A program made the translations under genes and the position numbers. Source: Acidimicrobiales bacterium (GTDB lineage: Bacteria > Actinomycetota > Acidimicrobiia > Acidimicrobiales > CATQHL01). From it: DNA of 64,000 bases. The DNA lies in contig CBDEFI010000006.1 in the NCBI GenBank assembly GCA_965237375.1, positions 736,610 to 800,609 of the forward strand, written 5' to 3'. Of the stretch, positions 1 to 64,000 are shown one piece after another (the first letter of the stretch is position 1; the number at the start of each line of letters is the position of its first letter). Under the pieces are notes generated by a model that searched no databases, was not told the origin of the DNA, and saw nothing but the letters and a program-made list of their open reading frames with translations.

Positions 1-253
1 GAAGGCGCATGCGGGCGACCCGGACCAACTCGAGGGCGTGGTCGCGATCTATCCGCACCAGCGGCGAGAGGGCGGAGGCGCGCGCCCCGTTCAGGTAGCG
101 CTCCAGATCGGCGAGCGCGACGTCCACGTCGCCCATCGCCTCGGGCGTGGTGGCATCGAGGGCATCAAACTCGCCGCGCGCCGGTATCTCCGGCGCCCGA
201 TCACCGAGGATCTCGCCGCCGAGGTCGAGGGGGTCGTCGCCGAACGCGCTCAT
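1..253 (-). CDS. Partial (runs off window) conserved actinobacterial coiled-coil protein downstream of coaD, SepIVA/Rv2927c-like
   Basis: ATG at 253-251 overlaps the coaD TGA (ATGA); reads MSAFGDDPLD...LADLERYLNGARASALSPLVRIDRDHALELVRVARMRL; typical position after coaD. Confidence 0.6.
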   Translation of the reverse strand, partial: MSAFGDDPLDLGGEILGDRAPEIPARGEFDALDATTPEAMGDVDVALADLERYLNGARASALSPLVRIDRDHALELVRVARMRL

Positions 254-732
254 GAGGCCGGGGCGAGGTCCCGCAGTCGCCGCGCCACCGGCGGTGGAAC
301 CATGGACGTCATGTCCGCTCCGAAGCGTGCGATCTCCCGGATGTACTTGGAAGCGATGAACGAACTCGCCGAGGCCGACGGCAGGAACACGGTGTCCACG
401 CCGGCGACCTTGCGGTTGGTCTGCGCCATCTGCAACTCGCTCTCGAAGTCCGATACCGCCCGCAGGCCCTTGACGATGAAGTCGGCCTTCTCCCGACGGG
501 CGAGCGTCACGACCAGCTCGGCAAACATGGTGGTGCGCACGTTCGGGAGATGGGCCAACGACTCGTTCAGCATCGCCTCGCGCTCGTCCATGCTGAACAG
601 CGTCTCGCCCTTCTGCGGGTTGCGCATGGCGGCCACGACGACCTCGTCGAAGAGGTCGGCAGCCATCTCGACGATCTCGACATGACCGTTGTGGAGGGGG
701 TCGAAGGACCCGGGGTAGAGCACTCGGATCAC
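250..732 (-). CDS. coaD: Phosphopantetheine adenylyltransferase
   Basis: YPGSFDPLHNGH, KGLRAVSDFESE and SSFIASKYIRE motifs; GTG at 732 just after the rsmD stop. Confidence 0.95.
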   Translation of the reverse strand: MIRVLYPGSFDPLHNGHVEIVEMAADLFDEVVVAAMRNPQKGETLFSMDEREAMLNESLAHLPNVRTTMFAELVVTLARREKADFIVKGLRAVSDFESELQMAQTNRKVAGVDTVFLPSASASSFIASKYIREIARFGADMTSMVPPPVARRLRDLAPAS

Positions 733-733
733 G

Positions 734-1315
734 TCAGTCTCGCCTGGGGGTCTCGCCGGGGGTCTCGCCTGGATCGATCCTGTCCCGATCCGGGTGGCGT
801 CGGGCCAGTTGCACAACGGTACTCCCCCAGCGGCGCTCAGAGAGAACACTCCACGCCGGGTGCGCCACGACGGCGCGGTCGGACTCGGCGACCACGATCC
901 CGGCATGCAGGCTCTCGAGGAGGCGGTTCCAGGCGGCGAAGTCGTACGGCGGGTCGCAGAAGGCCACGTCGAAGAGATCCGCCCCCGGCGTGGCGAGCCA
1001 GCGCAGGACGTCGGCGCAGACAATCCGGGATCGGTCGGTGAAGTCCAGAACCGCCACGTTGGCGCGCAGCAGGGCGGCCGTCGGCCGATGGCGCTCCACG
1101 AACGTGGCCCATGCGGCGCCGCGCGAGAGCGCTTCGATCCCCAGAGCGCCGCTGCCGGCGAAGGCGTCGAGCACGGTGATCCCCGCCGGATCGATCAGGC
1201 TTCCCAGGGCCGCGAAGATGGACTCCCGCACGCGGTCGGTGGTGGGACGGACCCGGGTCCCCCGCGGCACCTGCAGGCGCCGACCCCGCGCCTCGCCGGC
1301 GATAATGCGGGTCAT
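734..1315 (-). CDS. rsmD: 16S rRNA (guanine966-N2)-methyltransferase
   Basis: MTRIIAG, RPTTDRVRESIF, DAFAGSGALGIEALSRGA, DPPY; C-terminus has short GGCGAGACCCCC tandem repeats. Confidence 0.93.
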   Translation of the reverse strand: MTRIIAGEARGRRLQVPRGTRVRPTTDRVRESIFAALGSLIDPAGITVLDAFAGSGALGIEALSRGAAWATFVERHRPTAALLRANVAVLDFTDRSRIVCADVLRWLATPGADLFDVAFCDPPYDFAAWNRLLESLHAGIVVAESDRAVVAHPAWSVLSERRWGSTVVQLARRHPDRDRIDPGETPGETPRRD

Positions 1316-1953
1316 CGAGATGCCCGGGGCCCGCGCCACATGAGCGTGAGGGTGGCGCCGGCATCCACGCTGTCCACCTCGTCGATCCGACGGAAGCCCA
1401 GACGGTCGTAGAACGCAAGGTTGCGGGGGTTGGAGGACTCCAGGTACGCCGGCAGCCCCAAGCGGTCGCAGCGGGCCAGCATGGGCGCGAGTACGCGTGC
1501 GCCCAGCCCCCGGCCCTGCCCGCCCGGCGTGACACCCACAGCCGCCAAGTGCCAGTGCTCGGTGGCGGGTGCACGGCGGGCGAATCGGGCGAAGGACGCC
1601 AGCGCCACGGGGGCGCGCTCGGCGAGCAGGCTCTCGACCATCCGGCGGAAGCCGGCGACAACGGCCGGGGGTTGGGGCGCCCAGCCGGGGGGGTGCCAGA
1701 CGGCCGCGGCCGATCCGTCTCCGGTGACGTGCAGTTCGGCGCCCGGCGGCGGGTTCAGCAGCATGAAGCGCCACCAGGTTGCCATGTGCACCGCCCGCTC
1801 ACCGGCGTCGGCGCTCTCGAACAGCCAGGCGAACAGCGGGTCGTCGGCGAAGGCGTCCTTGAGTAGGGCGGCGATGTCGTCGGACCGCTCGGTGCCGACG
1901 CGGCGCACCTCGGACAGGCGCGCAATTTCGCTGGGCCTGCGTTCGGTGTTCAC
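1312..1953 (-). CDS. GNAT family N-acetyltransferase
   Basis: AFADDP, HWHLAAVGV...QGRGLG, AYLESSNPRNLAFYDRLGF; GTG at 1953 with GGGGAGGA RBS (alternative in-frame GTG at 2064). Confidence 0.85.
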   Translation of the reverse strand: MNTERRPSEIARLSEVRRVGTERSDDIAALLKDAFADDPLFAWLFESADAGERAVHMATWWRFMLLNPPPGAELHVTGDGSAAAVWHPPGWAPQPPAVVAGFRRMVESLLAERAPVALASFARFARRAPATEHWHLAAVGVTPGGQGRGLGARVLAPMLARCDRLGLPAYLESSNPRNLAFYDRLGFRRIDEVDSVDAGATLTLMWRGPRASR

Positions 1954-2067
1954 CGATTCCTCCCCGGCGTCGGGGCGCTGTGGCGCGTTCGCACGGTCAG
2001 CCGAGCCCGCAAGGGTCGGATGTCGCGCCGTGGCACCTCGCCGTACCGGTTCGCCACAACGCACTCT

Positions 2068-4251
2068 TCATGACTTGTCGAAGAAATCCACGTCGGTGTC
2101 GCTCAGCAGCAGGTCGATCTCGTCAGCCAGGGCATCGTCCGGCCCGCCGCCGTCCACGATCTCCGAAGCCGCCGCTCGAGCCCGCTCGACCCAGTCCCTG
2201 TCCTTGCGCAGGGACGCCAGTTTCAGGTCGCTACGCCCCGTCTGGCGGGAGTCCATGATGGTGCCCTCGCCGCGCAACTCCAGGTCGATCTCCGACAATT
2301 CGAAGCCGTCGGTGCTGTCCACGAGGGCCTGCATGCGCTGGAGCGCACCCGCCGGCGGGTCGTCGCTCACGAGGAAGCACCAACCCGGCCAGGAGCCCCG
2401 GCCCACCCGGCCCCGCAGCTGGTGCAGTTGGGCCATACCGAAACGGTCGGCACCCAGGATCACCATGACGGTTGCGTTGGCCACGTCCACGCCGACCTCG
2501 ATAACGGTGGTGGCCACCAGCACGTCGATGCGGCCGTCGCGGAACGCTGCCATGATCGGCTCCCGCTCGCCGGCCCGCAGCCGTCCGTGCAGGAGACCGA
2601 GCCGCAGGCCCTCCAACTCGCCCGCCTGCAAGTCGGCGTGCACGGCCTCCGCGCCGGTGGCGTCGATCTTGTCCGACTCCTCGATCAGGGGGCACACCAC
2701 GTATGCCTGGCGCCCACCGGCCACCTCGGCACGCAGACGCTCCCAGACCGCACCCTGGTCGGCGGTGGCGGTAACGGCGATGGTTGTCACGCCGGCCCGA
2801 CCTGCCGGCAACTCGGCCAACTGCGAAACGTCCAGGTCGCCGTAGACGGTCATCGCCGCCGTACGGGGAATGGGCGTGGCGGTCATCACCAGCACGTCGG
2901 GCAGGGCTTCGTCGGTGCTCTTGGTACGAAGCGAGGCGCGCTGCTCGACACCGAAGCGGTGCTGCTCGTCCACGACGGCCAGGCCCAGGGACCGGAACGT
3001 CACCTCCTCGCCGATGAGGGCATGCGTTCCCACCACCAGGTCCACGTCCCCGTTGGCCAGACCGCCCAGCACCCGGGAGCGAGCAGCCGCCCGGGTGCGG
3101 CTGCTCAGCAGCTCCAGGGATACCGCCGGGAGGCCTCCCAGCGCCAAGCGCCCGCCGGCGCGGGCACCCCGGCGCGCTCCGGCACCATCGAGGGATGCCA
3201 GAAGCCGGTTCAGCCCGAGGTGGTGCTGCTCGGCCAGAACCTCCGTGGGCGCCATGAGCGCCGCCTGGCGTCCACCCCCGACGACCGCCAGCATGGCCAT
3301 CAGCGCCACGACGGTCTTGCCCGACCCCACCTCGCCCTGCAGGAGACGGTGCATGGGCCACGCCTTCCCCAAATCGGCCAGGATCTCGGCGACGGCGACG
3401 CTCTGGGCTGCGGTCAGCTCGAACGGCAGCCGCTCCCGGAACGCCTCCAGCAGAGCCCGGTCGACCGGGTGGGCGATTCCCTTCCCGGCGCGTTCGCGCT
3501 CCCTCTTGCGCCGCAGCAGCACGACCTGCATCCGCAGCAGTTCGTCGAAAACCAACCGGGCGCGGGCACGGGCCACGTCGGCGAACGACTCCGGGTTGTG
3601 CATGAGGCGGAGGGCCTCGAAGCGGCCGCACAGGCCGTGGCGTGCCAGCAGGAACCGCGGCACCGTCTCGGCGATGCCGCGGTGCTCGCAGCGACGCAGC
3701 CCCTCGCCCACCATCCGGGCGATCTCCCAGGTGGTGATGGACGCCTTGGCGGACAGCGGGTAGACGCCGAAGATGCCTCCGGTGCGGTCACCCACGAGGT
3801 CCACCACGGGGTTGGTCATTTGCCGGGTGCCCCGGTACACCTCCAGGCGCCCGAACAGCACCGCTTCGGCGCCCTCGGCCAACTGGCTCTTCCGCCACGG
3901 TTGGTTGAAGAAAACGCATCGCAAGCGCCCGCCCTCGCGGTCGCTGACCGTGACCTCCACCCGCGCTCGCCCCTTGCGTCCCGGCACGGAGATCACCTTC
4001 TCGACGGTGGCCAGGACCATGGCGTCCTCGCCCGTACCGAGTTCGGAGACGGTGGCCTCGCGGCTGCGGTCGAGGTAGCGCCGGGGGTAGTACGTCAGCA
4101 GATCCAGCAGGTTCGCCACGCCCAGTTCGGCCAGGGCACCGATCCGGCGCCCCCCGGCACTGCGCAGGCGATCCAAGGGGATGCCGGCGAGGTCCCGAGA
4201 GGTCAGCGCCGCGGGGACCTCCACCACCGATCCGGGGGCGCCGCCGGTCAC
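2068..4251 (-). CDS. recG: ATP-dependent DNA helicase RecG
   Basis: LLQGEVGSGKT, MAPTEVLAEQH, DEQHRFGV, MTATPIPRT, QLHQLRGRVGRG; start placed at GTG 4251 (approximate). Confidence 0.95.
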   Translation of the reverse strand: MTGGAPGSVVEVPAALTSRDLAGIPLDRLRSAGGRRIGALAELGVANLLDLLTYYPRRYLDRSREATVSELGTGEDAMVLATVEKVISVPGRKGRARVEVTVSDREGGRLRCVFFNQPWRKSQLAEGAEAVLFGRLEVYRGTRQMTNPVVDLVGDRTGGIFGVYPLSAKASITTWEIARMVGEGLRRCEHRGIAETVPRFLLARHGLCGRFEALRLMHNPESFADVARARARLVFDELLRMQVVLLRRKRERERAGKGIAHPVDRALLEAFRERLPFELTAAQSVAVAEILADLGKAWPMHRLLQGEVGSGKTVVALMAMLAVVGGGRQAALMAPTEVLAEQHHLGLNRLLASLDGAGARRGARAGGRLALGGLPAVSLELLSSRTRAAARSRVLGGLANGDVDLVVGTHALIGEEVTFRSLGLAVVDEQHRFGVEQRASLRTKSTDEALPDVLVMTATPIPRTAAMTVYGDLDVSQLAELPAGRAGVTTIAVTATADQGAVWERLRAEVAGGRQAYVVCPLIEESDKIDATGAEAVHADLQAGELEGLRLGLLHGRLRAGEREPIMAAFRDGRIDVLVATTVIEVGVDVANATVMVILGADRFGMAQLHQLRGRVGRGSWPGWCFLVSDDPPAGALQRMQALVDSTDGFELSEIDLELRGEGTIMDSRQTGRSDLKLASLRKDRDWVERARAAASEIVDGGGPDDALADEIDLLLSDTDVDFFDKS

Positions 4252-4258
4252 CGGCCCG

Positions 4259-4628
4259 TTACTCGACGCCCCAGGTGGTACTGGTGGTAGAGGGGTTGGC
4301 CCCCCGCACACCCGCGCCCGGCCACTATTCGACGCCCCAGGTGGTACTGGTGGTACAGGGGTTGGCCCCCGAACACCCGCGCCCGGCCACTATTCGACGC
4401 CCCAGGTGGTACTGGTGGTAGAGGGGTTGGCCCCCGAACACCCGCGCCCGGCCACTATTCGACGCCCCAGGTGGTACTGGTGGTAGAGGGGTTGGCCCCC
4501 GAACACCCGCGCCCGGCCACTATTCGACGCCCCAGGTGGTACTGGTGGTAGAGGGGTTGGCCCCCCGCACACCCGCGCCCGGCCACTATTCGACGCCCAC
4601 GTAATAGTGGTAGAGGGGTTGGCCCCCC
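4259..4628 (-). repeat. Tandem array of five 65-66 bp copies of the DAK2 gene 3' end plus the source copy
   Basis: Plus-strand CGACGCCC anchor recurs at 4264, 4330, 4395, 4460, 4525 and 4591; no unique spacers. Confidence 0.95.
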
Positions 4629-6208
4629 GGGTGAACCTCCACCTCCACGTGGGGGCGGTTCTCCGCCAGCCAGCCCTGGACGGCCTCCGTGTCCTCCTCG
4701 GCCGCGTCGGCGCCGCAGATAAGGGTGACGATCTCGTGGTCCTGCCCGACGATCCGCTCGAGGAGGCCACAGGCGGCGTCGACGACCCGGGGCGCCACGC
4801 TCTCCACGCCCGCCCCGCTGAGACCCATGAAGTCGCCCTCGGCCACAGGACCGGCAGCCGTCACCGAGGAGCGCACGGCCTGGGTCACTTCGCCGGCCGC
4901 GACCCCTGCGGCAAGGACCTCCATCGCCTCGCCGTTGCGCTGCGCCTCGGCGTCGGGGTCGAACCCCAGCATGGCAGTAAGGCCCGCGGGGATGCTCCGC
5001 GTCGGCACCACGACAACCTGCTTGTCGGTCAGCTCGTGCAGTTGCAGCGCCACCGGAACGATGTTCTTGTTGTTGGGGAGGATGACGACCTGCCCGGCGG
5101 GCGAGCGCTCCACCGCGGCTGCCAGGGTGGCCGCCGAGGGATTCATGGTCTGACCACCGCGCACGATCTCGGCCACACCGAGCGACTCGAAGATCCGGCA
5201 CACGCCGTCACCGGCGGCCACCGCCACAATGGCGGTCGTGGTGCGGGCGGGCGCCACCACGTGCTCGATGTGCGCCACCTGCTCGAGCAGGTCGGTGATC
5301 TTCAAGCGGTGCGGTCGCCCCACGTCGATGCCCGCCTCGATAGCGCCGCCGATGTCGTCGGTATGGACGTGGCAGTTCCACAGGCCGTCACCACCCACGA
5401 CCACGATCGAGTCGCCGAGTTCGCTCCAGCGTTCACGGAAACCCGCGATCCGGCCGTCGGCGGCGTCGAGGAGGAACATGACCTCGTAGCGCAGGTCGGC
5501 CACGTCGCCGGCCCCGTCGTGGGAATCCTGCGCGCCGTCGCCGAGATCGGGGACGGCAACCTCGGGGGCCTCGGGCAACGGGCGTCCGTCGACCACGTTC
5601 AGCAGGGCGTCGAGGAGCAGCAGCAGACCCTGACCCCCGGCGTCCACGACGCCTGCCGTCCGCAACACCTCGAGCAGTTGGGGAGTGCGCGCCAGGCTCG
5701 CCGTGCCGGCCTCCAGTGCCGCTTCGAGCACGTCGAGCAGCGGGGCTCCGGTCGCCGCGGTGGCAACCGCGGCTTCCGCGAGTTCCCGCCCGACGGTCAG
5801 GATGGTGCCTTCCACGGGGCGCTGCACCGCACGGTAGGCGGCCACCGACGCCTCCTGCAGGCTGCGCGCCAGCCCGACGGCGTCGACAGAAGGCGCCCCG
5901 CTCCACACCCCGGTCATGGCCCGCAGGAGTTGCGAGATGATGACGCCGGAGTTGCCGCGGGCGCCCATGAGCGAGCCGTGGGCGATGGCCCGACACACCG
6001 CCCCCATGTCGTCGGCGGTATCGGGGCCGTCCGGCAGCGCCTCGGTGACCGACTTCAGGGTGAGCGACATGTTGGTGCCGGTGTCGCCGTCGGGGACCGG
6101 GTAGACGTTGAGGGCGTCGATGACGAGGCGGTGCTCGGCAAGCGTCTCGCCGTAACGCCACATCGCCCGGCTGAGGTGTTCGGCGGCCAGTTCCTGCAAG
6201 GGAGCCAT
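4586..6208 (-). CDS. DAK2 domain protein (FakA/YloV-like fatty acid kinase subunit)
   Basis: LNVYPVPDGDTGTNM, GARGNSGVI, EGTILTV, VVDAGG, HVHTDD, GGQTMNPS, GGQPLY. Confidence 0.92.
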   Translation of the reverse strand: MAPLQELAAEHLSRAMWRYGETLAEHRLVIDALNVYPVPDGDTGTNMSLTLKSVTEALPDGPDTADDMGAVCRAIAHGSLMGARGNSGVIISQLLRAMTGVWSGAPSVDAVGLARSLQEASVAAYRAVQRPVEGTILTVGRELAEAAVATAATGAPLLDVLEAALEAGTASLARTPQLLEVLRTAGVVDAGGQGLLLLLDALLNVVDGRPLPEAPEVAVPDLGDGAQDSHDGAGDVADLRYEVMFLLDAADGRIAGFRERWSELGDSIVVVGGDGLWNCHVHTDDIGGAIEAGIDVGRPHRLKITDLLEQVAHIEHVVAPARTTTAIVAVAAGDGVCRIFESLGVAEIVRGGQTMNPSAATLAAAVERSPAGQVVILPNNKNIVPVALQLHELTDKQVVVVPTRSIPAGLTAMLGFDPDAEAQRNGEAMEVLAAGVAAGEVTQAVRSSVTAAGPVAEGDFMGLSGAGVESVAPRVVDAACGLLERIVGQDHEIVTLICGADAAEEDTEAVQGWLAENRPHVEVEVHPGGQPLYHYYVGVE

Positions 6209-6361
6209 CGCCGGGGAATCATACCGAGCCGCAGGAGCCCGTTTCGGCCACGTCCCGGCACGACCTCGGTCCACCCCGGCGACCGGTGCCACTACCCTCC
6301 CGGTCACCCGCGGCGGCACTACCCTCTACGGCCACCCGCCGCACACCTTGGAGGCAGGTAC

Positions 6362-6589
6362 ATGCAAGGCGTCATCAAGTCCTACGACCCGTCCACCGGT
6401 GACGGTGTCGTGGTGAGCGACACCGACTTCATCGAGCGCGACCTGGCGGTGGGCGCCCTCGAAGGATCGGTCTTCCGCTTCCTGCGCCAGGGCCAGCGGG
6501 TCGTCTTCGATCTCGACGACGACGGGCGCGCCACCGGCCTGCGCCTCGGCAGCGAGGTGGACATGGGCACACCGCCACATCTGCTCTGA
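6362..6589 (+). CDS. Small cold-shock/OB-fold-like protein
   Basis: [17 protein letters not shown]...[12 protein letters not shown]; GGAGG RBS; lacks canonical RNP1 aromatics. Confidence 0.7.
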
Positions 6590-6624
6590 GTACCGGCCCG
6601 ACCCGCATACACCCCGGCGATCCG

Positions 6625-8454
6625 ATGACCTCCACGCAGACACGTCCAACCGATATCCCCGCACCCACGACCCATCAGGGTTTGCTCGACTGGGTGAACC
6701 GGCACAGGGAGATCTTTCAACCCGACAACGTCCACTGGTGTGACGGCAGTGAGGCCGAATGGGACCGGCTCTGCCGTTCGCTGGAGGCGTCGGGCACCTT
6801 CCAGAGGCTGAACGGCGACCTGCGACCCAACAGCTTCCTGGCGCTGTCCGACCCCGCCGACGTGGCGCGTGTGGAGGATCGCACCTTCATCGCCTCGAGA
6901 GATCCCGACGACGCCGGCCCGACCAACAACTGGCGCGCTCCGGAAGAACTGAAGGCGGAGATCGGGGAGCGGTTCCGCGGCGCCATGCGGGGCCGCACCA
7001 TGTACGTGATCCCCTTCAGCATGGGGCCCCTGGGATCGCACATCTCCCAGATCGGTGTTCAGCTCACCGACTCGGCCTACGTGGTGGTCAACATGCGGAT
7101 CATGGCCCGCATCGGCGACCTTGTCCTGGACGAACTGGGCGACGACGGCACCTTCGTCCCCTGCCTGCACTCCGTGGGCTACCCGCTGGACGCCGGGCGG
7201 CGCGACGTTCCATGGCCCTGCGACACCGACCACAAGTACATCGCCCACTTCCCCGAGACGCGGGAGATCTGGTCGTACGGCTCGGGTTACGGCGGCAACG
7301 CCCTGCTGGGCAAGAAGTGCTTCGCCCTGCGCATCGCCTCGGTGATGGCCCGCGACGAGGGCTGGCTGGCCGAGCACATGCTTATCCTGGGGGTCACACC
7401 GCCCGGTGGGCGCAAGCACTACGTGGCCGCGGCGTTCCCGTCGGCCTGCGGCAAGACCAACATGGCCATGCTGGTGCCGACCCTGCCCGGCTGGACCGTG
7501 GAGACCGTCGGTGACGACATCGCCTGGATGCGCTTCGGCGACGACGGGCGGCTGTACGCCATCAACCCCGAGGCCGGCTTCTTCGGCGTCGCGCCGGGGA
7601 CGTCGCGCCGGACGAATCCCAACGCCCTGGACACACTGTGGGGCAACTGCATCTTTACCAACGTCGCCACCACCGCCGACGGTGACGTCTGGTGGGAGGA
7701 CCTGAGCGCCACCACACCGGAAGGGCTCACCGACTGGCGGGGCGAGGCGCACGCGCCGCGGTCGGGATCGCCCGCGGCACACCCCAACGCCCGCTTCACC
7801 GCACCGGCCGCCCAGTGTCCCTCCATCGCACCCGAGTGGGAGGATCCTGCAGGGGTGCCCATCTCGGCGATCGTCTTCGGTGGGCGGCGGGCCGTCAACG
7901 CCCCCCTGGTGACAGCGGCGCGCGACTGGCGCCACGGCGTGTTCCTGGGCTCGATCCTCAGTTCGGAGACCACCGCCGCCGCCGCCGGCGGCGATCTGGG
8001 CCGGGTGCGCTTCGATCCCTTCGCCATGCGGCCCTTCTGCGGGTACAACATGGGCGACTACATGGCGCACTGGCTGAAGCTCGGCGCCGAGGCCGACAGC
8101 GCCCGCCTGCCGCAGATCTTCTGGGTGAACTGGTTCCGCCGCGGCCCCGACGGGCGTTTCCTGTGGCCCGGCTTCGGCGAGAACTGCCGCGTGCTGCGCT
8201 GGATCACCGAGCGGGTCGAGGGTCTCGACGGCGCCGTCGAGACCCCCCTGGGGTTCACGCCGGCTCCGGGAGCACTGGACCTTTCGGGCCTGTCGGTGCC
8301 CGCGGGGGACATGGCCGAACTACTGGCCGTGGACACCGACGCCTGGCGCCACGAGGTGGCCTTGATCCGCAGCCACTTCGCCACCTTCGGCGAACATCTG
8401 CCCGCCGAGTTGTGGCAGGAGCTGGCGACGCTCGAGGAGCGCCTGGGGCACTAA
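6625..8454 (+). CDS. pckG: Phosphoenolpyruvate carboxykinase (GTP)
   Basis: [51 protein letters not shown]. Confidence 0.97.
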
Positions 8455-8461
8455 CCGGGGC

Positions 8462-8698
8462 TCAGATGTTGACCACGGGGCAGGTGAGGGTCCGCGTGAT
8501 CCCGACCACGCCCTGGACCTGGCTGATCACCATGCGCCCCAGGCTGTCCATGTCCGCTGCGGTGGCCTTGACGATCACGTCATAGGGGCCGGTCATAACG
8601 TCGGTGGCGGTCACCCCCTCGATGTTCCGGATGTTCTGGGCCACCTCCGCAGCCTGGTCCATCTCGGTCTGGATGAGGATGTAGGCACTCACGGCCAT
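8462..8698 (-). CDS. Stand-alone Lrp/AsnC ligand-binding domain protein
   Basis: AYILIQT...TGPYDVIV...GITRTLTCPV; RBS GGGAGGG. Confidence 0.88.
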   Translation of the reverse strand: MAVSAYILIQTEMDQAAEVAQNIRNIEGVTATDVMTGPYDVIVKATAADMDSLGRMVISQVQGVVGITRTLTCPVVNI

Positions 8699-8827
8699 GT
8701 CGCCCTCCCATGGGGATACCGATGCCGTCGCCGCCCATGGTACGTGACCCGCGACGCGGGGGACAGTGCCGCCGGCGCGGAACGCGTCTGCGGCCGGCAG
8801 ACGCCGGGCCGCAAACGGCCAACACCT

Positions 8828-9217
8828 TCAACCCACGAACATGGCCCGCAGCGCCAGGCCCATCAGGAACAACCCACCCCAGCCGTACAGCAGGTAACGC
8901 TTGGCTGCCAGTTGCGAGCGGTAACTGACGAGAATGCCGACCGCGGCGAGTGCCACGAAGCCGTAGAACATGTGAAAGCCGGCCACGTCCCGCCCGTCGC
9001 CGGCCACGAGGCCCACGCCCAGGCCGACCTGCACGAACAGCAACGACTGCGCCAGCGCCGCGAACCACCAGAGTGAGCGCAGGCGCAATCCGCTCACCCG
9101 GTGCGCCGCCAGCGACCACGCCCCGACCAGACCGTTCGCTACAACCGTCGGCCAGGCGAGGTGGGCGTGGACGTCCCACAGGGAGGCCAGCAGCACCGGT
9201 CCGGCTAGTTCGGCCAC
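8828..9217 (-). CDS. Small hydrophobic membrane protein of unknown function
   Basis: About four hydrophobic segments with an FHMFYG motif; start uncertain. Confidence 0.65.
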   Translation of the reverse strand: MAELAGPVLLASLWDVHAHLAWPTVVANGLVGAWSLAAHRVSGLRLRSLWWFAALAQSLLFVQVGLGVGLVAGDGRDVAGFHMFYGFVALAAVGILVSYRSQLAAKRYLLYGWGGLFLMGLALRAMFVG

Positions 9218-9245
9218 GTCAGGCGCTGCGGCGACCTCATGGTTC

Positions 9246-10037
9246 TCAAACGAAGAGGTCCCGGGCGTGGGGGCCGCGGCGCCGGTGGCCCGGACGGACG
9301 TACCACTCGGTACCGAACGCCGCCGCGAAATCGGCCTCCTGGAGGTTCAGGAAGAACGACTCCGGTCCGATCTGGCTGGCATGCGCGACCATGGCGGCCC
9401 GCTTGACATCCACGTAGTCGGTGACGTCCACCGCGTGGGTGATGTCGGCGTCGGGCATCCCGAACTCGTCGCTGTTGACCCGCTCGGTCCGGCCGGCATC
9501 CACAGGGCTCCCCGCACGCTCGGCCGCCTCCACCATCTCACCTATGCGGTCGCGATTCATGGTCGCCCAGTACAGGAGCGGCGTGCCCGCCAGCGCCGCG
9601 GCCCGGGTGCCCACCCGGTGCACGGCCACGTGATCGGGGTGGCCGTAGCCGCCGTGGTCGTCGTAGACGGTCAGCACGTCTGCTCGCTCAGCGGTGAGGA
9701 TGTCCGCCAGCCGCCGGGCCGCCACGTCGGTGTCGACCCGACAGAACGAGTCGGGGGCGCTGTTGGCGGGCGTCCCGGCCATCCCCGAGTCGCGGTAACC
9801 CAGGAAAACCACGAGGTGGCACCCCAGAAGCTTCGCCGAACGCAGCGTCTCCCGCTCTCGCCAGTCACCCAGTCCCTCGCCGGCCGGCACGACTGCCGGA
9901 AGCCGCTCGCCCTCTTCGCCGCTTGTGGCCATCACCAGCACCACCCGGTGCCCGGCCGCGGCGGCCTTGGCCATGGTGCCGCCCGTGGCGATCGCCTCGT
10001 CGTCGGGGTGGGCATGGAAGCAGACCAGCGTGGACAC
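9246..10037 (-). CDS. PIG-L family deacetylase (MshB/Mca-like)
   Basis: FHAHPDDE, LGYRDSGM, GGYGHPDH, HASQI. Confidence 0.9.
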   Translation of the reverse strand: MSTLVCFHAHPDDEAIATGGTMAKAAAAGHRVVLVMATSGEEGERLPAVVPAGEGLGDWRERETLRSAKLLGCHLVVFLGYRDSGMAGTPANSAPDSFCRVDTDVAARRLADILTAERADVLTVYDDHGGYGHPDHVAVHRVGTRAAALAGTPLLYWATMNRDRIGEMVEAAERAGSPVDAGRTERVNSDEFGMPDADITHAVDVTDYVDVKRAAMVAHASQIGPESFFLNLQEADFAAAFGTEWYVRPGHRRRGPHARDLFV

Positions 10038-10099
10038 GGCGCCCCAGGTTATGGAGCCGCGGTCACGATGAGCCGCGGAGTTCCTGCCGCCTGCACCGC

Positions 10100-11239
10100 T
10101 CAGGCGATGGCGGCGGCGGCGCGGAGTGCGGCGATCTCCGGGCCGTCGAACCCCCAGTCCGCCAGGCACTCGTCGGTGTCGGCACCGGGGCGGGGCGGCG
10201 GCCGGCGCACCGCCGAGGGGGTACGGTCGAACCGTGGAGCGGGTGCCGGCTGCACGACCCCGTCGACGTCCACGAAGCTGCCCCGCGCCCGGTTGTGGGG
10301 ATGGCCAGGTGCCTCGCCCCAGTCCAGGACGGGCGCCACACAGGCGTCGCTGCCGTCGAAGATCGCACACCACTCGTCGCGACTGCGGGTGGCGAAAACC
10401 TCCGCCAACCGTTCCCGGCCCTGCGCCCAGAGTTCCCGGTCGCCCTGGGGGGGCAGATCCTCCGGCGCCAGCCCGGTCAGGCGCAACAGCTCGGCATAGA
10501 ACTGCGGCTCCAGAGCCCCGACGCTCATGTAGCGGCCGTCGGCGCACTCGTAGACCCCGTAGTAGAAGGCGCCGCCGTCGAAGAGGTTGCTCCCCCGCTG
10601 CTCGCCCCACCAACCGAGGTTGCGCAAGCCGTAGATCGCCGTCGCCAGCAGCGCGGCACCCTCGGTCATGGACGCATCGACAACCTGACCCTGCCCCGAG
10701 CGCCGCGCCTCGAGCATCCCGCACGCCAGTCCGAGCGCCAGCAGCATCCCGCCGCCGCCGAAGTCCCCGACCAGGTTGAGCGGCGGGATCGGCGGCCCGC
10801 CGGCGGACCCGACCCCCGACAGCACGCCCGACAGGGCGATGTAGTTGATGTCGTGGCCGGCTGTGGGCGCCAGCGGCCCGTCCTGGCCCCAACCCGTCAT
10901 CCGCCCGTAGACCAGCCGGGGATTGCGGGCCAGGCAGACCTCGGGTCCGACACCCAACCGTTCGGCGACCCCGGGCCGGAAACCCTCGATGAGACCGTCG
11001 GCCCCCTCGACGAGGCGCAGGACCACCTCCGGGCCGTCGTCGTGCTTGAGGTCCACGGCCAGCGACCGCCGGCTGCGCCGCAGGATGTTGCCGGACGGGC
11101 CGTCGGCCCGCGGCGCGGCGGGAACGGCCCGGTCCACGCACACCACCTCCGCGCCCATGTCGGCCAGCATCATGGCCGCGAACGGGCCGGGACCGATGCC
11201 GGCCAGTTCCACGATCCGTATTCCATCCAGTGGACCCAT
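10100..11239 (-). CDS. CaiB/BaiF CoA-transferase family III, alpha-methylacyl-CoA racemase-like
   Basis: GIGPGPFAAMMLADMGA, EGFRPGVAERLG, GHDINYIA, NLVGDFGGG. Confidence 0.92.
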   Translation of the reverse strand: MGPLDGIRIVELAGIGPGPFAAMMLADMGAEVVCVDRAVPAAPRADGPSGNILRRSRRSLAVDLKHDDGPEVVLRLVEGADGLIEGFRPGVAERLGVGPEVCLARNPRLVYGRMTGWGQDGPLAPTAGHDINYIALSGVLSGVGSAGGPPIPPLNLVGDFGGGGMLLALGLACGMLEARRSGQGQVVDASMTEGAALLATAIYGLRNLGWWGEQRGSNLFDGGAFYYGVYECADGRYMSVGALEPQFYAELLRLTGLAPEDLPPQGDRELWAQGRERLAEVFATRSRDEWCAIFDGSDACVAPVLDWGEAPGHPHNRARGSFVDVDGVVQPAPAPRFDRTPSAVRRPPPRPGADTDECLADWGFDGPEIAALRAAAAIA

Positions 11240-11270
11240 CGGAGACCTCCCGCTCGCCGGTCACCCGGAC

Positions 11271-11942
11271 TCAGAGCCGCCCGAGCATCTCACGCTTCTT
11301 GTCCTCGAACTCAGCTTCGGAGAGGATCCCCAGTTGCACCAGTTCGTACAACTGCAGAATCTGCTCGGGGATGCTGAGGCGATCCGGGGTAGCGCCCGGT
11401 TCCGCCGCGCCGCCGACGGCCTCGTCCGGTGCCGGTGCCGCCCGATAGTCCTCCGGGTACCCGATGTCGCCGGCTCGCTTGAACCGGTACACCTCCGCGC
11501 GCACGTCCTCCGGACGCGGGACGTAGCCGAAGTTGCGCACGTGGCCGTCCAGGGCGGACCGGACGGTCAGCGTGCCCACGCCGAACAGGCGCCCCCAGAC
11601 CGTCTGGCGGGCCACGACGTCCTCGACCAGCTCGAGGCGCAACTCGCTGCCCTGCCACGCCGGAAGCCCCCTCCAGTAGACGATCCGGTGGTTCGTGACC
11701 AGGAGGTACGTGTTCGCCCAGCGCAGCAGGCGGATTCCCAGAGCCGCCGCCACCACGGCCGCCAGCGCCCCGGCCACGAGGATCGCCGGCAGCGGGAAGT
11801 CGTCCACGACCACGACGACGACGATCAGCGCAGCCCCCAGCACGACGAAGACGCCTGCCTGCGCGGCGAGGTACGTCCAGTGAGGGCGGGTCTCGACCGC
11901 GACCTCCTCATCGACGGACAGCAGCCGGGGAGGAAACGGCAC
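11271..11942 (-). CDS. Membrane protein with bacterial PH domain and C-terminal SHOCT domain
   Basis: RPHW, two TM helices, YLLVTNHRIV, GRLFGVGTL, GILSEAEFEDKKREML. Confidence 0.8.
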   Translation of the reverse strand: MPFPPRLLSVDEEVAVETRPHWTYLAAQAGVFVVLGAALIVVVVVVDDFPLPAILVAGALAAVVAAALGIRLLRWANTYLLVTNHRIVYWRGLPAWQGSELRLELVEDVVARQTVWGRLFGVGTLTVRSALDGHVRNFGYVPRPEDVRAEVYRFKRAGDIGYPEDYRAAPAPDEAVGGAAEPGATPDRLSIPEQILQLYELVQLGILSEAEFEDKKREMLGRL

Positions 11943-12006
11943 GCCGCAATCGTACCCAGCGCGTCGGTGCGGGCACCGAGCCCCAAAGCCTGCGGGTGCG
12001 GGCGCC

Positions 12007-12351
12007 TCAGTCCCAGCCCAGCTCGGCCAGGCGCTCGTCGGAGATGCCGAAGTGGTGGGCGATCTCGTGCACGACGGTCACACCGATCTGCTCGACGACC
12101 TCGGATTCGTCCTCGGAGAGCGCGCAGATCGGGAGTCGGTAGATGAAGATGCGGTCGGGCATGATCATCCCGCCGTAGTTCTCGCGCTCGGTGAGCGGGA
12201 TGCCGTCGTAGAGGCCCAGCAGGTCGGGGTCCTCGGCGTCCTCGTCAACCACGAAGACGGCCAGGTTGTCGATAAGCGCACCCAGGTCGTCGGGAATCAG
12301 ATCCAACGCTTCGACCACGAGCGCCTCGAAGCGCTCCGGGGACAGTTCCAC
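12007..12351 (-). CDS. Zincin-like metallopeptidase family protein
   Basis: LLGLYDG, PDRIFIYR, VVHEIAHHFG (HExxH). Confidence 0.88.
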   Translation of the reverse strand: MELSPERFEALVVEALDLIPDDLGALIDNLAVFVVDEDAEDPDLLGLYDGIPLTERENYGGMIMPDRIFIYRLPICALSEDESEVVEQIGVTVVHEIAHHFGISDERLAELGWD

Positions 12352-12384
12352 GCGGCCACGCTAACCCCGACAACGGTAGCCGTC

Positions 12385-12440
12385 CCGGTGACCTCCTCGA
12401 TGCGGACGTCGCCGCGGCCGTAGTGGACGGCGGCCCTCAC
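12385..12440 (-). pseudogene. N-terminal stub of a Zn-dependent dehydrogenase
   Basis: GTG overlaps the M24 gene stop; VRAAVHYGRGDVRIEEV resembles the start of the ADH at 14445, then similarity ends. Confidence 0.6.
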
Positions 12441-13792
12441 CCGCCCGTCCCCGCAGCCGTGTTGAGGTGCGACTGCGTCTCCCGCAGCGTGGGCAAGGAG
12501 CCGTCCATGGTCCAGTAACGGGTACCGCAGACCAGCAGATCCTCCGCGGGGAAACGGGTGATGACCTCGCAGCCGTCGGCCGTGACCACCACCTCCTCCT
12601 CGATGCGTGCCGCCGACCAGCCGTCGGCCGCCGGCCAGTACGTCTCCAGCGCGAACACCATCCCCTCCTCGAGGGTCTCGGGATGATCGAAGGAGACGAG
12701 GCGGCTGAAGATGGGCCGCTCCCAGATGGCCAGTCCGACCCCGTGGCCGTACTGCAGGGCGAAGGCCGCCATCTCGTTCTCGAAGCCGAACGCGGTGGCC
12801 TCGGGCCATACGGCACAGATGTCGGCGGTCGTGGTCCCCGGACGGACGAGGGCGATGGCCCTGTCGATGTACTCCCGGCAGATCTTGTAGGCGTCTCGCA
12901 TCGCGGGCGAGGCGCTCCCCACCGCGAACGTGCGGTAGTAGCAGGTCCGGTAGCCGTTGTAGCTGTGCAGAATGTCGAAGAAGGCGGGATCGCCGGGACG
13001 GATGATCCGGTCGCTGTAGACGTGGGGGTGGGGGGAGCAGCGCTCACCGGAGATGGCGTTCACGCCCTCCACGAACTCCGATCCCAGATCCAGCAACACC
13101 TTGTTGACCACGCCGACGCACTCGTTCTCGCGCACACCGGGGCGCAGGAACCGGTAGAGATGCTCGTAGGCACCGTCCACCATGGAGCAGGCGTGGGTGA
13201 GCAGGCTGATCTCGTCGCGGGTCTTGACCCGTCTGGCCTCGAGGAACACCTGCTGGCCGTCCACCACAGTGATACCGCGGGCGGCCAGTGCCGCCAGGAC
13301 GGGCATCTCGGCGATGTCGATGCCCAGCGGCTCGTTCTGCAAGCCGTGGGTGGCGAGCACGTCGTACACCTTGGCGGCAAGGTCGTCGGCCATGCCCGCC
13401 GCGGGTGGAAGCGCCCCGCGCAGGGTGGACAAACCCGGACGGGAACCGTGGGTCTGATGGCACGTGTCGTCAGGTCCCCCGGCGTGGGTTCCGGAGTAGT
13501 CCAGCCACGGGTTGAAGAGGACGTGGTGTTTCGCCGCCGAACCGAAATCCCAGACGATCGGCTCGGAGTCCCGCGGCAGGAGGGAGAACCGCACGTACTT
13601 GTCGATCCCCCTGGTCCCGACGTGCGTGGACGTCATGTAGCGGATGTTGGCGTAGTCGAAAGCCAGCACCGCGCCGAGTTCGGACGCATCGAGGGCCGCC
13701 TTGAGTCGGCTCAGCCGCTCGGACCGCAGGCGATCCATGTCGACGCGCTGCTCCCAGTCCACCATGTTCGGGCCGAAGGTCGGAATTGCCAT
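12437..13792 (-). CDS. M24 family (Xaa-Pro peptidase/creatinase-like) hydrolase
   Basis: ARRVKTRDEI, FFDILHSYNGYRTCYYRTF, YGHGVGL, FALET, ARIEE; AAGGAG RBS. Confidence 0.88.
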   Translation of the reverse strand: MAIPTFGPNMVDWEQRVDMDRLRSERLSRLKAALDASELGAVLAFDYANIRYMTSTHVGTRGIDKYVRFSLLPRDSEPIVWDFGSAAKHHVLFNPWLDYSGTHAGGPDDTCHQTHGSRPGLSTLRGALPPAAGMADDLAAKVYDVLATHGLQNEPLGIDIAEMPVLAALAARGITVVDGQQVFLEARRVKTRDEISLLTHACSMVDGAYEHLYRFLRPGVRENECVGVVNKVLLDLGSEFVEGVNAISGERCSPHPHVYSDRIIRPGDPAFFDILHSYNGYRTCYYRTFAVGSASPAMRDAYKICREYIDRAIALVRPGTTTADICAVWPEATAFGFENEMAAFALQYGHGVGLAIWERPIFSRLVSFDHPETLEEGMVFALETYWPAADGWSAARIEEEVVVTADGCEVITRFPAEDLLVCGTRYWTMDGSLPTLRETQSHLNTAAGTGG

Positions 13793-13852
13793 GTCTGCTC
13801 CTTGGTTTTCTTCGTCGTGATCGTGTTCGTCAAGCCCGTCGTTCTCGGCGAC

Positions 13853-14133
13853 TCAGCCGAGTCTCGCCTCGATCGCGACGGGCGACGGGCGGGTGCGTAG
13901 GTACTCAGCCGTGGCCTTCTGACGCTCGTCGGCCAGGTCGTACGCCACTTCGATGAGTTCCATTGCCAAGCCGTCCGGGTCGCTGAAGTAGCACCACCGC
14001 CACTCGGCCAGGGTGCCCTCGTCCACGACGTTGACGTCGGAGTAGAACTCCACGCCCTTGCTCTCCAACTCGACCTTGGCGGCGAATACGTCGTCCACGA
14101 CGAAGCAGACGTGGTCCGCATGGTTTCCTTCTG
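13853..14133 (-). pseudogene. C-terminal half of a VOC/glyoxalase family gene
   Basis: DHVCFVVDDV...CYFSDPDGLAMELIE; N-terminal half absent, joined to an ADH fragment. Confidence 0.7.
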
Positions 14134-14303
14134 GTGACGGGGAAGCTCACCGGCATGATGTCGTTGTCGGCGAGCAGGTCGAAGTCGGAGTGGCAGACGC
14201 TGAGTTGCCGCAGGGCCACGAGGATCTCGTTGGGGCCGATGTCAGGGACGTCAACGTCGCCGACCTCCGCGACACCTGCCTGCGCAAACGCGAGGGCCTT
14301 CAC
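14133..14303 (-). pseudogene. N-terminal fragment of a Zn-dependent alcohol dehydrogenase
   Basis: VKALAF...VPDIGPNEILV...VCHSDFDLL...FPVT, truncated just before the GHE motif. Confidence 0.72.
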
Positions 14304-14373
14304 GCCGGAACCACCCGCTGCTCGCGATTCCCCATCGGCAACCTCCAGTTGACGGTCCGTGCGACTACTGTAA

Positions 14374-14383
14374 CAATCGATTG
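14374..14383. promoter_or_regulatory. Candidate LacI-family operator
   Basis: Perfect palindrome CAATCGATTG with central CG between divergent transcription units; LacI gene 1.6 kb away. Confidence 0.55.
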
Positions 14384-14444
14384 CAGGCCGGCAATCACGT
14401 TCGAACAACCAGAGAGCGATCGGACCGACCCGACGGGGAGCGCA

Positions 14445-14985
14445 ATGAAGGCAGCCGTCTACCACGGGCGTCGAGACGTGCGGATCGAGGACGTGCCGCG
14501 GCCCGAACCCGGACACGGCGAACTCCTCGTCCAGGTCACCGGCGCCGGGTGCCGCCGAAACCGTTCGCACGAGCCGCCACACCCCCCTCGCCGAGCACCT
14601 CGCCGAGTTGCGACCCACGGTCGTCTACGAGTGCACGGGCGCCCCGGCGGCCCCGCAGGCTGCGGTGGACCTGGTGCGCAGAGGCGGCCGGGTGGTCGTC
14701 GTCGGCCTGCAGAAGGCTCCGGTACCGGTGGACCTCCTCTCGGTCTCTCTGCAGGAGAAGGTACTGATCGGCACTCTGGCCCACGTGTTCGGAGCCGACT
14801 TCGGGCATGCCGTCGAGCTGCTGGAATCGGCGACGGACGTGTGGTCACGGGTGGCACCGGTCGTGCTGCCTCTGGACGAACTCGTGGAGGTCGGCCTGCG
14901 GCCCATGGTCGAGGGCGGCCCGGCGCCGATCAAGACACTCCTGGACCCCCGCATCGATGCCGCCCGGCCGATGCGGGTGGCGTGA
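14445..14985 (+). pseudogene. Internally deleted, frameshifted Zn-dependent dehydrogenase
   Basis: MKAAVYHGRRDVRIEDVP...VTGAG joined near 14550 to the C-terminal part VVYECTG...GGRVVVVG...IKTLLDP in another frame; catalytic core missing. Confidence 0.8.
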
Positions 14986-15025
14986 AGCCCGCACGGCCCG
15001 CCCGCGCAAACGAACGGAGACGCCA

Positions 15026-15925
15026 GTGACCTCTGAGGACGCCACCACCGGTCCGGCCGTCGGATTCTCGGGCCTCGGCCGCATGGGTCGGCCCATGGCC
15101 CGGCACCTGGTTGCGGCCGGCTTCGACCTGGTGGTCCACAACCGCACGGCCGCCCGCGCCGAGGCGTTCGCCGCCGACACCGGCGCCCGCACGGCTACCA
15201 CGCCACGGGAACTGGGACGGGCCTGCCCGATCGTGGTCACTATGGTGGCCGACGGGCCCGCGCTGCTGGACCTGATCGACGGTCCCGACGGCCTCGCTAC
15301 CGGTCTGGGCGCCGGCGGCGTCGTGGTGGACATGGGCACGACGGGTATGGAGCACACGCACCTGGCCCGAGCGCACCTCGCCGACGTCGGCGTACAACTC
15401 GTGGAGGCCCCGGTCTCGGGCAGCATCGCCGCGGCGGAGGGCAGGACGCTCCTCATCATGGCCGCCGGCGAATCCGCTGCCGTGGACGTGGCGCTGCCGG
15501 TGCTCGAGGCGCTCTCGCCCAAGGTGACGCGGGTGGGCGGACCGGGCGCCGGCGCGGCCATGAAGCTGGCCGTCAACTCCGTGCTGTACGCCATCAACGG
15601 GGCCATCTCGGAGTCCCTCGTGCTGGCCGAACGGGTGGGTATCGACCGCTCCACGGCCTACGACGTGTTCGCCGCCTCGTCGGTGGCGGCGCCGGTGGTC
15701 CACTACCGGCGGGCGGTGTTCGAGCACCCCGAGGACACCCCTGTCAGCTTCGCCATGAAGCTGGCCGTCAAGGACCTGGACCTGGCTCTGGCGCTGGCCG
15801 CCGATGTCGGCGCGCCGATGCCGCAGGCCGAGACGAACCGGGCCGTGGCCGCCGACGCCGTGGCCGCGGGCCTCGGTGAGGCCGATCTCGGACAGGTGGC
15901 CGTCCACCTGCGGGGAAGCCCCTGA
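15026..15925 (+). CDS. NAD(P)-dependent oxidoreductase, 3-hydroxyisobutyrate dehydrogenase family
   Basis: GLGRMGRPMA, EAPVSGS, GAAMKLAVN, KDLDLAL. Confidence 0.9.
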   Translation: MTSEDATTGPAVGFSGLGRMGRPMARHLVAAGFDLVVHNRTAARAEAFAADTGARTATTPRELGRACPIVVTMVADGPALLDLIDGPDGLATGLGAGGVVVDMGTTGMEHTHLARAHLADVGVQLVEAPVSGSIAAAEGRTLLIMAAGESAAVDVALPVLEALSPKVTRVGGPGAGAAMKLAVNSVLYAINGAISESLVLAERVGIDRSTAYDVFAASSVAAPVVHYRRAVFEHPEDTPVSFAMKLAVKDLDLALALAADVGAPMPQAETNRAVAADAVAAGLGEADLGQVAVHLRGSP

Positions 15926-15971
15926 GCGCCCCGTGCCGTAGAGGGAAGGATTCCCTATCGCTGACGTAACA

Positions 15972-17000
15972 ATGAAGGACATCGCCATTGCCGCCGGGGT
16001 GAACGCCTCGACGGTGTCCCGTGCCCTTGACGTGTCCAAACGGCACCTCGTGCGCAGCGAAACCGTCGAGCGGGTCGAGGCGGCGGCCAAACGGCTCGGC
16101 TATCGGGGGGACCGGGTCGCCGGCGCGCTACGACGGGGCACGACGGGCACGGTGGGCGTCATCGTGGCCGATCTGGCCAACCCGTTCATCGCCCCCATCA
16201 TCCACGGCATCGCCCAAGCCATCATCCTGCACCAGTTGCTGCCCATAGTCGTCGAGACCGACGACAACAACGAACGCCTCGAGGCCTCTTTGACCCACGT
16301 GCTCAGCCGGCGGGTGGACGCCGTGATCATTGCCGGCTCCCGCTTCGCGAACCGTACCGCCGTGGAGGACGCGGCTCGCTACGCGCCCGTGGTCGTGACC
16401 GCCCGCGGCCTTCCCGGCAGCCCGTTGCCGCAGGTGCTGCACGACGACCGGGCCGGGGGGGCACTCGTGGCACGGCATCTCATCGAGTTGGGGCACACCC
16501 GCCTGGTCGAGCTGCGTGGTCCTGACGACGTGGGCAACTTCGTGTCGCGCCACGACGGATTCCACCGGGAGTGCAGCGACGCCGGCGTCGAGACCGTCGA
16601 GTTGCCCATCCAGGGCTCCCGGCCCACCCGCGCCGACGGTGAACGCCTGGCCAACCTGCTGCTGGACCTGCATGGCGACGATCTGCCCACGGCCGTGTTC
16701 GCCCACAACGACCTGATGGCTCTCGGCGCACTCAGCGCCTTCCGCGAGCGGGGACTGTCGTGCCCCGGCGACATCTCACTGGTCGGCTACAACAACTCGC
16801 CTGCCATGGACCACATCGCGCCGCCTCTCACCACCTGCGAGTATCCCGGCATCGAGGTCGGGTACGCGGCCGGGGAGTTGGCGCTGGAACTCATGGCCGA
16901 CCCTGACAGTAGGAGTCCCGGACGGCTGTTCCCGCCCCGGCTGTGCGTGCGCTCCTCTACGGCGCCGCCGCGGACTGCGGTCCGCCCGTCGGGGAGGTGA
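15972..17000 (+). CDS. LacI family transcriptional regulator
   Basis: [22 protein letters not shown]; [28 protein letters not shown]. Confidence 0.93.
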
Positions 17001-17443
17001 GCCGGCGCTGCACCAGCGCGGCAACGTGCTCGCCGATGGCCGCCGAGGCCGTCGCCGCCGGGTGAAGTGCACGCCGAGGAACGGGAAGGCGGGGTCGGGG
17101 ACCGGGTAGATGAGCGAACGCACCAGAGCGGCGGAGGTTGTGCTGAGCCTGTAGTACTCGCCGCGGAAGGGGATGATGCGCAGCGACGGGCGGGCGCCGG
17201 CCATCCGGGCGACACGGTCGGTGTGCAGACCGGCGCAGGGCGCGCAGGCCGTTTGCCTCGCCGCGCCGATGGAGTTCGTCGAGCCGCGGGATCTGCGCCT
17301 GTGTCGTCGCCACCACGACCTTGCCGCCGCGGCGGATCGGCAGCCCGGCGTCGGTGCAGAAATCGGCCATGACGCGGCGCCCCTCCACGCAGAGCCGTGC
17401 CTTGAGCGAACCGGGTGTGTAGTAAAGGCCGGTGTGCAGGACG
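16957..17443 (-). pseudogene. lhgO: L-2-hydroxyglutarate oxidase (LhgO-like) remnant in three abutting segments
   Basis: [20 protein letters not shown] / [10 protein letters not shown]...PFRGEYY...[18 protein letters not shown] / [10 protein letters not shown]; no start, large internal blocks missing. Confidence 0.8.
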
Positions 17444-17474
17444 GTGTCGCAGGGGTTCGGTAGCCTCCCGAATC

Positions 17475-19256
17475 ATGGAGGACAGCCCCGGTCTTGGCTT
17501 CGCGGATCCCGTCGACACCGGGTCGGCCGGTGAGGCGGCGCATCTGCTGGAGGACCTCGACGAGGCCCAGCGCCTCGCTGTCACATCGCCGGCGGCGCCG
17601 CTGTGCATCCGGGCCGGGCCCGGCAGCGGCAAGACCCGCGTGCTTACCCGGCGCATCGCCTACCGGATCGCCACCGCCGACTGCGAGGCCCGGTTCACCG
17701 TGGCGGTTACGTTCACGCGGCGCGCCGCCGCCGAACTGCGCCAACGCCTGGGGGACTTGGGGATCCATGGCCGCGTGGCGGTCGGCACGTTTCACGGGTT
17801 GGCGGCACGGCAGCTCCGCCGCCACGCCGACGACGACGGCCGGCCGGCACCGGAGGTTCTGTCCAACCGCTCCGGCGTGCTCGCCAAGCTGCTGCGGCCC
17901 GGCGAATCGACCCAGGCAGTGCAGACGGAGTTGGACTGGTGCGGGGCCCGCGGCCTCAGCCCGGCCGATTACCCGGCTGCCGTGGCCACCGCCGGGCGAC
18001 GGACATCGCTGCCGCCTGGCCGCCTGGCCGACGTCATGGTCCGCTACGCACATGCGAAGCGCCGCCTGTGCCTGGCGGACTTCGATGATCTGCTGCGGCT
18101 GGCGGCCGAGCGGCTCGAGAACGACGCTGCCACCGCCGAGGCCTGGCGCTGGGGGCACCGGCACTTCTTCGTCGACGAGTTACAGGACCTCACGCAGGCG
18201 CAGTTCCGGTTGCTGCGGGCCTGGCTGGGCGATCGGTCCGATCTGTGCGCCGTCGGCGACACCGATCAGGCCATCTTCGGGTGGAACGGTGCGGATCGGC
18301 GGCTGCTCGGTGACTTCGCTGCGCTCTTCGACGGCGCCGACATGATCGACCTGCGCGCCAACTACCGCTGCAGCCCGCAGATCGTCGCCCTGGCAGGGGT
18401 ATTGATCGACAGTGGGGCTCCTGCGGCGGCGGGCGGCGGTGCGGCGCACGAGGCCGATCCCGGCCCGTTCGCCGATCCCGCACCGCTGGTGGTCGAGTAC
18501 GCCAGCGCCGCCGCCGAGGCCGCCGGCGTGGCCGGGGCCGTGCGCAGCGGCCGGGATCCCGGCGCCGGATGGTCGCATCAGGCGGTTCTGGTGCGTACGC
18601 GGCGCCAGGTCACCGAGATGGTCGAGGCGCTGGGCGCCGCCGGCGTGCCGGCCCGTGCCGCCGACCCCGACGCCGAGGCGGGCCCCGACGACGCTGTTGC
18701 CGTCTCCACGATGCACGCCGCCAAGGGGTTGGAGTGGTCGGTGGTGCACGTGGCCGGCCTGGAGGAGGGTCTCGTCCCCATCGCCGGCGCCGGCCGCGGC
18801 GAGGCTCTCGAGGAGGAGCGCCGCCTGCTGTACGTGGCGCTGACCCGCGCCCGCCGCCGGCTGCACCTCAGCTGGGCCGCCGAGCGTCAGGTTGCCGGGC
18901 AGTCGTCGCGACGGCGGCCTTCGCGCTGGCTGGCCGGACTGGGCGAGGCCGCCGGCCCCGAAGCCACGGCCCGCCGCCACCCCGGGGCGCGCCCGGCGGG
19001 CCGGCGCCCGCCCGACCTGAACCCGCCCGGCGACGCCCTCGTGGTGGCTCTGACGGCGTGGCGCTCGCAGACGGCCCGGGTGGGGCGGGTGGCGCCGGCA
19101 GCGGTCCTCAGCGACGGCGACCTGGCTGCGGTGGCACAGAACCGGCCCGTCACGGTTGCCGAGTTGGGCGTGGTCACCGGGCTCGGCCCGTCGCGATTAC
19201 GCCGCTGGGGACAGCAACTGCTCGACCTGGTGGCCGAACACTCCCCCACGGCCTAG
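17475..19256 (+). CDS. uvrD2: UvrD2-like SF1 helicase with C-terminal HRDC domain
   Basis: [60 protein letters not shown]; HRDC-like tail. Confidence 0.85.
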
Positions 19257-19313
19257 CCGCGGGCGGATCGACCGCCGCGAGAGTGCTGGGCGATTCGACG
19301 GCCCACCGCTCTC

Positions 19314-19403
19314 GTCGTTCCGGCGAAAAGCCTGCCCCGGACTTGATCCGGGGCCGGAATCCACTGCCCAGCGGTCCGGGCTGCGCTACGGGTGGACCAC
19401 TAG
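19314..19403 (+). repeat. Dispersed palindromic REP/MITE-like element, copy 1 (with nested hairpin)
   Basis: GTCGTTCCGGCG...CCCCGGACTTGATCCGGGG...CCGGAATCCACTGCC; homologous to elements at ~40040 and ~58260. Confidence 0.8.
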
Positions 19404-19411
19404 AAGGGCGG

Positions 19412-22400
19412 CTACCCGCTGTCCTCCGCTGGTGAGGCGGCCGGTCCTCCCGGCGTGATCTCCAGCAGCAGATCACCCGCCTCGACCGCCTGTGAACCCT
19501 CGATGCAGACGCGTACGACGGTGCCGCCGATGGGCGCGGTGACCCTGGTTTCCATCTTCATGGCCTCGATCGTGGCCAGGGCCTGCCCCTTGGCGACCGC
19601 CTCACCGCTGGCCACGTACAGCTCCGCCACCCCGCGGAACGGCGCCCCCACGTGGCCCGGCTCCTTGGCGTCGGCCTGCTCCGCCCCCGCGCTCGGCAGC
19701 GCCGAGTCCCGAAGCCGGGCGTTGATCGGGCGCAACTCGCCGTTGAGCCGGAAGACGATGGAGCTGAAGCCCGCCTCGTCCGCCTCGCTGATCGCCTCGA
19801 TGCCCACGCTGATCCGCTGGCCCGGACCGAGTTCCACCAGGATGTCGTCGACGCCCTCCTCCAGGCCGTACCAGAACTGCTTCGTGGCGAGCACCGACAG
19901 GTCGCCGTGGCGGTCACGCATCGCCGTCTGCGACCGGGCGGGCTCGGGGAACAGCAACGACGACAGCGCCCGGCGGGTGTCACCGGTGCGTAGTTCCTGC
20001 TCCTGAGCCGCGCTCAGGGTGGGCGGCGGGGACGTGGCGGGGCGTCCCGCCAGCGCAGCGGTGCGGAAGGGCTCGGGGAAACCTCCCGGCGGCACGCCGA
20101 GGGCGCCCTGCAGGTAGGAGACCACCGAGGCAGGCAGGTCCACCTCGCCGGGATGCTCCTCGAGTTGCGCGGGCGTCACGCCGGAGGACACCAGATGCAG
20201 GGCCAGGTCGCCGACCACCTTCGAGGTGGGCGTCACCTTCGGGGGTCGGCCGAGGATCCCGTTGCACGCCGCGTACAGCTCCGCCACCTCCTCGAAGCGG
20301 TCCGCCAGGCCCAGCGCCGAGGCCTGGAACCGCAGGTTGGAGAGCTGACCACCGGGGATCTCGTGGTGGTAGACGGCGTTGGTGGGCGAGCGCAGGCCGG
20401 CGTCGAACGGGGCGTTGAGCCGCCGGACGAGCTCCCAGTAGGGCTCCAGGCCACTGATCGCCGCCGCCGACAGGCCGGTCTCCCGCTCGGCCCCGTCGGT
20501 GAGCGCCACGATGGCCCCCAGCGAGGGCTGGCTCGTCATCCCCGCCAGCGACGGGATGGCGCCGTCGATGGCGTCCACGCCGGCCTCGATGGCCGCCAGG
20601 TAGGTGCCGATCTGCCCGCCGGCCGTGTCGTGGGTGTGGAGGTGCACGGGGGCGTCGAACCGCTCTCGCAGGGCGGCCACCAGGCGGGACGCCGCCGGCG
20701 CCCGCAGCAACCCGGCCATGTCCTTGACGGCCAGGACGTGCGAACCGGCGGCGACCAGTTCCTCCGCCAGTCGCAGGTAGTAGTCCAGGGTGTAGAGCCG
20801 CTCGTCGGGATTCGCCAGATCGCCGGAGTAGCAGAGGGTTCCCTCCACGAGGCCACCGGCTTGGCGCGCCGCATCGATGGCGGGCAGCATCTGCGTCACG
20901 TCGTTCAGGGCGTCGAAGATCCGGAACACGTCGATGCCGCCCCGCCGGGCCTCGTCGACGAAGCGCTCGCACACCAGGTCGGGATACGGGGCGTAGCCGA
21001 CCGTGTTGCGACCCCGCAGCAGCATCTGCAGGCACACGTTGGGGGCCGCCGCGCTGATGCGCTCCAGGCGATCCCACGGGTCCTCGTGCAGGAAGCGCAG
21101 GGCCACGTCGTAGGTGGCGCCGCCCCAGCACTCCAGGCTCAGCAACTCCGGCAGGCCGTGCGCGTGCCGCTCGGCGCCGGCCACGAGGTCGATGGTGCGC
21201 ACCCGCGTCGCCAGGATGGACTGGTGGGCGTCACGCAGGGTCGTGTCGGTGACCAGCACCTCGGTGGCGTCGCGCATCCAGCGGGCGAAGGCCTCCGGGC
21301 CCAGGGACGCCAGACGCTGCCGGGAGCCCGCCGGCGGGGTGCCAGGCGGCACCGGCGGGAGCTTGGTCGCCGGATCGGCCACCGGCGGCACCGGGCCTTG
21401 GGGCCGGTTCAGGGAGACGTCGGCCAGGTAGGCCAGGAGGCGCGTTGCCCGGTCGGCGCTGCGGCTCTGCGTCGTGAGGTCGGGCCGGGAGTCGACGAAG
21501 TCGGTCGCCACGGCGCCGGCGCAGAAGTCGGGATCGTTCAGCACCGACCGCAGGAACGAGCGGTTCGTCGTCAGGCCCCGCACGCGGAGTTCGGCGATGG
21601 CCCGCACCGAGCGGCGCCGTGCGGTGTCGAAGTCCCGGCCGCGGCACGTCACCTTCGCCAGCAGCGAGTCGAAGTAGGGCGTGATCTCGGCGCCCACGTA
21701 GACGGCGTCGTCGATGCGCACCCCGGCGCCGCCGGGCGTTCGGTAGACCCTGACGCGCCCGGTGTCGGGGCGGAACTCGTTGCGGGGGTCCTCGGCGGTG
21801 ATGCGAGTCTGGATGGCGTACCCGTCGGTGGTGATCTGCTCCTGGCGCAGTCCCATCTCCTCGAGGGTGGCGCCGCCGGCGAGACGCAACTGGGCGGCCA
21901 CGATGTCGACCCCGGTGATCTCCTCGGTGATGGTGTGCTCCACCTGGATGCGGGGGTTCATCTCGATGAAGACGTAGCGACCGGAGCGGTCGAGGAGAAA
22001 CTCCACCGTCCCGGCGTTCGTGTACCCGATGGAGCGGGCGAAGGCGACCGCGTCGTCCAGCAGGGCCCGGCGCACGGCGTCGTCGAGGTTCCGCGCCGGC
22101 GCCGACTCGATGACCTTCTGGAACCGACGCTGGACCGAGCAGTCGCGCTCGAAGAGGTGGACGGCGTCGCCGGCACGGTCGCCGAGGATCTGCACCTCGA
22201 TGTGGCGCACGTCCGACAGCGCCTCCTCCAGGAAGACCGTGTCGTCGCCGAAGGCCGACTCGGCCTCGCGCCGTGCCGCCTCGAGGGCGCCGGCGAGATC
22301 CTCGGGGTGCTCGACGCGTCGCATTCCCCGCCCGCCGCCGCCGGAGACCGCCTTGACGAACAGGGGGTAGCCGATCTCGGCGGCCCGGTCGGCGGCCTCC

Positions 22401-22846
22401 GATGCGGTTGCGAGCACCGGCGACTGCCGCAGCACCGGCGTCCCGACGGCGTCCGCCGCGGCCCGCGCCCTAATCTTCGAGCCGGCCAGCTCCAGCACCT
22501 CCGGCGTCGGTCCGACGAAGGTGAGAGACGCCTCCTCGCAGGCCCGGGCCAGCCGGGCGCTCTCGGAGAGGAATCCGTAGCCGGGGTGGATGGCGTCGGC
22601 GCCGCAGGCCAGGGCCGCCTCGACGATGGTCTCGATGTCGAGGTAGGGGCGGAGGGGGTGCTCCGGCGCCCCGATCTCGTAGGACTCGTCGGCCTTGCTG
22701 CGGTGCAGGCTGCCGAGATCGGCCCGCGTGTGCACCGCCACGGTGGCGATGCTCAGTTCGGTGGCGGCGCGGAAGACCCTGATGGCTATCTCGCCCCGGT
22801 TGGCGACGAGCAGCTTGCGAATGGGCGCGGGTCCGTCGTTCCTCAG
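19412..22846 (-). CDS. pyc: Pyruvate carboxylase (start codon non-canonical or uncertain)
   Basis: RKLLVANRGEIA, HPGYGFLSE, GGGGRGMR, RDCSVQRR, TLRDAHQS, KDMAG, HLHTHD, EAMKME biotin site. Confidence 0.95.
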   Translation of the reverse strand: MRNDGPAPIRKLLVANRGEIAIRVFRAATELSIATVAVHTRADLGSLHRSKADESYEIGAPEHPLRPYLDIETIVEAALACGADAIHPGYGFLSESARLARACEEASLTFVGPTPEVLELAGSKIRARAAADAVGTPVLRQSPVLATASEAADRAAEIGYPLFVKAVSGGGGRGMRRVEHPEDLAGALEAARREAESAFGDDTVFLEEALSDVRHIEVQILGDRAGDAVHLFERDCSVQRRFQKVIESAPARNLDDAVRRALLDDAVAFARSIGYTNAGTVEFLLDRSGRYVFIEMNPRIQVEHTITEEITGVDIVAAQLRLAGGATLEEMGLRQEQITTDGYAIQTRITAEDPRNEFRPDTGRVRVYRTPGGAGVRIDDAVYVGAEITPYFDSLLAKVTCRGRDFDTARRRSVRAIAELRVRGLTTNRSFLRSVLNDPDFCAGAVATDFVDSRPDLTTQSRSADRATRLLAYLADVSLNRPQGPVPPVADPATKLPPVPPGTPPAGSRQRLASLGPEAFARWMRDATEVLVTDTTLRDAHQSILATRVRTIDLVAGAERHAHGLPELLSLECWGGATYDVALRFLHEDPWDRLERISAAAPNVCLQMLLRGRNTVGYAPYPDLVCERFVDEARRGGIDVFRIFDALNDVTQMLPAIDAARQAGGLVEGTLCYSGDLANPDERLYTLDYYLRLAEELVAAGSHVLAVKDMAGLLRAPAASRLVAALRERFDAPVHLHTHDTAGGQIGTYLAAIEAGVDAIDGAIPSLAGMTSQPSLGAIVALTDGAERETGLSAAAISGLEPYWELVRRLNAPFDAGLRSPTNAVYHHEIPGGQLSNLRFQASALGLADRFEEVAELYAACNGILGRPPKVTPTSKVVGDLALHLVSSGVTPAQLEEHPGEVDLPASVVSYLQGALGVPPGGFPEPFRTAALAGRPATSPPPTLSAAQEQELRTGDTRRALSSLLFPEPARSQTAMRDRHGDLSVLATKQFWYGLEEGVDDILVELGPGQRISVGIEAISEADEAGFSSIVFRLNGELRPINARLRDSALPSAGAEQADAKEPGHVGAPFRGVAELYVASGEAVAKGQALATIEAMKMETRVTAPIGGTVVRVCIEGSQAVEAGDLLLEITPGGPAASPAEDSG

Positions 22847-22975
22847 GGTTGCGACACTACCGCCGCCGATGGTCAGCCCCGGTCGCAGGGAGGCGAGGGA
22901 TCAGCGATCGGACTGCAACAGGTCTGAGGCCACCGTCGCATTGCCGTCGATCCGAGAGGAACTCAGCGGTCTCGC

Positions 22976-24145
22976 TCAGGCGTCAAGCTGGTCCAGCAGT
23001 TCGGCCAGGTGGGTCAGCGGCACCACCTCGCCGTCTCGTCGTCGTTGGCGGTCGGTGCCTCCGTGGACAACGGCCCTGGTGGAGACGTGCGGGAGCGCCT
23101 CTGAGACCCTGTTGAGCGAGTCGAACCAGTCTGAGGCGACAGTGGCGCCGGACTTGATCTCGATGGCAGCGAAGCCACCAACGGTCTCGTACAGGAGGTC
23201 GCACTCCAATCCCCGGACGGCGCGGAAGAACGACAGGTTGGATCGACGGCCCCGATTGAAACGGTGCTTGAGGGCCTCCGCCACGACCGCGTTCTCGAAC
23301 AGCTGTCCGCGCAGCGGGTGGGTGGCCAGTTGCCTGGCGTTCTCGATGCCGATGAGGTGGCTCGCCAGCCCCACGTCGTAGAAGTAGAGCTTCGGCGACT
23401 TGACCAGGCGTTTGCGGATGTTGGCGAAGTACGGCGGAAGCTGGAGGACGACGTAGCTCGCCTCCAGAATCGTCAGCCAGTGACGCGCCGTCGTGTGGGA
23501 GACGCCGGCGTCCGCACCCAGCGAGGACAGGTTGGCGAGCTGACCGACACGTCCGGCGCACAGGCGGACGAACCGTTGGAAGCCGGTGAGGTTACGGATC
23601 TCGCCGATCCGGCGCACATCGCGCTCGACGTAGGTCTCGACGTAGTCGCCGAGCGCTTGCAGCGGTTCGATCCCCTGATCATGAATCCGGGGGAAAAATC
23701 CGGAGTACAGGATGTCGTCAACCCTGTCGCTCGCGCCCGTCCGGCTTCGCTCCGCCAAAGAGAACGGCAGCAGGCGTAGCAGTGCCGTACGCCCGGCCAA
23801 CGACTGGCTGATGGCATCGGAAAGCCTGAACTGTTCGCTGCCCGTCAGAACGAAGAGGCCGTTCCGCCGCTTGTCATCGGCCAGGACCTGCAGGTACGAC
23901 AGGAGGTCGGGGATGCGCTGGATCTCGTCGAGGACGGCACCCTCATCGAATTGCGCCAGAAAGCCCACGGGATCGGACTCGGCGAACTGCCGCTGGTTGG
24001 GCGCCTCCAGATTGACGTATTCGAGATGCGGGAAGGCTGCGCGGCACAGCGTCGTCTTGCCGGATTGCCGCGGCCCGGTCACGGTGACAAACGGGTACTG
24101 CTCGAACAACTCGAGCAGCAAGGGCGTGATCTCGCGCTCGATCAT
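22976..24145 (-). CDS. AAA_14 ATPase with DUF4143-like C-terminal domain
   Basis: GPRQSGKT, LDEIQR, LTGS, SLAGR, KSPKLYFYDVGL, FEN, ECDL...IEIKS. Confidence 0.88.
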   Translation of the reverse strand: MIEREITPLLLELFEQYPFVTVTGPRQSGKTTLCRAAFPHLEYVNLEAPNQRQFAESDPVGFLAQFDEGAVLDEIQRIPDLLSYLQVLADDKRRNGLFVLTGSEQFRLSDAISQSLAGRTALLRLLPFSLAERSRTGASDRVDDILYSGFFPRIHDQGIEPLQALGDYVETYVERDVRRIGEIRNLTGFQRFVRLCAGRVGQLANLSSLGADAGVSHTTARHWLTILEASYVVLQLPPYFANIRKRLVKSPKLYFYDVGLASHLIGIENARQLATHPLRGQLFENAVVAEALKHRFNRGRRSNLSFFRAVRGLECDLLYETVGGFAAIEIKSGATVASDWFDSLNRVSEALPHVSTRAVVHGGTDRQRRRDGEVVPLTHLAELLDQLDA

Positions 24146-24165
24146 GGCGTCCAACATAACGGGCT

Positions 24166-24204
24166 GTGTGTAAATCTGCAAGTACTACTTTCATATTTTC
24201 ACAC
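24166..24204. promoter_or_regulatory. AT-rich imperfect palindrome, candidate operator
   Basis: 19-bp arms (16/19 match) around a central base, between the divergent AAA and nuclease genes. Confidence 0.5.
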
Positions 24205-24288
24205 CTCCGGCATAGCCCGCTCCCCCACCCCAGCCGGCCCTGCCGGTTATTCCGGCGGGTGTCGGTGGGGTGCGCAAGACTCGGACCC

Positions 24289-25326
24289 ATGAGGGACGGC
24301 CCGGCTCGTGACGACTCGGCGGGGGCGGCGTTGAATGCGGCTCAGCAGGAGGTCCTGGCGAGGCTGCGGCGACCGGCCTCGGAGCGCCCCGAGTTCGACG
24401 CCGGCGTCGCCGCACGCCTCCGGCGGGAACTGGAGGAGGGTCTGGCCGCCGTGGCGGAGAAGATCGACCCGGCCAAGCCCCTGTTCGTCAGCAAACACAA
24501 GCTCGCCGGGGTGTTCGGCTGCGAGGCGTCGTTCATGCACGACGAGCAGCAGCCGTTCGCCTGGAACCCGTACATCGCCACCGGTGCGGTGGCGCACAAG
24601 GCGATAGAACTCGGGATCAACTGGCGCCCACGCCCCGGCCCGATGCAAGCCGGCGACACCGCCGAAGGTGCGAGCCCGCCCCAACAGAGCCCGTCGCCAC
24701 CGCCGCCGGAACTCACCGACGCCGCCCTCGAATCCCTCACGGCGAGCGACTCGAGCCTGGCGGACTGGCTGTACGGGTGCTCCGATACCGAGCGGGCCGA
24801 TGTGCGCAGTCTCGCCATCAGTCGGGTCAGCGCCTTCTGGGAGGGCTGGCCCCCGCTGAAGTCCCGGTGGTACCCGGTGACCGAGTCGCGCTCCCGTGTG
24901 GAACTGTGTGACGGCAGGATCCAGCTCAGCGGGAAGTACGACCTGGCGCTGGGGCGCTCCGACGGTCGGCGTGCCGGCAAGGTCATCGTCGACCTCAAGG
25001 CCGGCCGCCGCCAGCCGCATCTGCATCGCGACGACCTGCGCTTCTATGCCCTCGTGGAGACGCTGAAGCTGGGCACCCCGCCGCGGACCCTGGCGACGTA
25101 CTACCTGGAATCCGCCCATATCGACGTCGAGGAGGTGACCGAGGCGCTTCTGGACGTGGCCCGAAACCGCACGATCGACGGCATCGGTCGCTTCGCCGAG
25201 TTGGAAGGGCGTCTGGGGCCGCCGGCCGAACCCCTCAAACGGCCCGGCCCGCCCTGCCGGTGGTGCGCACTCCAACCCGACTGCACCGAGGGTCAGAACT
25301 TCCTCGCCGACCACAGCGACGACTGA
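24289..25326 (+). CDS. PD-(D/E)XK nuclease, RecB/Cas4/AddB-like with probable Fe-S cysteines
   Basis: GAVAHKAIE, SGKYDL, IVDLKAG, LRFYAL; N-terminal Cys (FGCEA) plus C-terminal CRWC-x5-C. Confidence 0.8.
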   Translation: MRDGPARDDSAGAALNAAQQEVLARLRRPASERPEFDAGVAARLRRELEEGLAAVAEKIDPAKPLFVSKHKLAGVFGCEASFMHDEQQPFAWNPYIATGAVAHKAIELGINWRPRPGPMQAGDTAEGASPPQQSPSPPPPELTDAALESLTASDSSLADWLYGCSDTERADVRSLAISRVSAFWEGWPPLKSRWYPVTESRSRVELCDGRIQLSGKYDLALGRSDGRRAGKVIVDLKAGRRQPHLHRDDLRFYALVETLKLGTPPRTLATYYLESAHIDVEEVTEALLDVARNRTIDGIGRFAELEGRLGPPAEPLKRPGPPCRWCALQPDCTEGQNFLADHSDD

Positions 25327-25357
25327 CAACCACCGGCTCCACTTACAAGTAACCCGT

Positions 25358-25393
25358 AAGTCTTACAACACAGTGGTTGAAGTCTTACAACAC
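25358..25393 (+). promoter_or_regulatory. Direct repeat AAGTCTTACAACAC x2, candidate operator
   Basis: Copies at 25358-25371 and 25380-25393 (22-bp period) just upstream of a TAGTAT -10-like hexamer. Confidence 0.55.
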
Positions 25394-25443
25394 TCGCTAG
25401 TATGTCATCGTGAAGCGATCCCCCCATCGAGTCCGGAGGCGGA

Positions 25444-26949
25444 GTGACGGCTGAACTCCAGCCCCAGGTCGATGAAGCGGTGCGGCGCATTCGCGACATC
25501 GGCACCGATCTCCGGACCATCGAGGTGAAGGCGGCCGAAGGTGGTCTGCCCCGCTCGGTCAAGGAATCGGTGTCCGCCTTCGCCAACACGGGTGGTGGCA
25601 TGGTGATCCTCGGGCTCCGCGACTGCGACTTCCTCCCCGTGTCCATCGACGCCGCCAAGATCGCCGGCGACCTGGCCTCGACCTGCGCCGCCGACCTCGA
25701 CCCACCGGTCCGCCCCGACATCGTCATCGCCGAGGTGGACGGGCACCCGGTCGTGGTGGCACTGGTGGACGAGCTACCGCCCGGACGCAAGCCCTGCTAC
25801 GTCAGGAACAGGGGGCTCGACGGAGGCTCGTACGTCCGAACCCACGACGGCGACCGCCGGCTGAACTCCTATGAGGTCCACGTCCTGGTGTCGGGCCGGG
25901 GCCAGCCGCTCGACGACGTGGCAGTGGTCGAAAGAGCGCAGCGCAGCGACCTCGACGGTGACCTCCTCAGCGCGCTGCTGAGTCGCATCCGCCGGAGGAG
26001 AGGACCGGCCCTGGCCGCCGCGAGCGACGACGACATCCTGCGGATGCTCAACGTCATCGTCGGCGAAGGCCCCGAGCCGTCGGTCACCCTCGCCGGCTTG
26101 CTGTCACTGGGGCGCTACCCGCAGCAATTCGTGGCGCAGCTCAACGTGACGTTCGTGGCGTTCCCGACCGTGACCGGCCACCCCCTCGACGACGGCACGC
26201 GATTCCTCGACAACGAGTCGATCGACGGCCCGATCCCCACCATGGTCGCCACCGCACAGGCCGCCGTGCGGCGCAACATCACCCGCCGGGCGGTCGTCAC
26301 CGGCGCCGGACGCCTCGACGTGTGGGAATACCCCAACGAGGCGGTGCGGGAGATCGTCGTCAACGCCGTGCTGCACCGCGACTACCACCCCGTCGCCCAC
26401 GGCACCCAGGTGCGCATCGAGCTGTACCCCGACCGCCTCAGGGTCACCAATCCCGGCGGTCTCCACGGCGACATCAACCGCGAGCGTCTGTTCAGCGAGC
26501 CCGTCACCTCGTCACGCAACTCGCATCTGGCCAAGCTGCTGGAGGACATCGAGATCCCGCACACCGGCCGGACCGTGTGCGAGAACCGCGGGTCAGGTCT
26601 CCTCGCCGTCGCCCGCGAACTCCGCAGCGCCGGCCTCGCGCCGCCCGAGTTCACCGACCGCGTCAGCGACACCACAATGACGATCCACGGCGACGACTAC
26701 CGCATCCAACGCCCCGAGCGAGCCGATCCCGCCGCCACACCGCCCGAACCTCGCACACGGATCCGGGCACTGCTGTCCGGCGGGCCCGTCCGCACCAGGG
26801 TGCTCGCCGACGAACTCGGCGTAACCCCCCAGGGAGCGCTCAGACAACTGCGCCAAATGGAGGACGCCGGTGAGATCGAGTTGACGGAGTCGACACGGCG
26901 CAGCCCGCTCAACCGCTGGCGCCTCACCACCCCACCCGACAACGACTGA
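25444..26949 (+). CDS. AlbA_2 (Schlafen-like) + HATPase_c_4 + HTH protein
   Basis: IEVKAA, SAFANTGGGMVILG, AVREIVVNAVLHRDY, NPGGL, SRN, ENRGSG; C-terminal winged HTH. Confidence 0.85.
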   Translation: MTAELQPQVDEAVRRIRDIGTDLRTIEVKAAEGGLPRSVKESVSAFANTGGGMVILGLRDCDFLPVSIDAAKIAGDLASTCAADLDPPVRPDIVIAEVDGHPVVVALVDELPPGRKPCYVRNRGLDGGSYVRTHDGDRRLNSYEVHVLVSGRGQPLDDVAVVERAQRSDLDGDLLSALLSRIRRRRGPALAAASDDDILRMLNVIVGEGPEPSVTLAGLLSLGRYPQQFVAQLNVTFVAFPTVTGHPLDDGTRFLDNESIDGPIPTMVATAQAAVRRNITRRAVVTGAGRLDVWEYPNEAVREIVVNAVLHRDYHPVAHGTQVRIELYPDRLRVTNPGGLHGDINRERLFSEPVTSSRNSHLAKLLEDIEIPHTGRTVCENRGSGLLAVARELRSAGLAPPEFTDRVSDTTMTIHGDDYRIQRPERADPAATPPEPRTRIRALLSGGPVRTRVLADELGVTPQGALRQLRQMEDAGEIELTESTRRSPLNRWRLTTPPDND

Positions 26950-26951
26950 CG

Positions 26952-26982
26952 GCCGGCCGCCGAGAAGCTCTCGGCGGCCGGC
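26952..26982 (+). terminator. GC-rich hairpin directly after the stop codon
   Basis: Perfect 14-bp stem GCCGGCCGCCGAGA / TCTCGGCGGCCGGC with 3-nt loop; no U-tract. Confidence 0.55.
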
Positions 26983-27029
26983 AGGCCTAACGCTGCCGGT
27001 CGGAGGCTTCGCCAACTCAGCCGGAGGCC

Positions 27030-27084
27030 AGTTATGACATACTCGTAAACCGGTTCGCCGGCCGGAAACGTTTATGTCATAACT
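27030..27084. repeat. Perfect 12-bp AT-rich inverted repeat with 31-bp spacer
   Basis: AGTTATGACATA at 27030-27041 and TATGTCATAACT at 27073-27084. Confidence 0.7.
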
Positions 27085-27193
27085 CCGGGTCGGGCGATCC
27101 GGGGAGCACGTAGTGAGTGCCGCGCTTCAGCTTGGGGTTCGCCACTTTGCGGCGCAGCGGCGACCTTTGCGGGTCGGTTGTAAAGTGTGTGGC

Positions 27194-28222
27194 GTGACGG
27201 TGGTAGCGCCCGATGTGGCTTGTCCGACGATGGCGTCCGCGGCCGCGGCGGCGGACGCGTTGATCGCTGCAGGCGCGGAAGAGGTCCTCGTGTTCGGGTC
27301 GGTCGCTCGGGGCGAGGCACATGGGGGCAGCGACATTGATCTTGTGGCGTTGTTTGCCGACATCGACTATGCGAAGCGGCGTGACCTGAAGAAGCAGTTG
27401 GAGGACGCCGCCGACGCGGCTGTCGGCCGTTGGCCGACGCAGGTGCTGGTCACCGACCGGCCTGAGTGGCGCGGCCGAGTGGGCAACGTCTCCGCATCCT
27501 TCGAGCGGAGCATCAGTACCGGCGCCGTCGTCGTCGCCACAGCGGCGACTCAGGGCGACGTGAACTGGGACAAGGAGATGGTGAAGCCCATGAGCAACCG
27601 TGGCGAAGCGCTGGCGAACTTTACCGAGCGCGTCCTGCCTAGGGCCAAGCAACTGGGCGTCGCCACGATAAGGAGCTTTTTCGAGGACCACCCGATGTCT
27701 CCGCCAGAGGATAGGGAGACCGCCCGGCTCGAGAGAATGGTCCGGGTATGCGAGGACTCCGCTTTACTGGTGGAGCTGGCGCTAAAGACGTTGACGGTCC
27801 TGCACGGCGTTCCGATTCCGTCTGAGAGAGACCTCAGAAGTGCTGGCCACGACATCGCGAAATGCCTTCTGCTGGTGCCCGAGCCGCCCCGCTCCACCGT
27901 CACGGGTATCGTGTCCGGCTTGGGGTTGGATCTGCCCACGATGTCGCGATGGCGCGTTGTTGCCACCTATCCCGACGACGTCGACGCCGAACGCGCGCAA
28001 GCCGATGTCCTCGTCGAGGACTACAGGAGCGCCGCCCTGGCTGTCTGCGGCTTCGTCTTCTCCGAAGTCGTCGCAGCTGTGGGCAACACCGTCGAGATGC
28101 GTAAAGCCGCGGCCATCTGGGCGATTGCAGAAGCCCACCTCGCCGGTCAGGACGTGCGCACCGGTGAACCCCGTGTCGATCTTGGACCGACAGGCCCCGA
28201 CCAGATCGGGCTCGCAGACTAA
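27194..28222 (+). CDS. Minimal nucleotidyltransferase fused to a HEPN-like domain (copy 1)
   Basis: FGSVARGE...SDIDL; C-terminal ELALK...GHDI...TYP; start GTG 7 nt after TAAAGT. Confidence 0.78.
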   Translation: MTVVAPDVACPTMASAAAAADALIAAGAEEVLVFGSVARGEAHGGSDIDLVALFADIDYAKRRDLKKQLEDAADAAVGRWPTQVLVTDRPEWRGRVGNVSASFERSISTGAVVVATAATQGDVNWDKEMVKPMSNRGEALANFTERVLPRAKQLGVATIRSFFEDHPMSPPEDRETARLERMVRVCEDSALLVELALKTLTVLHGVPIPSERDLRSAGHDIAKCLLLVPEPPRSTVTGIVSGLGLDLPTMSRWRVVATYPDDVDAERAQADVLVEDYRSAALAVCGFVFSEVVAAVGNTVEMRKAAAIWAIAEAHLAGQDVRTGEPRVDLGPTGPDQIGLAD

Positions 28223-28270
28223 CCGGAGATCGGTGGTTCCCGATCTTCTCCGGTCGCCGATACGTTCGGG

Positions 28271-28456
28271 CTCGTCAAGCTCGCCAAGCAGCGCCTCGAC
28301 GAGGTCCGTCGCCGGGTGCAGAACGACACGCTGGGCCACCGCGGACGCAAGGACGACCCGCTCTACCGCTGCCGGCGCCTGTTGACCAAGGCCGACGAAC
28401 GCCTCACCGACAAGGGCCGGTCGAAGCTGCTGGGCCTCCTCGAAGCCGGCGACCCT
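28271..28456 (+). mobile_element. ISL3-family transposase fragment
   Basis: VKLAKQRLDEVRRRVQNDTLGHRGRKDDPLYRCRRLL...LEAGDP, an internal actinobacterial ISL3-like segment; no ends seen. Confidence 0.75.
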
Positions 28457-28531
28457 CAGCTACGCCCGCACCCCACAAGTCCGCGCCGCCTCGATATATC
28501 CGTCGATCCCGAGTTGAGATATACTCGCACT

Positions 28532-28738
28532 GTGACGAAGCGGCTGGTTGACATCGACGACGGACTGCTCGCGGAGGTGCGGGATCTGACCGGCGCGGCG
28601 ACGATGAAGGAGGCCGTCAACGCAGCGCTGCAGGAGGTGATCGACGCAGAGCTTCGCCGGCGGCATCTGCGACGGCTCGAAAGCGGTGCGGGCACCGACC
28701 TGGCCGATGACGGGGTCATGCGGGGCGCATGGCGGTAG
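28532..28738 (+). CDS. vapB: VapB-type antitoxin
   Basis: TKRLVDIDDGLL...TMKEAVNAAL; GTG 6 nt after TATACT; overlaps the PIN gene. Confidence 0.85.
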   Translation: MTKRLVDIDDGLLAEVRDLTGAATMKEAVNAALQEVIDAELRRRHLRRLESGAGTDLADDGVMRGAWR

Positions 28739-29145
28739 CGCCGGTGTACCTGGCCGACAAGAGCGCCCTCGCCCGACTCGATCACGCACCCGTCGCCCGC
28801 CGGCTGGGGCCGCTGCTCATCGACGGCCTCGTTGCCACCTCGCCGATCATCGACCTCGAAGTCCTCTACAGCGCCCGCTCGCTCGCCGACTACGACGAGA
28901 TCCTCGCCGAACGCCGCGCGCTGCCTTCCTTCCCCATCACCGAAGACGTCACCGACCGCGCCATCGACGTGCAACACCGGCTGGCACGACTCGGCCGGCA
29001 CCGCACGGCACTGCCTGACCTCCTCATCGCCGCGGTGGCGGACATCAACGACCTCGTCATCATCCACTACGACGCCGACTACGAACGCATCGCCGAGGTC
29101 ACCGGCCAACCGTGCCAATGGGTCGTCCCCCGAGGATCGATCTGA
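28729..29145 (+). CDS. vapC: VapC PIN-domain ribonuclease toxin
   Basis: YLADKSA, LEVLYSAR, DLLIAAVA, HYDADY. Confidence 0.9.
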   Translation: MAVAPVYLADKSALARLDHAPVARRLGPLLIDGLVATSPIIDLEVLYSARSLADYDEILAERRALPSFPITEDVTDRAIDVQHRLARLGRHRTALPDLLIAAVADINDLVIIHYDADYERIAEVTGQPCQWVVPRGSI

Positions 29146-29280
29146 CCACGACGCCCGGCCTCCTCACCGCGGAGGCGGAAGCCGGCCATCGAATCCACCA
29201 CCACCGTCACCCAGTTCCACCGCCACTTCCATCGTCGAGTGGGGGGTGCAGCACCGTCCTCAGATCGTCCGGCGGGCCGC

Positions 29281-29742
29281 TTATTGGTAGCGGGGAGAGG
29301 GGCTGCCAATCGGATTCTGGCCGGCGTCGGGGTTGGCGGTGAGCACCTCGCACTCCATGCGGTCGGGGTCGCGGAAGAAGAGGCTGAGCTTGCGGCCGAA
29401 GTCTGTGACGATGCCGTCAGTGGCACCCGCGGCCATGAGCCGGGTCCTGATCCGGTCGAAGTCGTCGAGGCTGGCGGCGTGGAGGCCGATGTGGTCGAGG
29501 CGACCGCGGCCAAACATCGGTGTCTGGTGGTCGGCTTGGGCGTTGCCCACGACCTCGAAGACGTTCAGTTCGGTGGCAGGGCCGATGTTGATCACGGTCA
29601 TGCGGGGGCCGCCCGGATACTCCTCGCCGTCGCTCTCCACGACGGCGCCGAACATGTCAATGTAGAAACGCTGGAGCTGGTCGGAGTCGTTGGTGATGAC
29701 GGCCACGTGGTCGAGGCCTTGAGTGAGCATGGCGGTGGTCAT
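29281..29742 (-). CDS. VOC/glyoxalase family protein
   Basis: GLDHVAV, RLDHIGL, FFRDPDRMECE. Confidence 0.85.
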   Translation of the reverse strand: MTTAMLTQGLDHVAVITNDSDQLQRFYIDMFGAVVESDGEEYPGGPRMTVINIGPATELNVFEVVGNAQADHQTPMFGRGRLDHIGLHAASLDDFDRIRTRLMAAGATDGIVTDFGRKLSLFFRDPDRMECEVLTANPDAGQNPIGSPSPRYQ

Positions 29743-30036
29743 TTCGGGTTCTCCCGGTCGGCGTGTTCTTCGATCGGGACGATAACGCTGGATGGCCCGA
29801 ACGGCGCGGCCCGGGCCGCCGCTATCCCGGCAGCACGGCTACAGGTCGAAGGCACCGGGACCAGGGCGACGGTGGCGTCGCGCTCGCCCGGCCATCACAG
29901 GTCGAGACTCGATCAGTAGCGTAACGATGCGAGGATTAGTAGTGTAATAATACGAGTATTAGTAGTGTATACAGCCGTGGATCGGTAGGGTGGCTATAGA
30001 GCGACGAGAGCGGACAACGGGCAGGAGTGCGAGCCG

Positions 30037-31326
30037 ATGGCCAACTCCGAGGAGCGTGAGTACCGCCGACGCGTGGTGGACGAGGAGTTGGACGTGCTCC
30101 TGGGCGCGCTGCCCGCCATCAGCATCGAGGGTCCCCGGGCGGTCGGTAAGACGTGGACCGCTCGGCGCCGCGCCCGCACCGTCCACAATCTGGACGACCC
30201 CGAGACGCTCGCACTCGTCAGGGCCGACCCTGCTCGCCTGGTCCGGGGCAACGAGCCGATCCTCATCGACGAATGGCAGCGCTACCCGCCGTCGTGGGAT
30301 CTGGTGCGCCGAGCAGTGGACGACGGCTCGGGAGCGGGTCGGTTCCTGCTCACCGGCTCGACCGCACCGGACGTTCCCCCCACCCACTCCGGCGCCGGGC
30401 GGATCGTCACGCTGCGCATGAGACCGATGAGCCTCTACGAGCGAGGGCCGCAGGAACCGACCGTGAGCCTGCGGCGCCTGCTGGACGGCGACCGGCCCCG
30501 CATCGACGGGCAGACCGACATGACCCTCGATGGTTACGTCGAGGAGGTCGTCACCGGGGGTTTCCCGGGATGGCGCTCGACGGACGCGAGGGTCCAACAG
30601 GCGGTGCTGGACGGCTACCTGCATCGGGCCGTCGACCACGACGTGGCTCTCATGGGCTACCGGGCCAGGCGCCCCGGCGTGGTGCGACGCTGGCTGACCG
30701 CCTACGCCGCAGCCACAGCAGGCACCGCGAGCTACGAGACCATCAGGGACGCAGCCACAGGGGGCGAGGGGAACAAGCCGGCCAAGACCACGACCACCAC
30801 GTACCGCGACCTGCTGGAGGCCATGTGGCTGGTCGAACCGGTTCCGGCATGGTGGCCAACCGGGAACCCACTCAGCCGACTCAAGCGCGGACCCAAGCAC
30901 CACCTCGCCGACCCTGCCCTGGCCTGCCGCCTTCTGGACACCGGTGCCGACGAACTCCTCACCGGACACCCCGCCGCCGCCATGAACCTGCCCCGACCCG
31001 GGCCGCTGCTGGGGGCACTGTTCGAGTCCCTGGTCACACTGGACGTGCGGGTCTATGCGCAGGCGGCGGCGGCCCGCGTCGGCCACCTGCGCACCTGGAA
31101 CGACGACCGGGAAGTGGATCTGATCATCCAGAAGGGCAGGCGGCTGCTGGCCATCGAAGTGAAGTTGACCACGACGCCCGACCGCCACGACACCCGTCAC
31201 CTCCGCTGGCTGGCCGACCGGATGGGCACTGACCTCGCAGATGCAGTGGTCATCACCACCGGCCGCCACGCCTACCGCGACAGGGACGGGATCGCGGTCG
31301 TACCCGCCGCGCTGCTCGGCCCCTGA
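30037..31326 (+). CDS. AAA_14 ATPase with DUF4143-like domain (second, divergent copy)
   Basis: GPRAVGKT, IDEWQ, FLLTGS, HSGAGR, PKHHLADP, LFES, EVDL...IEVKL; AGGAG RBS. Confidence 0.88.
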   Translation: MANSEEREYRRRVVDEELDVLLGALPAISIEGPRAVGKTWTARRRARTVHNLDDPETLALVRADPARLVRGNEPILIDEWQRYPPSWDLVRRAVDDGSGAGRFLLTGSTAPDVPPTHSGAGRIVTLRMRPMSLYERGPQEPTVSLRRLLDGDRPRIDGQTDMTLDGYVEEVVTGGFPGWRSTDARVQQAVLDGYLHRAVDHDVALMGYRARRPGVVRRWLTAYAAATAGTASYETIRDAATGGEGNKPAKTTTTTYRDLLEAMWLVEPVPAWWPTGNPLSRLKRGPKHHLADPALACRLLDTGADELLTGHPAAAMNLPRPGPLLGALFESLVTLDVRVYAQAAAARVGHLRTWNDDREVDLIIQKGRRLLAIEVKLTTTPDRHDTRHLRWLADRMGTDLADAVVITTGRHAYRDRDGIAVVPAALLGP

Positions 31327-31405
31327 GCAAACGCCCGACGTCCGGGCGCCACCCACTCCCCAGCGGGATCCGACGAACGCACCGTCCGTCAGCGCCGTGG
31401 AACCT

Positions 31406-32722
31406 TCAGTAGCGTTCTCTGCGGGGGCGGGCGTTGTACTGGTCGATCCAGGCTTGGACCGCCGCCCGGTTGGACGGGTCGGAGGGGTCTATCCCGTCGG
31501 CGAGCATGTCCGTGAAGACGTTTGTCGTGACGCTCCGCATGCTCGGATCGGCGGCGTTGCGGCGCATCGCGTCGAACGAGCCGCTGGCCGCGGACAGGTT
31601 CTCCTCGAGCAACTCTGCGTCGAGGCCTCGCTGTTCGGCACCGTATGCGAGCCAGGTCGGGAACACCGCCTCGATCTCAGCGAACAACGCGTCGTCGGTG
31701 ATCACGTTCCTGGGAATCCAGCCGGCCAGGAACGCCGCGGCCTTCCTGGGGCTCCACCGCAGCGGGTCCGCGTCGTAGCACGACGCGCAGTAGTCGCAGA
31801 TCATCCCCACCGCGCTCAACACGGCGTCCCGATCCTGCTCGTGGGGTCGCACCACGAACGCGGCGACGATCCCGGCAACCTTCTTCTTGGTCGTCCGGCG
31901 GGGAATCGCCGCTGAGCCGCCGCGGGGAAGCAGGCCGATCCGCTGATCCACCAGGGCGCGCAGATCGTCGTCGAACGCGTCACGGTCGACACAGCCGTCA
32001 TCATCCTCGTCGTCGAGTCGCACGGTGGCGTCGCTCTCCCGCAGGCCGGCCTCGATCCTCGCCCGAGCGTCGGCCAAGGTGATGTCCGTCACGATGCCCT
32101 GCGGTTCATCGGCGAATGCTCGGACAATCCTCTCCGCGGCGGGGCCGTGGATGAACCCGTGCGCCACGCCATCCCAGAGCCGGTCGATCTCCACACCCAT
32201 CCCCCGCACCGCTCCGTCGGGGCGAACGAAATCGATCCACACCAACTCCTCGTCATCCCACGCGTCGGACAGCCGCACCGCCCTCACCGGCGTCACCTCA
32301 CCGAGAGACTCCACCCACCCCGGCACCACCGCGCCACCGTCGATCAGCCGCCGATACAGGCGCCGGGCCGGCTGACGATCCGACGACGGGCCGTAAACCG
32401 CTATCGCAGCCGCCAAAACGGCACCCGCCGCACCACCATGATCGGCCGCCGCGTCCAGCACCTCCGACACGCCCACAGACGGGCCGGGCGCCAGACCTAT
32501 ACGACGGAACACGCTCTGGATCGCCGACGCCCACTCGTCGGCCTCCTCGATGTCCGTGCACGTCGACGCCATGTACGCCGCATCACGCAACAGCAACTCC
32601 TCCTGCGAAAGCACCGCCGCCGGCGCCCGGCGCGGACCACCCGACCGATGGACCAGACGATCCCCCGGACGGGTGCCCTTCGGCGTAACACGACCGCCCT
32701 TACGATGATCCCGCCGCGCCAC
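31406..32722 (-). CDS. Uncharacterised actinobacterial protein, paralogue A
   Basis: 438-aa ORF collinear along its whole length with 34438-35760 (DLRALVDQRIGLLP, LRWSP, MLADGIDPSDPSNRAAVQAWIDQYNARPRRERY). Confidence 0.8.
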   Translation of the reverse strand: MARRDHRKGGRVTPKGTRPGDRLVHRSGGPRRAPAAVLSQEELLLRDAAYMASTCTDIEEADEWASAIQSVFRRIGLAPGPSVGVSEVLDAAADHGGAAGAVLAAAIAVYGPSSDRQPARRLYRRLIDGGAVVPGWVESLGEVTPVRAVRLSDAWDDEELVWIDFVRPDGAVRGMGVEIDRLWDGVAHGFIHGPAAERIVRAFADEPQGIVTDITLADARARIEAGLRESDATVRLDDEDDDGCVDRDAFDDDLRALVDQRIGLLPRGGSAAIPRRTTKKKVAGIVAAFVVRPHEQDRDAVLSAVGMICDYCASCYDADPLRWSPRKAAAFLAGWIPRNVITDDALFAEIEAVFPTWLAYGAEQRGLDAELLEENLSAASGSFDAMRRNAADPSMRSVTTNVFTDMLADGIDPSDPSNRAAVQAWIDQYNARPRRERY

Positions 32723-32826
32723 TACCCCACCGTTCCCACAGGGCGGACACTACCGACACCCCGAGCAGCGATGCCGCTCGTCCACGGCGTCGCTCCGGCA
32801 AATCCGCCTGCGGTAACCTGACATCC

Positions 32827-33885
32827 ATGGTCGCGACGATGCCCACGTCAGCGCCCAGCCTCGACGACGCCCGCCGCGCCGCCGACGCTGTCACCGTTGA
32901 GGGCGTGTGCCGGGTGCTGCTGTTCGGATCGCTGGCACGCGGCGAGCAGACCCCGGACAGTGACATCGATCTGGTCGTCATTCTCGACGACCTCGACTAT
33001 CGGACCCGTCACCGCCGCAAGGTGAAGTTCGAAACGTTGGCCGCGGGTGCCGCCGGGTGGCCGGTGGACGTACGCGTGACCGACCTGCCGGAGTGGAGTC
33101 TCCGTAGCGAGGCGGTCACCACGTCCTTCGAGAGCGACGTGGCCGCAGAGGCCGTCGTTCTGCGGTCCAACGAGCCGCGTCGCGTGAACTGGGCAAAGGA
33201 GATCGGCTTGCCGACCACGAACGAGGCGGAGGCCGTCGCCTCCCTGAACCACGCCCAGATGGCGTTGCGTCTCGTGGAGGGTTTCATCGACCCCCAACGA
33301 GCGGAGCACGCCGCGCTGGAGGACGCCGATCCGGACAGCTACCGCAGTTTGCTTTCCGGTCGGCTGGCGAGCCTGTGCGGCCAATCGCAGGCAGCGCTGG
33401 AGAACTCCCTGAAGGCACTGGTGCACCTCCGCGGCCTGGAGTCCCCCGGCCGGATCCACAAGTTGGAGCAGTTGCTGCCGAAGCTGTCCGCCGACATGCG
33501 CAAGGACGTGGACACGCTCCTTGCCGACATCGCGCTGGAGGACGCCTCGCTTTGGCGGCCCCGCGACACCTGTCCGGCGGACTTCCCGGAGATCCCGCTT
33601 GCCGAACACGCCCCCCTCGCCTTCCGTATGCTCACCGCCGCCGCGGCCCTGACCGGCTACACCGCAGACCGCATCGCCCCCGCCGCAGCGGACGGTGCAC
33701 CCGAACCGGCGCCTCCATCAGGGACCGCGGCCCGTCCAGCGGCCACCGAGCGCACCGCCAACCTGGCCCGCCAAGCCGCCACCGGCGTCGCACTGGCGCT
33801 CACCGGATGGGACATCGACGCGAACAACCCCACGGCCATCATGGGGTGCCCACCGCTACCGGAACCTCCCGACGCAGCTCATTAG
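32827..33885 (+). CDS. Minimal nucleotidyltransferase fused to a HEPN-like domain (copy 2)
   Basis: FGSLARGE...SDIDL; shares VTDxPEW, SFE and VNWxKE with copy 1; QAALENSLKAL...IHKL; ATG 7 nt after TAACCT. Confidence 0.78.
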   Translation: MVATMPTSAPSLDDARRAADAVTVEGVCRVLLFGSLARGEQTPDSDIDLVVILDDLDYRTRHRRKVKFETLAAGAAGWPVDVRVTDLPEWSLRSEAVTTSFESDVAAEAVVLRSNEPRRVNWAKEIGLPTTNEAEAVASLNHAQMALRLVEGFIDPQRAEHAALEDADPDSYRSLLSGRLASLCGQSQAALENSLKALVHLRGLESPGRIHKLEQLLPKLSADMRKDVDTLLADIALEDASLWRPRDTCPADFPEIPLAEHAPLAFRMLTAAAALTGYTADRIAPAAADGAPEPAPPSGTAARPAATERTANLARQAATGVALALTGWDIDANNPTAIMGCPPLPEPPDAAH

Positions 33886-33971
33886 TCCCCCGCCGGCGGG
33901 CGGATCAAGCGCCACTCATCATGGGTTCCTCTCCTGATACCGTGTTGAGAGTGAGAGGAGGGCGGATCCTC

Positions 33972-34354
33972 GTGGAGCACGAGATCGACTATCTGATTGG
34001 CGTCCCCAAGCCGATTCATGACGCGAACTGGCGTGCCGAACTGCTTGATCCTGCTTCTGCCCCCGCGCCAAATAGTCCGACCACTGACCTCAGAGGCAGG
34101 TTCGACTTGGAGGATCTTCCTTCCCAAGCCCCGACAGGACGGCGCTGTCCACTCTGACAATGAGAAGGGTTCGACGTTTCGACCGAGATGCGTGCTTCAT
34201 TCTGACAGTTCGTCCCGAACGAGTCGGGGAGGCGGCCATTGCTCGGTTCGAGGACGAGAAGGAGAGCAGAGACACGGTCGCCCGGGTAACTCCGAGTGAC
34301 CCTGAGCCTCTCCATCACGAACTGCGCGAGCGAGGCATCCCTATCACCGCATAG
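33972..34354 (+). pseudogene. Two short lower-GC ORF remnants of unknown function
   Basis: GTG with GAGGAGG RBS (EHEIDYLIGVPK...) ending at 34157, then a 64-aa ORF at 34160-34354; look like truncated genes. Confidence 0.35.
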
Positions 34355-34437
34355 CGACGGCCCAGGCGTATTCGGCGAAACCGCGGCCGGTGGGCATATT
34401 CCCGCGGAAGGGGCCGTCCGTCGGCGCAGTGGGACTG

Positions 34438-35760
34438 TCAGTAGCGTTCCCGGCGAGGGCGGGCGTTGTACTGGTCGATCCAGGCCTGGACCGCCGCCCG
34501 GTTGGACGGATCGGACGGGTCTATCCCGTCGGCGAGCATGTCCGTGACGATGTTCGTCGTGGGACTCCGCCTGCTCGGGTCCGCGACGTTGCGCCGCATG
34601 TCCACGAACGACTCGCGGGCCACGGACAGGTTCACCGCGAGCAGGTCCGCGTCGAGGCCCCAGCGCTCGGCGGCGTACTCGAGCCAACCCGGGAAGACGG
34701 CTTCGATCGCGTCGTGGAACTCGTCGTCGGTGATCACCTTCCACGGGATCCAGCCCGTCAGGAACCCGCCGATCTTCAGGGGGCTCCACCGCAGAAGATC
34801 CCCGTCGTAGCACGAGGAGTTGAACGAGCAGATCTTGTCCACCACGTCCACCACGTCCTGGCGATCGTGGCCGTGGGGCCGCGCCGCGAACTCCCGCACG
34901 ACCCGGGCGACGTCCCTCTTCGTGAGCCGGCGGGGGCGGGCCGCGTCGCCTCCTGCGGGAAGCAGACCGATCCGCTGGTCCACCAGGGCACGCAGGTCCT
35001 CGTCGAACCGGTAGCGATCGTCGCCAGCGCCAGCGCCAGCGTCAGCGTCGTCGAAGGAGACGGTGGCGTCGCGGTTCTTCAGACCGGCGGCGATCATCGC
35101 TCTAGCGTCGGCGAGGCCGATCCGCCGCACAACGGCGTCCGGGTCATCGCCGGATGCATCGAGGATCGCATCGATGGTGAGGCCGTTCACGAACCCTCGC
35201 GCCGTCCCGCCCCAAAGGCGGTCGATCTCGACGCCCAAGCCGCGCACCGTCCCGTCGGGGCGGGTGAAGTCGATCCACACCAGGTGTTCGTCCTCCCACA
35301 CGTCGGTGAACAACATCGCCCTCTGCGGCGTCACGTCACCCAACGCGCCCACCCACTCCGGCACCACGGCGCCGCCGGCGACCAGCCGCCGATGCAGGTT
35401 GCGCGCCCGCTGCCGGCCCGACGGCGGGCCGTAGACCGCCAGCGCAGCCGCCAGCACCGCACCCGCCGCGCCGCCGCGATCGTCCGCCGCGGCCAGCACC
35501 TCCGTCACTCCCGCAGTCGGGCCGGGCGCCGGACCGATACGACGGAACACACTCTGGATCGCCGACGCCCATTGGTCGGACTTGTCGATGTCCGTGTACG
35601 TCGACGCGACCTGCGCGGCATCACGTAGCAGCAGTTCCTCCTGCGTGGGCATTGGCGCCGGCGCCCTGCGCCGGGCGCGGGGCCGATTGTCCCGTCGATC
35701 CTCCGGACGCGTGCCCTTCGGCGTGACGCGACCGCCCTTACGGTGATCCGGGCGCGCCAC
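34438..35760 (-). CDS. Uncharacterised actinobacterial protein, paralogue B
   Basis: 440-aa ORF collinear with 31406-32722. Confidence 0.8.
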   Translation of the reverse strand: MARPDHRKGGRVTPKGTRPEDRRDNRPRARRRAPAPMPTQEELLLRDAAQVASTYTDIDKSDQWASAIQSVFRRIGPAPGPTAGVTEVLAAADDRGGAAGAVLAAALAVYGPPSGRQRARNLHRRLVAGGAVVPEWVGALGDVTPQRAMLFTDVWEDEHLVWIDFTRPDGTVRGLGVEIDRLWGGTARGFVNGLTIDAILDASGDDPDAVVRRIGLADARAMIAAGLKNRDATVSFDDADAGAGAGDDRYRFDEDLRALVDQRIGLLPAGGDAARPRRLTKRDVARVVREFAARPHGHDRQDVVDVVDKICSFNSSCYDGDLLRWSPLKIGGFLTGWIPWKVITDDEFHDAIEAVFPGWLEYAAERWGLDADLLAVNLSVARESFVDMRRNVADPSRRSPTTNIVTDMLADGIDPSDPSNRAAVQAWIDQYNARPRRERY

Positions 35761-35881
35761 TATCTCACTGATCCCATAGACCGGAGACTACCGACACCCG
35801 GTGCGGCAGCCTCGTGGTCGTTGTCGTCATGCGACGGCTGCGGAGGCTTGTGGTAGGTATGGCGGTGGTACCATATGTGGC

Positions 35882-36088
35882 ATGAACAAGACGACTGTGT
35901 ATCTCCCGGAAACGCTCAAGCGGGGAGTCGAGCGGCTGGCCCGGCAACGGGCGTGCTCCGAGGCCGAGGTGATCCGCCAAGTCATTCGGGATGCGATATC
36001 GCGCCCTGAGCCCCGGCCTGGGATCATTAGTGGCGACAGCAGCTGGGCCGAACGGGTGGACGACTACATGGTCGGCTTCGGTGAGTGA
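35882..36088 (+). CDS. vapB: CopG/ribbon-helix-helix antitoxin (VapB-type)
   Basis: MNKTTVYLPETLKR...SEAEVIR...GFGE; ATG 7 nt after TACCAT. Confidence 0.85.
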   Translation: MNKTTVYLPETLKRGVERLARQRACSEAEVIRQVIRDAISRPEPRPGIISGDSSWAERVDDYMVGFGE

Positions 36089-36498
36089 TGCTCATCGCTG
36101 ACACGAGCGGCCTGATCGCCTTCTTCAGCGAGTCCGGCCCGCAACACGATGCGGTGGTGGCGTGGGTGGAGGCGAACGACTCCGTCATGGTGGTCTCCCC
36201 CTATGTCATGGCCGAGGTGGACTACCTCGTGGCCACCCGCAAGGGCGTGGACGCCGAATTGGCCGTGCTGGAGGAACTGTCCGCAGGCGCCTACGAACTG
36301 GCGACCATGGGCACCGAGGACGTGGTGGCGGCTAGGCGCGTGGTGGAGCGCTACCGCGATCTCGGCATCGGGCTGGCAGACGCCTCGCTGGCGGTGCTGG
36401 CCCAGCGCTACCGGACGCGCACCGTCCTGACCCTCGACCGCAGGCACTTCAACGTGATGCGCCCGCTCGACGGCGGCGTGTTCACGATCGTCCCCTGA
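36085..36498 (+). CDS. vapC: VapC PIN-domain toxin
   Basis: IADTSGL, SPYVMAEVDY, GLADAS, TLDRRHF; overlaps the antitoxin stop. Confidence 0.9.
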   Translation: MMLIADTSGLIAFFSESGPQHDAVVAWVEANDSVMVVSPYVMAEVDYLVATRKGVDAELAVLEELSAGAYELATMGTEDVVAARRVVERYRDLGIGLADASLAVLAQRYRTRTVLTLDRRHFNVMRPLDGGVFTIVP

Positions 36499-36712
36499 CC
36501 GCGTAGCGACCTTGCGGTGGGGGAGGTCGAGGACTCTTGGCCACCGGCATCCAGCAAGCGGCCCGCGACCGGCAGAGGTTCGCGCCTGTCGATTCTCCGA
36601 CGAGCAGCACGCCTCTGGCTTCGTTGGGGCGTCGGGCTCGCTGACTCATCGGAGTGAGCGCACCGCCACCGGCTATCTTCGGATGCGCCAAGGTGACGAC
36701 GGAGGTTGAACT

Positions 36713-37558
36713 GTGCAGACTCGCGAGCCCACCATCCGGGAAATGCCGCCGCCCCCGCACATCGTGGGGTTGCAGCACTTCACCAGGTTCGCCGAGATCG
36801 ATGAGATCCTGCGGTCGCGGAGCTTCCGTCAGGGGTCACATCAAGAGAGTCAGGCGTTCTTCGGGCGCAGCCTGCTGACCATCGACGGCGACGAGCACTT
36901 CGAGCGTCGGCGGCTCGAAGCTCCCTTGTTCGCGAAGGCCGCGCTCGACTACTACGAGCACACCGAGCTGATCCCGCTCATCGGTAAGACGCTGGAGGAG
37001 TGCCGCGCCAACCGGGGCGCCGACGGCGTGGTGCGAGCCGACCTCTGCGTGGTATTGCGCACGATGCTGGCCCGCATTGCCGCGGCCACCACCGGGATCG
37101 ACGGCGTGGACACCGCCGAGCGCACCAGCGCGTTCCGAGAGTACGTCGAGCTTCTCGGAACAGGGGCCACCGTCGAGTGGTCCACCGAGGATCATGACGA
37201 GGTCATCAACCGCATCCTCGAAGTCCGAGACGCATTCGACCGCGACTTCTTCGCCCCGTCGGTGGCCCGGCGCCGCGCGCTCATCGAGCGTCACCGCCAG
37301 GGCGAGATCGGCGATGACGAACTGCCCGTCGATCTGATCACCATGCTCTACGGGCATTGGAACGACGACTGGGATGACGGTCTGCCCATCCGGGAGGCCT
37401 GTCTCTTCCTGGTGGCGGCCACCCAGACCACCACCCACGCGGTTCCCCACCTGATCGCGCACCTCGACGAGTGGTTCGACAGCCACCCACCCGAGTCTGA
37501 GCACGCCGCGGTCGATGAAGCCGCCACGCTCTGCCCCAGCCGCGCCATTCGCTACTGA
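36713..37558 (+). pseudogene. Truncated cytochrome P450 joined to a ferredoxin-like C-terminus
   Basis: LLTIDGDEHFERRR, DLITML and I-helix LVAATQTTT; no ExxR or heme Cys motif; ends AVDEAATLCPSRAI. Confidence 0.7.
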
Positions 37559-37632
37559 CCACCCCACAGCCCCCGGCGATGCGGGTCGTCAACGTCTCTG
37601 GGTCTCGAGCTTCCCGACCCCTGCCGGCGCTG

Positions 37633-39965
37633 CTACAGGTCGAAGGGCACCAGGACCAGGGCGACCGTGGCGTCGCAGTTGCGGAGAACCTGTTCGACGG
37701 TGTGGCCGAGGAAGGGGCGGTCGCGGAGGCGGCGCAGGTTGGCGCCCATGACGACCAGGTCGGCCCCGGTCTCGTCGACGAGTTTCAGCAGCTCGCCGGC
37801 GGTGGAAGTGCCGGTGCGGGTGCGGAGTTCGGGCTCCACGCCCAGGCCGCCGACCAGCTGCGCCGCCTGGCTCAGTACCTGCTGACCGATCCCGGAGGCC
37901 CGAGCCGGCGAGCGGAGCAGGCGTCGGCGAGGCAGGCCGAGGCGAGGCATACCCAGGCGGGACAGTGCCTGCGCACCCACACTCAGACCGGCACTCAAAC
38001 CCGCTCCCAAGCCGCCGCCTCGGCCCGCGTCGGCGGCGTCGGGGTCGGCGTCATCACCATCGGCGCCCTCGACCGGTGGTCGCGACGGGCTTGAGCCCAG
38101 GGTGGACAGGCGCCGCAGTCCCGCCATCGGGTCCGATGACTGCACGACGTGGGCGAGGATCATCTGCGTGCCCAGTTGCTGGCTGAGGTTGGCCGCCACC
38201 TCCGCGGCCGCCCGGCTGGACGGGCTACCCGAGGCGGGCACCAGCGCCCGGGCGAACGCCCCCGGCAGGGGTCGCTCGAGGTTGCGGGCCCGGCGCACCA
38301 CCACCACCGGGATGGGGCTCACCCGCAGCACCTCGTCCACCAGCGGGGAGATGACCTGGTCGATCTCCTCGGAGTTCTCCACGCCCATGCCGATGGCCCC
38401 GTAACCCAGGGCCGCCTCCTTGGCGAGGGCCTTCACCACGTCGCCCGAACGCACACGCCGGAAGTCCACCTCGCGCTCGAACAGCACGTTCTCCAGCGGC
38501 TCGAAGTCGAACTCCATCCGCCGCCCGGCGGCCGTGAAGATCGTCACCTTCGCCTCCGGTGGCCAGGAGTAGTTCATGAGCTGGGCCGCCGCGATGGAAG
38601 CCGGCCCGCCCCGGCTGGGGATCAGCAGGCGGGAGGTGCGCACCACGAGGTTCTGGCTCAGCGCCTCCTCCCGTTCCAGCCGCTTGATCTCCGCTGCGTC
38701 GCCGCGCCAGTTGAAGACCACGACCCGCAGGGCGATCGAGGCGAAGAGCGACGTCACCAGCGGCACCAGCACGATGATGGTGAACGACGCCGTGTTGAAC
38801 ACGCCCAGGCTGAGGCCCACCGACGCGATGACGATCTCCAGCGTGCCGCGGGCGTTGAGCCCGGCCCCGAGCGCGAGGCCGGCCCGATGGCTGCGGCCGG
38901 CCAGCCGTGCGCCGCCGTAGGCCCCACCGAACTTGGCCACGATCGCCACCGCAACGATGACGATGGCCCACGTGAGGGTGGTCCGGTCCTCCAACACCCG
39001 CAGGTTCACCTGCAGGCCGGCCGTTGCGAAGAACACCGGCGCGAAGAACGACGAGGTGAGCCGCCCGATGTACCCCTCAAGGTGCTCGTCCACGAAGCGG
39101 GAGCGATGCAGCACCACGCCCGCCACGAACGCCCCCAGCACCGCCTCCACCCCGAGGCGCTGCGTCACCACGCCGAAGGCCAGCATCGTGACCACCGCCA
39201 CGGTGACCGCCGCGCCGACGGAGTCGCTGCTGCGGCGCGTGCGACGCAACCAGCGGTCCACCAACCACTGCCCAACTGTCAGAGCCAACGCCAGGAACGC
39301 CAGCAGACCGCCCACGGAGATCAACACGTCGACCGCCGAGACACCCCCCGAGGCGGCCAGACCGGTGAACACACCAGCAGCAGCCAGCCGACGATGTCGT
39401 TGGCCATGCCCACCGCCACGGTGATCTGGCCGAAGTCGCGGCGCATCAGGCCCAGGTCGGAGAGGATCTTGGCCACCACCGCCAGCGACGACACGCTCAC
39501 CGCCAGCGCCACGAAGAGCAGGAACGTGCTGCGCTTGGCCCCCTCGCCCAGGAACTCCCCGGGGATCAGCGCGCCCACGACGCTGCCCGCCGCCGCAGGC
39601 ACGAGCAGGCTCCCGAGCGCCACCAGCATGGCCGGGCGGCCCAGCTTGGTGATGAGGCCCAGGTCGGTCTCGAACCCCGCCACGACCAGCAGCAGGGCCA
39701 CGCCGATCCAACTCACCGTCAGCAGCGCGGCCGCCTGCTCGCCGCCGGCGGGCAGGAACCACTCGAACTCCTCGGGCCAGAACCGCCCGAACACCGACGG
39801 GCCGAGCACCACGCCCGCCCCCAACTCGCCGATGACCCGCGGCAGGCCGAGTTGGAGCATCATCCAGCCGAGGGTGCGCGCCCCCACCACCAGGGCGAGG
39901 ATCTGCACCCAGAAGACCAGCAGGTCGTACTCGGCGTGAGCCAGATCAGCAGCCGCCATCACCAT
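37633..39965 (-). pseudogene. Cation:proton antiporter with C-terminal universal-stress domains, single frameshift near 39375
   Basis: GELGAGVVLGPS...NDIVGWLLL in one frame, GVFTG...FFAPVFFATAGL...LNARG...DLVVMGA...FLGHTVEQV in another; one G missing at CTG/GGT. Confidence 0.85.
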
Positions 39966-39996
39966 CGCTCACCCACCGAGTGTGGCTCAGGCGTCT

Positions 39997-40134
39997 GCTG
40001 GATAGCCCATCTGCAGCGCAGGGTCGGATCGCTCGGCAGTGGATTCCGGCCTCCGCCGGAATGACGGAAAAGGTGGGCGGGGGAATGACGGAAAAGGTGG
40101 GCGGGGGAATGACGGGAAAGGTGGGCGGGGGAAC
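39997..40134 (-). repeat. REP/MITE-like element copy 2 plus three 24-bp tandem units
   Basis: Minus strand GTCATTCCGGCGGAGGCCGGAATCCACTGCC; plus-strand GGAATGACGGAAAAGGTGGGCGGG-type units at 40058, 40082, 40106. Confidence 0.85.
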
Positions 40135-40158
40135 GCCGCAGCACTCTTGCGGACGGGC

Positions 40159-40935
40159 TCACAGGTCGAAGTCCACGACGACGGGGGCGTGGTCGGAGGG
40201 TTTGGTGCCCTTGCGAGCGTTGCGGTCGACGATGATGCCCCCGGCTCGCGCCGCCAGCGGCGCCGTGGCCATGATGTGATCGATACGCATCCCCTGGCGC
40301 TTGTGGAAGCGGCCGGCCTGGTAGTCCCAGAACGTGTAGAGGCCGTCGATGTCGGGGTAGCGGTCACGGAACACGTCGACGAGACCCCAGTCGCACAGCG
40401 CCCGCCAGGCGGCGCGCTCGGGTTCGGTGACGTGCGTGGCGCCGGCGAAGGCGCCGACGTCCCAGACGTCGCGGTCCTCCACCGCCACATTGAAATCGCC
40501 CGCCACCACCACGGCGCCGGCCGGGTCGCAGACCGCCTCGAGATGGGCGCGCAGACGCCCGAACCAGGCCAGCTTGTAGCGGTAGTGCTCGTGGTCGGGC
40601 TCGCGGCCGTTGGGCACGTACACGCTGGCCACCCGCACGCCACCGCAGGTGGCCCACAGCACCCGGGCGTCGCGGTCCGCACCGGCCCCGTCGGCGAACC
40701 CGGCGGCCACGTCATCGAGCCCCAGCCGGCTGCAGACGGCCACCCCGTTCCAGCGCCCCTCACCGTGGTGGGCGCACTCGTAGCCGAGCGCCTCGAAGAC
40801 GGCGTGGGGGAAGTCGGCCTCGGCCATCTTCGTCTCCTGCATACACACCACATCGGGCTCGACCGCCGCCAGCCAGGGCTCGACGCGGTCGAGGCGCGCC
40901 CGCAGCGAGTTCACGTTCCACGTCACCAGGCGCAC
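40159..40935 (-). CDS. xth: Exodeoxyribonuclease III / AP endonuclease
   Basis: TWNVNS, QETK, WNGVA, YVPNG, GDFNVA, RIDH, SDHAP. Confidence 0.95.
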   Translation of the reverse strand: MRLVTWNVNSLRARLDRVEPWLAAVEPDVVCMQETKMAEADFPHAVFEALGYECAHHGEGRWNGVAVCSRLGLDDVAAGFADGAGADRDARVLWATCGGVRVASVYVPNGREPDHEHYRYKLAWFGRLRAHLEAVCDPAGAVVVAGDFNVAVEDRDVWDVGAFAGATHVTEPERAAWRALCDWGLVDVFRDRYPDIDGLYTFWDYQAGRFHKRQGMRIDHIMATAPLAARAGGIIVDRNARKGTKPSDHAPVVVDFDL

Positions 40936-40976
40936 GCGGGAAGACTAGCGGAGCAGCCGAATCTACAATCCCGACC

Positions 40977-43900
40977 ATGGCCGACCCCCCGCCCCGTCCC
41001 ACGGAGTCGCCCAGCGGCCAAAACGCCTGGCTGATCGAGGAGATGTACGAGCGGTACCGGGCCGACCCCGAAGCGGTCAGCGCCGGCTGGCAGGACTTCT
41101 TCGCCGACTACCACTCGCACCGCCCCGAGACCGCGCCCCCCGAGCATGCACCCCCGCCGCCGGCCGGCGCGGCCCCCGCCGCCAAGGTCCCCGAGACCCC
41201 CGCCCCCGCCACCGAGGCCGTCGAGTCCGAGGTGCTGCGCGGGCCGAGCGCCCGCCTCGCCGCCAACATGGAGGCCAGCCTGGCCGTGCCGACGGCGACG
41301 AGCTTCCGGGAGATCCCCGCCAAGCTGCTGGACATCAACCGCCTGGTCATCAACGGCCACCTGGGGCGCACACGCGGCGCAAGGGTCAGCTACACCCACC
41401 TCATCGCCTACGCCGTGGTGCGCGCCGTGGCCGACCACCTGCCCGAGATGAACTCGTCGTACGCCTCCGGTCCCGCCGGGAAGCCCCACGTCGTGCGCCA
41501 CCGGCACGTGGGGCTCGGCCTGGCCATCGACCACGTGCGCTCCGACGGGTCGCGCACCCTTCTGGTGCCGTGCCTGCGCCAGGCGGAGACGCTGGACTTC
41601 GAGAAGTTCATCGAGGCCTACGACGAACTCGTGCGGCGCACCCGCAGCAACCGCCTGACGGCCGACGACTTCGCCGGCACGACGGTCACACTCACCAACC
41701 CGGGCATGATCGGCACCCGCTGGTCGGTCCCCCGACTCATGACCGGCCAGGGGCTGATCGTGGGTGTGGGCGCCATCGACTATCCGGCCGCGTTCGGCGG
41801 CGCCGACCCCCAGTCCCTCGCCGGTTGGGGCCTCTCCAAGACGGTCGTGCTCTCGTCCACGTACGACCACCGCATCATCCAGGGCGCCCAGTCGGGGGAC
41901 TTCCTGGCGACGGTGCACGACCTGCTCATGGGCGGGCACGACTTCTACGGAGACGTCTTTCGCGACCTCGGCGTGCCCTACAAGGAGGTCGAGTGGCACC
42001 GCGACGTGATGGGGACGGACTCCGCCGCGGCCATGACCGAGAAGCAGTCCCAGGTGGACGCCCTCATCGCCAATCACCGTGACCGGGGCCACCTGATCGC
42101 CGATCTGGACCCGCTGGCACTCAAGGAGCCGGACCTGCACGCCGACCTGGACCCGGCCAGCCACGGTCTCACCATCTGGGACCTCGACCGGGAGTTCCTC
42201 GTCGGCGGTCCCGGCGGTCTCGGCGCCGCGGCAGGCGGGCGGGAGCGGCTCCCGCTGCGGGAGATCCTGGGCATCCTGCGCGACGCCTACTGCCGAACCG
42301 TCGGCGTGGACTACACGCACATCCTGGACCCCGACGAGAAACGCTGGCTCCAGGAGCAAGTGGAGGCCCCCCGGGTCGCCCCGAGCAGCGAGGAGAAGAG
42401 GCTCATCCTCGACAGGTTGAACGCGGCGGACGCCCTGGAGAGCTTCCTGGATGCCCGCTACGTCGGCCAGAAGCGGTTCGGGATCGAGGGAGCCGAGAGC
42501 GTCCTGCCCACTCTGGAGGCCATCCTGGATGAGGCCGCCGACGCCCGGGTGCGCTCGGTGGTGATCGGCATGGCCCACCGAGGCCGTCTGAACGTGCTGG
42601 TCAACATCATGGGCAAGACGTACGGGCAGCTCTTCCGGGAGTTCGAAGGCGCCATCGACCCCGACGACGTGCAGGGCTCGGGAGACGTCAAGTACCACCT
42701 CGGCATGAGCGGGCAGTACACGAGCCGCAACGGCAACCCGCTCACGGTGGACTTGGCGGCCAACCCTTCGCACCTCGAGGCGGTCGGCCCAGTGGTGGTG
42801 GGCATGGTGAAGGCTCGCCAGGACAGCCTGGCGCTGGAGGCCGCCGGCAACGACGCGGAGGCCGCGGCCGATGAGCCCGACCGGGCAGAAGCCGGGGCGG
42901 CGCCCGACCGGGCAGAAGCCGGGCCGGCGGCCGACCAGCCCGACCGGGCGGGCGCAGTTGCCGGCGGGTCCAGTGGCCACGCGTTGGCGCTGCTCGTGCA
43001 CGGCGACGCCGCCTTTGCCGGCCAGGGTGTGGTGACCGAGACGCTCAACATGTCCCAACTGGATGGCTACTCGGTGGGCGGCACCATCCATCTGGTCATC
43101 AACAACCAGGTGGGCTTCACCGCCGCGGCCTCGGCGGGCCGTTCCAGCACCTACCCCACCGACGTGGCACGCATGGTGCAGGCGCCGATCCTGCACGTCA
43201 ACGGCGACGACCCCGAGGCGTGCGTACGCGTCGCCCGGTTGGCGTTCCGCTACCGGCAGACCTACGGCAAGGACGTGGTGATCGACCTGTGGTGCTACCG
43301 CCGCCACGGACACAACGAGGGCGACGACCCCAGCATCACCGCACCGCTGATGTACCGGCGCATCGCCGAGCACCGGTCGGTACGCAAGCTCTACCTCGAA
43401 CGCCTCGTGCGGCAGAACGAGATCAGCCTCACCGCCGCCACCGAGGCGCTCGACGGCTTCGAATCCAGGCTGCACGAGGCGCTGGAGGACGCTCGGGCGA
43501 AACTACCGGCCGCCGGTGTCATGGCCCTGCCGCCGGAGCCGGCACACGGCACGCTGCCCCACGTCGACACGGCCGTCCCTTCCGCCGCTCTCGGCGCCGT
43601 CTACGACGCACTTGCCACAACGCCCGACGGTTTCACCGTGCACCCCCGGCTGGTCAGGCAACGCCGGACACGCGACGACATGTTCGCCGCCCGTCAGGTG
43701 GACTGGGCGCTGGCCGAGGCACTGGCCTTCGGTTCGCTCCTGGCCGAAGGGGTCTCGGTGCGTCTGTCGGGCCAGGACTCCCGGCGGGGAACGTTCTCCC
43801 AGCGCCACACGACCCTCGTGGACCACGCCACCGGCGCCGAACACACCCCGCTGACGGTACTGTGCGGACCGACGAACCGCCTGTGGGCCTACGACTCGCT

Positions 43901-44741
43901 GCTGTCGGAGTACGCCGCCCTGGGCTTCGAGTACGGCTTCTCGCTGGACTGCCCCGAGACGCTGGTGATCTGGGAGGCGCAGTTCGGCGACTTCGCCAAC
44001 GGGGCGCAGATCATCATCGACCAGTTCCTCGTGGCGTCGGAGGACAAGTGGGGCCAGCGCAGCGGGCTGGTGCTGCTCCTGCCGCACGGGCTCGAGGGAC
44101 AGGGGCCCGAGCACTCGTCCGCCCGCATCGAGCGCTTCCTGATACTTGCCGCCGAGGACAACATGACGCTCGCCCAGCCCACCACGGCGGCGCAGTACTT
44201 CCACCTGCTGCGGCGCCAGGCGCTGTGGGACCTGCGCCGCCCGCTGGTGGTGTTCACCCCCAAGTCGCTGCTACGCGCCCGGGCCGCCCGTTCGGCATCG
44301 GCAGAGTTGTCGGAGGGGTCGTTCCGCGTGGTGCTGGACGACCCCGCGCCGCCGCAGAACCCGCAGCGGGTGGTGCTGTGCAGTGGCAAGGTTGGTCACG
44401 ACGCCCTGGCCAAGCGCGATGCCTCGGAGTCGCCGGCGGCCGTGGTGCGCGTCGAGCAGCTCTACCCGTGGCCGCGCCAGGAGATCGCCGCGGTGCTGAC
44501 CCACTACCCCGACGCCGGAGAGCTCGTGTGGCTGCAGGAGGAGCCGCGCAACATGGGGGCATGGAACTTCGTGCGCCCCCACCTGCAGGAGGCGATCGAC
44601 GGTGCCCGGCCACGTTGCGTCAGCCGCCCCGAATCGTCCAGCCCGGCCACCGGGTCGAGAAGCATCCACACCCAGGAGCAGACGCAACTCCTCAACGCAG
44701 CGTTCGCCTCACTCGACAGCATCGACATGCTGATGGCCTGA
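40977..44741 (+). CDS. kgd: Multifunctional 2-oxoglutarate decarboxylase/dehydrogenase (KGD)
   Basis: E2-like STYDHRIIQGA, then GMAHRGRLN, GDVKYHLG, HGDAAFAGQG, GQDSRRGTF, WEAQFGDF, GPEHSS. Confidence 0.96.
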   Translation: MADPPPRPTESPSGQNAWLIEEMYERYRADPEAVSAGWQDFFADYHSHRPETAPPEHAPPPPAGAAPAAKVPETPAPATEAVESEVLRGPSARLAANMEASLAVPTATSFREIPAKLLDINRLVINGHLGRTRGARVSYTHLIAYAVVRAVADHLPEMNSSYASGPAGKPHVVRHRHVGLGLAIDHVRSDGSRTLLVPCLRQAETLDFEKFIEAYDELVRRTRSNRLTADDFAGTTVTLTNPGMIGTRWSVPRLMTGQGLIVGVGAIDYPAAFGGADPQSLAGWGLSKTVVLSSTYDHRIIQGAQSGDFLATVHDLLMGGHDFYGDVFRDLGVPYKEVEWHRDVMGTDSAAAMTEKQSQVDALIANHRDRGHLIADLDPLALKEPDLHADLDPASHGLTIWDLDREFLVGGPGGLGAAAGGRERLPLREILGILRDAYCRTVGVDYTHILDPDEKRWLQEQVEAPRVAPSSEEKRLILDRLNAADALESFLDARYVGQKRFGIEGAESVLPTLEAILDEAADARVRSVVIGMAHRGRLNVLVNIMGKTYGQLFREFEGAIDPDDVQGSGDVKYHLGMSGQYTSRNGNPLTVDLAANPSHLEAVGPVVVGMVKARQDSLALEAAGNDAEAAADEPDRAEAGAAPDRAEAGPAADQPDRAGAVAGGSSGHALALLVHGDAAFAGQGVVTETLNMSQLDGYSVGGTIHLVINNQVGFTAAASAGRSSTYPTDVARMVQAPILHVNGDDPEACVRVARLAFRYRQTYGKDVVIDLWCYRRHGHNEGDDPSITAPLMYRRIAEHRSVRKLYLERLVRQNEISLTAATEALDGFESRLHEALEDARAKLPAAGVMALPPEPAHGTLPHVDTAVPSAALGAVYDALATTPDGFTVHPRLVRQRRTRDDMFAARQVDWALAEALAFGSLLAEGVSVRLSGQDSRRGTFSQRHTTLVDHATGAEHTPLTVLCGPTNRLWAYDSLLSEYAALGFEYGFSLDCPETLVIWEAQFGDFANGAQIIIDQFLVASEDKWGQRSGLVLLLPHGLEGQGPEHSSARIERFLILAAEDNMTLAQPTTAAQYFHLLRRQALWDLRRPLVVFTPKSLLRARAARSASAELSEGSFRVVLDDPAPPQNPQRVVLCSGKVGHDALAKRDASESPAAVVRVEQLYPWPRQEIAAVLTHYPDAGELVWLQEEPRNMGAWNFVRPHLQEAIDGARPRCVSRPESSSPATGSRSIHTQEQTQLLNAAFASLDSIDMLMA

Positions 44742-44763
44742 GCGGCCGCCACCGACGCCCGGT

Positions 44764-46068
44764 TCAGCCGGGGGTTCGGGTGGCTCGGAGGGGGAGTTCG
44801 GTGAGACCTCGGAAGGCGATGTTGGGGTGCCAACGGTCTTCGAATGTGTCCGCCACCTGCAGATCGTCGAAACGGTCGAGCAGTGTCTGGAAGGCGATGC
44901 GGCCCTCGAGGCGGGCCAGGGCGGCGCCGATGCAGAAGTGGGGCCCGCCACCGAAGCTCATGTGGAAGACATCGGGGCGGGTGACGTCCAAGTCGTCGGG
45001 CCTGTCCCACTGCTCAGGGTCGCGGTTGGCCGAGCCCAGGAAAGCCGTCACGGCCGACCCTGCGGGAATTTCCCTTCCCCCCAGCACGATGTCGCTCATG
45101 ACGATCCGGCGCACCCGCTGCACCGGGCTGTCGAAGCGCAGCAACTCCTCCACCGCACCCGGCAGCAACTCGGGGCGGCGGCGCAGGAGATCCAGCTGAT
45201 CGGGGTGGCGCAGCAGGGCCAGCGTGCCGTTACCGATGAGGTTGGTGGTGGTCTCGTGGCCGGCGAAGAGCAGGTTGATGGACGTGGCGACCAACTCGTC
45301 CTCGGTGAGCCGTTCACCCTCGTCCACGGCCGCCACCAGATCGCTGAGCAGATCGTCACGGGGCCGGCGCCGGCGCTCGGCGACGAGCCCGCGGAGGTAG
45401 GCCCGAAAGTCCGCCAGGGCACCGTCGAGGACACGGGCAAGGTCGGCCTGGGCGACCGTCGACCCGGTGTAGGCCACGACGGCATGCGACCACCGCTTGA
45501 GGTCGGCGTGGTCGTCGTCGTCCACGCCGTAGAGCGCGCCGATCACCGCCACCGGTAGGGGGTAGGCGAGGGTGGCGATCAGGTCGAACTCGACGTCCCC
45601 GTCGCCGTCGCCAAGGTCGTCCAGCAGTCGCTCGGCGATGGCGACCACCCGGCCCTCCAGCGTCGCCACGCGCCGGGGGGTGAACGCCTTCGACAGCAAT
45701 CGGCGCAGGCGGGTGTGCACCGGCGGGTCGGTCGTGGAGATGTTCACCGTCCGGAAGTGGTCGATGACGGTGGGGATCTCGGGGCGCAGATCGGACGGCA
45801 GTTGGCTGAGGAAGAAGCTGTCCCAGCCGACGCTGGAGAAGATCTCCCAGTTGCGGGCCACCTCGGTGACAAGTTCGCCCCGAGTGACGAGCCACTGCCC
45901 GAAGTAGGGGCTCCAGTAGACGGGTGCCTCGGCGCGCAGGCGGGTGTAGACGGGGTACGGATCGCTGGTGAACGAGGGTGGCCGGAGAGTCTCCTCGACA
46001 GCCTCGTCGCCGTCCGGCAACGAACGGGGGGCCAGGTCGGGAGGACCGATGACGGTCGCCGAGGTCAT
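44764..46068 (-). CDS. Cytochrome P450
   Basis: DPPVHTRLR, AGHETT, EELLRF, SANRDP, FGGGPHFCIG. Confidence 0.95.
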   Translation of the reverse strand: MTSATVIGPPDLAPRSLPDGDEAVEETLRPPSFTSDPYPVYTRLRAEAPVYWSPYFGQWLVTRGELVTEVARNWEIFSSVGWDSFFLSQLPSDLRPEIPTVIDHFRTVNISTTDPPVHTRLRRLLSKAFTPRRVATLEGRVVAIAERLLDDLGDGDGDVEFDLIATLAYPLPVAVIGALYGVDDDDHADLKRWSHAVVAYTGSTVAQADLARVLDGALADFRAYLRGLVAERRRRPRDDLLSDLVAAVDEGERLTEDELVATSINLLFAGHETTTNLIGNGTLALLRHPDQLDLLRRRPELLPGAVEELLRFDSPVQRVRRIVMSDIVLGGREIPAGSAVTAFLGSANRDPEQWDRPDDLDVTRPDVFHMSFGGGPHFCIGAALARLEGRIAFQTLLDRFDDLQVADTFEDRWHPNIAFRGLTELPLRATRTPG

Positions 46069-46318
46069 CGGCTCAGAGTAGTGCAGGCCCGACGTGCAGC
46101 CTCAGCCCGCAACGGCTTCGGCGAGGACCGGTGTCAACCCAGCACAGCCCCAGCCAGGAACGACCACGTTCCGAGGCGCCACAGTCGCGGGACGGTGGCG
46201 ATCCCGAACAAGTGCAGCCCGAGATCCCCCGCAGCACGGGGCGATGCCAGCCGGGACCGACCCGGCCAGGGACCGTCGCAGCCGGAGACGGTGGTCGGGC
46301 GTCGGTACGATGCGGTGC

Positions 46319-47893
46319 GTGGGTCGCCTTCCCGAGATGATCGCCGCCTCGGCCGGCGCCCTCTCCCGTGCCACCGGGCGGGGCGGCGGCACGAGCTTGC
46401 CGGGGATGGTGCTGAACCGGCTGGAACCGGGTGCGCTCGCCCGGCTGGGCGGGGGCCTTGGCGGCAGCGCGGTGTACATCTCGGCCACCAACGGCAAGAC
46501 CACCACGGCAAGGCTGCTGAGCGCCTGCCTGCGCGCCGACGGCCGTGACGTGACGGCCAACCCCGCCGGCGCCAACCTGGCGAGCGGAGTCACTGCCGCC
46601 CTGCTCGCCAGGCAGCGGCGTCGGCGCGCCACCGAGCGAGCCCGCATCCGCAGACGCGGCAGCGCCGACGGAGAGATGACAGGCTGCGGCGGCATCGGCG
46701 TCTTCGAGGTCGACGAGGGCGCCCTCGGTCAAGTCGCCGGGGCACTGCAACCCAGGGCCCTGGTGCTCATGAACCTGTTCCGGGACCAACTCGACCGCTA
46801 CGGCGAGTTGGAGGCCATCGCCGAGCGCTGGGGCGATCTGGCCCGCAGCCTGGGCCCGGCCACCACCCTGGTGCTCAACGCCGACGACCCGGCGCTGGCG
46901 CACCTCGGCGTCGGCCGCACCCCCGAGCCCATGTTCCAGCCGTACTGGCCGGAGGCGGCGCCGGAAAGCATCGGCGCAGACCCCGTTGACTCACCAATGT
47001 CAGTGTTCTCCTGGCAGTCGCCGTCGCTGCGGCGCATCGGCGCCGACCCCCCGAACGTGGTGCTGTTCGGCATCGACGACCCGGGCGTGGGGCGCCCCGG
47101 CCTGCCCCACGCCGCCGACACGGTGCGCTGCGGCAACTGCGGCAACCCGCTCAGTCACGACTTGGTGACCGTGGGGCACCTGGGGCACTGGCGCTGCGAG
47201 AGTTGCGGGCTGCGGCGGCCCCAACCCCACATCAGCGCCCGCCGCGTGCGACTCGACGGCCTCGACCGCCTGGAGCTGACGATCGCCGGGGCCGACGGGC
47301 CCGGCGGCGCCGACCTTGAACTCAGCGCCGGGCTGGGGGGCCTGCACAACGCCTACAACGTGACCGCGGCGGTGGCGGCAGCCGCCGTCCTGGGGGCGCC
47401 CCCCGAGGCCGTGCGGGCGGGCATCGCCGGCGTGCAAGCGGCGTTCGGTCGTGCCGAGCAGGTGAGCCTCGACGGGCGCACGCTGCGGCTGCTGTTGGCC
47501 AAGAACCCCACGGGCGCCAACGAGAACATCCGCTGCGTGCTGGCCGAGCCCGCACCGCTGCACCTGCTGGTGGTGCTCAACGACCGCACCGCCGACGGGC
47601 GTGACCCATCGTGGATATGGGACGTGGACTACGAGCCTCTCTGGGGCCGCATCGGCAGCGTGACCCTGGCGGGCGACCGATGCTGGGAACTGGCGCTGCG
47701 GTTCTCCTACGGCGGGCTGGACTCCGAGCGGCTCGACGTTCGGGAGAGCCTGCCCGACGCTCTCGACGCCGCCGTGGCCGCCACCCCGCCGGGCGGCGTG
47801 CTGTACGCGCTCCCCACCTACACCGCCCTGCTGGACCTGCGGGCCGAATTGGTGCGCCGCGGCGCCACCCACGACTTCTGGCGCGAAACGTGA
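46319..47893 (+). CDS. murT: MurT, lipid II isoglutaminyl synthase ligase subunit
   Basis: GTSLPG, TNGKTTT, EVDE, NLFRDQLDRYGE, CxxC...CxxC, KNPTG, DGRDPSWIWD, TYTA; GTG 7 nt after TACGAT. Confidence 0.9.
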   Translation: MGRLPEMIAASAGALSRATGRGGGTSLPGMVLNRLEPGALARLGGGLGGSAVYISATNGKTTTARLLSACLRADGRDVTANPAGANLASGVTAALLARQRRRRATERARIRRRGSADGEMTGCGGIGVFEVDEGALGQVAGALQPRALVLMNLFRDQLDRYGELEAIAERWGDLARSLGPATTLVLNADDPALAHLGVGRTPEPMFQPYWPEAAPESIGADPVDSPMSVFSWQSPSLRRIGADPPNVVLFGIDDPGVGRPGLPHAADTVRCGNCGNPLSHDLVTVGHLGHWRCESCGLRRPQPHISARRVRLDGLDRLELTIAGADGPGGADLELSAGLGGLHNAYNVTAAVAAAAVLGAPPEAVRAGIAGVQAAFGRAEQVSLDGRTLRLLLAKNPTGANENIRCVLAEPAPLHLLVVLNDRTADGRDPSWIWDVDYEPLWGRIGSVTLAGDRCWELALRFSYGGLDSERLDVRESLPDALDAAVAATPPGGVLYALPTYTALLDLRAELVRRGATHDFWRET

Positions 47894-48040
47894 GCACGCC
47901 CACCGTCCGGCTCTGCCACCTCTACCCGCGGGACCTGGACCCGCGGGCGGAGCTGGTACGCCGCGGCGTCACCACCCATGACCTCGGGCGCGAAACGTGA
48001 ACACCCCCACCGTCAGGCTCTGCCACCTTTACCCGCGGGA
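47831..48040 (+). repeat. Tandem duplication (~107 bp period) of the murT/gatD junction
   Basis: Two diverged copies of CTGGAC...GCGCGAAACGTGA...CTCTGCCACCT.TACCCGCGGGA. Confidence 0.9.
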
Positions 48041-48746
48041 GATGAACATCTACGCCGACCGGGGCAACATCGCCGTGCTCGCCGGGCGGCTGCGGAGCCG
48101 CGGGCTGGACCTCGAGTTGCACGAGGCGGGGCCCGGGGAGCCGATTCCCGCCGGCGGCGCGGACCTGCTGTACCTGGGAGGCGGGCAGGACCGCGATCAG
48201 CTGGCCGTCGCCGCCGACCTGGCTGCCACGAAGGCCGCCGGGGTGCGCGGGTTGCTGAACGGTGGCGCCGCCGGCCTGTTCGTCTGCGGCGGCTACCAAC
48301 TCGCCGGGCACAGCTACCGCACCGCCCGCGGCGAGACCGTGGAGGGCATCGGCGTGCTCGACGTCACGACGACCGCCGGCGACAACCGCCTGATCGGCGA
48401 CATCGTGCTGCGCAGCGACCTGGGACCGGCACCGGGACGTCTCGTCGGCTACGAGAACCACGCCGGGCGCACCACCCTCGCCGACGGGACCGAGGCCCTG
48501 GGGCGGGTGGTGAAGGGCCACGGCAACAACGGCCGGGACCGCACGGAGGGCGCCGTGGCCGACCGCACGATCGGCACCTACCTGCACGGGCCGCTCCTGC
48601 CGAAGAATCCGTGGCTGGCCGACCTGCTGCTGGCCTGGGCGCTGGAGCACCGCTACGGCCGGCCGTTCAGCCTCGAACCCCTCGACGACGGCATGGAGGA
48701 CGCAGCCCACGCCGCCGCGGTGGCCCGCGCCAACCGCCGCCGCTGA
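47997..48746 (+). CDS. gatD: GatD glutamine amidotransferase subunit
   Basis: HLYP..MNIYADRGN, GGGQD, CGGYQ, GYENH, TYLHGPLLPKN. Confidence 0.92.
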   Translation: MNTPTVRLCHLYPREMNIYADRGNIAVLAGRLRSRGLDLELHEAGPGEPIPAGGADLLYLGGGQDRDQLAVAADLAATKAAGVRGLLNGGAAGLFVCGGYQLAGHSYRTARGETVEGIGVLDVTTTAGDNRLIGDIVLRSDLGPAPGRLVGYENHAGRTTLADGTEALGRVVKGHGNNGRDRTEGAVADRTIGTYLHGPLLPKNPWLADLLLAWALEHRYGRPFSLEPLDDGMEDAAHAAAVARANRRR

Positions 48747-48797
48747 TCGCCCACACCGGCGCGGTCCCGACAGGCGCCACGTCGTTAGGGTGAGGGG

Positions 48798-49622
48798 GTG
48801 CCACCCACCGGCGATGCCCGCCAACGTCCCGACCGCCACGACACCAACGACCATCGACTGGCGGCAGCGCTGGCGACCGAGACGGGAACGCTGCTGGTGG
48901 ACCTGCGGCGACGACGCCGGCTCGACACCGGCGAGGACCTGCACCACCCCGACGCCCTGCGCGCCGCCGGCGACCGGCTCGCCCACGAACTGCTCGCTGC
49001 AGCCCTCGGCGAGGCTCGGCCGCACGACGCGGTGCTGTCCGAGGAGGCTCCCGACGACGGGCGCCGACTGGCTTACCGACGGGTGTGGATCATCGATCCC
49101 CTCGACGGCACCCGCCAGTACGGCGAACCGGGACGGACGGACTGGGCCGTCCACGTGGCCCTGGTGATCGACGGGATGCCCGTGGCGGGGGCCGTGGCGC
49201 TGCCCGCCGAGGGCGTGACGCTCAGCACCGCCGAGCCTCCGGTCCTGCCGCCACCGGCAAGCGAGGGAGCGGGCACCCGTCTGCGGGTGATCGGCAGCCG
49301 CAGCCGGCCGAACCGCCATGCGGCAGCGGTGGCGGCGGCACTCGGCGCCGAGTTGGATGCCCTCGGCTCGGTCGGCGCCAAGGTCGCGGCGGTCATCGAG
49401 GGCCGGGCCGACGCCTACGTGCACTCCGGCGGCCAGTACGAGTGGGACTCGGCCGCCCCGGTGGCGGTGGCGGTGGCGTGCGGCCTGCACGCCTCCCGGC
49501 TAGACGGCCGGCCTCTGCGCTACAACCGGGCCGACCCCGAACTCCCCAACCTGCTTATCTGCCGCCCGGAGATCGCCGAGGCCGCCGTCGCCGCGGCTGC
49601 GGCTGTCGGCATACCCGCCTGA
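48798..49622 (+). CDS. cysQ: 3'(2'),5'-bisphosphate nucleotidase, inositol monophosphatase family
   Basis: [26 protein letters not shown]. Confidence 0.85.
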
Positions 49623-49629
49623 CTTCGCC

Positions 49630-50289
49630 GTGCGCATCGTCGTCGCCCGCTGCACCGTCGACTACGAGGGGCGGCTGGCCGCCCACCTCGCCGAGGCGAT
49701 CCGTCTCATCATGGTCAAGGCCGACGGGAGCATCGCGGTTCACGCCGACGGGGGCGCCTACAAGCCTTTGAACTGGATGAACCCACCCAACCGGCTCACC
49801 GAGGAGCCAGACCGCTGGACGATCACCAACAGCCGCGGGGAACGGCTCGTCATCGACCTGCTGGAGGTGCTGTCGGACATCAGCCACGAACTCGGAGCCG
49901 ACCCCGGGTTGCGCAAGGACGGCGTGGAGGCACACCTGCAGGAGTTGCTGGCCGCCGATCCCACCGTGCTGGCGGAGGGCTACCGCCTGGTCCGCCGCGA
50001 GTACCCCACCGCTGTCGGCCCGGTGGACCTGCTCTGTCGCGACGCCGACGGCGCGGCGGTGGCCGTGGAGGTCAAGAGGCGGGGCGAGACCGCCGGCGTG
50101 GAGCAGCTCAGCCGCTACCTGGAGTTCCTGAACGCCGACCCCGCCCTGGGGCCCGTGCAGGGCCTGCTGGTGGCCGAGGAGATCAAACCGCAAGCGCGGG
50201 TCTTGGCCGCCTCGCGGGGGATCCGCTGCCAGGTGATTGACTACGCCACCCTGCGGGGTGACGCCCCGATGGACCTGCGCCTCTTCTAG
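49630..50289 (+). CDS. nucS: Mismatch-specific endonuclease NucS/EndoMS
   Basis: [45 protein letters not shown]. Confidence 0.95.
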
Positions 50290-50362
50290 GAGCCCGCCGG
50301 GCACTCCTGACACCTCTGCCGCCATTGGCGAGCGGTACCCTCAATGCATAGAGCCACCTGAT

Positions 50363-52423
50363 GTGCCGCACCCCTTTGGGGAGCCTGCCGACGGTTACCG
50401 GCCCCGCAGACCGCGGCGCACCCGCCTGCTGATCATCGTGGTGGCGGCGGCCGCCGCCGGGTTCCTCGGCATCTACATCGCCGACATGGTCGTGCGTTCC
50501 GGGGAGTCGGTGAACAACGTGACCCTCGACGGTGTCGACGTGGGCGGGCTCTCCGAGGCCGAGATTCGCACCGAGGTCGAGCGCCTGGCCGGCAACTTCG
50601 CCGCCCGCGACATGCCGCTGCTGACGCCGGGCGGGACGATTTCCGCCACCACCGGCCAACTCGGGTTCAGCCTGGACGTGGAGGCGAACGTGGACGCCGC
50701 CCTGGCAGCCGGGCAGACCGGCGCATCGCCCATCGCCTGGGCCTCGTCGTTCTTCGGCGAGCAGGAACTGCACGCCATCATCCGCTGGGACGAGCAGACG
50801 GCGCTCGGCTTCGTGGACGGCTTCGAGACGCTGCTGGTCAAGAACAGCGAGCCGGCTCGGCTGGCGCTGCACAACGGAGTATTCGTGGTGGAGCCGGGGG
50901 TGACCGGCGAGCAGGTGACGGCCGGTGACGTCCTGGCGGCGCTGCGCCGGGCGGGCGGCGCGCTGACCCCGCCGGAGGTCCTGATCGTCGAGGCCTCGAC
51001 GTTCCCCCCGCCGGTCACAGCCGTCGAGCTGCAACCCACCGCCGACTACGTGAACGCCCGGACGGCCCGCGGGGTGGTCGTCCACGTCGAGGATGTCATC
51101 CGTGACTTCGTGCCCCACGAGGTGCGGGACTGGCTCACGGTCACGCCCGGTCCCGAGCCTGCCATCGACCTCGACACCGCCTACGTCACGCGGATCGTCG
51201 AGGACCGTCTGGCGAACATCGCCGTGCCGGGCTACGCAGGGGCCTTTACCGTGGTCAACGGCGTGCCCACGCCGACGAGCGCCAGGCTCGCCCGCCGCTG
51301 CTGCGCACCGAACGCCGGCGAGGCGGTGCTCGCCGCGCTCCGGGCCGGCCACCACGAAGTGCGGCTGCACCTCACCGATGTTCCCGAAAGTGCAGGCGAC
51401 CTGATCGCCCAGACGGGCATCCGGGAGTTGGTGGGCGAGTTCACCACCTACTACACGCCCGGCCAGTCGCGTGTGACCAACATCCGCCGCATCGCCGAGT
51501 TGGTGCAGGGTGCAATCATCGGTCCCGGCGAGTCGTGGTCGGTGAACGACTACGTGGGGCGCCGCACCGAGGCCAAGGGGTTCGTGCCTGGCGGCGTCAT
51601 CTACGCGGGCATATTCCAGGCCGACGTGGGGGGCGGCGTGTCGCAGTTCGCCACCACGATGTTCAACGCCGCGTTCTTTGCCGGCCTGGACTTCGGGGAG
51701 TACCAGGCGCACTCCATCTACATCTCCCGCTACCCCTACGGTCGCGAGGCCACGATCTCCTACCCCCACCCCGATCTGCAACTCGTCAACAACACGCCCT
51801 ACTCCGTCCTCCTGTGGCCGACCGCTACCGAGGAATCCGTCACGGTGCAGATCTACAGCACCCTGCACATGACCGTCACCCAGAGCGACCAGCGGGAGGA
51901 GCCCGACGACCTGTGCACCAAGGTCTTTACCGAGCGGACGAGAACGTTCGCCGACGGATTGGCCGTCACCGACGTCGTGCGGGCCAACTACCAGCCCGCC
52001 GAAGGCCTCAACTGCCAGGGCGAGCCGTTCGTGCCACCGCCGGACTGCGCACCGGGCCAGGGCGCCGTGGACTCCGACAACGACGGCTGGGCCGACGCCT
52101 GCCGGGCGCTCTGCCCGGTCGTCGCCGACGCCGGACCCGCGGACGGCGTGACAGAGGGCGAGGGCACGGCGACCGGGACGGAGAGAGCCGGGACCGGCGA
52201 CTGCGTGGCGGTCTGCACCGCGGTGCCCGAGGGCGATGGCGAGACCGACGTCGCGCCCTGCATCCCGCTCTGCGGGCCCGACGACGTCGACGCCCCGCCG
52301 GGATCGTGCGCCCGACCCGAGGACGTCCCGACGGCGCCCGACACCGAACCCGAGTCCACTCCTGAGGGCACGCCGACATCCGAACCTCCGACCGACGCGG
52401 AACCTCAGGGCACCGACGCGTGA
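50363..52423 (+). CDS. Membrane-anchored VanW family protein with Cys/Asp-rich C-terminal extension
   Basis: N-terminal TM helix; RVTNI, GGGVSQFATTMFNA, HSIYISRYPYGREAT, DLQLVN; start approximate. Confidence 0.85.
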   Translation: MPHPFGEPADGYRPRRPRRTRLLIIVVAAAAAGFLGIYIADMVVRSGESVNNVTLDGVDVGGLSEAEIRTEVERLAGNFAARDMPLLTPGGTISATTGQLGFSLDVEANVDAALAAGQTGASPIAWASSFFGEQELHAIIRWDEQTALGFVDGFETLLVKNSEPARLALHNGVFVVEPGVTGEQVTAGDVLAALRRAGGALTPPEVLIVEASTFPPPVTAVELQPTADYVNARTARGVVVHVEDVIRDFVPHEVRDWLTVTPGPEPAIDLDTAYVTRIVEDRLANIAVPGYAGAFTVVNGVPTPTSARLARRCCAPNAGEAVLAALRAGHHEVRLHLTDVPESAGDLIAQTGIRELVGEFTTYYTPGQSRVTNIRRIAELVQGAIIGPGESWSVNDYVGRRTEAKGFVPGGVIYAGIFQADVGGGVSQFATTMFNAAFFAGLDFGEYQAHSIYISRYPYGREATISYPHPDLQLVNNTPYSVLLWPTATEESVTVQIYSTLHMTVTQSDQREEPDDLCTKVFTERTRTFADGLAVTDVVRANYQPAEGLNCQGEPFVPPPDCAPGQGAVDSDNDGWADACRALCPVVADAGPADGVTEGEGTATGTERAGTGDCVAVCTAVPEGDGETDVAPCIPLCGPDDVDAPPGSCARPEDVPTAPDTEPESTPEGTPTSEPPTDAEPQGTDA

Positions 52424-52517
52424 CCTCCCACACGGCCACTATGTCAACCGCAGAACCGGCTCCCCCGGCCGACGGCGCCCCCATCACGGGCGTCGCGGCC
52501 GGCACGGACATCGACCG

Positions 52518-53735
52518 GTGAATGCCCGCGCCGCCGACGTGGCCGTCGTTGGGGCCGGGCCGGCGGGCATCGCGGCCGCCATCGGCCTGGCCCGTGCCGG
52601 GCTCTCGGTCGTCGTGATGGACAAGACCCGCTTCCCCCGCGACAAGTACTGCGGCGACGGCCTCACCACCGGGGCGCTCCGACTACTGGAGCACCTCGGG
52701 CTGGACCCGACGTCGGTCACGTCGTGGCACCCGTCGCAGCGACTGGTGGTCCGTTCGCCGTCGGGCCGGCAGGTCGTCTATCCCCTCCCCCCGCAGGGCC
52801 AGTACGCGGCCACCGCGCAGCGCCGCCATCTCGACGCGGCCCTCGTCGGCCTGGCACGGCACGCCGGCGTGGAGGTTCTGGACGGCTCCGCCTGCGACGG
52901 CGTGACCGCCACCGACGACCGTGTGGTGCTCAGCACCCGCGGCGCCGGCTCGCTGCATGCCCGCTACGCGGTGGCCGCCGACGGGATGTGGTCACCGGTG
53001 CGCCGGATGCTGGGACTGGCGGTGCCGTCGTACCGGGGCGACTGGCACGCCTTCCGCCAGTACCACGCCGGGGTCGGCCCCGAGGCCGCCGAGGCACTGC
53101 ACGTGTGGTTCGAGCCCGAGATCCTGCCGGGCTACGTCTGGTCGTTCCCGCTGCCCGGCGGGCGGGCCAACGTGGGCTTCGGCGTCTCGCGGTCGACGCA
53201 CCGCACCGGCAACCTGGGGCGGCTGTGGACCGAACTGCGCCAACGCCCGCACATCGCCGCTGTGCTGGGGCCGGAGGCCACACCCGCCGACCGGCCTCGC
53301 GCCTGGCCGATCCCCACGCGGCTCGGCGACCTGCCTCTGGCCGCACCACGGGTGCTGTTCTGCGGCGACGCCGCCGGCGTGGGCGACCCCATGACCGGCG
53401 AGGGCATCGGCCAGGCCCTTCTCAGCGGACTGCTGGCGGCCGACGCGCTGGCCACAGCCGGACCCCTGGACCACGACACAGCGGGGCGGCGGTATCGGGC
53501 AGCCGTGGACCGCCACCTGCGTCGGGACTTCCGCTTCACCCGCACGCTGGGGCGGGCCCTGCGCACACCCACCGGGGTGCGGGCGGCCGTGCGGATCTCG
53601 GGGGCAACCCCGTACACGCGCCGCAACTTCGCCCGCTGGCTCTTCGAGGACTACCCCCGGGCGCTCGTCCTGACGCCCGACCGCTGGCAACGCGGCGCCC
53701 TCGGCGGCGGCGCCTTCGGGGACCGGGCAGCCTGA
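52518..53735 (+). CDS. Geranylgeranyl reductase family FAD-dependent oxidoreductase
   Basis: VVGAGPAG, FPRDKYCGDG, AADG, GYVWSFP, GDAAG...GEGI. Confidence 0.88.
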   Translation: MNARAADVAVVGAGPAGIAAAIGLARAGLSVVVMDKTRFPRDKYCGDGLTTGALRLLEHLGLDPTSVTSWHPSQRLVVRSPSGRQVVYPLPPQGQYAATAQRRHLDAALVGLARHAGVEVLDGSACDGVTATDDRVVLSTRGAGSLHARYAVAADGMWSPVRRMLGLAVPSYRGDWHAFRQYHAGVGPEAAEALHVWFEPEILPGYVWSFPLPGGRANVGFGVSRSTHRTGNLGRLWTELRQRPHIAAVLGPEATPADRPRAWPIPTRLGDLPLAAPRVLFCGDAAGVGDPMTGEGIGQALLSGLLAADALATAGPLDHDTAGRRYRAAVDRHLRRDFRFTRTLGRALRTPTGVRAAVRISGATPYTRRNFARWLFEDYPRALVLTPDRWQRGALGGGAFGDRAA

Positions 53736-53751
53736 GCCGCCGCCGGAGAAG

Positions 53752-53937
53752 TCAGTTGACCGACACCGCCTCGGAGTCGGTGGACAGCAGGAGCCGCAGG
53801 TCCAGCAGCACGTCGGTGAACTCCGTGCGGGACACCAGCTCGCGCATGGCCATCTCGCCCAGCTTCCCGTCGATGAGGGCAAGCGCCTGATCGCGGGTCG
53901 TGACTTCGCTGGCAGGGGGGGCGGCGGTTTCGGTCAT
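53752..53937 (-). CDS. Small hypothetical protein (61 aa)
   Basis: ATG with AGGA/GGA upstream; amphipathic LIDGKL...RELVSRTEFTDVLLDLR. Confidence 0.55.
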   Translation of the reverse strand: MTETAAPPASEVTTRDQALALIDGKLGEMAMRELVSRTEFTDVLLDLRLLLSTDSEAVSVN

Positions 53938-54158
53938 ATTCCGATCCTATTACGTCGTACAGGTACCGCCGCGTGCTCACAGCACCCATTTGACATTTTC
54001 TTACTAACTGCGCACCGACCTCAGGCCGATCTGGGAGCAGCGTCGCGCCAGCCACGCAGTGACGTCGCGGCAACCTCTCGCCACATCGCACGGGCCGGCA
54101 ACGGGCCGGTTCCCGGTTGTCCGTCCGGGGTGCGACAGTATTCGGGGAGGGGTGTGAC

Positions 54159-55235
54159 ATGAGCACAGAACCGAGCGTTGCGGTGTACGAGGCCCGCGCC
54201 GAGGAGTGGCAGCGCCAACGCTCGCGCCAGTACAGCGACCGTCTGGAGCGGTTCGGGGCCCGGGTGGCGGCGGGGCCGGTCGCCCCCGGCCCGGTAGGCG
54301 ACCTGGGGTGCGGGCCGGGATGGCACACCGGTGCTCTGCCACAACCGGCGGTGGCGCTGGACGCCAGCCGGTCGATGCTGGCGCTGGTAGAGGCACCGCT
54401 GCGAGTGGCCGCCGACCTGCGCGCCCTGCCGTTGCGGCGCGGCTCGCTGCGCGGGGCCTGGGCCTCGCGGTCCTACATCCACCTGGCCCGCTCCGAGTTG
54501 CCCCTCGCACTGGCCGACCTGCATCGCGCCCTGGCGCCGGATGCCGCCGTGGAACTCCATCTCTTCGAGGGCGATGCGGAGTGGGACAAGCGCGCCGACG
54601 ACGACTTCCCGGGGCGGCGCTTCTCCCGCTGGCCGCTCCCCTCGCTACAGGACGTGCTCACGGGGGCCGGCCTGGCCGTCGAGAGTGTCGAACACCGCAA
54701 GAAGGTGCTGCTGGTGGCGGCCCGGCGCCGTCACACGCTGGCCGACACCGTCGGCGGCGGGATGCGGCTGCTGATCTGCGGGCTGAACCCCAGCCTGTAC
54801 GCCGCCGAGGTGGGTATCGGCTTCGCCCGCGGCGGCAACCGGTTCTGGCCCGCCGCCCTCGCCGCCGGGCTCGTGAGCCGCGACCGCGATCCCCGCCACG
54901 CCCTGACGGCCCACCGGGTCGGCATGACCGACCTGGTCAAGCACCCCACCCGGCGCGCCGACGAACTGACGACCGCGGAGTACACCGAGGGTTTGGGCCG
55001 CCTGGAGCGCCTCGCGGAGCGCCTGCAGCCTGGAGCCGTCTGCTTCGTGGGTCTGGCCGGCTGGCGGGCCGCCGTGGACCGTCGAGCCACCCCCGGGCAC
55101 CAGACCCGCCGCATCGGCGGCCGACCCTCCTACCTCATGCCCTCCACCAGCGGCCTCAACGCCCGCAGCACCCTGGAGCAGCTCACCACGCACCTCCAAG
55201 CCGCCACCACCCTGACCGACGCCGGGACGGACTGA
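54159..55235 (+). CDS. Class I SAM methyltransferase fused to a MUG/TDG-family DNA glycosylase domain
   Basis: DLGCGPG, LDAS, ADLRALP; then ICGLNPS, FARGGNRFW, GMTDLV, MPSTSGLNA. Confidence 0.85.
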   Translation: MSTEPSVAVYEARAEEWQRQRSRQYSDRLERFGARVAAGPVAPGPVGDLGCGPGWHTGALPQPAVALDASRSMLALVEAPLRVAADLRALPLRRGSLRGAWASRSYIHLARSELPLALADLHRALAPDAAVELHLFEGDAEWDKRADDDFPGRRFSRWPLPSLQDVLTGAGLAVESVEHRKKVLLVAARRRHTLADTVGGGMRLLICGLNPSLYAAEVGIGFARGGNRFWPAALAAGLVSRDRDPRHALTAHRVGMTDLVKHPTRRADELTTAEYTEGLGRLERLAERLQPGAVCFVGLAGWRAAVDRRATPGHQTRRIGGRPSYLMPSTSGLNARSTLEQLTTHLQAATTLTDAGTD

Positions 55236-55363
55236 GATTTGGGCGGGGCAGAACCGGGGACTCCGCGAGCCGGTCGCCGGCATGCTCCGTCGGGCCGCCC
55301 GGGCCCAGGTGGGGACAATCCAGCCGCCCGGATCGGAGAAGACCGCCGCGCTTGCCCGACCGC

Positions 55364-56122
55364 TCAGACGGCGTGGGTGCGGTCCGAGAGCCTCGAGGCG
55401 GCGGGGAGGTCGGCGACGACGGTGACGTGGGGGTGGAGTTGGAGGGCCGAAGCGGGCAGATCGGTGGTGACCGGTCCATCCAGGGCGGCATGCAGGGCGG
55501 CTGCCTTGGCCTCGCCGCGGGCGACGAGCAGGAGGTGCGCCGCCCTGCGGATGGTGCCGATGCCCTGGGTGAGGGCGCGGTGAGGAACCTCCCACGGGTC
55601 GTCGAAGAAGCGGGCGTTGTCTCGTCGGGTCTGCTCGGCGATGGTGACCGGGCGAGTGCGCCCCGACAGCGACGAGCCGGGCTCGTTGAAGGCGAGGTGG
55701 CCGTTGCGGCCGATGCCCAGGATCTGCAGGTCCACGCCGGCGCCGAGCACGTGCTCGTAGCGGGCGCATGCGGCGTACAGATCAGCAGCGCCGGCGTCGG
55801 GGCCGCGAACGGCATCGGGGGCGAAATCAACGTGGTCGGTGAGGACGGTCCGGATCACGTTGCAGTAGGCCTGCGGGTGGTCGTCGGCCAACCCCACGTA
55901 CTCGTCCAGCAGGTACGCCCGCGCCCCGGCGAAGCTCAGCCCGTCCCGGCGGTGACGGCGGACAAGCTCGCGGTAGAGTCCCAGCACCGAGCCGCCGGTG
56001 GCCAGCCCCAGCACCGGCGACTGCGCCGAGGACAGACAGTTCTGCACCACGTCGGCGGCGAGCGTGGCCAACTCGCCGCCGTCTCGGGCGACGAGAAGGC
56101 GCACGCCCGGTCGGGCGGTCAC
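55364..56122 (-). CDS. nagB: Glucosamine-6-phosphate deaminase
   Basis: LGLATG, LDEYVGL, QILGIGRNGHLAFNEPG, TQGIGTI, PASALQLH. Confidence 0.92.
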   Translation of the reverse strand: MTARPGVRLLVARDGGELATLAADVVQNCLSSAQSPVLGLATGGSVLGLYRELVRRHRRDGLSFAGARAYLLDEYVGLADDHPQAYCNVIRTVLTDHVDFAPDAVRGPDAGAADLYAACARYEHVLGAGVDLQILGIGRNGHLAFNEPGSSLSGRTRPVTIAEQTRRDNARFFDDPWEVPHRALTQGIGTIRRAAHLLLVARGEAKAAALHAALDGPVTTDLPASALQLHPHVTVVADLPAASRLSDRTHAV

Positions 56123-56877
56123 TCTGTGGTTCTGGCGCCGGTGATGAAGGCGACCAGATCGTCCTTGGTCACCTCGTCGATGGTGGCCTCGGCTGTCTTG
56201 CGGCCCTGACGCAGCACGACGACGTGATCGCACACGGCGGTGACGCGGTCCATGTTGTGGGTGATCAGCAGCACCGCCACGCCGCCCGCACGCAGGTTGC
56301 CGATGAGGTCCATCACGCGGGCGGTCTGCTCCACCCCGAGAGCCGCAGCAGGCTCGTCGAGCAGCACGATGCCCTGACCCCAGGCCACGGCCCGCCCGAT
56401 GGCGACCGCCTGGCGCTGCCCGCCCGACAGGAGCCCCGCAGCCCGGCGCAGCGACGGGATGCGGATGTCCAGGCGCCCCAGCGTTGCCTCGCACTCGGCA
56501 CGCATGCGCTTGTGGTCGAGCAGGCCGATGCGGCGTCCGATCGCCCCGCCGCGGCAGTGCTCGCGGTTCAGGAACAGATTGGACGCCACATCGAGGGTGT
56601 CGATCACCGCCAGCGACTGGTGGACAGTCTCGATGCCGAGTGTGCGGGCGGCGTCGGGCGACGGGATGGATGTCCCGACGCCGTCGACGGTGAATCTGCC
56701 GGAGTCGGGTTGGTACACCCCGGCGAGGCACTTCACCAGCGTGGACTTGCCGGCGCCGTTGTCGCCCAGCAGGGCGGTGACACGCCCGTACCGCAGGTCG
56801 ATGGACACGTCGTCGAGGGCCTGCACCGCCCGGAAGGCCTTCGAGACGCCCTCGGCGACCAGGGCAGGGGTACTCAT
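56119..56877 (-). CDS. Sugar ABC transporter ATP-binding protein
   Basis: GDNGAGKST, LSGGQRQ, LLDEP, ITH. Confidence 0.93.
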   Translation of the reverse strand: MSTPALVAEGVSKAFRAVQALDDVSIDLRYGRVTALLGDNGAGKSTLVKCLAGVYQPDSGRFTVDGVGTSIPSPDAARTLGIETVHQSLAVIDTLDVASNLFLNREHCRGGAIGRRIGLLDHKRMRAECEATLGRLDIRIPSLRRAAGLLSGGQRQAVAIGRAVAWGQGIVLLDEPAAALGVEQTARVMDLIGNLRAGGVAVLLITHNMDRVTAVCDHVVVLRQGRKTAEATIDEVTKDDLVAFITGARTTE

Positions 56878-56961
56878 GGCGGACGGCTCATCGGAGTATC
56901 CGGTCGGAGGGCCGGCGTAGGAGGACTGCGGAGCGGCCCGGCTTGGGAGAACCACCGCCGC

Positions 56962-58170
56962 TCACCGAACTTCCCTGTCGGCCGGTCGACCGAGAGTGTC
57001 CCAGATACCTGCGACCACCGGCACCCCGGCGGAGACGCCGGACAGGCCCACCACGTGCGCACGCGTCACGAAGGCCTGGACGCGGAACCCGAAGATCACG
57101 GTGTCGCCCTCGCCGACGTTGCGGTTCTGCGGCGGGTGCAGCCTGGCGTAGTAGTCGATGCCGGCCGGATCGGGGAAGTCCACCGCCACCGGCGCCCCGG
57201 AGGAAACCTCCGACGGGTCAGCGGCCACGAGCGCCGCCGGGCTGTAGGGCTCGAACACAGGATCGATGTACAGCCCCCCGCCGAAGCACAGGGGAACACC
57301 GGCGTGGACGTGCGACACCTCGCTGAGGTAGAGCACCCCCGGCCGCTCGGGCAGGTCCCCCACGGTATGCAGCGGCGTCGTGCCCGTGAGGCCGTGACCC
57401 GGCTCCACCTGCGTGGCGCCCGCCTCGGCGAGCAGGTCGAGGACCGCGGTGGACGTGGTGCCGGGAGCGTTCACCTCCACGGTGGCCTCAGGGCCGAGAC
57501 GGCGCCGGGCCAGGTCCGCAGCACGGGCCAGGGTTTCGACGTTGCGGGTGGTGCGGGCACCGCCGGTGGCAGGGTCGAACAGCAGGGCCGGGAAAGTGGT
57601 CACCCCGGCGAAGCGGGCCCCGGCCATCGCCTCCACCCGGTCGATCACACCGGCGAGTTCGTTCAGCGGCACGCCGCCCTCGTGGCCGGGGTAGAACTCG
57701 TCAGCCTCGTCGCAGACGCGCACCAGCAGATCCTGCGTACGCCCTGCCGCTGCGGCCGCGGCCGCGGCTTCGGCGGCTTTGCCCGTGCTGAAGACCGTCC
57801 AGTGGTCGGGTCGCAGCGCGGCCGCCTCGGCCGCCTCGGCCCGCGGCACCTGCACGAGGTGGCCCAGATGGCCCAGCCGGTGGCCGTTGGAGACGACGGC
57901 CCGGGCGCAGTCCATGTCCACCGCCACGTAGCCGTCCACGCCGCCGCCGGTCATGGCCTCCAGCGCACCGGGCGCCCGGCCCAGTTGCTTGGTCATGGCG
58001 TAGACGGTGAGCCCACGCCGGTGGGCCGCCGCACAGAAGCCGGCGGTGTTGGCGGCGACGGCATCGAGATCCAGCACGTAGCTGTTGGCGGGGATCCCAC
58101 CCGACCGGTGCAGCGCCACGGCGGCCTGCACGAACTCGAGATTCCGCCGCATCAACACCTGCAAGAACAC
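56962..58170 (-). CDS. YhfX-like PLP-dependent enzyme (alanine racemase N-terminal fold)
   Basis: MFL...RRN, YVLDLD, YAMTKQ (PLP Lys), GHLGHLVQVP, YPGHEGG, EPGHGLTGTTP, YLSEVSH, FRVQAFVTR. Confidence 0.82.
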   Translation of the reverse strand: MFLQVLMRRNLEFVQAAVALHRSGGIPANSYVLDLDAVAANTAGFCAAAHRRGLTVYAMTKQLGRAPGALEAMTGGGVDGYVAVDMDCARAVVSNGHRLGHLGHLVQVPRAEAAEAAALRPDHWTVFSTGKAAEAAAAAAAAGRTQDLLVRVCDEADEFYPGHEGGVPLNELAGVIDRVEAMAGARFAGVTTFPALLFDPATGGARTTRNVETLARAADLARRRLGPEATVEVNAPGTTSTAVLDLLAEAGATQVEPGHGLTGTTPLHTVGDLPERPGVLYLSEVSHVHAGVPLCFGGGLYIDPVFEPYSPAALVAADPSEVSSGAPVAVDFPDPAGIDYYARLHPPQNRNVGEGDTVIFGFRVQAFVTRAHVVGLSGVSAGVPVVAGIWDTLGRPADREVR

Positions 58171-58199
58171 GATCCGGCCCTCCTAGGAAACCGCTGCCC

Positions 58200-58284
58200 G
58201 ATCCACGGGCAACTCGAGCTGGCCCGCCGGGCAGTGGATTCTGGCCCCGGATCGGGTCCGGGACAGGCTCTCCGCCGGAATGAC
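58200..58284 (-). repeat. REP/MITE-like element copy 3 (with nested hairpin)
   Basis: Minus strand GTCATTCCGGCGGAGAGCCTGTCCCGGACCCGATCCGGGGCCAGAATCCACTGCC. Confidence 0.8.
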
Positions 58285-58319
58285 AGAAGAGGTTGACCGG
58301 CGCATTACTCGGCGGCCTC

Positions 58320-59342
58320 CTAACGCTCGCGCCGCTCGCGCATGCTCAGGGCCACGGCCACGACGATGATGACCCCGCGGGCGATCATCTGGTCGGCCAC
58401 CCGGAGGCCCATGAGGATGAGGCCGTTGTTGAGCATCGCCATGATGGCCGCCCCGGTCACGGCCCCTGCCACCGATCCGCGGCCACCGAACAGGCTCGTC
58501 CCGCCGATGACCACGGCCGCGATCACGGTCAGCAGATCGTTCTCGCCGAGGTCGTGGCGGCCGATGGCCAGCCGCCCGGCCAGCAGCACCCCGGCGAAGG
58601 CCGCCGTTGTGGCGCTGGCGACCAGGGCGCCGATGCGGACGCGGTCGGTGCGGATGCCGAGCAACGTGGCCGCATCCCGGTTGGCGCCGGTCGCCAGAAC
58701 GTGTCGCCCCCAGCGCAGGTGGCGCAGCGTCACGTGCCCCACGACCAGCGCCACCGCCGTCCAGATCAGCAGTGACGACACGGGGCCGGCCGACCCGGCG
58801 CCGAACAGCGCAGAGAAGGTGTCGTTGCGGATGGGGTACGACTGCAGGTTGTTCATGTTGCGGGCGATCCCGCTGATGACCCCGAGCATCCCCAGCGTCA
58901 CCAGGAACGACGGGATGCGAACCTTCACCGAGATGATTCCGTTGAGGAGCCCCGCGGCAACGCCGACCCCCACGGCGGCCAGCGCGCCCGCCAGGAACCC
59001 TGCGGCGGTGACCACCTCGGCCGCCACGAGGGACGACAGCGCCACCACCGACCCCACCGACAGGTCGATCTCCGCCGCCGCCAGGGCGAACGTCATCCCC
59101 ACCGCCATCACCGCGATGGGCGCCGCCTGCCGGCCGATGTTGAGCAGGTTCGCCGAACTCAGGAACCCGTCGTCGTGGAGGATGGCGGCGAAGACCGCCA
59201 GGATGAGGGCGAACGCCAGATAGACGACGTACTGCCGGAGATCGCCGTCGAGGCGCCGGCGAGCCCGGCGGCCGCCCGAGGGAGGCGGCCGGCGGGCGCG
59301 CCGGGCTCTGATCCGGCTCACGAGGGCGATCTTCGCTCCCAC
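58320..59342 (-). CDS. Sugar ABC transporter permease (RbsC-type)
   Basis: IDLSVGS, IPSFLVTLG, WGRHVLATGAN, AAVVIGGTSLFGG. Confidence 0.92.
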   Translation of the reverse strand: MGAKIALVSRIRARRARRPPPSGGRRARRRLDGDLRQYVVYLAFALILAVFAAILHDDGFLSSANLLNIGRQAAPIAVMAVGMTFALAAAEIDLSVGSVVALSSLVAAEVVTAAGFLAGALAAVGVGVAAGLLNGIISVKVRIPSFLVTLGMLGVISGIARNMNNLQSYPIRNDTFSALFGAGSAGPVSSLLIWTAVALVVGHVTLRHLRWGRHVLATGANRDAATLLGIRTDRVRIGALVASATTAAFAGVLLAGRLAIGRHDLGENDLLTVIAAVVIGGTSLFGGRGSVAGAVTGAAIMAMLNNGLILMGLRVADQMIARGVIIVVAVALSMRERRER

Positions 59343-59360
59343 AGACGTGGGATCAGCCGA

Positions 59361-60668
59361 TCACCCGAGAGCGTCGAGGACGACCTGTGGCGGGTCGGTT
59401 GCCAGGGACTGCCGATAGGCCTCGACAATATTGTCCGCCGTGGCCGCGATGGCAGGCACGACCACGAACGCCGGGGCGGGTTTGCCCAGTAGTCCGTAGG
59501 CGCCCTCCACCGCCATGGTGCGGCCAAGGTCGTAGGCCTCGTCCGCGGCGATGCCGACGACGTTGCCTCCCTCCACCAGGTCCAGAGAGACGTTGGTGTC
59601 GAGATCGAGGGTCACCACCGCCACGTCGCCGGCGCCTGCGGCGCGCAACGCGGCCAGGACGCCGTCGGCGGGACCGGCCGACCAGGGGGCGTAGATGCCG
59701 TCGAGGTCGGGGTAGCGGATCAGCAACGTCGAGGCGATCTCCTCGGCCGCTGCGGGATCGGCAAGGCCCTGCTCGGCGACGATCTCCATGCCGGGGTAGT
59801 TCCCCTCGATCCAGGCCTTGAACGCCTGGTCGCGCTGGTTGGTGACGTAGTAGGGGGCGTCGTGGAAGATGAATCCCACCTCACCCTCGCCGCCGAGAGC
59901 GTCCGCCAGCAGATCCGCCGCGGCGATTCCCATGGCGGCCAGGTCATCGGTCACCAGACCCACGTAGTCAACCCCCTGCACGTACCCCTCGGGGACGTTG
60001 CTGAGGAACACGAGCTGCACGCCTGCGTCGGTGGCGGGGCGGAACGCCTCGGCCCCGGAGACCGGGTCGATCACCAGGCTGATGATGATGTCGGGGCTCT
60101 GCGCCATGACCGTCTCCACGTCGTTGGCCTGTTGGGCGGCGTCGAAGGAGGCATTGGTCTCGGCGATCACCTCGATTCCGAGGTCGGCAAAGGCGTCGCG
60201 GGCGCCCTGGCTCACGGCGTCGGTGAAGGCTCCCGCCGTGTGCCACAGCAGTGCCGCGGTGTAGTTCCCGGCTCGCACCTCATCGGCCTCGGCGTCGGTG
60301 AGACTGATCTCGGCCGACGACGTGGCCTCCTCACCTCCCGGCCCCTGCGTCACCGGCGCCTCGAAGGCGGGCGCAGGCGGCGGCTCGGGTGCCGGCGGTG
60401 GCGGCTCGGGTGCCGGTGCAGGCAGCTCGGGTGCCGGTGCAGGCAGCTCGGGTGCCGGTGCAGGCGGCTCGGGCGCGGGCGCCGGTGGCTCCGGCTCCGG
60501 CGCGGGTGGCGGTGGTTCGGGCGTCGACTCCGGAGCCGGCGCGGGTGCGGGCTGTGGGGCCGACGTACCGGAGTCGTCATCCCCCCCACAGGCTCCGGCG
60601 AGCAGGCCGAGTGTGGCCAGCAGCGCGACAGCCGTCAGCAGTCGCAGTCTTGTTGGTTTCGCTTTCAT
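59361..60668 (-). CDS. Sugar ABC transporter substrate-binding lipoprotein with Pro-rich linker
   Basis: Lipobox LAGAC; 21-bp PEP/LPAPA tandem repeats at ~60380-60500; periplasmic binding protein type I pattern. Confidence 0.88.
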   Translation of the reverse strand: MKAKPTRLRLLTAVALLATLGLLAGACGGDDDSGTSAPQPAPAPAPESTPEPPPPAPEPEPPAPAPEPPAPAPELPAPAPELPAPAPEPPPPAPEPPPAPAFEAPVTQGPGGEEATSSAEISLTDAEADEVRAGNYTAALLWHTAGAFTDAVSQGARDAFADLGIEVIAETNASFDAAQQANDVETVMAQSPDIIISLVIDPVSGAEAFRPATDAGVQLVFLSNVPEGYVQGVDYVGLVTDDLAAMGIAAADLLADALGGEGEVGFIFHDAPYYVTNQRDQAFKAWIEGNYPGMEIVAEQGLADPAAAEEIASTLLIRYPDLDGIYAPWSAGPADGVLAALRAAGAGDVAVVTLDLDTNVSLDLVEGGNVVGIAADEAYDLGRTMAVEGAYGLLGKPAPAFVVVPAIAATADNIVEAYRQSLATDPPQVVLDALG

Positions 60669-60677
60669 TCACCCCTC

Positions 60678-61970
60678 CTAAACAGGTGTTGTCCGCAGCT
60701 TCTGTACCCCGCACCACGACGCCACGAAGTGGGCCAGGCTGCGGGTGGCAGAAATCAGTTCGTCGATCTCGAGACGCTCGAAGGGCGTATGACAGTTGGC
60801 GATGTCGCCCGGCGCGAAGTAGACGCCGGGGATACCCAGGGCACGCAGGAACGGCTTCTCCGACCAGTAGGGGGCGCCCGCGATGCGCGCCGCCCGACCG
60901 GTGGTCGCCTCGATGGACCGGCTCAGCTCCGTGACGCCGGGGTGGTCGGCGGAGATCTCGTCGGGGGAGCCCCCGACGGCGTGATCCCGCGGCGCGGTGA
61001 AGGCCACCTCGGCCGCCACCCTGTGCCGCTCGGCCACCTGCTCGGCTATCGCAGCGATCGCCGCCGCGGCCTCGTCGAGGCTCTCCCCCGGCAGGATCTT
61101 GCGGATCAGCGACAGCTCGAACCGGCCCGGCACGGCGATGTTGCCGCCTGCCGAGACGCTGGTGACCAGAAGGAACGCCTCGCCCAGCAGTTCGTGGCCT
61201 CCCCGGGAGCCGATCTGCTCGGAGTGCCGCCACAGCTCCGTCAGCAATGTGTGCCCGGCGCGCAGCGCGTCCACGCCCAGCTCGGGGGTGCCGAAGTAGG
61301 CCGACCGGCCCACGAGAGCGATCTCGGCAATGAGGAAACCCATCTGGGCCGTGTAGACCGCGGAGGTGGTGGGTTCGGTGTAGATGGCGAAGTCGGCGGG
61401 TGGATCAGCCTGTGGATCCGGCCCGGCCGCGTCGATCTCGAACACGTCGCGCACCGCCGCCCGCATGCCGGCCGACACGCCGCTGTCCGGCTGCCCCGAT
61501 TCCTCGTCGCACACGAATAGGGCGGTGACCGGACCGGCAGGCCGGTGGCCGGTGCGCTCCACGGCGCGCAAGGCCTCGATGACCGCGCAGATACCCGCCT
61601 TCTGGTCTGCCACCCCGCGGCCCCAGATCTCGCCGTCGATGACGTGCGCCCCGTACGGATCGGCGCGGTCGGTTCCCTCCCACTCCCGGCGCCAGTCGTC
61701 GGCAGCCACCGTGTCCAGGTGCCCGGCCAGCACGACGGAGCGGCCCCTGCCGCTCGGCTCGCCGGCGAAGGAATACACGTTGGGGCGGCCCGGCGCCACG
61801 TGGCTGCTGCGCACCTCGTCCCAGCCCCCGGCGGCGAGCTGACTCTGCACCCAGGCCGCGAACTCCGCCTCATCGCCGGTGACACTGGCAATCCCGGTGG
61901 CACTGCACACGAGATCCACCAGGCCGTCGGCATCGACGGCGTCGGCGACGGCCGCGGCCACGTCACTCAC
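60678..61970 (-). CDS. M20 family amidohydrolase (ArgE/DapE-like)
   Basis: GHLDTV, GRGVADQK, DEE, EPT, CHTPFE metal-ligand motifs. Confidence 0.88.
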   Translation of the reverse strand: MSDVAAAVADAVDADGLVDLVCSATGIASVTGDEAEFAAWVQSQLAAGGWDEVRSSHVAPGRPNVYSFAGEPSGRGRSVVLAGHLDTVAADDWRREWEGTDRADPYGAHVIDGEIWGRGVADQKAGICAVIEALRAVERTGHRPAGPVTALFVCDEESGQPDSGVSAGMRAAVRDVFEIDAAGPDPQADPPADFAIYTEPTTSAVYTAQMGFLIAEIALVGRSAYFGTPELGVDALRAGHTLLTELWRHSEQIGSRGGHELLGEAFLLVTSVSAGGNIAVPGRFELSLIRKILPGESLDEAAAAIAAIAEQVAERHRVAAEVAFTAPRDHAVGGSPDEISADHPGVTELSRSIEATTGRAARIAGAPYWSEKPFLRALGIPGVYFAPGDIANCHTPFERLEIDELISATRSLAHFVASWCGVQKLRTTPV

Positions 61971-63184
61971 CGGCGAACCCCCCGGGCATCCCGGCCGTCC
62001 AGGGCCTGCTCCACCAGCGAGTCGCGCAGCGAGCGCCTGGCGAGCGACAGCGCCCCGAGGAACGTGGCTCGCCGGCCCAGGGTCGAGGGGGTCAGTTCGG
62101 GCGGGCGCGGGAGGAGGCCGTCGAGCTCGCCGGCGACCGCGTCCACGAAGGCGGGGTTGGCGCCGACGCCGCCGCCGAACACGATCAGCGCGGGGTCGTT
62201 GATGAGACACAGGTGCGTCACCGCGTACGCCATGGCGCCGGCGGCCTGCGACAGGGCGTAGCCGGCCGCCTCGTCACCGGTGGCGGCCGCGGCAAAGATG
62301 TCCGCCACCTCCGCGCCGGGCTCCAGCGCCGAGGTTCGACCGTTCCCCACCGCCGCACTGAAGATCCTCCGAATCGCCGACGCGGAGGCGACGTCCTCGA
62401 GCGTGGCGGGGGGCCCGCCGTCGGCTGTCGGGCTCGCCACCGGCAGGATCAGCGAGCCCAGCTCGCCGGCGGCGCCGGTGCCGCCCCGGTAGATCTCGCC
62501 GCCGATGATGAGCCCGGTACCGATGCCGGTGCCGATGGAGACGGCGGCGAAGTCGGTGTGGCCGGTGCCGGCGTCCGCTTCGCCCACTGCTGCCAGGTTG
62601 ACGTCGTTGTCGATCCGCACGGGCACGCCGAGGCGCTCCGACAGGTACCCGCCGATGCTCAGGCCGTCGAAGCCGGCCAGGTTGAGGGCCATCTCCACAC
62701 TGTCGGTGTCGGAGCGATACACCCCTGGCACGCCGACGCACGCGGCCCGGAGCCGTTCGGAGCCGCCGGCACAGTCGTCGAGTAGCCGGAATGCCGTCTC
62801 GACCACCGCGTCGGCGGCGGCGGTGGCGTCGGGACCGGTTTCGAGCATCTCCTCGGCCACCGGGCGACCCAGCAGGTCGGCCACGCCAACGATGATCTTC
62901 GTGGCGCCGATGTCGGCCCCCACGACGAGGCTCGCCTCCGGCACGATCTCGTAGAGCGCCGCGGGACGGCCGATCCCTCCGGTGGGGCTGCCGGGATCGG
63001 CCAGCCGCACCAGCCCGGCGGCTTCCAGGTCGCCGACCAGGGCCGAGACAGTGGGCTTCGACAGACCCGTGGCTCGGGCCACGTCGGCCCGGGAGATGCG
63101 CCCCGGCGCCGCGTCCAGCACGGTGTCCACGATCTTCCGGCTGTTGATCAGCCGAAGCAGACTCGAGTCCGAACGCCCGCGCAT
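61967..63184 (-). CDS. ROK family transcriptional regulator
   Basis: SRADVARATGLSKPTVS HTH, GRPA, DIGATK, DNDVN, GTGIG, AGELG. Confidence 0.92.
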   Translation of the reverse strand: MRGRSDSSLLRLINSRKIVDTVLDAAPGRISRADVARATGLSKPTVSALVGDLEAAGLVRLADPGSPTGGIGRPAALYEIVPEASLVVGADIGATKIIVGVADLLGRPVAEEMLETGPDATAAADAVVETAFRLLDDCAGGSERLRAACVGVPGVYRSDTDSVEMALNLAGFDGLSIGGYLSERLGVPVRIDNDVNLAAVGEADAGTGHTDFAAVSIGTGIGTGLIIGGEIYRGGTGAAGELGSLILPVASPTADGGPPATLEDVASASAIRRIFSAAVGNGRTSALEPGAEVADIFAAAATGDEAAGYALSQAAGAMAYAVTHLCLINDPALIVFGGGVGANPAFVDAVAGELDGLLPRPPELTPSTLGRRATFLGALSLARRSLRDSLVEQALDGRDARGVRR

Positions 63185-63220
63185 AGTTCGTCAGTCTAAC
63201 TTACTAACTAATCCTGTCAA
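63184..63220 (-). promoter_or_regulatory. Sigma70-type promoter overlapped by a ROK-like operator
   Basis: TTGACA-16 nt-TAGACT on the minus strand; inverted repeat TAGTTAGTAAG-N5-CTGACGAACTA (9/11 match) covers the -10. Confidence 0.7.
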
Positions 63221-63550
63221 GTTCCCCCGTCAGACACGCGTGCTACGTGTCGTCGGCCGGACGCTCGCTCTACGGCGTGATCTCGGACCGCACTCCGCGC
63301 ATGTCCATCTCAAAGTTGAGACCGCGGACCGAGGGCCGCTTCCAACGAGCGGCCCAGCTGAGATTGGCGCGGCGGCACGACAGCGGCACGACAGCATGAT
63401 TCCCGCTCATGCCAGACCGAACGAGACACGATCGCTGGACTCGGGTTCAGCAAAGGGGCCACGTTTGGACGCTCGGAACCATTCGCTCTAGACTGCGGCG
63501 GACTTCCTTGGGGGAAGGCCCTACCAGGCTGTGACAGGAAAGGACTTGTA

Positions 63551-64000
63551 GTGAAACTACACAAACATACTCGAACGCCACTGATTGCACTTCTTGCCAT
63601 CCTTGCGTTGATCGCCGCCGCCTGCGGCGACGACGCAGAAACCTCGGCCCCGGCCGAGCCACCGGCACCTGCGCCCGCCGAACCACCGGCACCTGCGCCC
63701 CCCGAACCACCGGCACCTGCGCCCCCCGAACCACCGGCGGACGAGGGGATCTCGTTCGGCTTGGCACTCGGCGGACCGCGCAACGACCAGGCGTACTTCC
63801 AGAGCGTGTACGAGGGCGTCGTCGCCTACGGCGGCAACCCGTCGATCGTTGACAATCTCGCTGGCGACGAGACCGCAGCGGGCGACGCGATCCGCAACCT
63901 CACCGAGGAGCACGATCTCGTGGTCATCGACATCACCATCTTCGGATCAGTGGTGCCCGTCGCCGAGGAGAACCCCGACACCACATACATCATCACGTCA
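63551..64000 (+). CDS. Partial BMP-family ABC substrate-binding lipoprotein
   Basis: AGGAAAGGA RBS, signal peptide with IAAAC lipobox, 24-bp EPPAPAPP repeats, GPRNDQAYFQSVYEG; runs off window. Confidence 0.75.
   Translation, partial: MKLHKHTRTPLIALLAILALIAAACGDDAETSAPAEPPAPAPAEPPAPAPPEPPAPAPPEPPADEGISFGLALGGPRNDQAYFQSVYEGVVAYGGNPSIVDNLAGDETAAGDAIRNLTEEHDLVVIDITIFGSVVPVAEENPDTTYIITS

Follow-up and report, generated by a model that had tools for sequence, protein, structure and literature searches.

Mini-ORFs bridging intra-operon spacers in an Acidimicrobiales genome: a chance layer and a candidate doubly coupled relay

The non-random component of the mini-ORFs that bridge spacers between co-directional genes of this Acidimicrobiales genome (G000) is made up of the junction letters and the spacer length (L) modulo 3. 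The architecture, [AG]TGA (RTGA) followed by 3n+1 bases and another [AG]TGA, is clearly non-random; it is enriched, specific in its phase and maintained across species despite sequence turnover. We lean, with some reserve, towards the reading that a chance layer, which forms the majority, and a real subset of candidate doubly coupled relays (about 39 of the genome's 65 single-ORF cases) together explain the bridges. From this pattern we infer translation of the mini-ORFs, to the benefit of the downstream gene. The original prediction, which interpreted the mini-ORFs as a relay that keeps ribosomes moving from gene to gene, is partly supported.

In the 64,000-nt stretch of DNA that was analysed (the window), all ten predicted mini-ORFs were confirmed, each with an ATG or GTG start, a stop at its end and a length divisible by 3 (Table 1). 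Genes were called independently of the mini-ORFs by our own simple caller (2954 genes, 80% coding, some starts truncated), and only 4-nt or 1-nt overlaps were accepted for a strict bridge; the counts rest on this caller and a curated annotation could shift them. Five of the eight spacers predicted to be bridged were strictly bridged and two others were bridged under looser rules. The eighth, permease>yhfX, is unbridged under both the strict and the relaxed rule, and the prediction itself had described it as linked without overlaps.

Table 1. Mini-ORFs and repeats of the predicted spacers (window coordinates; L, spacer length)
Feature	Positions	Strand	Strictly bridged	Details
recG>GNAT	1950..2071	-	no	mini-ORFs 2071-1997 and 1994-1950, 2 nt apart; L=114
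FakA(DAK2)>recG chain	4248..4586	-	yes	four mini-ORFs: 4586-4455, 4455-4390, 4390-4325, 4325-4248
65-bp tandem repeat	4263..4627	.		5.6 copies; overlaps the FakA 3' end by 40 nt; TRF
ADH fragment>HIBADH	14982..15029	+	yes	GTGA to GTGA; L=40
xth>antiporter	39959..40162	-	yes	67 codons; passes through a 24-bp repeat (x3.2) and a hairpin element of dispersed type
107-bp tandem duplication of the murT/gatD GTGA junction	47831..48040	.		2.0 copies, 85% alike; TRF
murT>gatD	47890..48000	+	no	111 nt; GTGA on murT stop to GTGA on gatD start; L=103
vanW>reductase	52420..52521	+	yes	GTGA to GTGA; L=94
yhfX-like>ABC ATPase	56874..56965	-	yes	mini-ORFs 56965-56888 and 56891-56874, linked through ATGA overlaps; L=84
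permease>yhfX	58183..58305	-	no	ORF overlaps neither neighbour

At 69% G+C, stops are few and usually TGA, often with G or A in front, so that many co-directional spacers become tiled by ORFs accidentally. Among the co-directional spacers of 10-350 nt in the window, 5 of 28 were strictly bridged compared with 2.84±0.95 in 300 dinucleotide shuffles (at least 5 in 5% of them), and the relaxed rule gave 6 compared with 3.13 expected from shuffles. In the whole genome, strict bridges were found in 97 of 1228 co-directional spacers (79.2±5.4 in 100 dinucleotide shuffles) and 125 spacers were bridged under the relaxed rule (94.8±5.6 in 100 shuffles). Strict bridging therefore lies above the shuffles, but these reach 79 of the 97 cases, which makes about four-fifths of the bridges a product of GC-rich DNA; with some 80% expected by chance, calling the relay window-wide was an overstatement. 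Once junction letters and phase are given, the interior stays open with a shuffle P of 1.00 at ADH>HIBADH, where it is thus uninformative, 0.90 at vanW>reductase and 0.69 at murT>gatD. Both these open interiors (69-100% of shuffles) and the share of strict bridges that shuffles supply speak for pure chance with flexible start choice, in which GC-rich open frames and the common GTGA suffice and no selection acts. The same can be said of the home-made gene calls.

A CTG overlapping the upstream TGA (CTGA pseudo-start) served as the control. Of 312 ORFs starting with RTG at the upstream TGA, 65 had their end exactly at the downstream start, compared with 41 of 488 starting with CTG (Fisher p = 6.6e-7); the relative G014 gave 46/199 and 35/399, respectively (p = 3.4e-6). 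That the control likewise peaks at the downstream start agrees with chance, whereas the phase bias was seen with RTGA only. Where RTGA was combined with a TGA at the downstream start, L mod 3 of 0, 1 and 2 was counted 22, 77 and 26 times (CTGA: 62, 54 and 45), and in G014 10, 52 and 11 times (CTGA: 47, 48 and 42). The bias persisted among downstream starts validated by 1:1 N-terminal alignment of the two genomes (6, 29 and 5 vs 26, 23 and 10). In the 974 spacers of 40-350 nt, strict bridges dropped from 68 to 35.5 or 23.1 after the deletion of one or two interior bases, whereas a 3-base deletion kept 67.8 of them. Stop avoidance within the mini frame is weak and the phase holds most of the signal. 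Between co-directional neighbours, the stop of the anchored ORF was RTGA in 165/312 cases vs 183/488 in the control (p = 2e-5); the effect was absent before convergent genes (16/49 vs 88/302 in the control, p = 0.6), a comparison that the original prediction had proposed. A test independent of the downstream start call gave 177/363 vs 288/834 (p = 4e-6) in G000 but lacked significance in G014 (115/265 vs 238/596, p = 0.37), the latter being in line with chance. Since the phase bias is bound to RTGA, recurs in the relative, survives ortholog-validated starts and is missing before convergent genes, we regard chance alone as unlikely.

The RTGA tetramer looks active, judging by its avoidance at genes that precede a convergent neighbour: there, a purine stands ahead of TGA in 95 of 535 genes and ahead of TAG or TAA in 152 of 355 (p = 8e-16), the values for G014 being 77/353 and 91/255. 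RTGA is avoided at these terminal genes and also in the phase reading far into the next gene, as would be expected of insulation, i.e. if reinitiation at RTGA is real but selection merely stops stray translation before the next gene, without any downstream promotion. Shine-Dalgarno motifs are also commoner at bridged downstream genes (38/65 vs 86/247); most of these genes thus have their own motif and the relay is therefore not required for initiation. However, any stop in the spacer would suffice for insulation, whereas early stops are not enriched (ORFs ending over 10 nt ahead of the start: 114/312 vs 189/488 in the control) and a 2.5-fold enrichment falls on the position of exact overlap. 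We assign insulation a low probability.

The murT>gatD mini-ORF is a bridge given a gatD start at 47997, which is backed by Pfam (GATase_3 from residue 8) and by ortholog alignment, while our caller had placed the start at 48042. All 11 spacer-bearing genomes (G000 and ten relatives) have a single open RTGA..RTGA ORF of 24 to 81 codons at this junction and a spacer of 3n+1 (L = 103, 67, 142, 136, 76, 67, 70, 142, 148, 208 and 238), and a -4 overlap replaces the spacer in five relatives, as checked in G014. The peptides are dissimilar past the first residues. The mini frame is open in 11/11 genomes, compared with 14/22 for the other two frames. The genomes are kin and these are consequently not 11 independent events, but there are nine distinct lengths, all in phase, and the resulting (1/3)^8 = 1.5e-4 also argues against chance. 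The spacer was created by the 107-bp tandem duplication (Table 1); as 107 is 2 mod 3, the copies of the gatD N-terminus and the murT tail are read in their native frames.

The candidate relay mini-ORFs are often born by such junction duplication. Flanks of the junction were alike at 11 or more of 15 bases, a duplication signature, in 8 of 59 RTGA/TGA spacers with L=3n+1 and in none of the spacers with a non-RTGA upstream stop. A second junction-flank duplication was found in contig C4 (a bridged TAGATG spacer with L=105), and the murT>gatD spacer contains internal repeats in several relatives. Together with the 107-bp duplication, these observations favour a neutral by-product: duplication of an RTGA junction gives both RTGA ends and, in one length class, an open frame composed of native coding segments without any selection on translation, and the in-frame class is concealed as an N-terminal extension. 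If duplication were neutral, spacers of the relay phase (L=3n+1) should be as frequent as those of the visible non-relay phase (L=3n), whereas 77 and 22 were observed in G000 and 52 and 10 in G014. Moreover, RTGA is depleted at L=3n (60 vs a CTGA-scaled expectation of about 106), and old, turned-over spacers are still 3n+1, as at murT>gatD. We hold a purely neutral origin to be improbable. The recognisable young duplications are in relay phase at a ratio of 8:2 only (p = 0.11).

The prediction also held that insertions and duplications persist inside operons if ribosome continuity is kept. This idea fits murT>gatD, yhfX>ATPase, which is bridged in 5/5 spacer-bearing genomes, and the 14 junction expansions between G000 and G014 (a -4 overlap in one genome and a spacer in the other, both protein termini aligning), of which 9 are bridged and in which L mod 3 was 1, 0 and 2 in 10, 3 and 1 cases. 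It did not apply to recG>GNAT and FakA>recG, which are bridged in 0 of 11 and 0 of 8 resolved relatives, respectively, and spacers with the dispersed repeat were not preferentially bridged (11/214 vs 68/873). Most bridged spacers are unique sequence, 68 of 79 having no second copy. From G000 to G014, bridging was conserved just modestly more often than in the control (17/39 vs 7/27, p = 0.19; 9/12 vs 6/14 with both termini validated, p = 0.13), and indels came in multiples of 3 in 6/9 vs 61/165 cases (p = 0.09). An open frame was kept across species at murT>gatD, where its sequence was not, and at yhfX>ATPase.

The yhfX>ATPase spacer (open-interior shuffle P = 0.04) is crossed by two ORFs in G000, by a single RTGA..RTGA ORF in three genomes with L=46 and by a single ORF in one with L=130; five relatives have a -4 overlap. 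At vanW>reductase, where independent contigs span the spacer without indels, G014 is bridged at equal length by an unrelated peptide and nine relatives have a -4 overlap. Two genomes speak against a relay at this junction: G012 keeps both RTGA ends out of phase (L=93) and the 171-nt spacer of G011 is unbridged. The xth>antiporter ORF, which crosses a hairpin core at 40043-40062, also has an open-interior shuffle P of 0.04, but the antiporter gene is broken (split into two ORFs) and the orthologous gene pair is absent from G014. The gene named ADH is a mere C-terminal fragment, the final 125 aa of a Zn-ADH.

All four ORFs predicted at DAK2>recG exist, but they belong to a single event, a local tandem repeat. 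The DAK2 gene product is FakA-like and each unit (periods 66, 65, 65, 65 and 66) is a copy of the FakA tail (..TTWGVE*) with a TAGTG junction. The ORFs are joined by 1-nt TAGTG overlaps and the last one ends with GTGA on the recG start. Within G000 the 65-bp unit is confined to this locus, and in G014 the full-length unit was not found, only partial matches of 14-22 nt (E of at least 0.12). The spacer is 6-29 nt long in seven of the eight resolved relatives, with an apparent overlap in L006. Bridging of recG>GNAT relies on the relaxed rule because of the 2-nt gap; L is 13-14 in eight and 116-340 in three of the resolved relatives, and its mini-ORFs are judged incidental. At permease>yhfX (L=11 in G014), contigs X1 and X2 (two runs of one study) skip 145 nt and have 8 other letters between, which shows that the repeat insertion is polymorphic.

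The relay peptides were predicted to be unrelated in sequence, and they are indeed unconserved between relatives. Frames that stay open across species at two junctions could suggest functional small proteins. Such a function is nevertheless highly improbable, given the lack of sequence conservation, the variation in length at murT>gatD (24 to 81 codons), the absence of any Pfam match in the seven mini-ORFs tested and the flat G+C over codon positions (0.71/0.67/0.75, compared with 0.71/0.50/0.87 in genes), i.e. no coding periodicity.

The doubly coupled relay that we favour for the real subset would operate as follows. The usual intra-operon junction in this genus is the 4-nt RTGA overlap, at which a ribosome ending on the upstream UGA could reinitiate at the overlapping RUG. 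Such termination-reinitiation at overlapping gene pairs was reportedly described by Huber et al. in 2019. A tandem duplication or other insertion would split the junction and leave RTGA with each half, the upstream copy acting as a stop with an orphan start and the downstream copy as the true start with an orphan stop. With an insert of 2 mod 3, which makes the spacer 3n+1, the frame of the orphan start would close on the orphan stop, and ribosomes could reach the downstream gene through the mini-ORF by reinitiating twice in succession. Variants of other phases would uncouple the downstream gene or bring ribosomes into it in the wrong frame, and they would be lost, the mini-ORF peptide being a by-product.

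The relay probably belongs with the known RTGA-coupled small ORFs and MIRU ORFs, as a variant coupled at both ends. According to the mycobacterial study of Shell et al. (2015, PLoS Genet, PMC4633059), RTGA-coupled small ORFs, whose TGA stop overlaps the RTG start of the following gene, are over-represented there too (23/220 vs 32/1000), their linkage but not their sequence is conserved, and ribosome delivery was proposed for them. Those ORFs precede the first gene and start where a leaderless transcript has its 5' end, whereas the ORFs reported here, known from sequence alone, start on the stop of the upstream gene inside the operon, are coupled at both ends, follow the 3n+1 rule and may originate from junction duplication. 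According to a review (PMC12548453, J Bacteriol 2025), the MIRU small ORFs of Supply et al. (1997) are similarly short intergenic units within operons that vary in tandem copies, as at FakA>recG, and their 4-nt overlaps with the stop and start on either side mean that their insertion affects expression little. In contrast to MIRUs, a dispersed repeat family, bridged spacers here mostly lack a second copy, the FakA>recG unit is confined to a single locus and no preferential bridging is seen at the dispersed hairpin repeat that this genome does have.

The letters at each mini-ORF end (ATGA/GTGA, TGATG/TAGTG) are those of -4/-1 overlapping gene pairs, and the mechanism is presumably shared. The overlap studies deal with direct gene-gene or uORF-gene overlaps (Huber 2023, PMC10666635; bioRxiv 10.1101/2022.06.01.494293), the latter including NUGA chains of uORF-uORF and uORF-gene in Mycobacterium tuberculosis, whereas an ORF intervenes here. 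Reinitiation was found to drop steeply with distance, being nearly gone at 20-38 nt (PMC10666635), and the overlap studies conclude that coupling is abolished by spacers longer than about that. A relay of the kind proposed here would circumvent this coupling limit of about 20-38 nt through the intervening ORF.

The original prediction held that mini-ORFs bridge eight co-directional spacers (written here as upstream>downstream gene) and relay ribosomes throughout the window. Each of its ten coordinate pairs was confirmed as an ORF that begins with ATG or GTG and closes with a stop codon. Among the 28 co-directional spacers of 10–350 nt in the window, five are bridged strictly, i.e. by mini-ORFs joined only by 4-nt or 1-nt overlaps; the number rises to six once gaps of up to 3 nt are tolerated (relaxed bridges). 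murT>gatD is an additional bridge after correction of the gatD start. In 300 dinucleotide shuffles of the 28 interiors, strict bridges numbered 2.84 ± 0.95 (at least 5 in 5% of the shuffles) and relaxed ones 3.13 ± 1.06, and the interior was open in 100% of the shuffles for ADH>HIBADH, 90% for vanW>reductase and 69% for murT>gatD. In the whole source genome (G000), 97 of 1228 spacers were bridged strictly versus 79.2 ± 5.4 after shuffling, and 125 versus 94.8 ± 5.6 under the relaxed definition. Since the shuffles nearly match the real count, most bridges are a product of stop-poor DNA. The genome-wide excess is thus present but small (97 vs 79), about four fifths of the bridges being due to chance. 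With this share of chance, and with three of the eight examples incidental or lying beside broken genes, the term window-wide relay is too strong.

The G000 genome comprises 3.83 Mb in 6 contigs with ~69% G+C, and the window occupies positions 736610-800609 of its contig C6. Genes were called by a self-written program combining a dicodon log-odds model with start-codon and Shine-Dalgarno (SD) weights in iterative training, and the resulting 2954 genes occupy 80% of the genome. Some genes are missed by this caller and N-termini are at times truncated; all counts depending on it were therefore set against internal controls from the same caller. The single relative used for genome-wide comparison was G014 from the same genus (2.8 Mb, same caller, recG 79% identical to that of G000). 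Coding density is only 80% in both genomes, and the G+C content of the spacers (0.69) equals the genome mean; either many genes were missed or the intergenic DNA is unusually long and GC-rich. Most gene labels in the window are backed by Pfam, the DAK2 gene being FakA-like and a start at 47997 fitting gatD (GATase_3). The Na+/H+ exchanger (antiporter) is divided between two ORFs that overlap; it could be a pseudogene with a frameshift, or the assembly could contain an indel. The 'ADH' gene encodes only the C-terminal part of a zinc alcohol dehydrogenase and is probably a gene remnant.

The bridges respond to the phase between the two junctions. A deletion of one or two bases in the interior alters only this phase, and in 974 spacers of 40–350 nt it lowered the number of strict bridges from 68 to 35.5 or 23.1, respectively, whereas a deletion of three bases left 67.8. 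The dominant bridged class carries NTGA at both ends. We compared RTGA stops (ATGA or GTGA, hence an overlapping start codon) with CTGA stops, where no start codon is available. Where the downstream start is overlapped by TGA, the spacer lengths L in G000 with L mod 3 = 0, 1 and 2 numbered 22, 77 and 26 after RTGA and 62, 54 and 45 after CTGA (chi-square p = 6e-6); in G014 the counts were 10, 52 and 11 versus 47, 48 and 42. The phase expected of a relay, L = 3n+1, therefore prevails in both genomes after RTGA. C-terminal frameshift remnants of the upstream gene were considered as a general cause and rejected, as they predict a phase bias after CTGA too, where it is absent; the vanW tail is complete in both genomes.

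When the frame opened by NTG on the upstream stop was followed to its end, the endpoint fell exactly on the downstream start in 65/312 RTGA cases and 41/488 CTGA cases in G000 (p = 6.6e-7), and in 46/199 and 35/399 in G014. No excess of endpoints was found more than 10 nt before the downstream start in G000 (114/312 RTGA vs 189/488 CTGA). Judged by these counts, a class of doubly coupled linker ORFs does exist, amounting to about 39 spacers in G000 beyond the control rate. Frameshifts or assembly errors at the N-terminus of the downstream gene predict a larger excess at starts without an overlapping TGA; 53 such cases were seen versus ~69 expected, and this explanation was rejected as well. 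Random start errors are not the cause of the phase bias either, since it persists with validated starts, i.e. those of downstream proteins aligning residue 1 to residue 1 between G000 and G014 (L mod 3 = 0, 1 and 2: 6, 29 and 5 RTGA vs 26, 23 and 10 CTGA in G000; 3, 23 and 2 vs 19, 18 and 17 in G014). One bias of the caller is an over-representation of RTGA stops with a start in the downstream frame (L = 3n+2) and without an overlapping TGA (30 and 66); these are probably true overlap starts cut off by the caller.

The comparison with convergent spacers suggested in the original prediction showed an effect in co-directional neighbours only: the anchored ORF ended in an RTGA context in 165/312 versus 183/488 co-directional cases (p = 2e-5), and before convergent genes there was no such effect (16/49 vs 88/302, p = 0.6). 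A pooled test of all genes which ignored downstream starts was significant in G000 (177/363 vs 288/834) and not significant in G014 (115/265 vs 238/596, p = 0.37).

Where the next gene is convergent, TGA stops have a preceding purine in 95/535 cases versus 152/355 for TAG or TAA stops in G000 (p = 8e-16), and in 77/353 versus 91/255 in G014; G makes up 34% of the third positions near gene ends. From this depletion, a start overlapping TGA seems to be avoided where it serves no downstream frame, which suggests that RTGA is an active reinitiation signal. The opposite case, RTGA overlaps, is frequent in the window.

According to the proposed mechanism, a ribosome would terminate on the upstream UGA, reinitiate on the overlapping RUG, translate the mini-ORF to the UGA overlapping the true start and, by a second reinitiation there, reach the downstream gene. 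The sequences show the doubly overlapping architecture, its enrichment, its dependence on phase and its upkeep across species; that the mini-ORFs are translated, and that the downstream gene gains from it, is what we infer. An SD motif is commoner before the downstream genes at bridged spacers (38/65 vs 86/247), which speaks against the relay being strictly required. The mini-ORFs are not ordinary small genes: their G+C content by codon position is flat (0.71/0.67/0.75 vs 0.71/0.50/0.87 in genes), without coding periodicity, none of the seven tested matched a Pfam family, and the peptides are unrelated in fourteen orthologous spacer pairs of G000 and G014. A scan of the whole window against Rfam at gathering thresholds detected no known RNA element.

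Five window junctions were examined in relatives, which are kin, and all are reported here. At murT>gatD, a −4 overlap was inferred in five relatives from HSPs overlapping by 103 nt and directly confirmed in G014. Ten other relatives have spacers of 67, 142, 136, 76, 67, 70, 142, 148, 208 and 238 nt, all 3n+1, with one open RTGA-to-RTGA ORF in 10/10 and little likeness among the peptides past their first residues. Together with G000 (L = 103), 11/11 spacers with 9 distinct lengths are in phase among these kin genomes; of the two remaining frames in each, 14/22 are open. In relative G004 this spacer contains internal tandem units of ~18 nt (..TERPNATERPNATERPDAT..; loci L182/L179/L181 = G004, G003/G005), and those of G003 and G005 have two copies each of the MS.S/P.. 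start segment. The junction looks like a hot spot of repeated duplication. At yhfX>ATPase, five relatives have a −4 overlap. In four others a single RTGA..RTGA ORF spans the spacer (L = 46 in three, 130 in one), and G000 has L = 84 with two ORFs, so that the linkage is kept in 5/5 spacer-bearing genomes. At vanW>reductase, nine relatives have a −4 overlap; the spacers of G000 and G014 (L = 94) are both bridged, with unrelated peptides, that of G012 (L = 93) has RTGA at both ends out of phase and the 171-nt spacer of G011 is unbridged. At recG>GNAT, 11 relatives have L = 13–14 (8) or 116–340 (3), none of them bridged and none with an RTGA stop. For FakA>recG, 8 of 11 relative loci were resolved, with 6–29 nt in seven and an apparent overlap in one; none was bridged.

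Orthologous spacers that keep the linkage without the sequence, as originally predicted, were thus observed at murT>gatD and yhfX>ATPase, less cleanly at vanW>reductase, and not at recG>GNAT or FakA>recG; the first three are good window examples of linker ORFs. Relay-like maintenance is thus observed at ancestral RTGA overlaps and not at ancestral short SD-bearing spacers. Contigs of four DNA runs covered the spacer at vanW>reductase and the one at yhfX>ATPase; none among the listed pieces spans murT>gatD, which is no evidence either way. Alternative forms occurred at permease>yhfX and yhfX>ATPase.

In G000, the GTGA junction has undergone a 107-bp tandem duplication, which makes up the murT>gatD spacer. 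The mini-ORF first runs through a copied gatD N-terminus and then through a copied murT tail, both in their native frame, which follows automatically from a duplication length of 2 mod 3. Similarity of the junction flanks (at least 11/15 bases) was found in RTGA/TGA spacers with L = 3n+1 (8/59), 3n (2/21) and 3n+2 (1/23), in 1/48 for RTGA stops without a downstream TGA (L = 3n+1), and in none of the spacers with a non-RTGA upstream stop. Fourteen junctions have a −4 overlap in one of G000 and G014 and a spacer in the other (both protein termini aligned); nine are bridged, and L mod 3 is 1, 0 and 2 in 10, 3 and 1 of them. Neutral duplication would yield L = 3n+1 as often as L = 3n, and the ratios 77:22 and 52:10 (binomial p ~1e-8 each) therefore require a phase-sensitive filter. 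Genome-wide evidence for conservation of bridging is weaker. RTGA-bridged spacers of G000 are also bridged in G014 in 17/39 cases versus 7/27 CTGA pseudo-bridges (p = 0.19, not significant), or 9/12 versus 6/14 with both termini validated (p = 0.13); of 215 unbridged spacers, only 1 has a bridged counterpart in the relative. Length differences between the two genomes are multiples of three in 6/9 bridged and 61/165 unbridged spacers (p = 0.09).

Dispersed repeats of the MIRU kind were rejected as carriers of the mini-ORFs: a second genomic copy exists for 11/79 bridged spacers of at least 25 nt versus 203/1008 unbridged ones. The FakA>recG chain is a local tandem repeat of 65–66 nt in 5.6 copies, present in G000 alone, whose unit consists of the FakA tail and the TAGTG junction; its four ORFs are one event. 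The unit was found nowhere else in G000, and G014 gave only partial matches of 14–22 nt (E ≥ 0.12) with no full-length copy.

Other repeats were observed in the window. A dispersed REP/MITE-like hairpin has the inverted-repeat core ATTCCGGC-N4-GCCGGAAT and conserved flanks (..GTCATTCCGGCGGAGGCCGGAATCCACTGCC..). G000 contains 67 strict copies, of which 65 lie outside called genes (co-directional spacers 46, convergent 15, divergent 4), and the 2.8 Mb of G014 contain 43; a longer seed gave ~125 blast matches. It also occurs in the recG>GNAT spacer of a relative (L006). Contigs from two runs in a single study lack the permease>yhfX copy, and the element may therefore be mobile. An AT-rich 23-bp tandem repeat, GATTAGTAGTGTAACAATACGAG, lies in a region otherwise of 68% G+C and may be an operator or promoter region.

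Features in the window with their positions
Feature	Position	Strand	Detail
RTGA overlaps (examples)	250-253; 1312-1315		
FakA>recG chain	4586-4248		TAGTG overlaps, final GTGA
ORF of 323 aa overlapping ADH fragment	14058-15029		no Pfam match
ADH fragment	14608-14985	plus	C-terminal 125 aa; ADH_zinc_N profile positions 59-127
AT-rich repeat, 2.6 copies	29911-29969		between gene ending 29742 (minus) and gene starting 30037 (plus)
Na+/H+ exchanger, whole	37633-39965	minus	
Exchanger ORF 1	39965-39321	minus	Pfam profile positions 6-155
Exchanger ORF 2	39762-37633	minus	Pfam profile positions 156-374 and Usp domain
Hairpin core	40043-40062		
Hairpin, longer variant	within 58183-58305		permease>yhfX
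Small-ORF TGA on downstream RTG	48000; 52521; 56874		
In-frame tandem repeat, 21-27 bp	60376-60523		Gly/Ala/Ser-rich N-terminal region of substrate-binding protein
In-frame tandem repeat, 24 bp	63654-63738		called ORF at the end of the window

On the common view, translational coupling requires overlapping or near-touching genes. In the experiments of Huber 2023 (PMC10666635) it declines within 20–38 nt of spacer and is lost beyond ~20–40 nt. Mycobacterial RTGA-coupled small ORFs at leaderless 5' ends are described in Shell 2015 (PMC4633059) as enriched, with the linkage kept and the sequence not, and coupling and SD motifs as coexisting. The ORFs described here share with them the TGA overlapping a downstream RTG (65 cases in G000, 46 in the 2.8 Mb of G014), a frequency above matched expectation (65/312 vs 41/488) with only a small excess over shuffles, and a linkage kept without the peptide (murT>gatD 11/11, yhfX>ATPase 5/5). 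In contrast to the leaderless ORFs, ours start, by sequence, on the upstream gene's stop codon. NUGA overlaps, including uORF–uORF chains, are given as common in M. tuberculosis in a preprint (bioRxiv 10.1101/2022.06.01.494293). According to a 2025 review (PMC12548453), a short ORF may only deliver a ribosome, and MIRUs are mobile units inserting with −4 coupling. The FakA>recG unit is similar to MIRUs in that its ORF shares bases with the neighbouring stop and start, and in varying in tandem copies between species (5.6 copies in G000 vs short spacers in relatives), but it is not dispersed at many loci (MIRU-like unit, 40–100 bp). As in termination–reinitiation gene pairs, the strict mini-ORFs have a 4- or 1-nt stop/start overlap at both ends. 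Different from these known systems are the double-ended coupling of unique sequence inside operons, the rule that spacer length is 3n+1, an origin in duplicated junctions and genus-wide maintenance with free sequence turnover. Full-text searches of main papers found no description of the 3n+1 rule, double coupling, junction-duplication birth or genus-wide maintenance; the supplementary tables of Shell 2015 and D'Halluin may list doubly overlapped uORF chains.

Of the relay interpretation, the phase-specific class of linker ORFs stands and the window-wide scope does not. A joint reading, which we offer tentatively as a little short of probable, is that RTGA reinitiation in this GC-rich genus is strong enough to impose a frame-like constraint on non-coding DNA. 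Spacers born from overlapped junctions may then vary freely in sequence and change length only in threes, an open 3n+1 linker ORF may be obligatory with the sole role of handing on the ribosome, and RTGA may be purged from stops without a downstream frame to serve. Three simple sequence statistics would serve as gauges of the imprint of reinitiation on a genome: the RTGA versus CTGA contrast, spacer length modulo 3 and the extent to which terminal genes avoid RTGA.

By means of a doubly overlapped linker ORF, coupled genes would be able to outlast insertions and junction duplications, e.g. murT and gatD, whose products work as a complex. The relay would account for some hypervariable 'non-coding' spacers that change length only by multiples of three, and annotators would gain a rule for spotting linker-ORF spacers together with a warning that an indel in an operon spacer which seems non-coding can have a polar effect on the gene behind it. 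If the joint reading is true, operon evolution in high-GC bacteria would follow a general, as yet unannotated rule that extends beyond MIRUs or leaderless uORFs.
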